Positions 1 to 64,000 of a DNA stretch of 64,000 bases are shown here, in pieces. A program made the position numbers and the translations under genes. The notes beneath the pieces are model-generated. The model searched no databases and had not been told where the DNA came from. It was given only the letters and a program-made list of their open reading frames with translations. Source of the stretch: Azolla caroliniana (Eukaryota > Plantae > Polypodiophyta); contig JBHGNT010000001.1 in the NCBI GenBank assembly GCA_043228905.1, positions 26,350,001-26,414,000 on the forward strand, in the 5' to 3' direction. Position 1 is the first letter of the stretch. Each line of letters begins with the position of its first letter.

Positions 1-3000
1 GACTTGGTCACGTCCGACGATCAACATGTCATCCACGTATAGGAGGAGTATCAGGAAGTCCCCTCCTTCGAACCTCTTCACAAACACGCAGTGATCGGCC
101 TGCGTCTTGTGGTACCCTTGATCGGTCATGAAGGAGTCGAACTTCCGGTACCATTGCCGGGGAGCCTGCTTCAGTCCGTACAGGCTCTTCTTCAACCGGC
201 ATACCAGGTGCTCCTTCCCTTTCTCCACAAATCCTTCCGGTTGCTGCATGTAGATCTCCTCTTCGAGGTCGCCGTGAAGGAATGCCGTCTTCACGTCCAG
301 CTGCTCTACCTCGAGGTCCATGCTTGCTGCTATACGCAGCACCGTCCGGATGGAGGTCATCTTAACTACCGGGGCAAATATCTCGTCGAAGTCCACGCCC
401 TTCTTCTGCTGGAACCTCTTCACCACGATCCTGGCTTTGTATCTCGGGGGTTTGCCGGCATCTCCCGGTTTCAACTTGTACACCCGCTTGTTTCGGAGTG
501 CCCGCTCTCCTTTCGACAGCTCCACCAATTCGTACGTATGGTTCTCATGCAGGGAATCCATCTCATCCTGCATGGCACTTAACCATTTTCGGCTGTGGGT
601 GTCTTCCTTCGCTTCTTCGAAGCTTTCCGGCTCCCCCTCATCGGTCAGCAGAACATGCTCTGCATCTGGAAATCTCCGGGGGGCCCTTCTCTCTCTGAGA
701 GGATATCTCCGTCTTCGGGCTTCGGTAACCGGCTCCTCCATTTGCTCTTCATCCGAATATGATTCGGGGTCTTGGCCGGTTCCGGTCTCAGCTTCCTCTA
801 CTTCTTCTTCTGCCGGTTCGGTATCCTCACCGTAACCGGCTGGTTCCTCGAGTGCTAACCGGTGTCTTGCCGGTTGGGTCTGCTCATCGTAGAGTCTATT
901 CTTACCGGTCGACTCGGAGTTCATTATCTTCTTCTCCGACTCCCAGTCGGCAAGCGTCTTGTCCTCCATGAAGATAATATCTCGACTCCGGAATACCTTC
1001 TTGTTGACCGGGTCCCACACTCGGTAGCCGAACTCATCGTCACCGTAACCGAGGAATATGCATGGCCGGGTCTTTGGATCTAACTTTCCTCTCCGGTCCT
1101 TTGCTACATGCACGTACGAGAGAAACCCGAACACCCTCAAATGCTGGTAGGACACTTCCTTACCGGTCCATACTCTCTGTGGCGTGTCTCCGTCCAAGGG
1201 TATTGAGGGTGATCTGTTTATCACGTATGTCGCCGTCGACAGTGCCTCAGCCCAAAACTTCTTGGGTAGTTTTGCATGCGCTAGCATACTCCGGACCCTC
1301 TCCATTATGGTCCGGTTCATCCTCTCGGCCAGTCCGTTTAGTTCCGGCGTCTTCGGCACGGTAAATTCGAGCCGGATTCCCTTTGAGCGGCAGTACTCCT
1401 CGAACTGCCCCCGGTACTCTCCTCCGTTATCTGCTCGAACTGCCTTCAGCTTCCGGCCGGTTTCTCTTTCCACTCTCGCGTGGAGCTCTTTGAAGACAGA
1501 TAACACCTGATCCTTCGTCTTCAACGGTGTGGCCCACAGCTTCCGGCGGTGGTCATCTATGAATGTCACGAAGTATTGCGATCCGGCATGTGACTTCGTG
1601 TCTACTTGACACACATCCGTATGCACCAACTCCAGTGGTGCATTACGTCTCATCGGTGGCCTTGGTCGGAAGGAGGTCCGGTTCTGCTTACCGGCCAGAC
1701 AATCAGTGCACTTCTCCAAGTGCACGTTCTTCACTGGAATGAGGTTGTCGTCTGCAAGACTCTTCATCCCCTTCTCGCTCATATGACACAGCCTCTTGTG
1801 CCACTGCTCACCGGCAGTGTCGGATGCCACGTTCACTTCTTCCGGACATAACCGGGCATTCATCAGGTACAACATGTTGACCTTCCGGGCCCGAGCCACA
1901 ATCAGGCTCCCTTTGCTGAACTTCATGACACCGTTCCGGATGCTACCTGTGTAGCCTTCATCATCTAGCCGACCGGCTGATATCAGGTTCAGACGAACTT
2001 CCGAAACATGTCGGACATCCTTCAACAACAACTTGCATCCGGTTGGTGTTGTTAGCCACACGTCTCCTATGCCGACAATTTGGCATGTACCTTCATTCCC
2101 CATCCGAACACAACCGTGGTCACCGGCTGAGTAGGATGAGAAGCATTTCCAGTCCGGGGTAAGGTGGAACGACGCTCCGGAGTCTACCACCCAGGTCATC
2201 TCGTCGCCGACAAGGTTTATCTCACTCTCCTCGGTGATGAGCATCAACTCCTCTTCACTTGCCGCGATTGCCGTCGTTCCCTTCCGGTCCGGCCCCCTCC
2301 GGTCTGTACCGTTTCGGTCTTTACCGTTCCGGTCCGGGGTTTGCTTCGAATCGGTACCGTCGGTTTCCTTGTCTTTACGGAAATGCCGACAGTTCTTTTG
2401 GAAGTGTCCCGGCTTGCCGCAATAGAAGCAAGTAGGCCTCCCCCTTAACTTTGACAGTGTCCCCGACATCTCCCGGTTCTGGGGACTACGGTTTCTATGT
2501 CTTCCGCGTTCCGATTTGGTAAGGAGCGCTTTGGAGTTGGAGCTCGTATCTTTATCCTTCCGACGCGCCTCTTCATCTAGCAAGCTCGACTTTACTCTTG
2601 CTAGGGATAACCGTTTTCCTTCCGGCCCGACGTTGCCCAAAGTGACAACCAACGTCTCCCAGCTATCCGGGAGGGAACCGAGCAGGAGTAGCGCTAGTAC
2701 CTCATCGGCAAGAGGTACTTCCAATGACGTTGCCTGGTGAATCAGCCCCTGGAAGGCATTCATGTGCTCCGCCATGCTGGAGCCAACTTGGTACCAGAGT
2801 CTTACTAGCTTCCGGAATACCGAAACCTGGTTAACAATATTTTTGTTTTGGAACATTATGCCGATCTTCTCCCAGAGCTCATGAGCCTTGCTCTCTTCAT
2901 TGAAGTTGTTGTATAGGCTCATGTCGATGAAGCACCGTATGTACGCCGTTGTCTTCATGTGCATCACCTCCCATATCGCGGCGTCGATTTTGTCCGGTCT

Positions 3001-3123
3001 CTTGTCCCTGAACTGAACCGGCAGCCAGAGGTCTTTAACCACGAGCATGTCCCTCATCTTCGACTTCCATACTGAATAGTTGGAGCCGGTGAGCTTGAAC
3101 ATGCTGCCAAATGATTCGTCCAT
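1..3123 (-). CDS. copia Gag-Pol polyprotein, open to the window edge (>=1041 codons)
   Basis: ATG at 3123 (MDESFGSMFKLTGSNYSVWKSKM) is in frame with DFLILLLYVDDMLIVG at 60-1. The ORF track lists no terminated minus-strand ORF here, consistent with a stop-free frame running off the window. Confidence 0.85.
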   Translation of the reverse strand, partial: MDESFGSMFKLTGSNYSVWKSKMRDMLVVKDLWLPVQFRDKRPDKIDAAIWEVMHMKTTAYIRCFIDMSLYNNFNEESKAHELWEKIGIMFQNKNIVNQVSVFRKLVRLWYQVGSSMAEHMNAFQGLIHQATSLEVPLADEVLALLLLGSLPDSWETLVVTLGNVGPEGKRLSLARVKSSLLDEEARRKDKDTSSNSKALLTKSERGRHRNRSPQNREMSGTLSKLRGRPTCFYCGKPGHFQKNCRHFRKDKETDGTDSKQTPDRNGKDRNGTDRRGPDRKGTTAIAASEEELMLITEESEINLVGDEMTWVVDSGASFHLTPDWKCFSSYSAGDHGCVRMGNEGTCQIVGIGDVWLTTPTGCKLLLKDVRHVSEVRLNLISAGRLDDEGYTGSIRNGVMKFSKGSLIVARARKVNMLYLMNARLCPEEVNVASDTAGEQWHKRLCHMSEKGMKSLADDNLIPVKNVHLEKCTDCLAGKQNRTSFRPRPPMRRNAPLELVHTDVCQVDTKSHAGSQYFVTFIDDHRRKLWATPLKTKDQVLSVFKELHARVERETGRKLKAVRADNGGEYRGQFEEYCRSKGIRLEFTVPKTPELNGLAERMNRTIMERVRSMLAHAKLPKKFWAEALSTATYVINRSPSIPLDGDTPQRVWTGKEVSYQHLRVFGFLSYVHVAKDRRGKLDPKTRPCIFLGYGDDEFGYRVWDPVNKKVFRSRDIIFMEDKTLADWESEKKIMNSESTGKNRLYDEQTQPARHRLALEEPAGYGEDTEPAEEEVEEAETGTGQDPESYSDEEQMEEPVTEARRRRYPLRERRAPRRFPDAEHVLLTDEGEPESFEEAKEDTHSRKWLSAMQDEMDSLHENHTYELVELSKGERALRNKRVYKLKPGDAGKPPRYKARIVVKRFQQKKGVDFDEIFAPVVKMTSIRTVLRIAASMDLEVEQLDVKTAFLHGDLEEEIYMQQPEGFVEKGKEHLVCRLKKSLYGLKQAPRQWYRKFDSFMTDQGYHKTQADHCVFVKRFEGGDFLILLLYVDDMLIVGRDQV

Positions 3124-3153
3124 TTTCTGTGTCGATTTCGCTCTGATACCACT

Positions 3154-3842
3154 TGAAGGGAACCCAACGTTCCTTATGTCCAACCCTCGGCCACAACCGA
3201 GCTTAGAATGATACACAGAAAAACGGGAAATAAAACGCGACACAAAGAAGGAGAGAAGATACACACACACTACACAGGAGGTTTACGTGGAAAACCCCAA
3301 ACTAGGGGAAAAACCACGGCAGCCCACAGGCTACAAACTGTCACTATGTATGAATGTACAAAACAGTGAGTTCTCGGAGGCAACGACCTCGGACTCACGC
3401 TCTTTGCCACAGGCGGCGGTTACAACAGAGGCAACGACCTCTTTCTCTCTCTCTCTCTGTACAGTTATGCACTCTCTCTTTTTCTTGCACCAACAAAGAA
3501 AAAATGACAACAACAACAACTGTTACTAAAAGTTTGCCCTAAGTCATATTTATACTAATATGACTTTTCGGCTATTTACAAATGTAGCCTCGATGGGCTC
3601 TCAGAAACATATTTACGAATATGTCTCTTCATCCGGTTCTCACTGGGTCTGTACCATCCGGCTCTCCGTAGCCGGGTACTCCTCATCCGGTTCATACCGG
3701 ACCTGCACCACCCGGCTCTCCGTAGCCGGGTACTCCTCATCCGGTTCATACCGGGCCTGCACCATCCGGCTCTCCGTAGCCGGGTACTCCTCATATGGTT
3801 TCTTCTTCTCCCTTCCCATCCGGAGGGACCTGTCTCTCAACA
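3154..3842 (-). repeat. 5' LTR of Copia-1
   Basis: Adjoins the PBS and has TG/CA termini. Shares blocks (cccatccggagggacc, gtggaaaaccc...aaaaccacgg) with the Copia-5 LTRs and the solo LTR at 39034-39651. Confidence 0.9.
3629..3794. repeat. 3 x 54-bp tandem repeat in U3 of the Copia-1 LTR
   Basis: gctctccgtagccgggtactcctcat recurs at 3661, 3715 and 3769. Confidence 0.9.
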
Positions 3843-6826
3843 GAACATCCCATCGTTTTGGGATTACCATGGTTCGAGTTACATAACCTAGACATAGATT
3901 GGAGAACAAGAGAAATCCAGTGTCGACAAACCCGAGGATCTACTCAGAAGATTGCCACCATTTCACTACATCAGTTGCGGGAAGGACGCAAGGAAGAAAT
4001 GTTTCTCTTCGCAATATCACTAAAACCCTCCGACACCATTAAAGAGGAGTCCACCGTTCAGCTTCCAAAGAAGTATCATCATTATGCCGATGTATTCGAT
4101 AAAGTACGAGCCAATACCCTTCCTCACCATCGACCATATGATTGCCCCATCGATTTACAACTGGGGAAAGAGCCACCATGGGGACCGATCTACAATTTGT
4201 CACCAACCGAGCTATAAGTCCTTCGAGCCTATATAGAAGAGAACTTGGAGAATGGATTTATTCGACATTCGAAATCTCCAGCCGGCACACCCATTTTCTT
4301 CATCAAGAAAAAGGATGGCTCACTTCGTCTGGTGGTAGATTACCGTGGCTTGAATAAAGTTACAATCCGCAATAGGTATGCACTTCCCCTTATCTCAAGT
4401 CTTTTAGAACGGATCAATGGTGCCAGGTTCTTCTAAAGATCGACTTACGGGGGGGCCTATAACCTCGTACGGATCCGACTAGGAGATGAATGGAAGACCG
4501 CTTTCCGCACTAGATATGGGCACTTCGAGTATACGGTCATGCCGTTCGGCCTCACTAATGCGCCAGCCGTCTTCCAGCACATGGCAAATGATATATTCTG
4601 AGATCTCTTGGATGTGTGTCTGATCATCTACTTGGATGATCTACTGGTTTATTCAAAGACCGAAGAAGAGCATGATTCTCATGTACTGTTAGTACTAAAA
4701 CGACTTCGAGAACATGGTCTTTACGCAAAGCTAGAAAAATGTAGTTTTGGGTGCAACCAGGTGGAATTTCTCAGCTACGTCATTTCCTCAGAAGGCATCT
4801 CCATGGACCCAGCTAAGGTCAAGACGGTGGTAGAATGGCAGGCTCCGCGCTCGGTGTGGGATGTGCAATGCTTTTTAGGGTTTGCCAATTTTTACCGGAA
4901 GTTTATACAAGATTACTCAAAGCTCGTTCTGCCTCTCACACAACTTACCAGGAAGGGACAATCGTTCGTTTGGTCTGAAGAAGCAGATATGGCTTTTGAG
5001 AGTCTGAAAAAGGCATTTACATCGGCTCCAATTCTAGCTCATGTTGATCCGGAACTACCATTCATTATCGAAGCTGACGCATCGGATTTCGCATTGGGGA
5101 GCATTCTGTCACAACGGGGTCATGATGAGAAGCTACATCCTATGGCTTTTCACTCACGCAAGTTTGACGCCGCCGAAATCAATTATGAAATTCATGATAA
5201 GGAGCTATTGGCAATAGTGAACTCGTTTATGCAATGGAGGCATTTTTTAGAGGGATCCTCTCATCAAGTCACCGTATTCAGTGATCATAAAAACCTTGCC
5301 TACTTTCAGGATGCTCGAGTGTTAAATCGACGTCAAGCTCGGTGGGCCCATTTCCTCACGCGTTTCGACTTCAAAATTACATATCATCCGGGGAAGCACC
5401 AAGGGAAGATAGATGCATTATCACGGCGTTCGTATCTAACACCGCGTCTCGGCGAGCCGGCTTTTGATAACCAAAAGGAAGTAATCTTGGGACCGGCACA
5501 ACTGCAAGCAACACAGGTTTTTGGCATGCCCATGGATTCCCATGTTATCAATATCATACGTGCGGACCTGAAGACAGATGCTTTCGCCCAAGCTATACTA
5601 GCACAGATTGATCCCTCTCGAGCGTCGTGTTCACAATCACAATCACCAGGTACGGACTATCGGCAATTCAAATACCATGATGGATTACTCTTCTTTAAAG
5701 AACTTTTATATGTTCCTAATGGTTCTTGCCGCCTTCGAGTAGTACAAAACTATCATGACACATATACAACTGGGCATTTTGGTAGTACTAAAACATTAGA
5801 TTTAGTACAACGATCATTATGGTGGCCCCGTATGCGACAATTTGTCGAAGATTTTGTTCGGACTTGTGATACATGCTGCAGAGCGAAAATGCCGAGGCAT
5901 CACCCCTATGGTTTATTAGAACCATTACCAATTCCAAGCAAGCCATGGCAATCCATTGCTCTCGACTTCATCATAGATCTTCCAGTCTCTAAGGGGTTGA
6001 ATGCGATTCTAACAGTGGTAGATCGATATACGAAGATGGCTCATTTCTTGCCATGTACTAAGGAAATCTCCAGTGAAGACACCGCCGAAATTGTCATGCG
6101 TGAAGTATGTCGGCATCATGGACTCTCCGATAGTATCGTCAGCGATCGTGAACCCCAGTTCGTGTCAAAATTCTGGAAGCACCTTTTTAAAATGCTCAAG
6201 GTTACTTGTAACCTCTCCTCCGGTTACCACCCACAAACCGATGGCCAAGCCGAACGAACAAATCAAACGCTGGAGTAGTATTTGGGGTGCTTTCTCAGCT
6301 ATCATCAAGATAACTGGGTAGATATTCTCCACCTCGCCGAATTTGCCTATAATAACTCTATCCACGCATCGACTAAAGTTTCACCATTTTATGCTTATAC
6401 GGGATGTCACCCTCGGTGGAGTGTACTTGCAACCCCAGAGGTGTCCATAAATCCTTGCGCGGAGGATCGTTTGGAGCAGTTACGCAAGATACAAGCAGAT
6501 TTATCTACTCATCTCCAGCAAGCTCAACAAACACACAAGGTGTACGCGGATCGTCATCGACTTCCATCTAGTTTTAACATTGGAGATCGGGTGTGGCTGC
6601 TACAACGACACATCAAGACTACTCGCCCATGTGAGAAGTTGGATTATCGGCGATTAGGTCCTTTCCGTATTATCGGGAAGATTAATGATGTCGCTTTTCG
6701 TCTCGATCTACCTCCTCAACTTCGGATACATCCGGTGTTTCATAGTTCTCTCCTTGAACCCTATCACGAGAGCACCATCCCAGGACGTATTATACAACCT
6801 CCACCCCCGATCGAGCTTGAAGATGA
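3843..6826 (+). mobile_element. Ty3/gypsy chromovirus-like element 'chromovirus-A' (Tcn1-like), degraded pol fragment
   Basis: Protease end, RT (YLDD), RNase H (EADASDFALG) and integrase (GHFG...CDTC, GPF motif), with several stops and frameshifts. Closely related to chromovirus-C. Ends abruptly just before the chromodomain (PPPIELEDE). Confidence 0.9.
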
Positions 6827-7958
6827 AAGGAAAAATAGATTTGGAGGATCTCAAACATGCTGATCGGAATGTGCGACGAGTAACCGGATGGTCGGATCCA
6901 GTCGATGATAACACAAGCTTTGCGGAGGTTGTGTGTGACAACTATGAGGCTCTTGTCCACGAGGGTAGCTTGAATATCATCGAGGCATCTTGATGGAGGA
7001 AGCTGAAGTCAACACAAAATATAAAACGGTGGATAAGAAGATCAAGCCAGTTGTGGTTCCGCTACCGGAAGATAGCTGGCAGAAGATGAAGGAAGTTGCT
7101 AATGATCCGAGCTTAAGGGATCCAAAGGCAATAGGTCATGTCTTCACCAAAGAGACAAAAGGAAAGCTACAAGTTAGAAGGGAAGATTTCCTTCTCCCCG
7201 AAGAGGAGAGAATGTTCCGTAGAATGCTTGAGAGACATGGGAAAGCCTTTGCCTTCTCTCCACAAGAGATTGGATGTGCCGACCCGAAGATGATAGAGCC
7301 GATGATGATTTTTATGGTGCCGCATGTACCTTGGAACTTCAACCCGATACCAGTTCCAAGAGCTCACATTCCAATGTTGATTGAGCTTCTAAAGGAGAAG
7401 GTTAGGATGGTGTTGAGAATCAAGCTCAACTTGGTCTAGTGTGTGAACTCACCTTGAGAGTGAAGAGACACTCCAACGGTCAAGAGTCACCATTATGTCA
7501 CCACTTTGTATTCTAGCATTTAGTATGAGTCATAGAATCATATTCTATGACACATAACTTATGAGCTTTCACATTCCCCATGCTCCATGAGGCTTGTAGT
7601 TAATGAAGAGAGAGGGTGACTACATAAAGCACCCTCCTCCCACCTTGTATAAGGTTAAGTCTTTCTCCTTTGCTAATATACTTAACCTTGCGTATACTCT
7701 GTGTCTCTCTCTCCCTATCTCATACACACACACACACACACACCCATAGTTCACACCCATTCCGCTTCACAAGAATCCATATCTTGATTCTTTACATGGT
7801 ATTAGAGCGATTTGGTAGCTCGATCTAGCCCATTCGCCTCATCGTGATCGTGTGTTGTGCTCCACGCCGACGACCAAGAACCGGCTCATCGCTATTGTAG
7901 CTTCGCTACATAGTTCACATTCGAAGAGAGAAGAAGAAGAAGAAGAAGAATCGACATA

Positions 7959-10664
7959 ATGAATACTCAAATGGGGAGCGCTCTCCTTACCGAGAAGTTG
8001 GATCGAAACAACTTCGCATCTTGGGAGTACAAGATGCACCAATACCTTGTCAGACAAGGCTATTGGAGCTACATCAAAGGAGCGCATGAAGACCGACCCG
8101 CCGAAGCGGCTCCCGGATACGCGACATGGGAGAAAGCTGCAAGCCGCATGATGTATTGTTTGGTGACATGTGTTCACGACCACATGCTCGGTTACATTCG
8201 AGAAGCCAAGACGCCGAAGGAAGCGTGGGAAAATCTACGAAAGATTTTCGCCGCCAACACGACCGCAAGGAAGCTTCAACTTCACCAAGAGTTGAACAAC
8301 ATTCAACAAAGGGACATGTCCATCACGACATACACCTTGAAAATCAAGGAACTTTGCGACTCGCTCGGCTCAATAAGCATAAGTATAGATGATGATGAGA
8401 TGGTGCAAATATGCCTCGACGGCCTCGCACCATGGTTCGGCGTGATGCGAACCGCCGTTCTAGCACGGGAGAAATCTCCCTCCTTCGAGCTCCAATCAAT
8501 GCTATTGGTCGAAGAAAACCACGTGCGTACAAGGAGCAATGAGTCGGAAGGCCACATGCTCTACGCGCACTCTAATGGAGGAAGAGGACGTGGACGAGCG
8601 AGAGGCCGATTCGGCCAAGGACAAGGCGGACGAGGTCCGACCTACGACAACAACTCCCAATTTCGGCCGCAAAACGGAGGCCAACGAGGAACCTTCGCGA
8701 GAAGGAGGAGCTTCCACTCCGGCCCGAGCCGTCAAAACGCAACCGAATGCGGATATTGCAGAAAGCTCGGCCTCCACGAAGAAGAGTGCCGAAAGAAGAT
8801 GAGTGAATCGGCTTCCACAAGCCGACAACTCACGAATTACGCGCAGAATTCCGACTCCGACTACGAGGATCGTGGCGGAATGTATGCATACAACTCCAAC
8901 CGTGGCGGAATGTTCATGATGAAACATAGAGCAAAGTCTATGTCGGCCTCTACCTCAACTAGTGCCCTCAATCCGGAGGACGTATGGTTTGTTGACTCCG
9001 GAGCCTCAAACCATATGACATCCCACAAAGAATGGTTTCTCGAACTTCGAGAGCCGGAGCAACCCGGTTATGTCGAAACCGGAGATGACACTACGCACCC
9101 GATTCGGCACATCGGCAATGTTCCATTCGGCAAAAGAGGTAAGCAAACATACATTAAAAATGTCTTGCATGTACCCACCATCACAAAGAATTTGGTCTCG
9201 GTCGGCCAAATGGTTGAGCAAGGGATGCAAGTACGATTCGACCAAGAAGGGTGTTTTATCGAAAAAGAAGGCCGAATCATCGCACGTGGTAGAAGAGAGC
9301 GCCGGATGTTCATTCTTGATTCGCTCGAGATGAAATCCGCCATGTTCGCGAAAAGCACGAAAGCCGAATCCGACATAGAGCTATGGCATAAGCGAATCGG
9401 CCACATCAATCTCAACAAACTCAAAGCAATGAAATCGAAAGGAGTCGCCATCGGACTCCCGACATTCAAAGAGAAGGAGATTGAAGGTGTATGCGAAGCG
9501 TGCCAATTCGGCAAGCAACACCGACACCCATTTCCGAAGGAGTGGAATGTGAGCAAAGGCGTACTCGACGTAATTCATTCCGATGTATGGGGTCCGGCTC
9601 AAACGGCGACATTCGGCGGATGCCGATATTACGTGCTCTTCATCGAAGACTTTTCTAGGCACACTTGGATCTACCCGATGTGGCAAAAGAGCGAGAATGA
9701 AGTTGAGAAAGCCACGGGCCGACATGTACGATGCCTTCGATCGGATGGTGGCAAGGAGTACTTCTCGGATGATTTCACGACGTATCTCCAAAAGGAAGGA
9801 ATTCGACGAGAATTCACTTGCCGACACACTCCGCAACAAAACAGAGTAACCGAGCGCAAAAATCGGCAAATCCTCGAAGTAGTGCGGGCCATGATGAACG
9901 AGAAGCATATGCCCAAGTCATATTGGGCCGAAGCGGCAAATACGTCCGTCTACCTAATGAACCGGTGCACAACATCCGGCGTGCACGAGGTCACTCCGCG
10001 CGAAAGATTCTTCGGAAAGAAGCCGAACCTATCACATGTTCAGATATTCGGCTCCAATGTGTACGTGCACATCCCCGACGAGAAGCGTCAAAAGCTTGAC
10101 CCGAAGTCGGAGAAATGTATCCTCGTAGGATACTCACTGGAGCAAAAGGGGTACAAGTGCTATAACCCCTCAACTCGAATATCTCGGGTAAGTCGAGACG
10201 TCGTCTTTGACGAGTCCGCATCCTGGTACGCACCAGTGACAGCTTCGACTCCGACCCTGCTCGACCCGGCATCCACCGAACAAGAGATAGAGGATGAAGA
10301 TCACCTTACGCGCATATTCGAAGAAAGTCCTATCACGACCCGACTGAGCGGACCACAAGAACCTTTGAGTGATCAAAGCACATCACGGCCTAGCCCGAAG
10401 ATGGACAAAGGCAAGGCGAAAATGGCGGAATATGAAGACGATCGCTTCGACGACGATGAATCGACTCACTCACTCGACAGTGAGTTCGGTGGTTTCGAGG
10501 TACCAATCGGAGCTAAGAAAGCCCTCATCTCTGCAAATGAAAAACTCCGCCGATCCACCCGTGAAAAGAACCCCGTAAGCCGATTCGGCTACAACGATTA
10601 TATGGCGTACCATTACGCCTTTATGATGAAGGTAGCGACAGTACAGGAACCGGAAACCTTTTAG
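7959..10664 (+). CDS. copia Gag-protease-integrase polyprotein (ends at a premature TAG before RT)
   Basis: 901-aa ORF containing gag, WFVDSGAS protease, GAG-pre-integrase (LWHKRIGH) and rve core (HSDVWGP, RSDGGKEY). Confidence 0.9.
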   Translation: MNTQMGSALLTEKLDRNNFASWEYKMHQYLVRQGYWSYIKGAHEDRPAEAAPGYATWEKAASRMMYCLVTCVHDHMLGYIREAKTPKEAWENLRKIFAANTTARKLQLHQELNNIQQRDMSITTYTLKIKELCDSLGSISISIDDDEMVQICLDGLAPWFGVMRTAVLAREKSPSFELQSMLLVEENHVRTRSNESEGHMLYAHSNGGRGRGRARGRFGQGQGGRGPTYDNNSQFRPQNGGQRGTFARRRSFHSGPSRQNATECGYCRKLGLHEEECRKKMSESASTSRQLTNYAQNSDSDYEDRGGMYAYNSNRGGMFMMKHRAKSMSASTSTSALNPEDVWFVDSGASNHMTSHKEWFLELREPEQPGYVETGDDTTHPIRHIGNVPFGKRGKQTYIKNVLHVPTITKNLVSVGQMVEQGMQVRFDQEGCFIEKEGRIIARGRRERRMFILDSLEMKSAMFAKSTKAESDIELWHKRIGHINLNKLKAMKSKGVAIGLPTFKEKEIEGVCEACQFGKQHRHPFPKEWNVSKGVLDVIHSDVWGPAQTATFGGCRYYVLFIEDFSRHTWIYPMWQKSENEVEKATGRHVRCLRSDGGKEYFSDDFTTYLQKEGIRREFTCRHTPQQNRVTERKNRQILEVVRAMMNEKHMPKSYWAEAANTSVYLMNRCTTSGVHEVTPRERFFGKKPNLSHVQIFGSNVYVHIPDEKRQKLDPKSEKCILVGYSLEQKGYKCYNPSTRISRVSRDVVFDESASWYAPVTASTPTLLDPASTEQEIEDEDHLTRIFEESPITTRLSGPQEPLSDQSTSRPSPKMDKGKAKMAEYEDDRFDDDESTHSLDSEFGGFEVPIGAKKALISANEKLRRSTREKNPVSRFGYNDYMAYHYAFMMKVATVQEPETF

Positions 10665-12217
10665 GAAGCCGCGAAGGACCCGTGATGGATCGAAGCAATG
10701 AACGAGGAGATGCAGGCACTACGGAAGAACGAGACGTGGGATCTCGTTCCCACCTCACCACACAAAAAGGCGATGGGATGCAGATGGATCTACAAGGTGA
10801 AGTATAACGCTGATGGCTCCGTAAACCGCTACAAAGCTCGACTCGTAGCGAAAGGATATGCCCAAACGCATGGAGTTGACTACGAGGAGACCTTTGCCCC
10901 GGTGGGAAAAGATGACGATGGTACGGACCGTAATTGCGCTTGCCGCGGCGAAAGGGTGGCACCTCCATCAAATGGACGTCAAGAACGCCTTTCTACAAGG
11001 CGAATTAGACGAGGAGGTGTACATGATCCAACCACCCGACTTCAACTCGAGCACCCATTCGAAAGTCGTATGCTGACTCAAGAAGCCACTCTACGGCCTC
11101 AAGCAAGCACCGCGTGCTTGGCATTCGAAGATAACGCAATATCTTCATCAAATCGGCTTTCGTATGTCAAAATCGGACAACTCCATCTACATACGAAGCG
11201 ATTCTGCAAGTCCGATCGTCATCATTTTATATGTGGATGACCTAGTCATTGGAGGTGAGCATCTCGTCGAAATCGATAAAATCAAATTCCTCCTTTTTGA
11301 CAAGTTCGAGATGACGGACATGAAGGAGCTCCACTACTTCCTCGGCATCGAGGTAATTCGGACTCCGACCGGAATCATGATCTCTCAATGACGCTACATC
11401 CTCAACTTGTTATACAAGTTCGGGATGGCTGAGTGCAAATCCATGGCAACCCCACTCGATCGCAATCTCAAACTAGATGCGAACTCTGACACCAAAGTGT
11501 GTGAGCCGATTCAGTATCGGCAACTCATCGGGAGTCTCATCTACCTCACGATCACACGACCCGATCTTAGTTATCCAATCGGTCTCCTTAGCCAATTCAT
11601 GCAAACACCGCGTGATACTCACTTGGATTGCGCTAAGCGAGTTCTACGATACGTGAGCGGCACAATGGATTGTGGCATCCTCTACAAGACCGCGATGCCA
11701 ATACGACTTGAGGGGTACACAGACGCCGATTGGGCTGGTTACAAAGTTGATAGAAGATCAACCTCCGGATTTGTTTTCTCCCTTGGCAGCGGAGCAATAT
11801 CCTGGAGTAGCAAGAAGTAGCCCACCGTCGCTCTTTCGAGTACGGAGGCGGAATACAAGGGCGCAGCCGTAGCTGCGTGTGAAGCTGTATGGCTCAAGAG
11901 GATTTTGAAGGATCTGGGCGTACCCATCAAAGGATCCGGCTTCCCTTTACTGCGACAACATGAGCAGTATCTATTTGGCTCGGAACCCGGTGTTTCATGC
12001 GCGGACAAAGCACATCGAAGTGCATTATCACTTCATCCGAGAGCGCGTTCTGGCTGGCGATGTCAACCTACAACACATTAGCACCAATCTTCAAACGGCC
12101 GACATCTTCACCAAAGCCTTAGGAGCCGACCAGCTATGGCAATTCATGACCAATCTCGGATTGACGATCCCTGACCTGCCAAGCTTGAGGGGGAGTACTG
12201 AAGACACTATGCAATAA
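10665..12217 (+). pseudogene. copia RT and RNase H of Copia-2, broken by stops and frameshifts
   Basis: ORF pieces with [32 protein letters not shown] and KHIEVHYHF. Confidence 0.9.
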
Positions 12218-12854
12218 CGCGTGGATTCCGCAACCACGCAACGAAGTAGCGAAGAGCCGATCTACCGCGCAAAGCCGCGAAGAAAGCCGCAAGCCGAAGC
12301 ACAAACTTCGCAACTACGCACGCAAGCCGAAGCACAGACTTCGCAACTACGCACGCAAGCCGAAGCACAACACTGATTCCGTAACTCCGCATAAAGCGAG
12401 CCGACGCAGACTCCGGTACGCGAGTTGAAGCGGATTTCGGATACCGTCTGAAACCGACCCGACTTGAGCTTGAGGGGGCGTGTTGAGAATCAAGCTCAAA
12501 TTGTTCTAGTGTGTGAACTCACCTTGAGAGTGAAGAGACACTCCAATGGTCAAGAGTCACCATTATGTCACCACTTTGTATTCTAGCATTTAGTATGAGT
12601 CATAGAATCATATGCTATGTCACATAACTTATGAGCTTTCACATTCCCCATGCTCCATGAAGCTTGTAGTTAATGAAGAGAGAGGGTGACTACATAAAGC
12701 ACCCTCCTCCCACCTTGTATAAGGTTGAGTCTTTCTCCTTTGCTAATATACTTAACCTTGCGTATACTCTGTGTCTCTCTCTCCCTATCTCACACCCATT
12801 CCGAGAGTTCACACCCATTCCGCTTCACAAGAATCCATCTCTTGATTCTTTACA

Positions 12855-15364
12855 AATGGGAAGTCTTGAGCCATCCAATGGTCCCTACTCTAATAGATGG
12901 TTTACGGTGCCGAAGAAGCCATCGATAGTAGAGACATAACAACAATGAGGACGCCGATCGGGTTGGTAAGGATGTGCACCTTACCCCAAGGTGCAACAAA
13001 TTCCGTAGCCCACATGGTAAATGCCATGAATAAAGTGTTGAGGGATTGCATCCCCGATATCACAATGCCCTTCTTAGATGATATTCCAATCAAAGGATGC
13101 TTGGTGGAAGAAAAAGATGAATCGAAAGTTGAAGATGGCTGCCAAAGATTTGTCATCGATCATATAAAGGATAGCGAGAAGGTGTTGCAAAAGCTTGAGG
13201 ATGCGAATCTCATGTTTTCGGGAGAGAAGTCTGCATTCGGTCAACCAGAAATATTGGTAGTAGGACACTTATGTGGGTCTTATGGCCGGAAGCCATCTCC
13301 ATCCAAGGTGAACGCTATTCAAGAGATGAAAGAAGAATGTGTGTCTCAAATGGAGGTGCGTAGATTCTTGGGAGCATGCGCATTCTATCACATATGGATT
13401 CCACATTATGCCCATGTCGCTGAACCATTGTATGGACTATTAAAGAAAAGGAAGAAGTTCGAATGGGAAGATGAGCATACCTACGCGATTCGAAAGCTAA
13501 AGAAACTATTATTGGGAGCTCCAGCACTACACAAAGCCGACTACACCGATGGTACCCCGATATATGTGATGGTGGATATGAGCCCAACCGGAATTGGATG
13601 GGTGAAAAACCAAGAAGACAAAGAAAAGAATCGGTATGCAATCTGATTCGGTGCGAAGGTGTTAACCGAAAGATAAAGGAAGTATGCCAAGTACAGAGAG
13701 AGCTATGGGGAATAGTATCCGCGGTTAAAACTGATCGTGATTACCTTATAGGAACAGAGGTCATAATCGAAACTGATTGTCTACCTATTCTCGGAATGAT
13801 ATCCGGTTGTGCTACACCGGATATTGCTATGCTGCGATGGATTGCCTATATCAAGTCCCTCAACCCCGACATTCGGCATATAAATGGAAAGCATAATGTG
13901 GTGGCCGATATGTTGTCAAGGGGGAGGTATGAGGGTGAAGAAGATTTGCACTCCGACGAAGAGGATGTTGGCCTGAACTTCTTTACGGTTTCTTGTGCTC
14001 GGGTGCTAGTAGTGTTCAAAGTAGAAGATTATGAGGGTGAATTCATTGAAATTGGCAAATACTTAAGCTCTCTTACAAAAGATGAATCATGGTCAAAGGA
14101 AGACTTCTACCGAATTAGGAAGAAGGTCTACAAGTTCTTCCTCAAAGAAGGACATCTATGGATGTTTCCGAAGAAGAAGAATGGAACTCCACTTCGAGTG
14201 GTGTGCAAGAAATAGGATCAACAAACTCTAATTGTTGAATTTCATGATAGTGTGTGGGCAGGTCATCGTGGTATATGGGCAACATTTACAAAGCTCAAGG
14301 AAAAGTATTGGTGGCCGGGTGTTTACAAAGATGTAGCAAGCTATGTTGAAACATGTGAGCAATGCCAATTATACTCGAATATTCAACATAGGGATGAACT
14401 TCATCCGACATATCCATTGTCAATGCACTATAAGTGGTTGGTAGACATAGTGGTTATGCCAATGGGATTGGGGCAAATGAAACATCTCGTGCTAGCAAGA
14501 GAGGATCTCACCAACCAAGTAGAAGGACGGGAGCTAAGGAATAAAACAACTTCAGCGGTTTGTAAGTTTCTCCTTGAAGATGTTATTTGTCGATATGGAT
14601 GTGTTGGCAAAATAGTAGCCGATAGGGGAGAATTAGATGCGAATGAAGCTAAAGAGTTCTTTTCAAGAATATGCGTCAAATTATCGCTCACCATGGCGTA
14701 CAACTCGGACGCAAATGGGAAGGTGGAACGAGGACATTGTCCAATTGTAAAAGCTCTAGCAAAGGCTTGCGATGGCAAGATGGGAATTTGGCCACGATTA
14801 CTACCTTATGCATTGTGGGCAGATAGAACTACACATAGCACGACTACGGGATATATGCCCGCCGAACTCATATTAGGACAAAAACCAATAATGCCTATTG
14901 AGCAAAGTGTTGCTTTGTGGACGTCTTTGCCATGGCAAGAGGAAATGAGTCGGGAAGACTTGCTAGCCACGAGGATTCAACAATTAGAACGAAGGCCCGA
15001 AGATGTCGAGTTGGCAATAGAATGGTTGCGCCAGGCTCGATTGAAGAACAAGGAGAATTTTGATAGGAAGCATCGTCTTCGACAAAGAAAAATTGAAGAA
15101 GGAGATTGGGTTCTTGTCTATGATAGTAGTCTCGATAATCAATATAACACTGCTTGAAAGTTCGCAAAACGATGGTTTGGCCCGTATATGGTCAAGAAAA
15201 TAGAAAGCAATGCAACCTATTTTTTTGTGGAGTTAGATGGAACTCGACTTGCTTTGCCGATAGCAGGGAAGAGGATCAAGATCTTTAAGAGAAGAGAAGC
15301 TCCAAATCTTGAGATCGAAGATCTAGATGATGTATCCTCGAACATCGAGGTTGAAGAAGAGTAA
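12855..15364 (+). pseudogene. Gypsy-B RT-RNase H-integrase, degraded, with an internal RT deletion near 12919
   Basis: ORFs 12897-13646, 13598-14215 and 14252-15157. The segment between FTVPKK and AIDSRDIT that is present in Gypsy-9 is missing. Confidence 0.88.
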
Positions 15365-15430
15365 TTAAAAAAGAGGAACCTCACCACAATTGGCACATAC
15401 CGGTGGATGTGCAGGTTTGGTGGGGGTGAA

Positions 15431-16961
15431 TGTCATGTGGTTTTTCACACACGATATGAAAACTAATAAAATAATTATTTATGATTAGCTTAATATATGG
15501 ATATGGGAAGATAGATGTGTTCAAGAGCTTTATAGCGTATTTTACTACGCATAAAACGGATAAACAAATATCAAGTTATGTGAGTGTGAAGTTTGAAGAA
15601 AAGAAAAGAAAAGACAAAACTGTGAGATATCCCACATAGATAGGACAACATTGGAACCCAGAATATATAAGGGAAACCAAAACATATTTATTCTATCAAT
15701 GTGTGGAGCATAGAATGTTTAAGGTGACTTGGGCTACACTATATGGTGTGTATGCTTCGGGCGTACGCGCGTGTGCATAGTTGCATGGACGTTTTCAGAC
15801 GTATGCGCATGGACTTCTTCGGATGAACGCGCGTGCAAGTTTCGGGCGTACGCGCGTGTGCATAGTTGCATGGACGTTTTCAGACGTATGCGCGCATGGA
15901 CTTCTTCGGATGAACGCGCGTGCAAGTTTCGGGCGTACGCATGGACGTTTCAGATGGATGCGTATGTGCGGATGAGCGCGCGGACGCGTGTGTGGGCACG
16001 CGCGCATGCGTGGATGCGTACACTACGGCGCAATCAAGAATTTTGCGCGCGGATGCGTACACGACATACGCGCGCATGGACGTCTTCGGATGTATGCACG
16101 TGTGCAAGTTTCGGGCGTATGCGTGGACGTTTCGGACGGACGCGTATGTGCGGACGAGCGCGCGGACGCGTTGATGCGTACACTACGGTGCGGTCGAGAA
16201 TTTTGCGCGCGGATGCGTACACGGTGCGGGTTGGACGTGTGCGCGCGTGGATGCGTACACTATTGCGCGGTCGGGACTTTTGCGCGCGGACACGTCTACG
16301 GTTTGGTTGCGACACATGTACGGATTGTGCACGGGCTAAACTTTATGGATGTTTGTGTCATTTGGCCGAATTGTACGGACAATCGCATGCAACCAAAAGC
16401 CAAGGCCATGCAACTAAAAGTAAAAGGCATGCATCTAAAAATGGAAGCATGCAACTAAAAGCAAAGGCCATGCAACTAAAAATAGAGGCCATCCAACTAA
16501 AAGTGGGCATGCAAAGTAACATTGGGAAGGAGGATCAACGAGGAGCTTGATATATGTCCCATTTTTTCCCTCCTAGTTTTTTCTTTTCCCCTTTTTTTCT
16601 TCTTCCCTCTCGGATTCGAGAAACAAATTATCTCACATATTGATATCAAACTCCTGGCTTTGTTTACTTGATCTTTCTTGTCAAAAATTATCTCTGGTAT
16701 TCATATCGGACCACTCCTTGCATGGTTGTTGGCTCCTTTCTTTGAAAAATTAATCTCTCATTTCCATACCCAACCCATTGTTACACGATTCTGAAATTAC
16801 AAAGAATCGATTTTCTTTTGCATTAAACTAATGATTTGTCTCTCTCACTTGTCTTATGCTTAAAACTTGCTTGTGTTGTACATGTTGCTCTAAATCCTTC
16901 TAGTCTAGAACCCCGACGGTTCCGTCTCACGATCCGCACATAGTGATGGATTTTCACGACA
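15431..16961 (+). repeat. long (about 1.53 kb) 3' LTR of Gypsy-B
   Basis: Starts tgtcatg immediately after the PPT and ends cacgaca, where copia sequence resumes. The partner LTR is not in the window. Confidence 0.7.
15745..16505. repeat. CpG-rich degenerate tandem repeats (cgcgcgtg/catggacg units) followed by catgcaactaaaa repeats, inside the Gypsy-B LTR
   Basis: Repeated units visible directly; they generate the R/A/C-rich spurious ORFs. Confidence 0.85.
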
Positions 16962-18752
16962 GCGTGGATATACCCGATGAAGAAGAAGAGAGAAGTGCTC
17001 CGCAAGCAAAGGCCTCCTTGACATAATCCACTCGGACGTATGGGGACCGGCTCAAACACCGACGCTCAGCGGATGCCGCTACTATGTCACCTTCATCGAC
17101 GACCACTCGCGCTACGCGTGGATATACCCGATGAAGAAGAAGAGAGAAGTGCTCTCCCACTTTTAAAGGCTCAAAAGCCAAGTGGAGAAAGAAACCGGTC
17201 GGCACATTCGATGCCTACGATCGGACGGAGGAAAGGAGTACTTCTCTGACGAGTTCACCTCCTACCTCCAAGGTGAAGGCATTCGTAGAGAATTCTCATG
17301 CCGACACACTCCCCAACAAAATGGAGTCGCCGAAAGGAAGAATCGGCAAATACTTGAGGTAGCACGCACCATGATGCATGAGAAGCACATGCCGAATTTC
17401 TATTGAGCCGAAGCGGCATCCACGGCCGTCTATCTCATGAACCGGTGCACCACCAATGGAGTCCATGAGCTAACTCCATACGAGCTCCTCGTCGGATGGA
17501 AGCCTATCCTCTCGCACCTCAAGGTGTTCGGAAGCATTGCGAATGTACGCATCCCGAACGAAAGTCGAGAGAAGGCCGACGCGAAGTCGGAAGAATGTAT
17601 CCTCATAGGATATTTGTCCGTGAAAAAGGCGTACAAGTGCTTCAACCCTTCGACCCGAGTGGTGCGGATAAGTCGCGACGTCGTTTTCGACGAATTGGCA
17701 TCTTGGTATAAGCCCGATGCGACTCCATCCGACCCGATCGAGGAAGAGTTGAATGCCAACTCGGATGACGAAATTTGACCAAGTCCTCCACCGAAGGACA
17801 ATCCAAGCTCTACTGAGCTAATTGGCTCACAAGAGCCTCCACGCGATGAAAACACGTCGCAGCCAAGTCCGACATCGGACAAAGGCAAAGGTAAGATGCC
17901 CAAATACAAAGTCGAGGTCCACCTCGACGACCGTGATTCGGATGATTTGGCTCGCTCACTAGACAGTGAGTTCGGTGTACCCATCATGAGGACACCCGGA
18001 ATAAAGAAGGCGCTCACATCGACAAACGAGAAACTCCGCCGCTCATCACGAGCGAAGACCCAAGTCACTCGTTACGCCTACAACGAGTATCTGGCCCATC
18101 ACTATGCCCTTGCGATGAAGGTAGTGGCCGAACAAGAGCCCGAGGATCCAAGCCTTCTTCACAGGCTTGAGGGGGAGAATAAGTTGCGGAGAGCCGCGCA
18201 ACGAAGCTGCGAAGACGCGAAGAAAGCTGCACCGATGCCGACGAAGCCGAAGGAAGCTAAACCGGATGTTGGACGCCTCACACTTGAGCTTGAGGGGGCG
18301 TGTTGAGATATCAAGCTCAACTAGTTTAATCTAGTTAGTCAACACATGTAACTTAGTAGTTACCTAGATCGAATCTAGTTAATGTGTTGACCTTAAGCCT
18401 TTAAATAGGACCTTGTACTTAAGTGGGATATTCTAGATCCTCCACTCCTTAATACATTTAATGTAGGACTTACACATAAGTACCTATGTTCTACCCACAC
18501 ATGTGCACCCTTGCACATGGGTTGTATATATACCTCATTGTGGGTATTTTTGTATGTGATGACACTTTTCAATATAGTCAATCATCCCCCATTTATCTTC
18601 ATGTTCATAAGTGTAACTTCCTCTCTCTCTCTCTCTCTCTCTCTCTTCCTCTCACACACTCTCACGTGCATATCATACTAATCTTCCGCTGCTTAACGTA
18701 ACCATATAATTAGTCTCTAATTAACCCTGGTTAATTACCTAATTACTTAACA
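16962..18752 (+). mobile_element. 3' half of Ty1/copia element 'Copia-3', lacking RT and RNase H
   Basis: Integrase core similar to Copia-2, then EQEPE jumps directly to the cttgaggggg end-of-pol motif. PPT at about 18291-18300 and 3' LTR 18301-18752. Confidence 0.88.
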
Positions 18753-21194
18753 CCTGTCATAGAAACATTCTTCAGGAGATACATGTACTCCAAATGTTAT
18801 GCATCTATTTAGAATATAGTTTGTTGTGTTTATAGCTTCAGCCTAGTAATAAAATGGCATATTTTTTTCAGTCATCAAGGCTCTTCCTATGTTTACCAAA
18901 GTTTAGGTTTTCCTCTTAGCCACTCCATTTTGCTGTGGAGTATATCTACATGTGAACTGTCTCCTTATTCCTTGATTGCGTAGAAAATCAGAGAATTCAT
19001 ATGGGAAGTATTCTCCTTCTCCATCACACCTTAAACATTTTATTCTAGTTCCAACCTGCTTTTCTACCATGCATTTGAACTTACAAAAACACTCAAATAC
19101 TTCACTCTTCTCTTTCATGAAGTAAACCCATGCTTTCCATGAGCAATCATCAATGAATGTTACATAAAACTTGCAACCACCAATTGAGGCATTTTTTGTA
19201 GGTCCCATACATCTGTATGTACCAAATCCAATAGGTTTTTGCTTATATGTCCTTCATGAGGGAAAGGCAACCTGTTTTTCTTTCCATATTGACATGCTTC
19301 ACATATTTTGCTCATCTCACAATCTTTCAACTTCGGCAGTCCAGCCACTACATTTTTTCTCAACATATTTTGCAAGGTTTGCATACTTATGTGTCCTATT
19401 CATTTATGTCACATATGAGATTACATTCATTCCTTCTGCAAGCATGGTTGTAATCTTTTTAGGCATATCCACATCTAAAAGAAACATTCTTCCTGGGCGT
19501 TTTCCATTTGCAATAAGCTTTCCATGTTTTAGGCATATCCACCCACTTTACTTGCATTCCTGGCTCTACTATCTGTCCAACAGAAATCAGGTTTTTGCAA
19601 GATTTGGAACATGCATAACATTCAACATATACTTTGTTTTTCCTCTTTCTTCCCACAATGGAATATCTCCAACATGCTCGATTGTATGAGTAGTATTATC
19701 ACATGTTTGTACATAACTAGGAATCTTTGGTTCTCTTAAACTTTCAAACCAGCTTGCATGTCCGGTCATATGATTAGATGCCCTAGAATCTACATACCAC
19801 ATATAATATTCATTAGATCTATCTGAACTTTCAGCCATTGTTGTTGTCTCATGTTTCATAAGAAAAGCACCCTCTTTGTCACCGTTTTCACTAGTTGAAG
19901 CATAGTTATTTTATTGTCTCTTCCCACTTTTTTCATCATTTTGCTTTTTATAACATTCAGCCTGTGTATGGCCTAGTTTTCCACAATACCAACAACCATC
20001 ATCACTCAAAAAACTTTTCTTAGCTCTGCCTCGATTGTTCCCCTGCCTTTGATGTTATTTCTTCCACTTATTGTGTGTTGTCCTCTTCCTTAATAATTAT
20101 TATCGGTTCTAGTTTCTTTCTTCCACTACAAGCATTGAAACCAGATCTACAAAACTTGGGATACTATCCCTTGTGAGGATGGAAGTTTTGAAGCTTTTAT
20201 ATTGCAGTCCTAAGCCTATTAAGCATACTTCTACTTTATCATCATCTTCTACCTTCACATTAATAGAAGCAAGTGATTCACATATGCTCTTTATTTTCAG
20301 AGCATACTCATTGACGAACATCTTACCTTTTTCCAAGGTATTTAGTTCAGTCTTGAACTAAAGTTTTCTTGCCTTTATATTTACTTCAAACAGTTTCGCC
20401 AAACTATCCCAAGCTTATTTTGGAAGCAAAGCATCTTGTATATGTCCAAGCATTGAATCTGAGATGCTAAGTGACAGCCAATGCAATACTTTTCTTGCCC
20501 CTTGATTCCAACCTTTAAATGCTTTGATTTGTGCAACAGTTGTATTTTCTTCAAGGATCTCTGGAGCCTCTTCTAGGTCTCCTTCAATGTAATCCCAATA
20601 TCCTTTTCCCATCAGGAAATTTGTCATTCTGAATTTCCACGTTGGGAAATTGTTTTTATCTAGTTTTTCTATGACTATTTGGCTTCCATTTTCAACAACC
20701 ATCTCTCTTCCAATTTAGGGCTTTAGCTACGATTAACTTCAACAAGCAGTTCTCTGATTTAGATAAGCAACCAGAGAAATCTTCTTAGATCTGTACATTC
20801 TATTCTTCTTTACTAGCAATTGCGCTCTGATACCATGTTAAGAAAGTGTTACAGTTCTTCTTTGTGCAACAACGGATCCTGATGTGCAGGATCGTTTAGG
20901 TTTCAAGGAAGAGAGAAAGGGGGAAGGAGACTCACCTCTGTAGTAGCCCAAAACGTTCTTTTTCATTACTTAGAGAAAAAACCTCTCTCGTTTGTTTTCT
21001 TACTTCACTCTCCTACTCACTCTTACTTTTTACCTAAGTATATAAGTGACTTACATATTCAGCTAATTAGTTGTGAGTAGCTAAATAGTTGTTTTACCTA
21101 TATATGTAATAGTAGCTAATTTCCTAATAGCTACTATAGAATATCTCAATTACCAATACGCATCATATTCTTTTGTTGAGATTCTTTCTTAACA
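18753..21194 (-). mobile_element. 5' half of an old, AT-rich Ty1/copia element 'Copia-4'
   Basis: 5' LTR 20836-21194 with an 11-bp terminal inverted repeat (tgttaagaaag/ctttcttaaca). PBS TGGTATCAGAGC at 20824-20835. gag from ATG 20702 (EKLDKNNF), protease WYVDS and integrase pieces. Cut at 18753 by Copia-3. Confidence 0.9.
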
Positions 21195-21399
21195 CTAACT
21201 GGTAGAAAATGGAACCCATGGGATTAAGGCAAGTTATTGTATTCTATATACAATGTCCTAACTACTAGACCATGGAACCCACAAAACGTCAACTTTTAGA
21301 GTTCCATCAACACGCTCTTATTTCTCTCTTGAATCTATAGGAATGCCAACCAAGGTTCAAATAGGACCTAGTGGATAAACCAATGCAAATCTGAAATTG

Positions 21400-21471
21400 A
21401 GGTTCCACAGAGACTTGAACTCGGGTTACTGGATTCAGAGTCCAATGTCCTAACCGCTAGACCATGGAACC
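21400..21471 (-). tRNA. tRNA-Gln(CTG) array copy with one T-stem mismatch
   Basis: 72 nt, differing from the perfect copy only by CTCTG instead of CTCGG in the T-stem. Confidence 0.6.
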
Positions 21472-22312
21472 CACAAGCGTCAACTTTAAATTGAGTTCCA
21501 TCATATGGAACACACTCTTATTTCTCTCTTGAATCTATAAGAATGCCACCCAAAGTTCAAATAGGACCTAAGGGATACAACATTGCAAAGCTAAAATAAA
21601 GGTTCCACCGAGACTTGAACTCAGGTTACTGGATTCAGAGTCCAATGTCCTAACCGCTAGACCATGGAAGCCACAAACGTCAATTTTAATAGTTCCATCA
21701 TATGCAACACACTCTTATTTATCTCTTGAATCTATAGGAATGCCAACCAAGGTTCAAATAGGACCTAGGGGATACACCATTCCAAAGTTGAAATTGACGT
21801 TCCACCGAGACTTGAACTTGGGTTAGTGGATTCAGAGTCCAATGTCCTAACTGTTAGACCATGGAACCCATGCAATTAAAGAGAGTTATTGGAATCTGTA
21901 TACAATGTCCTAAATGACCATGGAACCCACAAGCGTCAACTTTAAGAGTTCCATCATATGCAACACGCTCTTATTTATCTCTTGAATCTACAGGAATGCC
22001 AACCAAGGTTCAAATAGGAAGTAGGGGATACAACACTGCAAAGATCAAATTGAGGTTTCACCGAGGCTTGAACTCGGGTTACTAGATTCAGAGTCCAATG
22101 TCTTAACCGCTAGACCATGGAACCCATGGGATTAAAGAAGGTTATTGTATTCTATATACAATGTCCTTACTGCTAAACCATGGAATCCACAAGCGTCAAC
22201 TTTAAGAGTTCCATCATATGCAACAAGCTTTTACTTCTCTCTTGAATCTAGAGGAATGCCAACAAAGGTTCAAATAGGACCTAGGGGATACAACATTGAA
22301 AAGCCGAAATTG

Positions 22313-22384
22313 AGGTTCCACCGAGACTTGAACTCGGGTTATTGGATTCAAAGTCCAATGTCCTAACCACTAGACCATGGAACC
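22313..22384 (-). tRNA. tRNA-Gln(TTG) array copy with intact cloverleaf
   Basis: GGTTCCATGGTCTAGTGGTTAGGACATTGGACTTTGAATCCAATAACCCGAGTTCAAGTCTCGGTGGAACCT. Acceptor, anticodon and T stems pair; anticodon TTG. Confidence 0.75.
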
Positions 22385-22765
22385 CATGGGATTAAGGTAA
22401 TTGGATTATGTATACATTGTCCTAACTACTAGAGCATGGAACCTACAAGTGACAACTTTAAGAGTTCCATCATATGCAACACACTCTTATTTCTCTCTTG
22501 AATCTATAGGAATGCCAACCAGGGTTCAAATAGGACCTAGGGGATACAACATTGCAAAGCTAAAATTAAGATTCCACCAAGACTTGAACTCAGGTTACTG
22601 GATTCAGAGTCGAATGTCCTAACCGCTAGACCATGGATCCCACAAGCGTCAACTTTAAGAGTTCCACCATATGCAACATGGTCTTATTTCTCTCTTGAAT
22701 CTATAGGAATGCCAACCAAGGTTGAGATAGGACCTAGGGGATACAACATTGCAAAGCTGAAAGTG

Positions 22766-22837
22766 AGGTTCCACCGAGACTTGAACTCGGGTTACTGGAT
22801 TCAGAGTCCAATGTCCTAACCGCTAGACCATGGAACC
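22766..22837 (-). tRNA. tRNA-Gln(CTG) array copy with intact cloverleaf
   Basis: GGTTCCATGGTCTAGCGGTTAGGACATTGGACTCTGAATCCAGTAACCCGAGTTCAAGTCTCGGTGGAACCT. Matches the array consensus and the typical plant tRNA-Gln(CTG). Confidence 0.85.
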
Positions 22838-23427
22838 CATGGAATTAAGGAAAGTTATTGTATTCTAATTTTGACACCATGGGACCCACAAGCGTCAATT
22901 TTAAGAGTTTCATCATATGCAATACACTCTTATTTGTCTCTTGAGTCTATAGGAATGCCAACCAAGGTTCAAATAGGACCTAGGGGATAACATTGAAGAG
23001 CTAAAACTTGAACTCGGGTTACTGGATTCAGAGTCCAATGTTCGAACCGCTAGACCATGGAACCCATGGGATAAAGGAAAGTTATTGGATTACAATGTCC
23101 TAATTGTGCGACCATGGAACCCACAAGCGTCAACTTTAAGAGTTCCATCATATGCAACACGCTCTTATTTCTCTCTTGAATCTATAGGAATGCAACCCAA
23201 GGTTCAAATAGGACCTAGGGGATACAACATTGCAAAGCTGAAATTGAGGTTCCACGGAGACTTGAACTTGGGTTACTAGATTCAGAGTTCAATGTCCTAA
23301 CCACTAGACCATGGAACCCACAAGCATCAAGTTTAAGAGACTCTCTTATTTCTCTCTTGAATCTATAGGAATGCCAACCAAGGTTGAAATAGGACCTAGG
23401 GGATACAACATTGCAAAGCTGAAAGTG

Positions 23428-23499
23428 AGGTTCCACCGAGACTTGAACTCAGGTTACTGGATTCAGAGTCCAATGTCCTAACCACTAGACCATGGAACC
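23428..23499 (-). tRNA. tRNA-Gln(CTG) array copy, near intact (T-stem G:U)
   Basis: 72 nt with intact acceptor and anticodon arms; CCTGAG in place of CCCGAG. Confidence 0.7.
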
Positions 23500-23934
23500 C
23501 ATGGGATTAAGGCAAGTTATTGTTTTCTAATTGTGACATCATGGAACCCACAAGCGTCAATTTTAAGAGTTCCATCATATGCAATACGCTCTTATTTCTC
23601 TCTTGAATCTATAGGAATGCCAACCAAGGTTCAAATAGGACCTAGGGGATAACATTGCAAAGCTAAAAATGAGGATCCAACGAGACTTGAACTCGGGTTA
23701 CTGGATTCAAAGTCCAATGTCCGAACCGCTAGACCATGGAACCCATGCTAGGATAAAGGAAAGTTATTGAATTCTATATACAATGTCCTAACTACGCGAC
23801 CATGGAACCCACAAGCGTAAACTTTAAGAGTTCCATCATATGCAACACGCTCTTATTTCTCTCTTGAATTTATAGGAATGCAACCCAAGGTTCAAATAGG
23901 ACCTAGGGGATACAACATTGCAAAGCTGAAATTG

Positions 23935-24006
23935 AGGTTCCATCTAGACTTGAACTCGGGTTACTGGATTTAGAGTCCAATGTCCTCACCACTAAACCAT
24001 GGAACC
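23935..24006 (-). pseudogene. tRNA-Gln-derived copy with CTA (amber) anticodon and damaged T-stem
   Basis: Plus strand ggatttagagtcc gives GGACT-CTA-AATCC on the minus strand; 3' T-stem is CTAGA instead of CTCGG. Confidence 0.75.
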
Positions 24007-25083
24007 CTTGGGATTAAGGCAAGTTATTGTAAGCATTAGACCATGGAACCCATGAACTTCCAATTAACACATTCTTTGAAATTTACTTGAATCTTTAGGA
24101 ATGCCTACCAAGGTTCAAATAGGACCTAGGGGATACAACAGTCCAAAGCTAGAATGTGGAACCCATGGGTTGAAGGCAAGTTATTGTATTCAAATACAAT
24201 GGCCTAAGCACTAGACCATGGAACCCATAAGCTTCCAATTAACTTATTATTTTAATGTCACTTGAATATATAATTTGAGGTTCCACCAAGACTTGAACTC
24301 AGCTTATTGGATTTAGAGTCCAATGTCCTAGCACTAGACCATGGCACCCATAGGCCTTGCCTTATGCCATTCCAACTCTTTTGAATATATGAATGTGAAG
24401 TGGTTGAAAATGACCCATGGGATCCAACCTTGCAGACAGTTTGAGGTTCCATCAAGACTTGAACTCGGGTTATTGGATTCAAAGTCTAATGTCCTAACTG
24501 CTAGACCATGGAATCCACAAACTTAACTAAATTGTTTCATGGACTAAATGTTTTTCTTCATGTAAACAAGAGCTACGAGATCAAAGATTCCAACATTGAA
24601 ATTCGGTCCATGGGATCTTACCCAACAAATAGTTTGAGGTTCCACTGGGACTTGAACTCAGATTATTGGACTCAAATTTCAATGTCCTAACCGCAAGTTC
24701 CACCCAGACACGAACTCGGGTTATTAGATTCAAAGTCCATGTCCTAACCGCCAAACCACAGAACCCACAAGACTTAGTTTAGATAACATTCCCTTGAATC
24801 CAATAATTGCATAATTCTCTCTTGAATCTCTAAGAATGCCATGTAAAGTTAAATAAGACCTATAGGTTCTAATGTTGGAACATGGGGTTGAAATCAGTGT
24901 TGGGAAACCGGTCCCTCCGGATGGGATCCGGATGAGAACCAATCAAGCCGGATCGGACGAGTTCAAGGAAGGAATAAGACCGGATGGATCCGGACGGTCA
25001 TATTTGTAAATAGTCCCAAAGTTATATATGTATAAATATAACTAGGGGAACATTGTTCTGTTGTTGTAGTAGTTGTTAGTTGT

Positions 25084-25121
<38 letters not shown>

Positions 25122-26334
25122 TTGTATCTGTTGTAACCTCCAGTTTGGTGAAGATACAGAGCACGAGTTTGTTGCCTCTGTGACTCTTACTATAATTACC
25201 TCTTCCCTATAGTGATCTTGTTCGGAGTTCCTTGATCTCCCATGGTTTTCCTTGATTAGGGTTTCCACATTAATATCATGCGTCATCTTCTCTTACTGTG
25301 TAAGTGCATTCATCCTTATCTTATTTCGTTTCTTCCATTGAGTGATTAAGACTTGGTTGTGGCCGAGCACTATTTCTATCAAACTAGTATCAGAGCGAAC
25401 AACAAAGAAAAAGAAAATGGAAGATTCATTCGATGGCATGTTCAAGCTCACCAGCTCCAACTACCCAGTATGGAAGTCGAAGATGAGGGACATGTTGGTG
25501 GTCAAAGATCTCTAGTTGTTGGTAGAGTTTGGAGATGCAAGACCAGACAAGAGAGATGCTCTGATTTGGGAGGTAATGCACATGAAGACAACAGCCTGTC
25601 ATGATGACATTCACATCATGCCTTGAAATGATTTGAACCCATGATCTTGTTGTACATATGTCAAATCCTTAACCATTGTATTAATATTCTTATATGTATA
25701 ATTTTTAGAATATATAATCTAATATCATAGGAATATTCTATAATACTCTACATTCTAGAATAACCTAGAATATTCTAGAGTGTTCTATACACTAGAACCT
25801 TCTAGATTACTCTACATTCTAGAGTGTTCTCTATTACTTATAAATAGGGATCTATCAATCATTCCAAACCTAAATTGGTTCAATGCCATTTTGTAGCACT
25901 ATATTGTGTACTCCTTGTAATTCATTTTACTCTGCAATACAATATTTCCCTCTCTCGACAGTTTGAACCAATTTTTTTCATTTCTTCCTCTTCCACAAAC
26001 CCTAACAAGTTCTCTTCTTCCTTCTCCTCTCCCCTCGTAAGCTATGGAGTCCATGAGCAAACAGGAGTACATGCATGTTCTTTCTGAGCTTGACATACTC
26101 ACGAAAAAATTTGTGGCATTAGAGCATGAAAATCAAAGGCTACTTGGAGACCTACAACATGTGAGCGCCGAAAAAGCTCAATAGTATGAAGAATTATCAC
26201 AATGGGTTCACCAACTCGAGGCAACTATATTATCATTACGAGAACAAGCGTCAGGGGCTCAAAACTCCCCTAAAGAACCAAAGATTCGCCTCCCCGCCAA
26301 GTTTGATGGTACAAGGTCTTTATTTCGAGGCTTT

Positions 26335-27135
26335 TTGAATCAAGTTCGTCTGGTTATTCAGCATCATCCCAATCGGTATCCAACTGACGTTGCTCGTGTG
26401 GGATTAGTGGGAACTTTGCTATGCAGTACGATGTTAGCATGGTTCGCACCACTTCTCGAGAAGAAATCACCATTGTTGGAGGATTTCGAGGCATTTGTTA
26501 AGGAGTTTCAAGCTAGTTTCAGAGACATCGATAGCACTAGGAAAGAGATAAACAAGATTCGAAGGCTCCGACAAGGAGATCGTCGTGCATCAGCTTACGC
26601 AGCTGATTTTTGTCTCTTAATGGATCAATTCCGTCAAGGTTTGCGAAATGATGTCAAAGATCTTCTTCTTACTTTCCTTGAAGATCTGAAGTCGCTTATG
26701 GAGGCCATTAGTCGAGCCGTGCGATGTGATAATCGCCTATTTGAGCAACATTTTGAGCGCCAACAAATGTTACGCCGCCAACCAGAACAAACTTACGCTT
26801 CCGTAGTTGCAATGCCTCCACAAATTTCTAGACCCATTACAAGGGATGGCCCAACTTCGATGGAAATAGAGTCAACACAACGTCGTGGGCCTTTATCAGA
26901 TGCTAAGAAGCAACATCATCGAGCGCATCGCCTATGCCTGTATTGTGGTGGTCCAGGACATATAGCTGTAAATTGTCCACATAAACCTAGACATCAAGTA
27001 TACCAAGTAAGTGCCCATGACAACCCTACTTCGAGTTCCATTGTTACTTCTAATAACATAAGTAAGCCTCATAGTCCATGCCATGAAAATAGATTCGATG
27101 TCTTGAGCCAATTAGAGGATGTGTTAAACGAGTAA
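26335..27135 (+). CDS. chromovirus Gag (C-terminal part, CLYCGGPGHIAVNC zinc knuckle)
   Basis: ORF track shows retrotransposon gag motifs (LRQG, QFRQGL) and CCHC; the upstream part is interrupted by a stop. Confidence 0.85.
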   Translation: MNQVRLVIQHHPNRYPTDVARVGLVGTLLCSTMLAWFAPLLEKKSPLLEDFEAFVKEFQASFRDIDSTRKEINKIRRLRQGDRRASAYAADFCLLMDQFRQGLRNDVKDLLLTFLEDLKSLMEAISRAVRCDNRLFEQHFERQQMLRRQPEQTYASVVAMPPQISRPITRDGPTSMEIESTQRRGPLSDAKKQHHRAHRLCLYCGGPGHIAVNCPHKPRHQVYQVSAHDNPTSSSIVTSNNISKPHSPCHENRFDVLSQLEDVLNE

Positions 27136-30100
27136 GTCCGGCCAAAATAGGAGCCATTTGGTTGGACCATCCTAGCTATGTAGAGTTAGCTCCTAGTCGT
27201 GGTTCCATTTCATCAAATCAAGTGAGTCAAGTTTTTTCTACATGTCATCGAGTCCTAGGCTCTGTCCTCCTAGATTCTGGAGCCAACTCTTGTTTCATGG
27301 ATCGTGAATATGCCTTGTCACAAAACATCCTCTTGAATAAGCTCCCACACCCAGTAACCATAGGAGTCATTGATGGCCGTCCCATAACATCAGGAGATAT
27401 AGTCAAGGAGTCCGAGCCAATTCAGATAGTTCTTGGTGATTTGGCAAGCATAATCTCTTTCAACATTATTCGCAGTCTGGAACACCCAATAGTGCTAGGT
27501 TTCCCTTGGTTTGAACTCCATAACCCGAAGATTGATTGGATGAAAAGAACAATTGAGGAGACTCAGGAAAAAAGCACAAGCCCCGCATCCCTCTCTCCGA
27601 CATGTGATACTAGATCCCCTAAGTTATCGACCATCTCTCTACGAAAGTTGCGTGAGGAAGGGGGGAACGAGGTCATGTTTGTCTTCAAAATAGTAGCAAC
27701 TCTGTTGAGCGGCAAGCTCAATTGGAGCCGGATCGGCTGAATAAGCTTGAGCCGGTGAGCGAGACGGATCAGTGAGCCGGTGAGCACCCGGTGAGCTGGG
27801 GAGCTGGTTAGTTAGATCCATCAGTAACCGGAAGCCTAGTAGCAGCTAGACTAATAGGGAGTTAATACTCTCGTAGTTAGTGTCAGACGTTGTCATGTTG
27901 TTACGTGCGTGCGTGTAGAAGGGGCGGAACCATGGGGATCTCAGACTAGGGAGTAGAGGAGAAAGTATAAAACATGATATGGAGGCTTAGCTCAAGAGGA
28001 GAAGAGGAAAGAATAAGACCACAACATAGAAGGAGAGATTGGCGGAGGTAAGATACTCAACAAGATATATTAAAACAACGAATGGTTACAACAATGGTGG
28101 CCGCATGGGCTGCACCAAACGACTATGAGAAAACCCTAACCGAAGATGAATAAGGAAAACCCTAAACGAAACCCTAACCCTAAAACGGTAAGAACTCTAG
28201 ACTAAGTGGTATACCTCTCATACGCAAATTAGGCAACCCCTTCATAAGTGACCCCTCCCTTCCTTTTATAGCCCAAGGAGGGAGGAACCTTACAATGTGG
28301 GATAAAATTTCCCCTCTTATTTCTATACACCATTTCTTAGTATACGTGTGCACATGTTGCACACCACCGACTTGCCCTTTCCACCCCGGTTTCCACCTAT
28401 GGACGAAAATCTTCACGACATCCGCCCCCACCAAACCGCACATCCACCGGTATGTGCCAAGAAGGGGAAAGAGGTGAGATTTTCGGCCATGGCGGTCAAC
28501 CGAGTCCTTAGCGTCTTTGTCAGCTTTGCCCGACTTCGTCTTCCACTTCGAGCAAGCCCATCCGTCCCACATGGACCACCGTAGCCTCCCGGTCTGCCAT
28601 ATCCGTCGTTTTCTCTCGAACCGTCGGCTCAATCCGATCCACCATACTCGACGGGGTTCGCCGAACCACTGTCTCCGCCCAGTCCACCAGACCCGGTCTT
28701 TGCAAACCTCTCTTTGCCTTCCTCCGTTTTCCGTGCACGACCTTGGAACGAATCCTCGTTCTTCCCGACTGTTTGCCGAATATCGCACCGTGTGCTCCTC
28801 GTCCACGCTTGTCTCGCCTCGGCCGCTTCCTCGACTCGGCATTGCCACGCGCCGAACTTTGTCGTCGATCATCCTCGTGCTCGTTGCTCGGCCCTTACAC
28901 GGCCACATCACACGTCTCGCTCTCCGCTCCGCTCTGCATACCCTTTCGAAAAGGTACGTTGCTTCTCCGACATCCGTGTCGGTGCTCTCGTCTTCGGTGT
29001 CCTCCGCAACCTCCAATGTTGCTGCTTCGCCCTGAGGTACATCCTCTTGGTCCGCCTCGTATGTCCTCTGGATGCGCTCCGGATCTCTCCGATCGCACTC
29101 CGGTTTCCGCCCTTTGCGTGCCGCTCCTTCGGTTTTATCGTCTCCGCATGCCGACGCCTCGGTGTGTCGACTCTTCCCGATCCGCGCTTGCCTTCCGTAG
29201 GCTCTTCCTGTGCGCCGATGTTGTTCCCCGAATATGCACTCATTCTTTGGCCCTTAGGCGACCCCATTCCGTGTTCCTTGCTTCTCCTTTGCCCACTGTG
29301 CTCTCTCACCGTAGAGCGTACTGTCATCCCGACCTTCGTGTTAGTGTCCCTCGAGGCTCTCGTTACCGCCTCGCCTCGACTTGCGCCCTCTTGGCCCGCT
29401 TGGCCTTGCATGCCCTCCGGGAAGCCGTTGCGTCTTCTCTTCCCGGTGTGTACCCCGTTGTTCTCCACGCACCATCCTTCGCTCTCGTCGTTCATCCGCC
29501 GATCCCAGCAACTCACCGCTCTGTCTCTTGCCGCGTGCTTGCCTCTCAAAGGCTCGACCTGTCCGCCGTTACCGGTCACTCGTTGCCGCTCTTCTGGGTG
29601 CATGCTTGCTTCTTGGCCCTTTGCCGTCCGTTGTGCATGCTTCGTGTTACATGCTTCATCCGCTGTAGACCCAACCTCCGCGTCGGTCTCTTCGTCCTTC
29701 GTTTCCGTAGCCCCTTTCGACTCCGGCTTGCTGTCTTGGCCCTGCTCGTCCGTCCGGATATCCGCTACAGTCCCCGATTCTGCATTTGCCTCCAACTCCT
29801 CGCCGCCACCCGCCGTCTCTTCGCAACCGCCAAAGTCTTAAGAATAGATGTGGAGGGTCCCTCTTGCATTTGGCCTCCCACCGAGTCGTACTCCTCATGC
29901 ATGCTTGGCCTCCTTCTCGCGCTCACCGGCTCCCAACAGGTGTTGTGGCCCGTTCGCCTCGACCTCCAATCATGCCGACTTAGCCTTCGCCCGGATCGGT
30001 CTCAGCCGATCGAGTTCCGGTTTGGTCGGCTCCCTTCTGTAATCGTAACCGGCCGGTACATGTTTGTCCAAACAAATCCGGCCTTGCCAACTCTTCTTCG

Positions 30101-30336
30101 GTTCGGGCCCGGTTGACCAGACCCCGCTCCAATCTTCTTCCACGTCGTCTTCCGGTCGTGTTGGATTATCAACCAGTTCATTTTCTGGTCGGGTCGGTTC
30201 CCGACTCTCTCCTCTTTGCCACTCCTAACCTCTCCGTCGGTCCTATTGTATATGCCCGTTCCGGGCCTCGCATCCTCATCTTCGTACGTGTTCGCTTCGG
30301 GCCACGCCTCCTCATGACCACGACCCTTCTCCCCGG

Positions 30337-30928
30337 TGTCGTGAAGAATTTCGGCTAGAGGCGGAAACCGGGAACATTGGCTACATCGGCGGGGTGCAGC
30401 GTGTGAACGCACCCATGTACATTTAGTGTGAATATCGAGGGCACCTTTATGGCGCCGAAGAGTAGTCAAGTCGGGGCAGACGATCCCATGTAAGGCGGGA
30501 TTTGTCCCACATTGTAACGCATCCCTTTCCTTGTTCTATAAAAGGAAGGGAGCACCCTTTGTGAAAGGGTTGCCCATTTTGCATTAGAGGGTATACCGTT
30601 AGGTTTAGAGTTAGGTTCTTCTTCTTCTCCTTCTTCGTGTTTCGCTTAGGGTTTGCTTGGTTCGGCCTCCTGTGCAAGACCCCGCTCGGCACGACGAGCT
30701 GAGAGCTCCCCGACGGCGGCTTGACAGCAAACGACTACTATAACCTACGTTAGTCCGGCTCGACGCCGGGAATGTATTCTTCCCTTCATACATATATATA
30801 TACGTTTGTCTGTGTATATTCGCGTCGTTGTTGGCGTCGGGTGCTTACCCTTTCCTGCGTTTTCTGTACATAAGGCGTGAGTCGGGTTGTGCATGTGTGT
30901 GTGTGCGTGTGCGTGAGTCAGTGTTAAG

Positions 30929-30972
<44 letters not shown>

Positions 30973-33900
30973 TCGGTTGCTTCCGGTGTGTCTCTGGGAT
31001 GCCCCAGAAACAGTGAAGCACAACTTCCTACGCTCCATCACTCTCTAGTCCATGACCCCCGTGGTCCCACCTTTCTCCACGCACGCGCGTAACAATGCGA
31101 CATATATGGTGAACCCGACGTGAAAGGCGGCAAGGGAGGATGGAGTCGGAAGACGACAACCTTGCGGAGATAGTGGCCGAAGTGGTGTTGGAGTCGGCAC
31201 GAGTGGTGATGAGGCGAGAAGCAGCGCAACAAGCGGTTGAGCGAGTGGTCGAAAGAGTCGGCCGTTTCAACGGGGACAAAGTCCCATCTTACTTGGAAGC
31301 CTACAATGTGGAAATGGAGGAGTGTGGCGTAGACGAGGCGTTGAGGCTGGAGTTCTTCTGTCGGGTCATAGCTATCCGGAGGCATGCGGAAGTAAAGGAG
31401 CTCCGTGAGGCTCATAGTTCGTGGGAGGCCTTCGAAGAGGCACTCCTGAAGGCATACGGAGGACGGCGGAAGAGCCGGGGATGGCACGACTTCGACCAGT
31501 GGGTAGCATCGGCAAAGAACCACCGGGGCACGACGAAGGCGTTCCGAGATTTCGAGCGACGGCTTGCTCGGCTCCCGGAGCGGGAACAAGGTTTGGTGGG
31601 GGCGGACAAAGTCCTTTTGTTCGTCAGGTCGATCGACCGAGCGGAACGGGAAGTCATCGGGATTGAGCTCGAAGACGATGACGGAGCGAATGGGCTTACG
31701 GAGGACTGGTCGAAGGTCGGAAGGGTGTGCCAATGGCTAGACAACGAGCGAGCCGAGAAGGCTAAGAGGAAGGTATGCGACGGCGTGCCATCACAACGGG
31801 AAGAGGCCGAACGGAAAAGGGAGTTGGCAAGGGTCGGCGTTGGGGCCAGGATTGCGGAGGCGTGTGCAGCTCTCGATGCGATGCTCGAGGAAGAGGAAAG
31901 ACGAAGGCCGCAAGCCGAGACTGAGAAGACGGACCTGCCCCACGCGACGGCGGAAGATCGGTACCACGGTACCACGGGAGAGGGTGCGGAGTAAACCGCC
32001 CTCTCGGCATGCGGAAAAGGACGACCCGGGACAGGGTCGGAAGCCTACGGAAGATCCTTCACACCGGTTCTAGAGACTTCGGCAGTCGGCAACACGGTCG
32101 ACGTGAGACCAAGATACTGACGGTGGCGGCGAGGTGACAAAGGCAAGGGCTAAGGATCAGAAGCCTATGGAGGATCCTTCATGCCGGTTCTAGAGACTTC
32201 GGCAGTCGGCAACGCGGTCGACGTAAGACCAAGATACTGACGGTGGCGGCGAGGTGACGAAGGCTATGCGCGTAAGGAAGTCTGGTCCTACGAGATCCCC
32301 ACACTTAACCAGAGACCCCGGCTGTTCGGCCAACGTGGCAACGTAAGACCGAGGGAGAAGGAAGGTGGCGGCGGGAAACGGGACCCGACTACGCGGAAGA
32401 CACGAGGAGAGTCCGGGAGGGACTCAAACAAAAGACACCCGAATTACGGCAGACATCGAAACGGAGTCCGGTCCTATGGGACCCTCACACCGATCCGGAG
32501 ACCTCGGCTGATCGGCCAACGCGGCAACGTAAGACCGATGGAGAAGGACGGTGGCGGCAGGGAACGGGACCCGACGACACGAGGGTTCGGAAGGAGCCGG
32601 TAGGGGCAAACACGGGGAGGTGTGTCGGGCCGGAAGGGCACACCTGGGACAAAACAAGAGTCTCGCAAGTGGCCATCGCGGGCCGGATCGGAGCGTGACT
32701 ACGGGACGGTGTTCGACACGGGCGGTGTCGAACAAAGGAAGCGGAAGACGGCACAAGAGAGGTGTCGGGAACGAGGTGACAAGTGCCTAGTGGACTGCAC
32801 AGGGTCAGAGTCAGGGGATGGCAAGAGAGGCCGGAGGAGGATCCTCCACACTCGCTTCATAGATCTCGGTAGCTCCGTTGAAGTAGCGAAGACTGACACG
32901 GCAAGCCCGGGGTGACAAGCTGGTGGGGGCGAGGGGACGACGGCAAGCGGAAGACTCAGGACCTATCACGGCAGCACGAAGACGGGAAGGGCCAAGCAGG
33001 CTACTACGGGGTGTTCCTCGGATGCAAAGGACACTGGTATGCGGGTGAACGACGATGCACGATCTGGCCAAAAAGGGGCCGACAAGGCGTGCAATAAACC
33101 GGAGTGCGACATAGGCGGTGCCAAACAACGGGCGAGGGTATATGGCACACGGAGGTGTCGGAGCGGAAAGGCGAGCGCGGAGATAGGTTGCGCGGTTCGG
33201 AGGTATCGCGGAGAAGACCGGAGAGGGATCCCCACACCGTTCCGAAGACCATGGCGGTTCGAACCGACGCGGCGATGTAAGACCATCGAGAAGGAAGGTG
33301 GTGGCGAAAGGACCAGGGCAACGCGAAACGACATGGGACGGCAATCAGGACGACGCGAATGATCAACGAAGGCCAAGCGGGCCGCTACGGGCGTTCCTCA
33401 AACGGAGGACATCGGTCATATGGCGGGAAGCGGGGCGTTCATACGGCCGAACAAGGGCCAACGGAAGTACGCGTACTGCGGAGATCGCGGCAGAGGACCC
33501 ATCGACGGGTCGAACGAGCCTACGGGGAGGCGAGCACGAAGGAAGACTCGAAGCCGACGGGTCAAACCGGCAGCGAGCCGGGATGCGGATTACGGAAGAC
33601 CGGTTTCTCACCGGCCGAAATCTCTCACCCTTCAACCGGATTTGGCATGTACCAGTGGACGTGCAGTTAGGTGGGGGCGGATGTCGTGAAGAATTTCGGC
33701 CACAGGCGGAAACCGGGAACATTGGCTACATCGGCGGGGTGCAGCGTGTGAACGCACCCATGTACATTTAGTGTGAATATCGAGGGCGCCTTTATGGCGC
33801 CGAAGAGTAGTCAAGTCGGGGCAGACGATCCCATGTAAGGCGAGATTTGTCCCACATTGTAACGCATCCCTTTCCTTGTTCTATAAAAGGAAGGGAGCAC

Positions 33901-34425
33901 CCTTTGTGAAAGGGTTGCCCATTTTGCATTAGAGGGTATACCGTTAGGTTTAGAGTTAGGTTCTTCTTCTTCTCCTTCTTCGTGTTTCGCTTAGGGTTTG
34001 CTTGGTTCGGCCTCCTGTGCAAGACCCCGCTCGGCGCGATGAGCTGAGAGCTCCCCGACGGCGGCTTGACAGCAAACGACTACTGTAACCTACGTTAGTC
34101 CGGCTCGACGCCAGGAATGTATTCTTCCCTTCATACATATATATATACGTTTGTCTGTGTATATTCGCGTCGTTGTTGGCGTCGGGTGCTTACCCTTTCC
34201 TGCGGTTTCTGTACATAAGGCGTGAGTCGGGTTGTGCGTGTGTGTGTGTGCGTGTGCGTGAGTCGGTGTTAAGCACGCTCTCTCTCTCTCTCCCTTCGAT
34301 TGCTTCCGGTGTGTCTCTGGGATGCCCCAGAAACAGTGAAGCACGACTTCCTACGCTCCATCACTCTCTAGTCCATGACCCCCGTGGTCCCGCCTTTCTC
34401 CACGCACGCACGTAACAACGTGACA
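30337..34425 (+). mobile_element. non-autonomous gag-only gypsy element 'Gypsy-8' (4.1 kb)
   Basis: LTRs 30337-31102 and 33682-34425; tRNA-Trp PBS at 31107-31124; PPT ggtgggggcgga; perfect 4-bp TSD ccgg. No pol motifs seen. Confidence 0.93.
31140..31994 (+). CDS. Gag-like protein of Gypsy-8
   Basis: 284-aa ORF 15 nt after the PBS. VGRFNGDKVPSYLEAY and KVLLFVRSID are homologous to the gag of Gypsy-7 and Gypsy-9. Confidence 0.8.
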   Translation: MESEDDNLAEIVAEVVLESARVVMRREAAQQAVERVVERVGRFNGDKVPSYLEAYNVEMEECGVDEALRLEFFCRVIAIRRHAEVKELREAHSSWEAFEEALLKAYGGRRKSRGWHDFDQWVASAKNHRGTTKAFRDFERRLARLPEREQGLVGADKVLLFVRSIDRAEREVIGIELEDDDGANGLTEDWSKVGRVCQWLDNERAEKAKRKVCDGVPSQREEAERKRELARVGVGARIAEACAALDAMLEEEERRRPQAETEKTDLPHATAEDRYHGTTGEGAE

Positions 34426-36732
34426 CCGGTCTTATGTTGGCATTCGAGCGCAGCCGCCATAGTCTCCGGCCCCGGTGTCGAGGGGTCTCTCCTCCGTCCG
34501 CTATGACCTTCCTCGTCGTTGTTTCGATCGTCCGCTTTGCCGCCGCCACCTTCCGTCTCTCCGGTCTCACGTGGGTTCTCGGGGCCGACCGCCGAAGTCC
34601 CTGCAATAGGTGTGGGAAAAGTCTCGATACCATTACTCGCCGATGTCATGTTTGTAGCCACCTTTGTTCGGACGTTGTGGTCCGTGGCTCTCTCGTCCCC
34701 AGTTACGCTAGCCTCGGTTATGCTTGCTACGTCCTTGTCCTCGTCGTCGTCTCGGTTGCCCGCCTTGCCATCGCCACTGTCCGTCGCTCTAGGTCTCACG
34801 ACAGCACTCGGGCCGACCGTCGGAGCCTCTAGGACCGGTGTGGGTAAGGACCCGGCACCACCACTCGTTGTGTTTGTAGCTGCCTCCGTCTGAACGTCGT
34901 TGTCCGTGGCTACCCCGTCTCCGATCGCGGAAGCCTCGATTACGTTTGCTGCCTCCTCTTCCTCGATCTCCTTGCCGTCATCTTGGTTGCCCGCCTTGCC
35001 GTCGCCACCGCCCATCGCTCTAGGTCTCACGCCGGCTCTCGGACCGGATGCCGGAATCTCTAGGACCGGTGTGTGTAAGGTCACGGCACCGCCGCTTGTC
35101 TCCTCCCCACTCGATGTTTCGGGCCGCCATGTCCCGAATCCATAGTTACCGGCCTTCATGGTCGTCCCTTCACCACAAGGCAAGAGGGTCGCTTGCTCCG
35201 CACCTCTCCCATGTCGCCATCGTACACTCTCCCGGCCTCCGTATAGGCCCTGTCTTCTACGTTTAGGGAGGCTTCTTCCTCCGCATCCTCCGATCGCCTC
35301 CGGCCCGACTCCATAATAAGCCCTTCTTTAGCTTTGAACTTCGCCTTCACGCTCTCGCACGCCTCCCATACCAACGCCTCTAGGTTGTACTCCTCCGGTT
35401 GATCGCGCGTCGAGCTCTCTTCCGATGGTAGTGCGTAGTCGCTCTCCGCCACTCATGGATGTTGTTGCCTACCGCTCCCCATCGGGTTGCCGGCATACCC
35501 ACTCCGGTTTCACGTATTCGTATGTGTCCAATAGAGCTCCCTCAAAGGACTCCCATGACTCGTGAGCTTCTTGAAGCTCCTTGACCTCTTTGTGCACTGA
35601 TACGGCCACCACTCGATGAAAATATTCTAGCCGCATCACTTCGTTCACGCCCCTCCTCATCATCTCGGTTGTGTACGCTTCCAAGAACCTCAGGACTTCG
35701 TCCCCGTTGAATCGGCCGACTCGATCGACCACCCTCTCGACGGCTTGTTGAGCCGTATCTCGCCTCGCCTTATTCCGTCCGGCTTCCATCACGATCTTTG
35801 CCATCATCTCCTCGAAGTCGAAGTCTTCTTCCATCTGCATGCTCCCTTGCCGCCCTTCACGTCGGGTTCACCAAAGATGTCACGTTGTTACGCACATGCG
35901 TGGAGAAGGGGCGGGACCACGGGGGTCTCAGACTAGGGAGTAGAGGAGAAAGAATAAAACATGATATGGAGGCTTAGCTCAAGAGGAGAAGAGGAAAGAA
36001 TAAGACCACGACATAGAAGGAGAGATCGGCGGAGGTAAGATACTCAACAAGATATATTAAAACAACGAATGGTTACAACAATGGTGGCCGCATGGGCTGC
36101 ACCAAACGACTATAAGAAAACCCTAACCGAAGATGAATAAGGAAAACCCTAAACGAAACCCTAACCCTAAAACGGTAAGAACTCTAGACTAAGTGGTATA
36201 CCTCTAATACGCAAAATAGGCAACCCCTTCATAAGTGACCCCTCCCTTCCTTTTATAGCCCAAGGAGGGAGGGACCTTACAATGTGGGATAAAATTTCCC
36301 CTCTTATTTCTATACACCATTTCTTAGTATACGTGTGCACATGTTGCACACCACCGACTTGCCCTTTCCACCCCGGTTTCCGCCTATGGACGAAAATCTT
36401 CACGACAACACTCGAGTGAGCATTGAAGTACACCGTACTTCTGTCAATCCGTATGGACTTATATAAAAGTGTTCGTTGAACACATACTATGTACAGAGTG
36501 TTGATATAATTTTTGAATAGTGATTCTTGTTCTGCTCTCTCTGTCTCTCTCGCGTACTGTTAAGCTCTCCATTAAACCTGTTCTCTGTTTTCTGTTTTCT
36601 GTTTTCTATTTTCTATTGCTTCCACAAGCTATTTTTTTTTACATGGTATCAGAGTGCGAGGGTTGAGAACCTCTACAACCGACATTCGCTTTCGCAAGAA
36701 GAAAACCTAACCTTTGAAAAAAAAAAAAAACA

Positions 36733-39700
36733 ATGGATAGAGGAATGGCTAGCTCGCTTCTGGTGGAGAAGCTCGACAGATCTAACTACGCATCTTGGTC
36801 ATACAAGGTGCACCAGTACCTGCTTGGGCATGGTTACTAGAGTTATGTCGACGGAGCTAACGACACAGGACCTAATGCGGCACACAAGGACTTCCCGGTG
36901 TGGGAACAATCGGCAAGCAGAGTGATGTACTGCTTTACGTCCAGTGTCAGAGACCAGCTGTTGAGCCACATCTGAGATGCCAAGACCCCAAAAGAGGCTT
37001 GGGGAAACCTGAAGAAGGTGTTCGACGCAAGCACTACTGCCCTGAAGCTGTAACTCCGACAGGAGTTGAGCAATGTCCGACAGAAGGACATGTCAATGGC
37101 TGATTACACGGCCAGAATCAAAGAGATCTGTGACTCGTTGCCTCTATCAACATCACGGTAGAGGAAGCCGAGATGGTACAGGTCTGTCTTGGGGGCCTGG
37201 CGTCTAAGTTCCGAGCTTTCTGGATAGCTATATGTACGAGGGAGAATACGCCGTCATTTTTCGACTTACAGTCGATGCTCCTTGTAGAGGAGAACCACGC
37301 CGGTGCGTCAACAAGTGCACCCACCAACAACCGGATGTTGTACACGGAGGCGGATCGGCCCCGTGGGTGTGGTGGACGAGGCGGGTCGGCACGCAATGGA
37401 GGCGGCTGGCAAAGGCAAGACCGACGGCACAAAGACCGTGCCGACAGCAGTTCCGAGACTTCCGTGGGAGTCAAGGTGGAGCCGAAGGCCGGCAAGACAA
37501 ATCTGCCACGGAATGCTGGTAGTGTGGCAAAAAGGGCCACAGAGAAAGCGAGTGTTGGAAGAAGCGCGCCGATTCGGACAGATCTGGATCCGGCAAAACC
37601 GGTCGGGAGAACCGGCAAAGCTCGCACTACGCGCAAGGATCGAAAGGATCCGGAACCGGGAATACCAATAAGGGGCCAACCTTGGTGATGAAACACGAGG
37701 CTAACTCGATGAAGAAGACCACTTCCAAATCGGAGGAAGTGTGGTACGTTAATTCCGGTGCGTCAAATCACATGACGAACCACAAAGAGTGGTTCTCCTA
37801 CTTGGAGAAACCGGAACAACCGGGAGTTGTCGATACTGGAGACGACACTCCTCACCCAATCGTGCATGTCGAAGAAGTTCCCCTGAGCCACGTCGAACAA
37901 AGGGGGAAGCTTATGAACGTATTACACGTTCCGACTATCACGAAGAACCTGGTGTCAGTTTACGCACCTCGGGTGCTTCATCGAGGAGGAGGGCCAGATT
38001 ATCGCACAAGGGCGCAAAGATAGGAGGATGTTCATCCTTGACACCAATGATGTTGGCACCGCCTTGTTCTCCAAAGGACAGAAGGTTGAATCAAACATCG
38101 ACCTGTGGCACAAGCAGATCGGCCACGTCAATTACCGAAGGCTTCAAGACCTGCAGATGAAACAAGTTGTTTTCGGTTTGCCGAAAATTAGTGACCGAAA
38201 GGCCCAAGTATGTGAAGCCTACCAACTCGGGAAGCAACGCCGGCTTCCATTCCCCGCCGAACAAAACCGTAGTCGTAACAAGCTCAACCTTATTCATTCG
38301 GATGTATGGGGACCGGCATAGAACGTGAGTCTTGGCGGGAGTCGATACTTGGTCTTCTTCATCGACGACTATAGCCGGCACACATGGATCGACCTCATTG
38401 AGCGGAAGAGCGAAGTCTTCGACTGTTTCCGGAACCTCCAGAGCATGGTGGAACGGGAATCAGAGAGGAAGATCAAGTGCCTGCCGTCAAATGGCGGAAA
38501 AGAATATTTTTTTGGCCAATTCAACAGTTATCTGTAGTAAACAGGAATTCGGAGAGAGTTCAGTTGCAGATACACACCGGAGCAAAACGGTGTGGCCGAA
38601 AGAAAGAACCAGTCGCTTGACGACGCGGCAAGGGCAATGCTGGAAGAGAAGAGCATGCCCCATTTCTACTGGGCGGAGGCGGTCCGGACGGCCATCTACA
38701 TCCAAAACCGAATCGGTGACAAGGTGTCCGTGCATGAGCTGTATTTCGGGCGCAAGCTGAATTTGAGACACCTTCGGATTTTCGGCAGCATAGCATATGT
38801 GCATGTGCCGGATGAGAAGCGGAGGAAGCTGGATGCAAAATTGGAGAAGTGCATCCTCGTCGGCTACTCACATGAGCAAAAGGGGTATAAGTGTTATAAC
38901 CCCCGGACGAAGCAGGTCCGAGTTAGCCGCGATGTTGAGTTTGATGAGACGGCATCATGGTATGCCTTACCAGCTCCGACTTCTGACCCCGACCCGATAC
39001 CGGAGGATGAGGCTAGTGAGCCTGAACCGGTCCAGATAGAAGACGTGGAATACGCGGATTAATCTCCGGCAACAACCAAAGCGTAGATCACTTGATGACA
39101 ATCAAAAACCATAGACTAAATGGGGATGAAGGTAACTCGACAAAACAGAAAGAGAATACACAGGATATTAACGTGGAAAACCCTGAGAGGGAAAAACCAC
39201 GGGAGTCCAAAGACTCCAAACTATCACTCTGTAAAGTAATACAACAGGGAGCATAGAGGCAACGACCTCTTGCTCACAATCTTCGCCTAGCGGCGGTTAC
39301 AACAGAGACACAATCTCTGTATGTCGCTCTCTCTCTCTCTCACTTACGCATTGTACAGAGGTTACACCAATAACTCTATCATCATACCAATTAAGTTTGC
39401 CCTAGGTCATATTTATACTAATATGACTTTCGGGCTATTTACAAATATAGCCCCAGTGGGCTCTCTGGAACATATTTACACCGGGCTTGCAACATCCAGT
39501 TCTCACCGGGTCTTCCTTGCCGGGTACTCGTCATCCGGTTCTCACCAGGTCTTCCGTTGCCAGGTACTCCACATCCGGATTCGGCCTCGGCTGAGTTGCT
39601 CATCAACATTGTTCTTCTCACTTCCCATCCGGAGGGACCTGTTTCCTAACAAATGATGAATCCGGGACTCAAGAAGAGAGTTCGGAATCGTTTCGGTTGA

Positions 39701-41975
39701 GTGGGCCGAACGAGAGACTGGGTCAATCCGACCAGTCGGATGAGGAACCAACGAGTAATGAAGACTCTGTCGTGCTCTCCCCACGCAAGGAACCGAGGAG
39801 ACGGTTCACGCACAAAGAGAAGGGGAAGAAGAAGATGTCAGATTATGAAACCAGTAATGATGAGTCGGATCAGAGCGGATCCGACTCCGGAAAGGAAAAT
39901 GATGGTTCTTCGGCACCGAAGACCGAACCGGCCAAGAAGGGCCTCAAACCAAGTAACAGTGGGTTACGCCAGTCAACCCAACAGAAGGAACCTGTTAAGC
40001 GGTACGGGTACAATGAGTACATGGCGCATCATTATGCGTACATGATCAAGGTGGCGGAAGTGCGTGCGCCGGAGAGCTACGCAGAAGCGGAAAAGGACGC
40101 ACATTGGCGTGCCGCTATGGAAGAAGAGATGCAGGCACTTGATGCCAACGATACATGGGACCTAGTTGACCCTCCCCGTCACAATAAACCGATCGGATGA
40201 AAGTGGGTGTACAAGGTAAAGTACAACGCCGACGGTTCAGTTAACCAGTACAAGGCCCGGTTTGTGGCGAACGGATACGCACAGACCCACGGAATCGACT
40301 ATGACGAGACCTTCGCTCTAGTAGCGAAGATGACGACGGTTCGTGTGGTTCTGGCGGTTGTTGCGGCAAGGGGGTGGCATCTTCATGAGATGGATGTGAA
40401 GACTGCATTTCTTCAAGGAGATCTTGAAGAAGAGGTCTTTATGATACAACCCCCCGGTTTCCAGACGGAGATGAACAAGTCGACGGTATGCCGGCTGAAG
40501 AAGTCACTTTATGGCCTAAAGCAAGCCCCTCGAGCTTGTAATGCGAAGATCACGCACCAGTTGCGTAAGATGGGGTTTGCGGCCTCCAAGTCCAACTCTT
40601 CGTTGATCATCCGGCAAGGCCCGGATGGTCCAGTTTGCATCTTGTTGTATGTTGATGATCTGGTCATCACCGGACCCGGACTCGATGAAATCAGTTGAGT
40701 CAAGTCCCAGTTGTTAGATGCATTTGAGATGAAGGACCTGGGCGACCTTCATTATTTTCTTGGGATCGAGGTGATCCGAACCCCCAAGGGCATATTGCTC
40801 TCATAGAGGCACTATGTGTTGAATATGTTGTACAAGTTCGGCATGACAGAATGTTGAACTGTCTCTACACCCTTGGACCGGAACCAGAAGCTCTATCCCA
40901 ACTCCGGACCGGCCTGCAATGAGAAACGGTTCTGACAAATTGTCGGAAGCCTTATATATTTGACCATCACCCAACCCGACATAAGCTATCCGGTCGGTGT
41001 GATTAGCCAATTCATGCAGAAGCCGACCGTAGAGCATCTTCAGTGCGTGCACCGAATATTGCGGTATGTGAGCGGCACGAAGGACTAGGGACTGTTATAC
41101 CAGCGAGGTATAACCGAAGAGCTGGTCGGTTACACAGATGCCGACTGGGCCGACGATGCATCAGATCGTCGATCAACCTCTGGTTATATGTTTTCCCTTG
41201 GTAGCGCGGTTGTTGCGTGGAGCAGCAAAAAGCAGCCAACAGTTGCTCTGTCGAGCATTGAGGCTGAGTATCGGGGCGCTACCGTTGCCACCTGTGAAGC
41301 CATTTGGCTTCGGCGACTGCTGCAAGACCTATGGATCGAGGTACTGATCCCGATTCTAATCTACTGTGACAACATAAGCAGCATGCAACTCACCAAGAAC
41401 CCCGTATTCCATGCTCTCGCACAAAGCATATAGAAGTGCACTATCACTTCGTGCGTGAGCGTGTCCTGAGCAGTGAGGTCGAACTTCGGTATGTTCACAT
41501 GGATTGGCAAGTTGCTGACATCTTCACCAAACCACTCGGATCAGACAAGTTGCAGCACTTCACCGAAATGCTTGGTGTTCAGCATCTCGACGTGCCACAC
41601 TTGAGGGGGAGAACAGGCAAAAACACCGGAATGGGCAAAGGCAAAGAGACTGCCGAATGCGCCAATGAGGGAAGAACCGATACAGGGAGAGACAAGAAGA
41701 AGAAAGGAGCCGAGTCGACAAAGGAAGTCGACACATCCGAACAAGTCGGAACAAGCAGCATCGATGGCAAAGTCAAGAAGGACAAAGCCGACCGAAGGAA
41801 GAAGGCCAAGACCCGGACATGGTCCGATGTGGTGAAGGGCCTCGAATCGGAAGACGAATCGGGAGCGACCAATTTGGACAAGAGCTGGAACGAATCGGAG
41901 ACAGTCAATTCAGTTCAACAGATAGATTTGGAAGGACCGGATCAATTCAAGGCCAAGAGGACGAGAAGGCAGTGA
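36733..41975 (+). pseudogene. Copia-6 gag-pol, multiple stops and frameshifts
   Basis: Pieces with VEKLDRSNY, WYVNSGAS, HSDVWGP, YKARFVANG, LYVDD, YTDADWA and HYHFVRE. Confidence 0.9.
39034..39651 (-). mobile_element. solo LTR of the Copia-1/Copia-5 family inside Copia-6
   Basis: Collinear with LTR 3154-3842 (gtggaaaaccc, gaggcaacgacctc, catatttatactaatatgactttt-like block, cccatccggagggacctgt...aaca). Left boundary is approximate and no clean TSD is visible. Confidence 0.8.
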
Positions 41976-42428
41976 AAGTCAACGCCAACACGAAGGAATC
42001 GGCGGACCGGCACGCGTCGAAGGCACAGCAACGAGGGAGCTGAATTGGGCCTGTTGAGCAGACAAGCCGACCGAGGAGCGACACATTCGAACAAGTCAGA
42101 GCAAGCGGCAGCAGCGGCAGAGTCAAGAAGGACAGAGCCGACCGAAGGAAGAAGGCCAAGACCCGGACATGGTTCGATGTGGTGAAGGGCCTCAAATCGG
42201 AAGACGAATCAGGAGCGACCAATTTGGACAAGAGTTGGAACGAATCGGAGACAGTCGATTCGGTTCAACAGACAGATTTGGAAGGACCGGATCAATTCAA
42301 GGCCAAGAGGACGAGAAGGCAAAGAAAGTCAACGCCAACACAAAGGAATCGGCAAACGAGCACGCGTCGAAGTTACAACAGCGAGAGAGCTGAATTGGGC
42401 CTGTTGAGCAGACGAGCCGACCGAGGAG
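41729..42428. repeat. 2 x 350-bp tandem duplication in the 3' region of Copia-6
   Basis: gtcaagaaggac at 41772 and 42122; gtgaagggcctc and gatcaattcaaggcc repeat at the same offset. Confidence 0.92.
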
Positions 42429-42891
42429 GTCGAGGTGCGTAGAACAAGAGGGGTCGCAGCAAACAAAACTGGACAGGACGAGGAGCGCGAGCAAGACGGA
42501 GTGACGCCTGAAGGAGCTGGGCAGAAGGACCGGTTGCCACCGACGTTGACACTATGACCGGACCTCAAGTTGAGCTTGAGGGGGAGTGTTGAGCGGCAAG
42601 CTCAATTGGAGCCGGATCAGCTGAATAAGACTAAGCCAGTGAGCGAGATGGATCGGTGAGCCGGTGAGCACCCGGTGAGCAAAAGAGTCGGTGAGCTGGG
42701 GAGCCTGTTAGCCGGATCCATCAGTAACCGGAAGCCTAGTAGCAACTAAACAACTAGGGAGTTAATACTCTCGTAGTTAGTGTCAGACGCTCGAGTGAGC
42801 ATTGAAGTACACCGTACTTCTATCAGTTCGTTGTCGCGTTGTTATGCGCGTGCATGTAGAGGGGCGGGACCACGGAGGGTCTTGAACCGAG

Positions 42892-42945
<54 letters not shown>

Positions 42946-45428
42946 GAGAGAGACTTGTAGATACGCGAAGAGAGAAGGAGAGATATAGAACGTAACACTC
43001 GATTTCAATAACAAGAGTTTACAACGACAAGAGAATACAATAACAAGAGAATACAAGAGAATACGACTCTGACAATTACAACCGGCAAGGCGACGATGGA
43101 CCCGACACAGGGATCCTACTCACACACACAGACAGCACTCGCTCGACTCCTAGAAACAAAACAAAAGGGGGAGAGCCTCTCCTGGAAGCGCACAGGTTGT
43201 CCACGAAGCAGAGGCAACGAGCTTCCGACCCACAGAGACCGATGACCGGCGGAGAAGAGAGAGCTTGGCACCCAGATCTGCAACAGCACCTCGCCCTCCC
43301 TAGCACGCGATCCCTGTTCTTTCCTCCTCTCTCTCCTTCAATAGTTCCCCAAAAAGGGGTGCCCCCTTTTCCTTAGCCAAACTGCTTTATTACCTGTCCC
43401 TGTCGACAGAGATACGCACAAAATCCCCTAATAAATGTGCACTACCTAGTATTTACACCAGTCTCCTTAATTACGAATTATGTACAATATATCAATCCTC
43501 GCGTCCTCCCGTGTAAGAGCCGGTTCATGCGCCTTTTTCTTCGATTCCGCTTATGGCCTGTTTTCTTCACGACATCCACCCCCACCAAACCGCGCATCCA
43601 CCGGCATGCGCCAGAGACGGGTAGACACCGAAGAAAACTGGCTTCACTCGTCGTTCTCCGATTCTCCGCCGAACCCGAACTGATCGTCGTCGTTACTCTC
43701 GCACGCCGGCTCCGGCTCGTCTTCGAACCGCTTCTTGAACTCTTTGATCTACTTCCCGGCCACCGACACTGCTAACCGTGTACCGTCGAGTTCCGCGAGG
43801 TGGTACGTGTCGTTGTCGTTCGCGCTCATCACCGTGTAGGGCCCGAACCATCTCCTAGAGAACTTTCGCACCGCCTTGTGCTGATTGTCGAGGTTGTTGT
43901 GGTATACCAAGACCCAGTCACCTTCCTCGATCTTCTTTGGTCGCAACCGGTGCGTCCGGTTGAACCGGGTCTTGTTCCGCTCCCTTGCCGCTCGCAGCTT
44001 TTCCTTCACCTGTATCACGTCCTCCGGCCTCCGCTCGAGTCGCCGAATCCGCGCCGCCAGCAACTCCTCCCAGCTCATTTCGTCCTTACAATCCACCGCC
44101 GCCCATGAAGAAACCGTTCATTCCATCGGCATGATCGGCTTCTATCCGTACATCAGCTCTGCCGGCATAAACCATGTCACCGAACTGTGCGTAGTTCGGT
44201 CCGCCCACAATGCGTAAGGAAGGACTCGCGGCCAATTCCCGACCTGCCCTCCACATGCACGCACCAACGCCTTTACGATCGGCCCGTGCCCACGTTCCAT
44301 CTTTCCGTTCGCCTCCAGATTGTACGTTGTAGTGAGGGAGAGTTTGATGCCTAGCCGGTCGAACGGCTCCTCAGCCTCCCGCACATCCAGCTCTCCCCGG
44401 TCCGCCACGATCCTCCCGATGCACCCGTACCGACACACCACTTCTTCGATCAGGAACCGGCATACCGCTGTCGTCTTGCTTTGCAGTGGACGGCCTTCCA
44501 CCTGGTTCGTTAAGTCTTCCCGTGCAAGCACCAGGTATCGCTTCTGTCCTACCCCCATCGGCATCATCACCAAGTCTGCCATCCACTTGAAATGGACCGT
44601 AGGCAAGTAGGTCGGGTGTAGCTCGTCCCGGTGTCGGACTATGGAGTGCATCTGACAGCTTTCGCAAGTTGTTACGAACCGATCCACGTCCTGGTACAGC
44701 CCCGGCCACCAGTACTTCTCCTTCAGTTTCTCGAACGTGGCCCACATTCCGCGGTGTCCGGCCCAGGGGCTCTCGTGAAATGCCACCAATAATTTCCCCT
44801 GTTCTTCTTTCTTTCCCACTACTTGGAGTGGGATGCCGCTCCTCTTCTTTGGGTGCCTCCATATGCACCCGTCCCGCAGGAAGAATCGGTACACCTTCTT
44901 CCGTACCCGGTTCGCCTCCTCTCTCGCCCATGCTATATCCGGCGTCATCGTCTGTAGGAACCTCCCGATTTGGAGCCACTCCCCGTCGTACCTGCTTTCG
45001 TCAAATTCGTTAAGCATCGGAGTGTCCCTTTTCCTCGTCGTTACGTTAGCCGACCCGAAGAAGTCCTCGCCAACTTCTTCGTCATCCGAAACCATGTCGT
45101 CTTCGTCGTTGAACCTTGACCTCGAAAGCATGTCGGCCATGGCATTGTCCTTTCCGGAGATGTGCCGTATCTCCGGGTTCATGGACTTAATGTACGCTAT
45201 CCACCGGAGCATTGCTAGGTCCGGCCTCGCGCATCCGGAAACCATGCCGAGTATCGGCAGGCAGTCCGTCTCGATGATCACCTCCATCCCGATCAGATAA
45301 TCCTTGTCGGCCTTGACTGCCGAAATGACACCCCAAAGCTCGCACTTAACTTGGGCATATCCTCGCTGCCGCTCACTCAATACCTTCACCCCGAACCGGA
45401 TCGGGAATCGTACGTCGTCCTTGTCCTC

Positions 45429-46952
45429 CTAACTGATTACCCACCCGATCCCGGTCGGGCTAGTGTCCACCGTCACACAGATGGGAACATCCTTGCCGTA
45501 AACCGCTTTACGGAGAGCCGGCGCTACCATAAGCGCCTCCTTTAGTCTCCGTACTAACTCCGTGTGCTCCGTTCTCCACTCAAAGCTACGCCCCTTTTTC
45601 AATAGTCCGTAGAGGGGTTCCGGGATCCAGATGTGGGAGAACACGCATGCTCCCAAGAATCTGCGGACCTCCGTGACCGAATTGCAATCATGCTTCATCG
45701 CAGAGATGGCTTCCACCTTGGCCGGAGACGGTTTCCGACCGTATGGTCCGCATAGGTGCCCAACGACCATGATCTCTGATTGCCCGAAGGCCAACTTTTC
45801 CCCGGAGAAGGTGAGCCTTGCGCCTTCTAGTCTCTGCAGCACCTTCTCGCAGTCATCGATGTGGGACGCCACGAAATTCCAACATCCGTCCGGCCCGACT
45901 GCCTCGTCCTTTTCCTCCACCGGGCATCCCCTGATCGGGATGTCGTCTAAGAATGGCATGGTGATGTCCGGGATACAATCCCTGAGCACTTTGTTCATCG
46001 CGTTCACCATGTGAGCCACTGAGTTCGTCCCTCCTTGTGGCAGGGTACACATCCGCACTAGGCCGAGAGGAGTCTGCATCGTCGTAATGTCTCTGCTCTC
46101 CACGGCTAGTTGGAACTGATCGTACCCCGAGTACAGATCACCGACAGAATAGATCGACCTTCCAGCGAAGGCCTCCGCGAACTCGTCTATGGTCGGTCTG
46201 ATTCCTGCATTACAGATGGTCACCTTGTTGACCGGTTGCAGGTCCTGAATGAAGTGCAGCGTGTCGTTCTTCTTCGGCACCGTAAACCACCGATTCGAAT
46301 ATGGGGCACTCGACGGTTCGAGGATGCCCATCTCCACCTTTTGCTTCAAGAGCACCATCAACTTCGGGATGTGAGCTCTCGGCACCGGAATCGGCTTGAT
46401 ATTCCACGATACATGCGGTACCGTGAAGATCACCATCGGTTCGACAACTGTCGGGTCTACGCACCCGATCTCCTCCGGTGAGAATGCGAAAGCCTTCCCG
46501 TGCCTCCCGAGCATTCTCCGAAACCGGTCCTCCTCCACTGGCAGTAGAAAGCCGCCCCCACCAACCTTGAGCTCCCGTAGCGTTATGTCGGTGAACCAAT
46601 GCCCTATGCCAACCGGATTCCGTAAACTTGGGTCCAACGCAACCCCTTTTATCCGCTCCTCGCTGCCCTCCGGCAAGGGTGCCGCGATTGGCCTCACCTT
46701 TCGGTCCACAGTCTTGTACTTTGTATCCACGCAGGCCATCCGATCCGACCCGATCCTTTCCCCGAAGTCCGCGATGACTTCGTACATTCCCATTGACCCT
46801 ACCGGAACGGTCCGATCTTCTCTAAGGTCTTCACCGATCACCTTTCGCAGTTCACCCAAGGTGTCGTCAAAAGAGACCGCCTCCACGGCGCCGCTGATGT
46901 CTTCATCGGGGAAGAGGACTCTACATCCCCTGAGCCGCTCCTCCGCTCGCAT
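45429..46952 (-). CDS. Gypsy-9 reverse transcriptase and start of RNase H
   Basis: 507-aa ORF with DLYSGYDQ, LPQG, FLDD and VDTSPTGIG. Confidence 0.9.
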   Translation of the reverse strand: MRAEERLRGCRVLFPDEDISGAVEAVSFDDTLGELRKVIGEDLREDRTVPVGSMGMYEVIADFGERIGSDRMACVDTKYKTVDRKVRPIAAPLPEGSEERIKGVALDPSLRNPVGIGHWFTDITLRELKVGGGGFLLPVEEDRFRRMLGRHGKAFAFSPEEIGCVDPTVVEPMVIFTVPHVSWNIKPIPVPRAHIPKLMVLLKQKVEMGILEPSSAPYSNRWFTVPKKNDTLHFIQDLQPVNKVTICNAGIRPTIDEFAEAFAGRSIYSVGDLYSGYDQFQLAVESRDITTMQTPLGLVRMCTLPQGGTNSVAHMVNAMNKVLRDCIPDITMPFLDDIPIRGCPVEEKDEAVGPDGCWNFVASHIDDCEKVLQRLEGARLTFSGEKLAFGQSEIMVVGHLCGPYGRKPSPAKVEAISAMKHDCNSVTEVRRFLGACVFSHIWIPEPLYGLLKKGRSFEWRTEHTELVRRLKEALMVAPALRKAVYGKDVPICVTVDTSPTGIGWVIS

Positions 46953-47107
46953 CCTCTCCCGGCCGCTGACGCCGGTTATAGTACAAACTCCGTTGTCGAA
47001 GAACCGAAATTTCCTACCTATGGTACAGGTCTTCTTCCGTACTGTACATTTGTGGGGTTCTTCCCGGGTGTCCGAACTATCGCAGCCCCACGCCTTGATA
47101 GCCCTCT

Positions 47108-47824
47108 CTAAAAATCCACTCGGGTTTCACCGCCGAGGGCCTCACGGTTATGCTCGTGGTTTGGTCGCACCGTTAGGAACTGGACCGAGTGACGCCCGTC
47201 TTGGCTCTTGACTCTTGCATAGGCTGAACCGTTGTCTAGCACCTTGGTCTCCATCTGTGTCGCCGTGATATATGGCTCTCCTAGTATAACCGGATGCGAG
47301 GACGTCTCCTGCACGAAGAAGTGTTGGTCGATCTCGACATCGCCGATTTTCACCCGTACGTTCAGACAGGCCCCATGTAGTTCTTCCGTGGCGCGCGTCG
47401 CTACCCGTATGTTCCAGCCGTGCTTGGTGTTGATCGGCCATTTACCCTTCTTGTAGAAATCCATGGACATCAGGTTGATTTCGGATCCATGGTCTACCAA
47501 CGCCACCACCGGTTCCAGAACGTTGTCGATCCGTACAGGGGTTTCCATAGTTGCCCTGGCCCAATGCGGATTCGTGTAGTGGCTTCCTGCCAGCTCGTCT
47601 TCCAGGGCTTCGTCTTCCAGGTGCATGGTCCGCACCTCCACCGGCTTCTCCGGTTCCGGCTCCGTCGAGAGCCTCTTCCGCTTCACCAAGTCTACGATAG
47701 AGTCGTGGAACTCCCTCTTGGCAATTCCCAGCACCTCCCACAATGACAGCTCCACTTTGCTGTCGAGGATACGTTTCTCCAGGACCTTTCGCAGGTCTGT
47801 GGTCCTTTCGATCTCGGTGCTCAA
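47108..47824 (-). CDS. Gypsy-9 end of ORF1: aspartic protease
   Basis: ALVDHGSEINLM and VILGEP motifs; ends GAT TTT TAG. Confidence 0.85.
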   Translation of the reverse strand: MSTEIERTTDLRKVLEKRILDSKVELSLWEVLGIAKREFHDSIVDLVKRKRLSTEPEPEKPVEVRTMHLEDEALEDELAGSHYTNPHWARATMETPVRIDNVLEPVVALVDHGSEINLMSMDFYKKGKWPINTKHGWNIRVATRATEELHGACLNVRVKIGDVEIDQHFFVQETSSHPVILGEPYITATQMETKVLDNGSAYARVKSQDGRHSVQFLTVRPNHEHNREALGGETRVDF

Positions 47825-50178
47825 CCGAAACCCCGCCTGCTTCTTTCCATCCGGCGCACCTGGGTTGCTGGCACCGGTCGGTTTCGATCTGAACCGGGTC
47901 TCATACCTCTACGGGGGGCTGACCCCTCTGGCCTTTCCTGCCCATTTGTCCTCCACCAGAACCTCGTAGTTCTGGCAAGCGGCTTCTACGAAGCCCGTTT
48001 TCTCTTCGACCGGATCGTCCCAACTGATGACCTCCTGGACCCGCTATTCCGCGCAGTCCGCCTCTTCCTTCTTCAGCCGAACTCCGGAGAGGCCTTCTAG
48101 CACTAGCGGCCAGAATCCGGAGTCCTTCGCCTTCCGGGTCTCATCACCCCCAACCCGAATTCCCGCCGACACCGAGTAGTTGACGGCTTCGACGTGCCGT
48201 GCCGCGGCCTCTTCCATCAACCTCTTCATTCCGTCGCGCCCCCCGTATTCAATTCTAGGGCTCTCCGGGTCTCGCTCGCGTGCACCCGCCCATTCCAGAG
48301 GTACACCACGTTGGTCCTGAGCGCGTCGGCGAAATCCGTGCAATCCTTCTAAATGTGACCGATCGCGTCACACCACATGCACCGCTGCCCAGCCGGCGGC
48401 CTCCGGTCGCGAGGTTGTTCGCCGCTGTCTCTCCGGGCCTGTGCGATCTGCAGGTCGTACACCATCTGTGTCAGCTCCTCCAGAGCCGCTCCTCCGAATG
48501 GGCCTCTGACCACGTCGTTCAATGCAGACCCCGACTCTGGCCAGATTCGGGTATCTTCCTTCCTACCGGCCGGTACCGATACCGGCTCCTCGAGCCTCCT
48601 CCCCAGGACCGGCCCCGACCCCAACGAGCTTCCGTCACTCTAATCGCGCCGTTTGTCAAAACGCTAGCAGACCCGTTTTACCACGGCCCAGTCTGTCGTA
48701 AGCCCTTCGTCCGTTTCCAATAGGGGACCCACCTTTTCCCTGTCGAGCGCGTCCACCGACTTGACAAACAGTAGTACTCGACTTGTTTCGAGCACCGTCC
48801 GGTCCAGCGTTGACAGCCGCGTGAACCGTTTTTCGAACTCCTAGAGGAGCACCGACGTGTTCCTCCCCTTTCCGGGGCTTTCCACCCACGCCATGAAGTC
48901 CCGCCTCGATAGCCGAAGCGAGTCGTCAAACCCGTACTTCTCGAGGAGCTGCTGCTCGAACTCCTCCCAAGTCTGGCATCCGGCCAGCACCTCGAGCACC
49001 TCCGTGTGGATGCCCGGCGTCACCACCCGAGGGAATCTAGACTGCCGCCTGTCCACCGGGATATCCCTCATGATCATTTCGGCCCGGTAAGCCTCCAAAT
49101 AACTTGTGGCGTCTTTTTCTCTGAAACGGCCTATAGAGCCGATGATCGATTCAATGGCTTTGTCGAGGGTACCCGTCCCCTCACGAGCGCTCACCAGCCG
49201 GTCAACGGCCACCGCCATTGCCTCTGCTAGCTCTGATCCTCTCATCTTTCGACTCCTTTTCCACCCCGTTCACGTCGGGTTCACCAAAGATGTCGCGTTG
49301 TTACGCGCATGCGTGTAGAGGGGCGGGACCACAGGGGTCTTGAACCGAGGAGCGAGCGAGAGAGAGAGAGACTTGTAGATACGCGAAGAGAGAAGGAGAG
49401 ATATAGAACGTAACACTCGATTTCAATAACAAGAGTTTACAACGACAAGAGAATACAATAACAAGAGAATACAAGAGAATACGACTCTAACGATTACAAC
49501 CGGCAAGGTGGCGATGGACCCGACACGGGGATCCTACTCACACACACAAACAGCACTCACTCGACTCCCAGAAACAAAACAAAAGGGGGAGAGCCTCTGT
49601 TGGAAGCGCATGGGCTGTCCACGAAGCAGAGGCAGCGAGCTTTTGACCCACAGAGATCGACGGCCGGCGGAGAAGAGAGAGCTTGGCACCCAGATCTGCA
49701 GTAGCACCTCGTCCTCCCTAGCACGCGATCCCTGTTCTTTCCTCCTCTCTCTCCTTAAATACTTCCCCAAAAAGGGGTGCCCCCTTTTCCTTAGCCAAAC
49801 TGCTTTATTCCTTGTCCCTGTCGACAGAGATACACACAAAATCCCCTAATAAATGTGCACTACCTAGTATTTACACCAGTCACCTTAATTACGAATTATG
49901 TACAATATATCAATCCTCACATCCTCCCGTGTAAGAGCCGGTTCATGCGCCTTTTTCTTCGATTCCACTTATGGCCGGTTTTCTTCATGACACCCTATAG
50001 ACTTGTATAAAAGTGTTCGTTGAACACATACTATGTACAGAGTGTTGATATAATTTTTGAATAGTGATTCTTGTTCTGCTCTCTTTGTCTCTCCCGCGTA
50101 TTGTTAAGCTCTCCATTAAACTTGTTCTCTGTTTTCTGTTTTCTATTGCTTCCGCACGCTATTTGTTTCTACAAACTC

Positions 50179-53100
50179 CATCATCCACTTTACATGAAGC
50201 GGACATTAAACTACCAAAAAAATACAAGGAGTTCTCAGATGTCTTTGATAAGGTGAAGGCCAATACATTGTCAGAGCATCGGCCATACGACTGCCCTATT
50301 GACTTACAACCGGGGAAAGAACCTCCATGGGACCCAATTTATAATCTCCCCCCCTTGTAGAGCTAGAGACTTTGCGTGAATATATTGATGAGAATCTGGC
50401 AAACAGATTCATTCGGCATTCTAGATCCCCTGCGGGTGCACCTATCTTCTTCATTAAGAAAAAGAATGGGACTCTTCGGTTGGTCGTGGATCATCAAATG
50501 CTAAACAAAGTGACTATCCAGAATAGATATGCTCTACCGTTAATCCCGAATCTTTTGGAACATCTCAGTGGAGCAAAATATTTCACAAAGTTAGACCTTC
50601 GCAGTGCATATAATCTAGTTTGGATTCGCCCGGGGGATGAATGGAAAACAACGTTTCACATTCACTATGGACATTTTGAGTATATTGTGATGTCATTCGG
50701 TCTCACGAATGCACCTGCAGTTTTCCAACATATGGCGAATGATATTTTTCGAGTTTTTCTCGATATCTTCACTACAGTTTACCTAGATGATGTTCTAATC
50801 TACTCGAAGACCCAAGAGGAGCATGATGAACATGTTCGTCAAGTACTGCGTCAACTCCGAGAATATGGTGTCTATGCAAAATTAGAAAAGTGTAGTTTCG
50901 GCTAGAATCAAGTCGAATTTTTGGGGTATGTTGTATCATTAGATGGTATTGTTATGGACCCCATGAAGGTACAAACAATTATAGAGTGGAAAACGCCCCT
51001 TTCAGTGCGCGATGTGCAATGTTTTCTTGGGTTTGCAAATTTTTATCGAAAATTTATTAAAGATTATTCCAAGGTCGTGCTTCCGCTCACTCAACTCACA
51101 CACAAGAATCAGCCATTTATATGGAGTTCAGATGTAGCTGAGGCATTCAAAAGCTTAAAACGAGCGTTCACAATGACACCTATCTTAGCACATGTCGACC
51201 CAACAAAACGCTTCACCCTTGAAGCCAATGCATCCGATTTTGCACTAGGGATTATCCTATCACAGACTGGAGATGATGGACAGCTACACCATGTCGCCTT
51301 TCATTCCCAAAAGTTTGAAGCTGTAGAGATCAACTACGAGATCCATGACAAAGAACTTCTTGCAATTGTGGATTCTTTTCAACAATGGCGACATTTTCGA
51401 GAAGGTTCTTCTCAGAAGATCATTGTTTACAATGATCATAAGAACTTGACATATTTTCAAAATGCTCGAGTCTTGAGTCGGCAACAAGCCCGGTGGGCAC
51501 AGTTTTTGCCTCACTTCGACTTTGTCATCATATATCGCCCTGGGATGCAGCAAGGCAAAGCAGATGCTCTTTCTCGGCGCTCTTATATGGCACTTCGTCC
51601 AGGGGAACCTGCATTCGAGCATAAAAAACAAATCCTTTTGGATCCTAATCGCCTATGATTAATGGTAATTAATGCCATAACAACGCTTGAAGATTCCACT
51701 CTTCTTGATTCCATTCGTGATCATATGGCCACTGATGAATTCGCCAAGGATGTTTTGGATCATATCGTCCCATATCGTGCTTCTTGCTCACAGTCGAAAA
51801 CTCTCGTAATGATTATCGTCAGTTCTATTGGTATGGTGGTTTTCTATTTCGGCAAAACCTATTGTATGTTCCTGATGGTCCCCCATGACTACAAGTTTTA
51901 CAACATTGCCATGACTCACCAATGGCTGGTCATTTTGGAGTTCGCAAAACTCTAGAATTAATTTCTCGACACTATTGGTGGCCCCGCCTTCGTCATTTTG
52001 TTGAGGAGTATGTTCGCAATTGTGATATATGTTGTCAATCAAAAAGTCCTCGACACCGATCCAATGGCTTACTACTACCACTTCCCATTCCGAAAAATCC
52101 TTGGAAGTCTATATCCTTGGATTTCAATACTGATTTCCCAGTTTCAAAAGGTTTTGATGCAATTCTCAACGTGGTGGATCGACTTACCAAAATGGCACAC
52201 TTCTTGCCATGTATGAAGTCTATTAATAGTCAAGAGGTGGTCGACCTCGTTATGCGGGAGGTATTTAGGCATCATGGTCTGCCGGATGATATTATTAGTG
52301 ATCGTGGTCCACAATTCATGTCAAAGTTTTGGAAGGACATGTTCAAACTTCTCCACATTTCGGTTAAGCTTTCTTCAGGCTATCATCCCGAGACTAATGG
52401 CCAAACTGAACGTACCAACCAGACTTTGGAGCAATATCTCCGTTGTTTCATCAACTATCAACAAGATAAATGGGTTGATTTTTTGCAGTTGGTTGAATTC
52501 TCTTACAACAACTTAGCCCATTCTTCTATAGGATATTCCCCATTTTTCGCAAAATACGGGTTGTCATCCACGGTGGACGATGAATGCGCATCCACACATT
52601 CCTACCAACCCTGGTGTTGAGGATCGTCTTAGTCGCCTCCAAGAAATTCACACTACCATTCTCCACAATTTGCATGATGCTCAAGTTATACACAAGAGGG
52701 TTGCGGATCGTCATCGCCTAGACTCCTAAAAAAAGTTTCGCGTTGGGGATCATGTATAGCTTCTCCAACACAACATCAAGACCACTCGGCCTTGTAGTAA
52801 ATTCAATTACCAATGTTTTGGCCCTTATATGATCACTGGTAAGATAAGTGATGTTGCATTTCGTTTTGGCCTCCCTCCGTACATGCGTCTTCATCCGGTG
52901 TTTCATGTATCCCTTTTGGAACATTATATAACAAGTTCAATTCTGGGCTATCTTACAACACCCCCACCACCTGTTGAGTTCTTGGATGGACCCAAATTTG
53001 AGGTTGTTGCCATTCTCGATTCTAAAATTGTGCGCAACAAGCTGTATTACTTGGTCGGTTGGCTAGGCTATACCTCCCATGATCGAACTTGGGAACCTGC

Positions 53101-53300
53101 CGCAAATCTTTCCAATGTTGCGGATATGTGGTCAGTTGGCTAGGCTATACCCCCCATGATCGAACTTGGGAACCTACCGCAAATCTTTCCAATGTTGCGG
53201 ATATGTGGTCGGTTGGCTAGGCTATACCCCCCATGATCGAACTTGGGAACCTACCGCAAATCTTTCCAATGTTGCGGATATGGTCACTGCATTTCATCGC
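50179..53300 (+). pseudogene. chromovirus-C RT-RNase H-integrase-chromodomain
   Basis: YLDD, EANASDFALG, GHFG...CDIC and the chromodomain FEVVAILDSKIVRNKLYYLVGWLGY...TWEP. Confidence 0.92.
53052..53282. repeat. 3 x 77-bp tandem repeat of the chromodomain core
   Basis: tggtc(g/a)gttggctaggctatac begins at 53052, 53129 and 53206. Confidence 0.92.
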
Positions 53301-53762
53301 TAATATCCTCATAAATCATGGCCTAATACAAACCCTACAACCCGTGAAACGTGTCGTCGAAGAAGGGGAATAGTGACATGATGACACTCACATCATGCCT
53401 CGAAAGGATTTGAACCCACGACCTTGTTGTACATATGTCAAATCCTTAACCATTGTATTAATATTCTTATATGTATAGTGTTTAGAATATATAATCTAAT
53501 ATCATAGGAATATTCTATAATACTCTACATTTTAGAATAACCTAGAATATTCTAGAGTGTTCTATACACTAGAACCTTCTAGAATATTCTAGAAACCTTC
53601 TAGATTACTCTACATTCTAGGATGACCTAGAATATTCTAGTGTTCTCTATTACTTATAAATAGGGATCTATCAATTATCCCAAACCTAAATTGGTTCAAC
53701 GCCATTTTGTAGCACTCTATTGTGTACTCCTTGTAATCAATTTTACTCTGCAATAAAATATT

Positions 53763-53833
<71 letters not shown>

Positions 53834-53841
53834 ACACATCC

Positions 53842-56800
53842 TACATTCGATGCTTAATCGACATGAGCTTGTATAACAACTTCAATGAGGAGAAGAAGGC
53901 TCAGGAACTCTGTGAGAAGATAGGCATAATGTTTTAGAACAAGAGTGTTGTAAATCGACTCTCAGTATTTTGAAAGTTGGTGAGACTCAGATATCAAGAC
54001 GGCGAAGCACATGAATGCCTTCCAGGGGCTTATAAATCAAACTACCTCGTTGGAGGTACCTCTAGCTGACGAGGTACTCGTGTTGTTGTTGTTCAGCTCC
54101 CTCTTGGATAGTTGGGAGACGTTAGTTGTCACTTTGGGCAACGCCGGGCCAGAAGGTAAACACATATCCCTAGAGAGAGTAAACTCAAGCTTGCTAGATG
54201 AAGAGGCACATCAAAAAGACAAGGAAGTGATCTCAGACTCGAAAGCGCTAGTTACCGAAACCGACACACAATGAGGAAGAGCGGGAATCGGAGTCCCCAG
54301 ATCCGGGAAAAGTCGGGGATGAGGTCAAAATCAAGGGGGAGGCCCACGTGCTTCTACTGTGAGAAGTTGGGGCATTTCCAGAAGAACTGCTGACACTGCC
54401 GGAAAGAGAAAGGGTCCGGACCGGAAGAGTTCATATCGGAAAGGAACGTTGGCAATCACGACAAGTGAGGAAGAACTACTGCTCATCACCGAGGAGAGCG
54501 AGCTACATCTTGTCAACGACGAAATGACGTGGGTGGTCGACTCCGGAGCATCGTTCCATCTGACTCCCGACTGGAAGTGCTTCGCATCCTACAGAGCTGG
54601 AGATCGCGGTTGTGTGAGAATGGGAAATATGAAGGTGCATGCCAAATTGTCGGCATAGGAGACGTGTCGCCGACAACGTCAACCGGGTGCAAGTTATGTT
54701 GAAGGATGTCGAACACGTTCCGGAGGTTCAGTTGAACCTGATATCAACCGGTCGGCTAGATGATGAAGGCTACACGAGTGGCATCCGGAACGAAGTCATG
54801 AAGTTCAACAAAGGGAGCCTGATCGTGGCCCAAGCCCAGCAGAACAACACTCTATACCTAATGCATGCCCGGATATGCCGGGAGCAAGTAAATGTGGCAT
54901 CTGACATTGTGGATGAGTTGTGGCACAAGAGGTTGTGTCACATGAGCCAGAAAGGGATGTGTAAACTTGCCGAGGACAACATCATTCCGGAGGTGAAAAA
55001 TGTGCAACTTGAGAGGTGCACAGACTGTTTGTTCGGCAAGCAGAACTGAACCTCTTTCCAGTCGAGACCACCGACAAGACGGAAAGAACCACTAGAGCTC
55101 GCGCATACCGATGTATGCCAAGTGGACACGAGGTCACATGTTGGGTCACAGTACTTCGTGACGTTCATAGATGACCACAGCCAGAAGTTGTGGGTCTCAC
55201 AGCTGAAGACGAAAGATCAGGTATTGACTGTCTTCAAGGAGTTCCATGCAAGAGTGGAAAGAGAAACTAGCGAGAAGCTAGAAGCTGAAAACAATTCGAG
55301 CCGAAAACGGTGGAGAGTATCGGGGGAAGTTTGAGGAGTATTGCCAGTCAAAAGGAATCCGGCTCGAATTCTCCGTACTGAAGACGTTTGAGCTAAAATA
55401 ATTGGCGAAAGGATGAACCGAACTGTGATGGAGAGAGTCCATAGCATGTTGGCACATGCTAAATTGCCCAAGACGTTCTGAGCTGAGGCATTAATGACAA
55501 CGACGTACGTGATAAACAGGTCACCCTCGACACCCTTGGAGAAAGACACACAGTAGAGAGTATGGACTGGTAAAGATGTGTCGGCACTTGAAGGTGTTCG
55601 GTTGCCTCGCCTATGTACATGTAGCAAAGGACAAGATAGCAAAATTGGATCCGAAGTCTTGGTCATGCATATTCCTTGGGTACGACGATGATGAGTTCGG
55701 TTACCGAGTGTGGGGGACTTGGTCGACAAGAAGGTCTTCTGAAGTCGAGACATAGTCTTCATGGAAGACAAAACCATTGCTGATTAGGAGTCAGAGACGA
55801 AGACAATGGGATTCAGGGTCGATCGATAGAGATCAGTTGGAAGAAACATTGACACATCCGGTTGGAAGCTAGATGTCAGCCGAAGACCATGATGAACTGG
55901 CCAGAGGAACTGAACCGACCGATGAAGAATTGGACAACAGAACCAGACAAGGCCCCGAATCAGATTCGAATGAAGAATAGACAAAGGAGCTACTGGTTGG
56001 AAGCCAAGGAAGGAGATACCCTCTCAGAGAGAGAAGGGCCCCCAGAGATTTCCAGATGCAAAGCGTGTTTTGATAACCGACAAGGGGGAACCGGAAAGCT
56101 TTGAAGAAGCAAGGAGGGACGCCCACAACCAAAAATGGTTGAGTGCCATGCAAGATGAAATGGATTCCCTGCATGAGAACCATACATACGAACTGAAGGA
56201 GTTACCGAAAGGAAAGAGAGTGCTCCGGAACAAGTGGGTGTACAAGTTAAAACCGGGAGATGCCGGAAATCCACCAAGATAAAAAGCCCGGATCGTGGTG
56301 GAGAGGTTTCAATAGAAGAAAGGAGTGGATTTCGACGAGATCTTTGCCCCGGTAGTCAAGATGAAATCCATCCGGATAGTGTTGAGCATAGCGGCAAGCA
56401 TGGACCTCAAGGTCAAGCAACTAGACATCAAGACGACATTTCTACACAGTGATCTCGAGGAAGAGATCTACATGCAGCAGCCGGAGGGATTCGTCAAGAA
56501 AGGGAAGGAGAACTTGGCACAGTTGAAGAAGAGCCTATATGGATTGAAGCAAGCCCCCCCGACAATGGTACCAGAAGTTTGACTCCTTCATGACCAATTA
56601 AGGATACCACAAGACACAAGCTGACCATTGCGTGTTCGTGAAGAAGTTCGACGGAGGAAACTTCCTGATACTTCTACTATATGTTGATTACATGTTGATC
56701 GTCAGACGGAACCATATCAAGATTGGAATGTTGAAGAAGGCCCTGAGCCAGTCATTTGCAATGAAAGAGATAGATTTTAGGGATGCACATAGTCTGGGAC

Positions 56801-57651
56801 CGGACGAAGAAGTTGTTGTGGTTGTCACAGGAGAAGTACGCAACAAAGGTGTTTCAAAGGTTCAACATGTCGGATGCTAAGCTGGTTGGGTCGAAACTTC
56901 CGACAAATTGCAAATGTCCGGAAAGCATAGCCCGAAGACAAAGGCAGAGAAGTCGGAAATGATGAAGATAGTGTATGCCTTTGTAGTTGGAAGCTTCATG
57001 TACGCAATGGTGTGTACACGACCGGATATCGGATATGCAGTCGGAGTGGTCAGTTGTTTCATACACAATCCGAGAGAGAACACTGGGCCGCTATCAAGTG
57101 GATACTCTGATACTTGAAAGGCACCTCGAGCATGTGCCTCCGATTCAGCTCCGGTAAACCCCTATTGGAAGGATTCACCAATTTGGACATGTCGGTTGAT
57201 GTAGATACCAGCTGGTCTACATCGGGATACGTCATGACATATGCAGGGGGAGCCGTAGCATGGTAGTCGAGGCCGTAGAAGTCTGTTGCATTGTCACCAA
57301 TGGAAGCAGAGTACATGGTAGCCGTGGAAATAGACAAGGAAGTAATCTGGATGAAGGACTTCATAGGAGAACTAGGAGAACGAGGAATACGGGCAGGAGG
57401 AATACCGGCTCTACTGCGATAGTCAAAGTGCCATAATCTTTGCAAAGAACGTGGCCTACCACTCCCGAACCAAGCATATCCAAAGGAGATATCACTGGCA
57501 CCGGGAGAAGGTAGAAGACAAAAATTTCTTGCTAACGAAGATCCACACGGAGGAGAACGGGTCGGACATGCTGACCAAGGTACTAACAACTGACAACTTG
57601 GACGTGTGCCAAAAACGGATTGGATTGGCAAGACATCCCATGCTGGAGTGA
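53842..57651 (+). pseudogene. Copia-5 gag-pol remainder, degraded
   Basis: WVVDSGAS, LWHKRLCH, QLDIKTTFL, LYVDY and TKHIQRRYHW; collinear with Copia-1. Confidence 0.9.
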
Positions 57652-58176
57652 AGGGGGAGTTTGTTGGGAAACCGGTCCCTCCGGATGGGATCTGGATGAG
57701 AATTGATCAAGCCGAATCAGACGAGTTCAAGGAAGGAACCGGACCGGATGGATCCGGAAGGTATCCGGACGGTCATATTTGTAAATAGTACCAAAGTTAT
57801 ATATGTATAAATATAACTAGGGCAACATTGTTCTGTTGTTGTAGTTGTTGTAGTTGTTGTAGTTGTTGTTAGTTGTATAGAGAGACATAAAGAGAGAGAG
57901 AGAGAGATACAGAAAGTCGTATATGTTGTAACTGTTGGTTTGGCGAAGATATAGAGCATGAGGTCGTTGCCTCTGTGACTCTTACTATAATACCTCTTCC
58001 CTATAGTAATCCTGTTCGGAGTTGCTTGAAATCCCGTGGTTTTCCCCAATTAGGGTTTCCACGTTAATATCATGCATCGTCTTGCCTGACTGTGTAAGTG
58101 CATTCATCATTATCTTACTTCGGTTTCTTTCATTGAGTGATTAAGACTTGGTTGTGGTTGAGCACTATTTCTATCA

Positions 58177-60080
58177 ATAAGACCTATAGGTTCTAATGTT
58201 GGAACATGGGATCCAACCTACAAATAATTTGAGGTTCCACTGAGACTTGAACTCAAGTTACTGGATTTAGAGTCCAATGTCCTAAGTGGTAAACCATGGA
58301 ACCAACAACCTAAATGTAATGTTTTTCCATTAAATGCAACACTTCTATATTTCTATCTTGAATCTACATGAATGCCATTTAAGATTGAAATAGGACATAT
58401 GGGATCCAACATTGCAACACTTCAATTCGGCCCATTGGATTCAACCCTACAGAAACTTGAACTTGGGTGATTGGAGTCAAAGTTTAGAGTCCTAACCACT
58501 AGAATATGGAATCCACAAAGCTAAATTTAACTTCCATATTCCTATCTTGAATCTATTGGAATTTTCCACGTAAGGTTGAAATAGGACCTATGAGTTCCAA
58601 CATGGTATCCAATCTTGAAATAGGACCTATGACCCATGGGATCCAATCTTGTGAAGGTTATTCAATCTTGCAAAGGTTCTACCAAAGCTTGAACCAGTTA
58701 TTCGATTTAGAGTCCAATATCCTAACGTGGAACCAATCAAGGATCAATTTGAAGCATTTGATCAAATGCAATGCTTAGATATATTTCTCTCTTGAATATA
58801 TAAGAATGCCAAATGAGGTTGAATTAGCACCTATGGGATCCAACAGTGCAACAATTATACTAGACCTATGGGATCCAACCTTGTGAAGATACGAGATCTA
58901 TCTAGGCTTGAACTCAGGTTATTGGAACCCAGAAGGATCAATTCCAATTTTCAACTATTCCACCCAAATGCAGCACTCAATGTTTTTCTCTTGAATCTTT
59001 AGCAATTATGGTTCAAATAAGACATATGGGATTCAACATTGCAACAATTAAATTGACACACGGGATCCAACCTTGCAACCAATTTGAGGTTCCACCGAGA
59101 GTTAAACTCGGGTTATTGGATTCAAAGTCCAATGTCCTAATAGCTAAACCATGGAACCCACGAGGCTCATATTTAGGCCTTAATGTTTATATAATAAATA
59201 CATTTCAAAGACCTATGCCCTAAGCTCTACACTATGGAACCAACAAAGGCTCAAATTTGATCGTGATGTTTAAATCTGATCTATGGGATATTTCAAAGAC
59301 CAATGCCCTAAGATCTAGACTATGGAACCAACAAAGGCTCACATTTGATCGTGATGTTTAAATATGATCTATGGGATATTTCAAAGACCAATGCCCTAAG
59401 ATCTAGACTATGGAACCAACAAACACTCACATTTGATCATGATTCTAAATATGATCTATGGGACTTTTCAAAGACCAGTGTCCTAAGATCTAGATTATGG
59501 AACCAACAAAGTTTAAGTTATGGGATCCAACACAACAACATTGAAATTTGACCCATAGGATCCAACAATGCAAACGATTGTAAGTTTCACATGGACTTGA
59601 ACTTGGGCTATTGGATTCAAAGTCCAACATCCTAATCGCTAGACCATGAAATAATCAATATGATAACTAAAGTTAATTTCTCTATTGAATGGGTCACTTT
59701 TGTTTCTGTCACTTTCATTGTTGACATCTAATCATATTTTCAAATACTACTAATCATATTTTCAAATACGACGCAGGATCTAGAATTGGAACACTTAATG
59801 TGACCCATGGGATCGAACCAAGCTTGAACTCAGGTTATTGGATTCAAAGTACAATGTCCTAACAACTAGACCATGGAACCAATTTAAGATGATCACTAGA
59901 ACATAGAATGAACAAAAGTTGTAAAGTTCAAATATAATCCTTGGGGTTGAACCCAAGTGAAATTCAAATACGATTGATGGGATCCAACCATGCAATTAAT
60001 TTCAATTTCCACTTAGACATGAACTGAGGTTACTTGATCCAAAGTCCAATTTCCTAACCACTAAACCATGGAACCAACAA
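58177..60080 (-). repeat. tRNA-Gln array, right block (about 8 degenerate copies)
   Basis: tRNA-like segments at 58232-58303 (CTA), ~58455, ~58674, ~58893, 59087-59158 (TTG), ~59582, ~59820 and ~60005, with the same spacer motifs as the left block. Confidence 0.88.
59200..59510. repeat. about 4 x 88-bp satellite derived from the tRNA-Gln 5' half
   Basis: ttcaaagaccaatgccctaagatctagactatggaacc recurs near 59203, 59290, 59378 and 59466. Confidence 0.85.
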
Positions 60081-60500
60081 AGGTTCACGTTGTTTGGTCA
60101 AACTATCTAACAATTTCTCAGATCCAACAATACGACCCACAAGACACAACATTGCAATGGCACCAACAAGGGTTCACCTTGTTATTTCAAATCTAACAAT
60201 TTCTCACATCGAACAATACGACCCACAAGACACAATGTTGCAATGGCACCAACAAAGGTTCACCTTATTATGTCAAATCTAACCATTTCTCACATCCAAC
60301 AATACGACCCACAAGACACAACATTGCAACGGAACCACCAAAGGATCACCTTGTTATGTCAAATCAAACAATTTCTCACATCCAACAATATGACCCACAA
60401 GACACAACATTGCAACGGAACCACCAAAGGTTCACCTTATTATGTTAAATCTAACAATTTCTCACATCCAACAATACGACCCACAAGACACAACATTGCA
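60068..60500. repeat. 5 x 86-bp satellite retaining array motifs (atggaacc, caacattgca)
   Basis: atacgacccacaagacaca recurs near 60130, 60216, 60302, 60388 and 60473. Confidence 0.9.
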
Positions 60501-61100
60501 ACTCCATTTCTCTCTTATTGAACCTGAAACCCTTTACACAACACCATTTCTCTCTAATCTATTGATTCCAACAATACCATTAATCAACTAGTGTCGAATT
60601 TATTTTATTTCATTTAGATCAGTGCCTTGCGCTGAACATGGAGTGCAGGTCAATATATTGTTTGAATATGGAGCATGTCCGCTCTCGATAGCATGCATGA
60701 GAAGAATCAAGCCAAAATGAATTTCATATGAGAAATTTTACGTGGACACAAGCATGTCCTCAAAGCTAACTTTTGCAACACGGTGCACATGCTTAAAAAC
60801 TAAACTTTATGATGCAACCACCAACTTCTATTTGCACATGTGAAATGAGTTTCTTGCATTGACATATCCAATTTGTTTTTTCCCCATGATTCAAGTATGT
60901 TCTTATAGGAAAACACAAAGAAACAGCTTGCAAACTAATAAAGATGAATGTGTTTTCCTATGATGAGCATCACACTTTTGGACTCAGTAAGGGCATGCAA
61001 AGGAAATGGTTTCACATTGTTACTTAACATGCATAGTTTGTTTGATTACGCTATACTATAAATATGTGTAATTGTAGAGTTTATTTATAACATCAGTAAA

Positions 61101-61130
61101 ATATTTATTAGGAAAATTACTTACAACATT
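61101..61130 (+). promoter_or_regulatory. plant tRNA upstream elements (AT-rich -30 region, CAA at -7 to -5)
   Basis: atatttatta at 61101-61110 and caa at 61124-61126, in the positions typical of plant nuclear tRNA genes. Confidence 0.6.
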
Positions 61131-61202
61131 GGTTCCATGGTCTAGTGGTCAGGACATTGGACTCTGAATCCAGTAACCCGAGTTCAAATCTCGGTGGAAC
61201 CT
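61131..61202 (+). tRNA. tRNA-Gln(CTG), intact single-copy-type gene
   Basis: GGTTCCATGGTCTAGTGGTCAGGACATTGGACTCTGAATCCAGTAACCCGAGTTCAAATCTCGGTGGAACCT. Full cloverleaf, A and B boxes, upstream CAA and downstream T runs. Confidence 0.96.
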
Positions 61203-61204
61203 TC

Positions 61205-61217
61205 TTTTATCTTTTTT
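61205..61217 (+). terminator. RNA polymerase III oligo(T) terminator
   Basis: tttt at 61205-61208 and tttttt at 61212-61217, immediately after the tRNA. Confidence 0.85.
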
Positions 61218-61479
61218 CCTCTCCTCCGAAGTTGAGAAAAGAAAAGCGTGAGTTTTATGTTTTTTTTTCTCTCCTTCTTCCATGAATGTTCACACAAATC
61301 CACACGAATAGTCCTTGTCTATTTAAATTTTACACCCATCACTCCATTTGGAAATTGATATAATTGATTACGCCTATCACACCATTGTGTTTGACGAATG
61401 TTGTATGTATGGGTCGGGTCATATAGTCAATAATCGAATAGGTATATTATGCTTTGTACGTTGCGTTTAGCAATCAGCA

Positions 61480-61900
61480 ACAGTTCGGTTTGAGAGTGTC
61501 AAACTCAAATCGTTTAAAAAGATTGAAACTTAAACCGAACTAAACTAAACCATGAAACCATTTAAACCGAATCGTTACAAAAAATTCAAGCTCAAACCAA
61601 ACAATTTTAGAGACTTTCAAACCTTTAAACCGTTAAAACCGTGGTTTCACGGTTCGGTTTTGGTTTTCAAGTTAGGTCAAAATTCAAAATTCCACATTTT
61701 AAATTTTAAAATTGTCAATATGTATTTCAATTTTTAATTTTTCAAAATTAAAAGAATTTTCTTAAAATATCAAAATTAGGCTTAAAACGGTCAAAAAAAT
61801 ATTTAAGAAAATTATCAAATATCAATTCTAAAACCGTCAAACCGTTTAACTCCCAAAACGAACTATTTAAACCATTAACCCGTAGTTTTGTAGTTCAGTC
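61480..61900. mobile_element. possible decayed non-autonomous DNA transposon (MITE/hAT-like)
   Basis: AT-rich segment with many aaaccg/cggttt motifs in both orientations; no clear TIR or TSD. Confidence 0.4.
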
Positions 61901-63734
61901 CGAATCCTTGTCGGTTGCTAATTGCATTCACGAAGGTGTAAAGGTTCGATACAATTATATCGATATGATATATGCTCATGGAACAAACCTTCAATCAATT
62001 GAGGTTTGACAACAAAATTAGGAATGCTTGTGTTATTGGTACACATGTTTACTACGTAGGCAATCGAATGCATATGGGGTCGAGAATAAGTAATGGCCAT
62101 TTTGCTACCCATTGTCTACTTTCAACCCTTCAAAAAGTACGACTCTCTATCAACCCATCAACATTTACAAAGGATACTAGACTCTAGTTCATCATATTCT
62201 TAAACAAGACGTCACATCATAAAGTGTAAACAAGCAAAATCACATCGTCAAGTTGTTGAGATTAACATACTAGAGCACAATGTGAAAGCATTACCTTTTT
62301 GCATTCGATGTGACATGAGTTTTGACTTAACCTAAAATAACTACTTCTAATCCACCAAGTTACTATATTAAAATTGCAAACCTCCCTTTGTAAGGGAACA
62401 GAGTTATAAAATTTGAGAAGCGTTCCGGCGTTCCGATAGGATAACGACCAAATGTTGCGTAGTCTCAACTCTTCTTAGGCTCAAACCTACATTTTTAAGG
62501 GAAGGCTGCACTAATCCAACAAGCAACCAGTGGTTGTGGGCACATACTACAATTTAAGAGAATTAAACAATATTATATATGCAAAGATTATTTAACTTAT
62601 GGAATTTGGTGTCCAAAATGCATTACTTCAAGCATTATGTATCTTCCAATTGAGTCATAAATTTTAAATAATCACTTTGGGAGACCTCATTTACCATTGA
62701 ACCAAGACACCAAGAAACATGTAAAATGGAAGAAAATTTGTGACATAGAAGAGAATTTGCTACAAAACATGTAAAATGGTTAGTCCTAACTCCTAAGAAT
62801 TGGTCCGCATAAATCACTTGGTGAAATGGAAATATTCAATAATGAGTATATGCCAACCCATAAGTAGAGAGATATAACGCAACACATGCACAATTTGACG
62901 ATTATTAACAACCGGCATGCCTACACATTTTATATCAGTGTCTCAAGTTTCAACTATTACTTATAAGCCACTCTATATATCACACGTGGAAGCATTGTTC
63001 CATAAATAACATTGGCTAATGCAAAATTGCATCCACATATATAGCCTTGTAACCTTACGGGTAGGGATAGAAAAAACAACCAAGCATGCATAGATGGTTT
63101 TTGATCGATCAAATTGATTCTCCATGTATTGGTTGAAGATTGAGTGCCCAATGCCTTCAGAATTGACAGCCAAAAGCTAAGTGATATAAGAGGGGATCTA
63201 ACAAATCAACATTTTTATTTTTTTTCTTCTTGAAAAATATCCTTTCATTAGTTATGAACAATTATTACAATAAAAACTGACCTACCATCAAGCTAACAAA
63301 TCAACAATTTGGTCAAATTGTAAACATAAAGGCGGTATCTACAACACCACGACAACCCACAAAACCTATAACATAACACACCATACAATAGCCTATCCCA
63401 AAACCCAAAACCGGGAATCCTTTATTCTTTGAGGCATCATACAAATTGACACAAGTGACACACATACGTCATATGAAAGCCAAATATGTGTACACAGATA
63501 ACCATAATTGTTGAATTGATCGAAACCCATTCCAGACAAAACATCAAACTTATTTATCAAAACCTAGAGGAGAGAGAAGGGGGAAGAAGAGGGAGAGGGC
63601 TAAGCTTGGACCCACTCACTCACTCGATCGATCAGATGATGGTTACATAGCCCACCATGCAAACATCCTCATCGCCATTCATACACACATATGTGTACAT
63701 GCATACATATAGGCACACACACACACAATTGCAA

Positions 63735-63765
<31 letters not shown>

Positions 63766-63909
63766 TACAATCGCAAACATGCTCGTGACTAACTACTACC
63801 AAAAATTAAAGAGGGCAAGTGAGGGAATCGCGGGCACGGATGGTGCAGGTCGCTCAGCTGATGGCGCGTGCGATCTCCACCGTCCAATCTGGATAAAAAG
63901 CTGACAACA

Positions 63910-64000
63910 TCTGTCACCAGGAGCCCGACTCTGTCATAAGGAGCCCCGCTGTCTGACAGCCTCTGTCACCAGGAACCCGACTCTGTCAAAAGGAGCCTCG
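63910..64000. repeat. start of a tandem repeat with a period of about 52 bp (runs off the window)
   Basis: tctgtcaccagga(g/a)cccgactctgtca at 63910 and 63962. Confidence 0.8.

What the first reader, a model, noticed from the sequence alone, without database searches (positions are those of the whole stretch)
16962..49996. tRNA-Trp-primed gypsy lineage makes 4-bp target duplications centred on CpG
Seen: the Gypsy-8 TSD is ccgg/ccgg (4 bp, not 5). Gypsy-7 has acgt/acac where the empty sister LTR reads ACGC. Gypsy-9 has tcgt/ccct where the empty sister LTR reads CCGT. The right flank of Gypsy-B (assigned to the lineage by pol and PPT similarity) is GCGT. All four targets are NCGN. Three elements share an 18-nt PBS complementary to the tRNA-Trp 3' end, 4 nt from the LTR. 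Known: most plant LTR elements give 5-bp TSDs with weak sequence preference. Inference: an integrase with CpG (possibly methyl-CpG) target specificity that steers insertions into other transposons. The sample is only four.
Basis: partly seen in the sequence, partly recalled or inferred. Interest (0 to 1): 0.75.

Follow-up and report, generated by a model that had tools for sequence, protein, structure and literature searches.

The report
Phygy retrotransposons inserting at CpG sites
These plant jumping genes duplicate a four-base target with CG in its middle when they insert, but this habit is already described for the Phygy group of the moss Physcomitrium, to which they likely belong, and whether the CG must be methylated is untested.

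Summary
In the window one element has a perfect CCGG duplication and two overlap their empty sister LTR by exactly 4 bp (ACGC, CCGT), while four neighbouring copia/chromovirus elements give 5-bp duplications. Gypsy-B offers one flank only. In 71 metagenome loci with the same LTR end, 50 of 55 distinct outer junctions read NCGN against 3.9% background; the other LTR end gives 14 of 18. But this is published: REXdb (PMC6317226, Additional file 5) lists Phygy as 4-bp TSD 100%, NCGN, tRNA-Trp primer 81%. The window's protease is 60-67% identical to multicopy Physcomitrium patens proteins; no chromodomain or archaeal RNase H was found. A tree against REXdb references could not be run, so membership is likely, not proven. 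Methyl-CpG reading is untested and no reader domain is seen; CpG is about 3-6 times denser in this window's element nest than outside it, so apparent steering into transposons may be passive. This scan noted NCGN duplications before in a likely fungal genome (e1-10582392).

The parts
27891..36407 (-). Gypsy-7: non-autonomous element (gag remnant, no pol), LTRs 27891-28420 and 35878-36407, about 4.4 kb without the nested Gypsy-8; inserted in the 5' LTR of a copia element
   Evidence: LTRs 97.0% identical; gag 36% identical to Gypsy-9 gag over 81 aa; no pol hit there by tblastn
27887..27890 (+). Gypsy-7 left target copy ACGT (ACGC in the empty sister LTR)
36408..36411 (+). Gypsy-7 right target copy ACAC
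35856..35873 (-). Gypsy-7 primer binding site, 4 nt from the LTR
30337..34425 (+). Gypsy-8: non-autonomous element, LTRs 30337-31102 and 33682-34425, nested in Gypsy-7
   Evidence: LTRs 97.6% identical; gag 38% identical to Gypsy-9 gag over 196 aa
30333..30336 (+). Gypsy-8 left target copy CCGG
34426..34429 (+). Gypsy-8 right target copy CCGG
31107..31124 (+). Gypsy-8 primer binding site
42832..49992 (-). Gypsy-9: 7161-bp full-structure but decayed element (gag, DUF4100 region, protease, RT, RNase H, integrase), LTRs 42832-43577 and 49291-49992; inserted in the 3' LTR of the same copia element
   Evidence: (LTRs 94.6% identical)
42828..42831 (+). Gypsy-9 left target copy TCGT (CCGT in the empty sister LTR at 36448-36451)
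49993..49996 (+). Gypsy-9 right target copy CCCT
49269..49286 (-). Gypsy-9 primer binding site
43881..45428 (-). Gypsy-9 RNase H and integrase region (H2C2 finger, DDE core with DRGEL after the second aspartate, C-terminal domain, short acidic tail; several stops)
6830..16961 (+). Gypsy-B: 5'-truncated member of the lineage; pol 6830-7410 and 12855-15360 (split by a copia at 7411-12854), PPT to 15432, LTR 15433-16961
16962..16965 (+). Gypsy-B right flank GCGT, inside a copia integrase gene; single flank, no partner
27703..50173 (+). Host copia element whose two LTRs serve as each other's empty site; its own 5-bp duplication AACTC/AACTC is an internal control

Best explanation
These are decayed copies of several Ty3/gypsy families that likely belong to the Phygy lineage; they leave four-base duplications centred on CG, likely because their integrase cuts the target with a 4-bp stagger and reads the central CG step directly, with no methylation shown to be needed. 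Shown: 4-bp duplication, central CG, avoidance of T at the first and A at the last position, shared primer site and PPT, pol only in Gypsy-9 and Gypsy-B. Inferred: Gypsy-7 and -8 were moved in trans by an autonomous relative with the same LTR ends; the two-fold symmetric intasome bends the target sharply at a flexible pyrimidine-purine step, as in 4-bp retroviruses, and extra base contacts narrow YR to CG. Candidate contacts (inferred, untested): the nearly invariant D-R-G-E-L after the second catalytic aspartate, which aligns to PFV D-Q-G-A-A-F with one residue fewer at the target-contacting Ala188 position, and the conserved loop before RRWFGPY in the C-terminal domain. Insertion into other elements would follow largely from their higher CpG density.
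For: Window duplications and four 5-bp controls. 50 of 55 distinct junctions NCGN versus 3.9% flank background, P about 1e-64; no other offset exceeds 5 of 55. CG at positions 2-3 from the other LTR end in 14 of 18, which fits one shared CG only if the duplication is 4 bp. Three of the five exceptions (CA, TG steps) are what deamination of a CG would give. CG is 50 of 54 central YR steps against a 23% share in the window, so flexibility alone is not enough. REXdb Phygy row: 186 elements, 4 bp 100%, NCGN, tRNA-Trp 81%, no extra domain. 15 of 120 listed hits of the DUF4100-protease region are P. patens proteins; 10 of them put in the tree are 60-67% identical over the protease. RT only 26-28% identical to the window's chromoviruses. 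No chromodomain or RNase H of archaeal type in Gypsy-9 or in 8 of 8 longer relatives. 4-bp retroviruses favour a central YR and disfavour T at 0 and A at +3 (PMC4422553 section). DRGEL conservation: R 32, G 33, E 31, L 33 of 34; alignment to PFV; best fold match PFV integrase, E 7.8e-14.
Against: No direct RT/INT tree against REXdb Phygy references: the reference FASTA and Additional file 1 were too large to read; the P. patens hits are unnamed predicted proteins covering gag-protease and the segment before RT, not RT or integrase. Gypsy-9 is 7161 bp, below the Phygy range 7656-9968. TatI also has 4 bp and tRNA-Trp. In the 7 metagenome contigs that hold both outer ends of an LTR only 1 pair of flanks is identical, 2 differ at one letter and 4 at two or three; I read this as short-read chimerism (4 other contigs show primer site and PPT on one LTR), but these contigs do not confirm the duplication length. 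The structural model is middling (pLDDT 64, pTM 0.41) and has no DNA, so it cannot name the contacting residues. Nothing here excludes a methylation requirement.
Confidence: 0.82

Rival explanations
1. The integrase, or a host partner, prefers methylated CpG and so aims the elements at already silenced transposon DNA.
For: All four window targets lie inside other elements; 20 of 53 metagenome flanks match window sequence at the junction, 19 of them in elements and 7 in the lineage itself; Phygy nests often in Tcn1 elements in P. patens (PMC6911290 passage); Phygy domains are enriched in predicted centromeres of a liverwort (PMC12885004 passage); LTR pairs diverge mostly by transitions (12 of 16, 15 of 18, 31 of 38).
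Against: No reader domain by Pfam, and the modelled integrase ends in a short low-confidence acidic tail. The window is almost all elements, so 4 of 4 says little. CG per kb is 63 in the nest against 11-23 outside. Transition bias dates from after insertion. Ginger1 transposons also pick CCGG/CCGT with a gypsy-like integrase. None of this measures methylation.
Confidence: 0.12
2. The elements are a separate 4-bp, tRNA-Trp-primed lineage (TatI-like or unnamed) that shares the NCGN habit with Phygy but is not Phygy.
For: TatI has 4-bp duplications and tRNA-Trp in 75%. About 250 residues lie between protease and RT, where TatI carries its extra RNase H. The protease tree has no usable root and Gypsy-9 groups with unnamed environmental rows apart from most P. 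patens rows.
Against: No RNase H family hit in that segment in Gypsy-9 or 8 longer relatives at E 0.01; P. patens proteins match across the protease and into that segment; REXdb names Phygy as the only lineage with a motif preference.
Confidence: 0.08
3. The CG centre is chance in a small sample or an artefact of misplaced LTR ends.
For: Two of three window duplications match at only 2 of 4 letters; Gypsy-B has one flank.
Against: 50 of 55 junctions elsewhere, with a search pattern that holds no flank base; both LTR ends agree; three further runs agree.
Confidence: 0.01

Closest known systems
Phygy lineage, non-chromovirus Ty3/gypsy of Physcomitrium patens (Neumann et al. 2019, PMC6317226; passages, section 9, Additional files 5 and 6 read)
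   Same: 4-bp duplication, NCGN motif, tRNA-Trp-type primer site, no chromodomain, no archaeal RNase H, coding region filling the interior; protease 60-67% identical to multicopy P. patens proteins.
   Different: Host is probably not P. patens (protein identity to it is only 60-67%); Gypsy-9 is about 500 bp under the published size range; two short non-autonomous families are present; the logo here is V-C-G-B (49 of 50), which the passages read do not give.
TatI (same paper)
   Same: 4-bp duplication, tRNA-Trp primer in 75% of 4 elements.
   Different: TatI has an archaeal RNase H between protease and RT, not found here; no motif preference is listed for it.
Selgy (same paper)
   Same: Non-chromovirus, 4-bp duplication, no extra domain.
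   Different: tRNA-Ala primer in 90%; average 5.0 kb; no motif listed.
Ginger1 DNA transposons (Bao et al. 2010, PMC2836005; passages read)
   Same: Gypsy-like integrase, 4-bp duplication centred on CG (CCGG 75%, CCGT/ACGG 24%).
   Different: DNA transposons of animals with terminal inverted repeats and no RT; commonest target here is ACGT (19 of 50), CCGG only 4 of 50.
Retroviral intasomes with 4-bp duplication: PFV, MoMLV, PERV, XMRV (Serrao et al. 2015, PMC4422553; abstract and two sections read)
   Same: 4-bp stagger, central YR step, T disfavoured at position 0 and A at +3; PFV integrase is the best fold match.
   Different: There YR is raised by about 63% over 22%; here one step, CG, takes 91% of sites.

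Membership tests
Phygy | 4-bp target duplication | tested here: met
   Gypsy-8 4 of 4; Gypsy-7 and -9 overlap 4 on the sister LTR; CG at positions 2-3 from both LTR ends
Phygy | NCGN target motif | tested here: met
   50 of 55 and 14 of 18 junctions
Phygy | tRNA-Trp primer binding site | tested here: inconclusive
   Identical 18-nt site in three elements; the match to plant tRNA-Trp is recalled, no tRNA-Trp gene was available in the window
Phygy | No chromodomain and no archaeal RNase H | tested here: met
   Pfam scans of Gypsy-9 RT and RH-INT frames (to 44142) and 8 of 8 longer relatives, several with the whole C-terminus; tail of Gypsy-9 read by eye
Phygy | Grouping with REXdb Phygy in RT, RH and INT trees | not testable with these tools
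   Reference FASTA too large to read. Proxy: protease 60-67% identical to 10 P. patens proteins, RT 26-28% to chromoviruses
Phygy | Length 7656-9968 bp (descriptive range, not a defining trait) | tested here: inconclusive
   Gypsy-9 7161 bp, a decayed copy with LTRs of unequal length
TatI | Archaeal RNase H between protease and RT | tested here: not met
   No such Pfam hit at E 0.01
Selgy | tRNA-Ala primer site | tested here: inconclusive
   The site is Trp-type by recall only; no Selgy reference was available
Chromovirus (Tcn1) | Chromodomain and 5-bp duplication | tested here: not met
   No chromodomain; 4-bp duplication; the window's own chromovirus gives 5 bp
Methyl-CpG-targeted element | Preference for methylated over unmethylated CpG | not testable with these tools
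   No methylation data; no reader domain found

The most novel reading that the evidence does not exclude
Phygy is the plant branch of an old CpG-targeting gypsy clade that spans mosses, liverworts, ferns and fungi, and its integrase senses methyl-CpG through its own core (the shortened DRGEL loop) without any reader domain, so that it homes to silenced DNA by reading the DNA mark itself. Leads: homologues named from Riccia, Calypogeia, Adiantum and Ceratopteris, nearest other Atlas clusters mostly Basidiomycota, and an unchecked note of NCGN duplications in a likely fungal genome (e1-10582392).
Probability: 0.1. Interest if true: 0.65.

Novelty: new member of a known kind. Interest (0 to 1): 0.18.

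Why it matters
As it stands it is a clean independent confirmation, in what is probably another plant species, of a target preference published in 2019 as one table cell and one sentence. It adds a symmetric V-C-G-B logo, a passive explanation for nesting, and a candidate integrase loop. It would matter more if the CG had to be methylated, or if the loop proved to be the specificity switch: an LTR integrase with a 91% dinucleotide preference is a good model for how intasomes read target bases, and P. patens has methylation mutants (recalled) in which the question can be tested.

Tried and rejected
No whole genome is held for this window, so no genome-wide logo from the source assembly. Viral contigs hold no relative. 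The first read-laying on 27780-31250 was swamped by copies and showed no per-junction flanks; the short stretch worked, though run X11 showed no row at the LTR end. Pairing both flanks of one LTR in metagenome contigs failed as a test of duplication length: 1 of 7 identical. The protease tree (46 rows: Gypsy-9, 15 named, 29 of 86 other hits, one outgroup) has an outgroup branch of 6.85, so its root is unusable. Whether RLG2 or RLG3 of P. patens is Phygy could not be told from PMC7466625 (passages and one supplement). Passages of PMC2864245 and PMC5014426 gave no target motif for Ylt1, so a Ylt1 link is untested. GingerRoot (6 bp, no motif) is not a match. Searches for papers testing methylation dependence of this preference (listings only, 20 of 93 and 25 of 46 shown) showed none; DUF4100 had no paper. 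The Atlas search with the integrase gave only generic clusters. The model and fold search confirm the fold but not contacts. The host group was not determined.

Full report
Setting. The window is a nest of LTR retrotransposons (self-comparison) from a plant; no whole genome is held. Named homologues come from liverworts, ferns and the moss Physcomitrium patens, so a non-seed land plant is likely; I did not determine the group.

Checking the observation. Gypsy-8 (30337-34425) has CCGG on both sides, 4 of 4 at k=4 and 3 of 5 at k=5. Gypsy-7 (27891-36407) and Gypsy-9 (42832-49992) sit in the two LTRs of one copia element, so each LTR is the other's empty site; their flanks overlap the empty site by exactly four bases, ACGC and CCGT. 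The present copies (ACGT/ACAC and TCGT/CCCT) each differ from the empty site by one letter. Nine contigs of run X3 show the empty site of Gypsy-7. Four neighbours serve as controls and all give 5-bp duplications: AACTC/AACTC, GATGG/AATGG, ATCAG/ATAAG (copia) and CAGCC/CATCC (chromovirus). Gypsy-B has lost its 5' part, so GCGT at 16962 is one flank only; it belongs to the lineage by RT (72%), RH-INT (62%) and PPT. The primer site is identical in three elements and 4 nt from the LTR; its match to plant tRNA-Trp is recalled. Gypsy-7 and -8 carry only gag remnants.

Enlarging the sample. A 22-nt pattern for the shared LTR end, holding no flank base, found 71 metagenome loci (12 near-consecutive assembly numbers, so probably one campaign, host not known). 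Fourteen were inner ends beside the primer site and two were duplicates, leaving 55. Fifty read NCGN; flank background is 3.9% (P about 1e-64) and no other offset exceeds 5 of 55. Exceptions are TTAG, GCCC, ACAT, CTGG and ATGG; the last three are what CpG deamination would leave. At the other LTR end 14 of 18 non-PPT junctions have CG at positions 2-3 (one is shared with the 55). The same CG seen from both ends fits a 4-bp duplication. Against this, only 1 of 7 contigs with both outer ends shows identical flanks; I take these for short-read chimeras, since 4 other contigs carry primer site and PPT on a single LTR. Independently, loose ends at this LTR end finish in ACGT in 3 of 4 runs laid. 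Of the 50 sites, 49 avoid T first and A last (background 45%), giving a symmetric V-C-G-B.

What it is. Gypsy-9 encodes gag, a DUF4100 region, protease, RT, RNase H and integrase. Neither it nor 8 of 8 longer relatives show a chromodomain or archaeal RNase H. Fifteen of 120 listed hits of the DUF4100-protease frame are P. patens proteins; the ten placed in the tree are 60-67% identical over the protease. Neumann et al. 2019 (PMC6317226; passages, section 9, Additional files 5 and 6 read) state that Phygy elements have an insertion preference for NCGN and tabulate 186 elements, 4 bp 100%, NCGN, tRNA-Trp 81%, no extra domain. PMC6911290 (passages) also finds 4-bp duplications with GC-rich centres, commonest in Phygy among others, and frequent Phygy nesting in Tcn1. 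PMC12885004 (passages) reports Phygy domains in a liverwort, so range beyond P. patens is not new either. A tree against the REXdb references was not possible. Gypsy-9 is about 500 bp below the size range. I file the elements as likely Phygy.

How it likely works. Shown: the stagger and the motif. From established work: retroviruses with 4-bp duplications bend the target at a central YR step and disfavour T at 0 and A at +3 (PMC4422553, abstract and two sections), which accounts for the V and B positions. Flexibility does not account for CG taking 50 of 54 YR centres when it is 23% of YR steps in the window, so base-specific contacts are inferred. The integrase has D-R-G-E-L after the second catalytic aspartate (R 32, G 33, E 31, L 33 of 34 rows); the profile aligns it to PFV D-Q-G-A-A-F with one position fewer, at the place where PFV Ala188 and HIV Ser119 touch target bases and where retroviruses keep small neutral residues. 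This is a lead, not a result. A model of a close relative (P0247, 89% identical over 52% of the Gypsy-9 query; pLDDT 64) matches PFV integrase best and ends in a short low-confidence acidic tail, with no added reader fold. Ginger1 DNA transposons reach a similar preference with a gypsy-like integrase (PMC2836005, passages; lead from e1-10582392).

Methylation and steering. No methylation data were available. Twenty of 53 flanks (2 of 55 too short, dropped) match window sequence within 60 bases of the junction, 19 in elements and 7 of these in the lineage itself; this is a lower bound, as only the window served as library. Fifteen of 51 flanks have 20 or fewer CG per kb and two have none in 200 bases. 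CG per kb is 59-63 in the element nests, 11-14 in the tRNA arrays and 23 in the last 3.5 kb, though one copia stretch has only 7. A plain CpG preference would therefore already favour elements several-fold. Methyl-CpG reading stays possible; my searches (listings only) showed no paper that tests it.

Verdict. A real, strong and well replicated feature, correctly spotted, but the defining published trait of a known lineage. New member of a known kind; interest 0.18.

Noticed in passing
window 21399-24766 (-), 58231-59880 (-), 61131-61202 (+): A tandem array of tRNA-Gln genes and decayed copies: 14 calls at 21.4-24.8 kb, 3-4 at 58.2-59.9 kb and one on the other strand. Three copies read a CTA anticodon. 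The array is split by a 33-kb nest of LTR elements whose outermost copia (24898-58176) has a 5-bp duplication.
   Followed up: partly
window 27703-50173: Both LTRs of one copia element were hit by the lineage, at two different CpG sites about 40 bases apart within the LTR.
   Followed up: yes
L021, match at 251 (+): One LTR end, the four bases ACGT, then another LTR start: likely a second insertion into the duplicated CpG target left by the first.
   Followed up: no
window about 6830: A chromovirus integrase (4089-6830) is fused directly to the interior of Gypsy-B; the chromodomain end of the first and the 5' LTR and gag of the second are missing.
   Followed up: partly
window 16962-17155: The 39 bases after the Gypsy-B LTR recur at 17117, so the copia integrase gene carries a duplication of about 155 bases and the target can be read intact in the second copy.
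   Followed up: partly
window 15433-16961: The Gypsy-B LTR is 1529 bp with internal CG-rich tandem repeats and shares no alignable sequence with the other three LTRs.
   Followed up: no
window 47108-47908 (-): Pfam DUF4100 hits this region just before the protease (E 5e-05, below the curated cut-off), so the domain and many P. patens 'predicted proteins' are likely pieces of this retrotransposon lineage; nearest other Atlas clusters are mostly Basidiomycota.
   Followed up: partly
window 18734-20900: A copia stretch with very low CpG (7 per kb, observed/expected 0.23) beside elements with ratios near 1.
   Followed up: no
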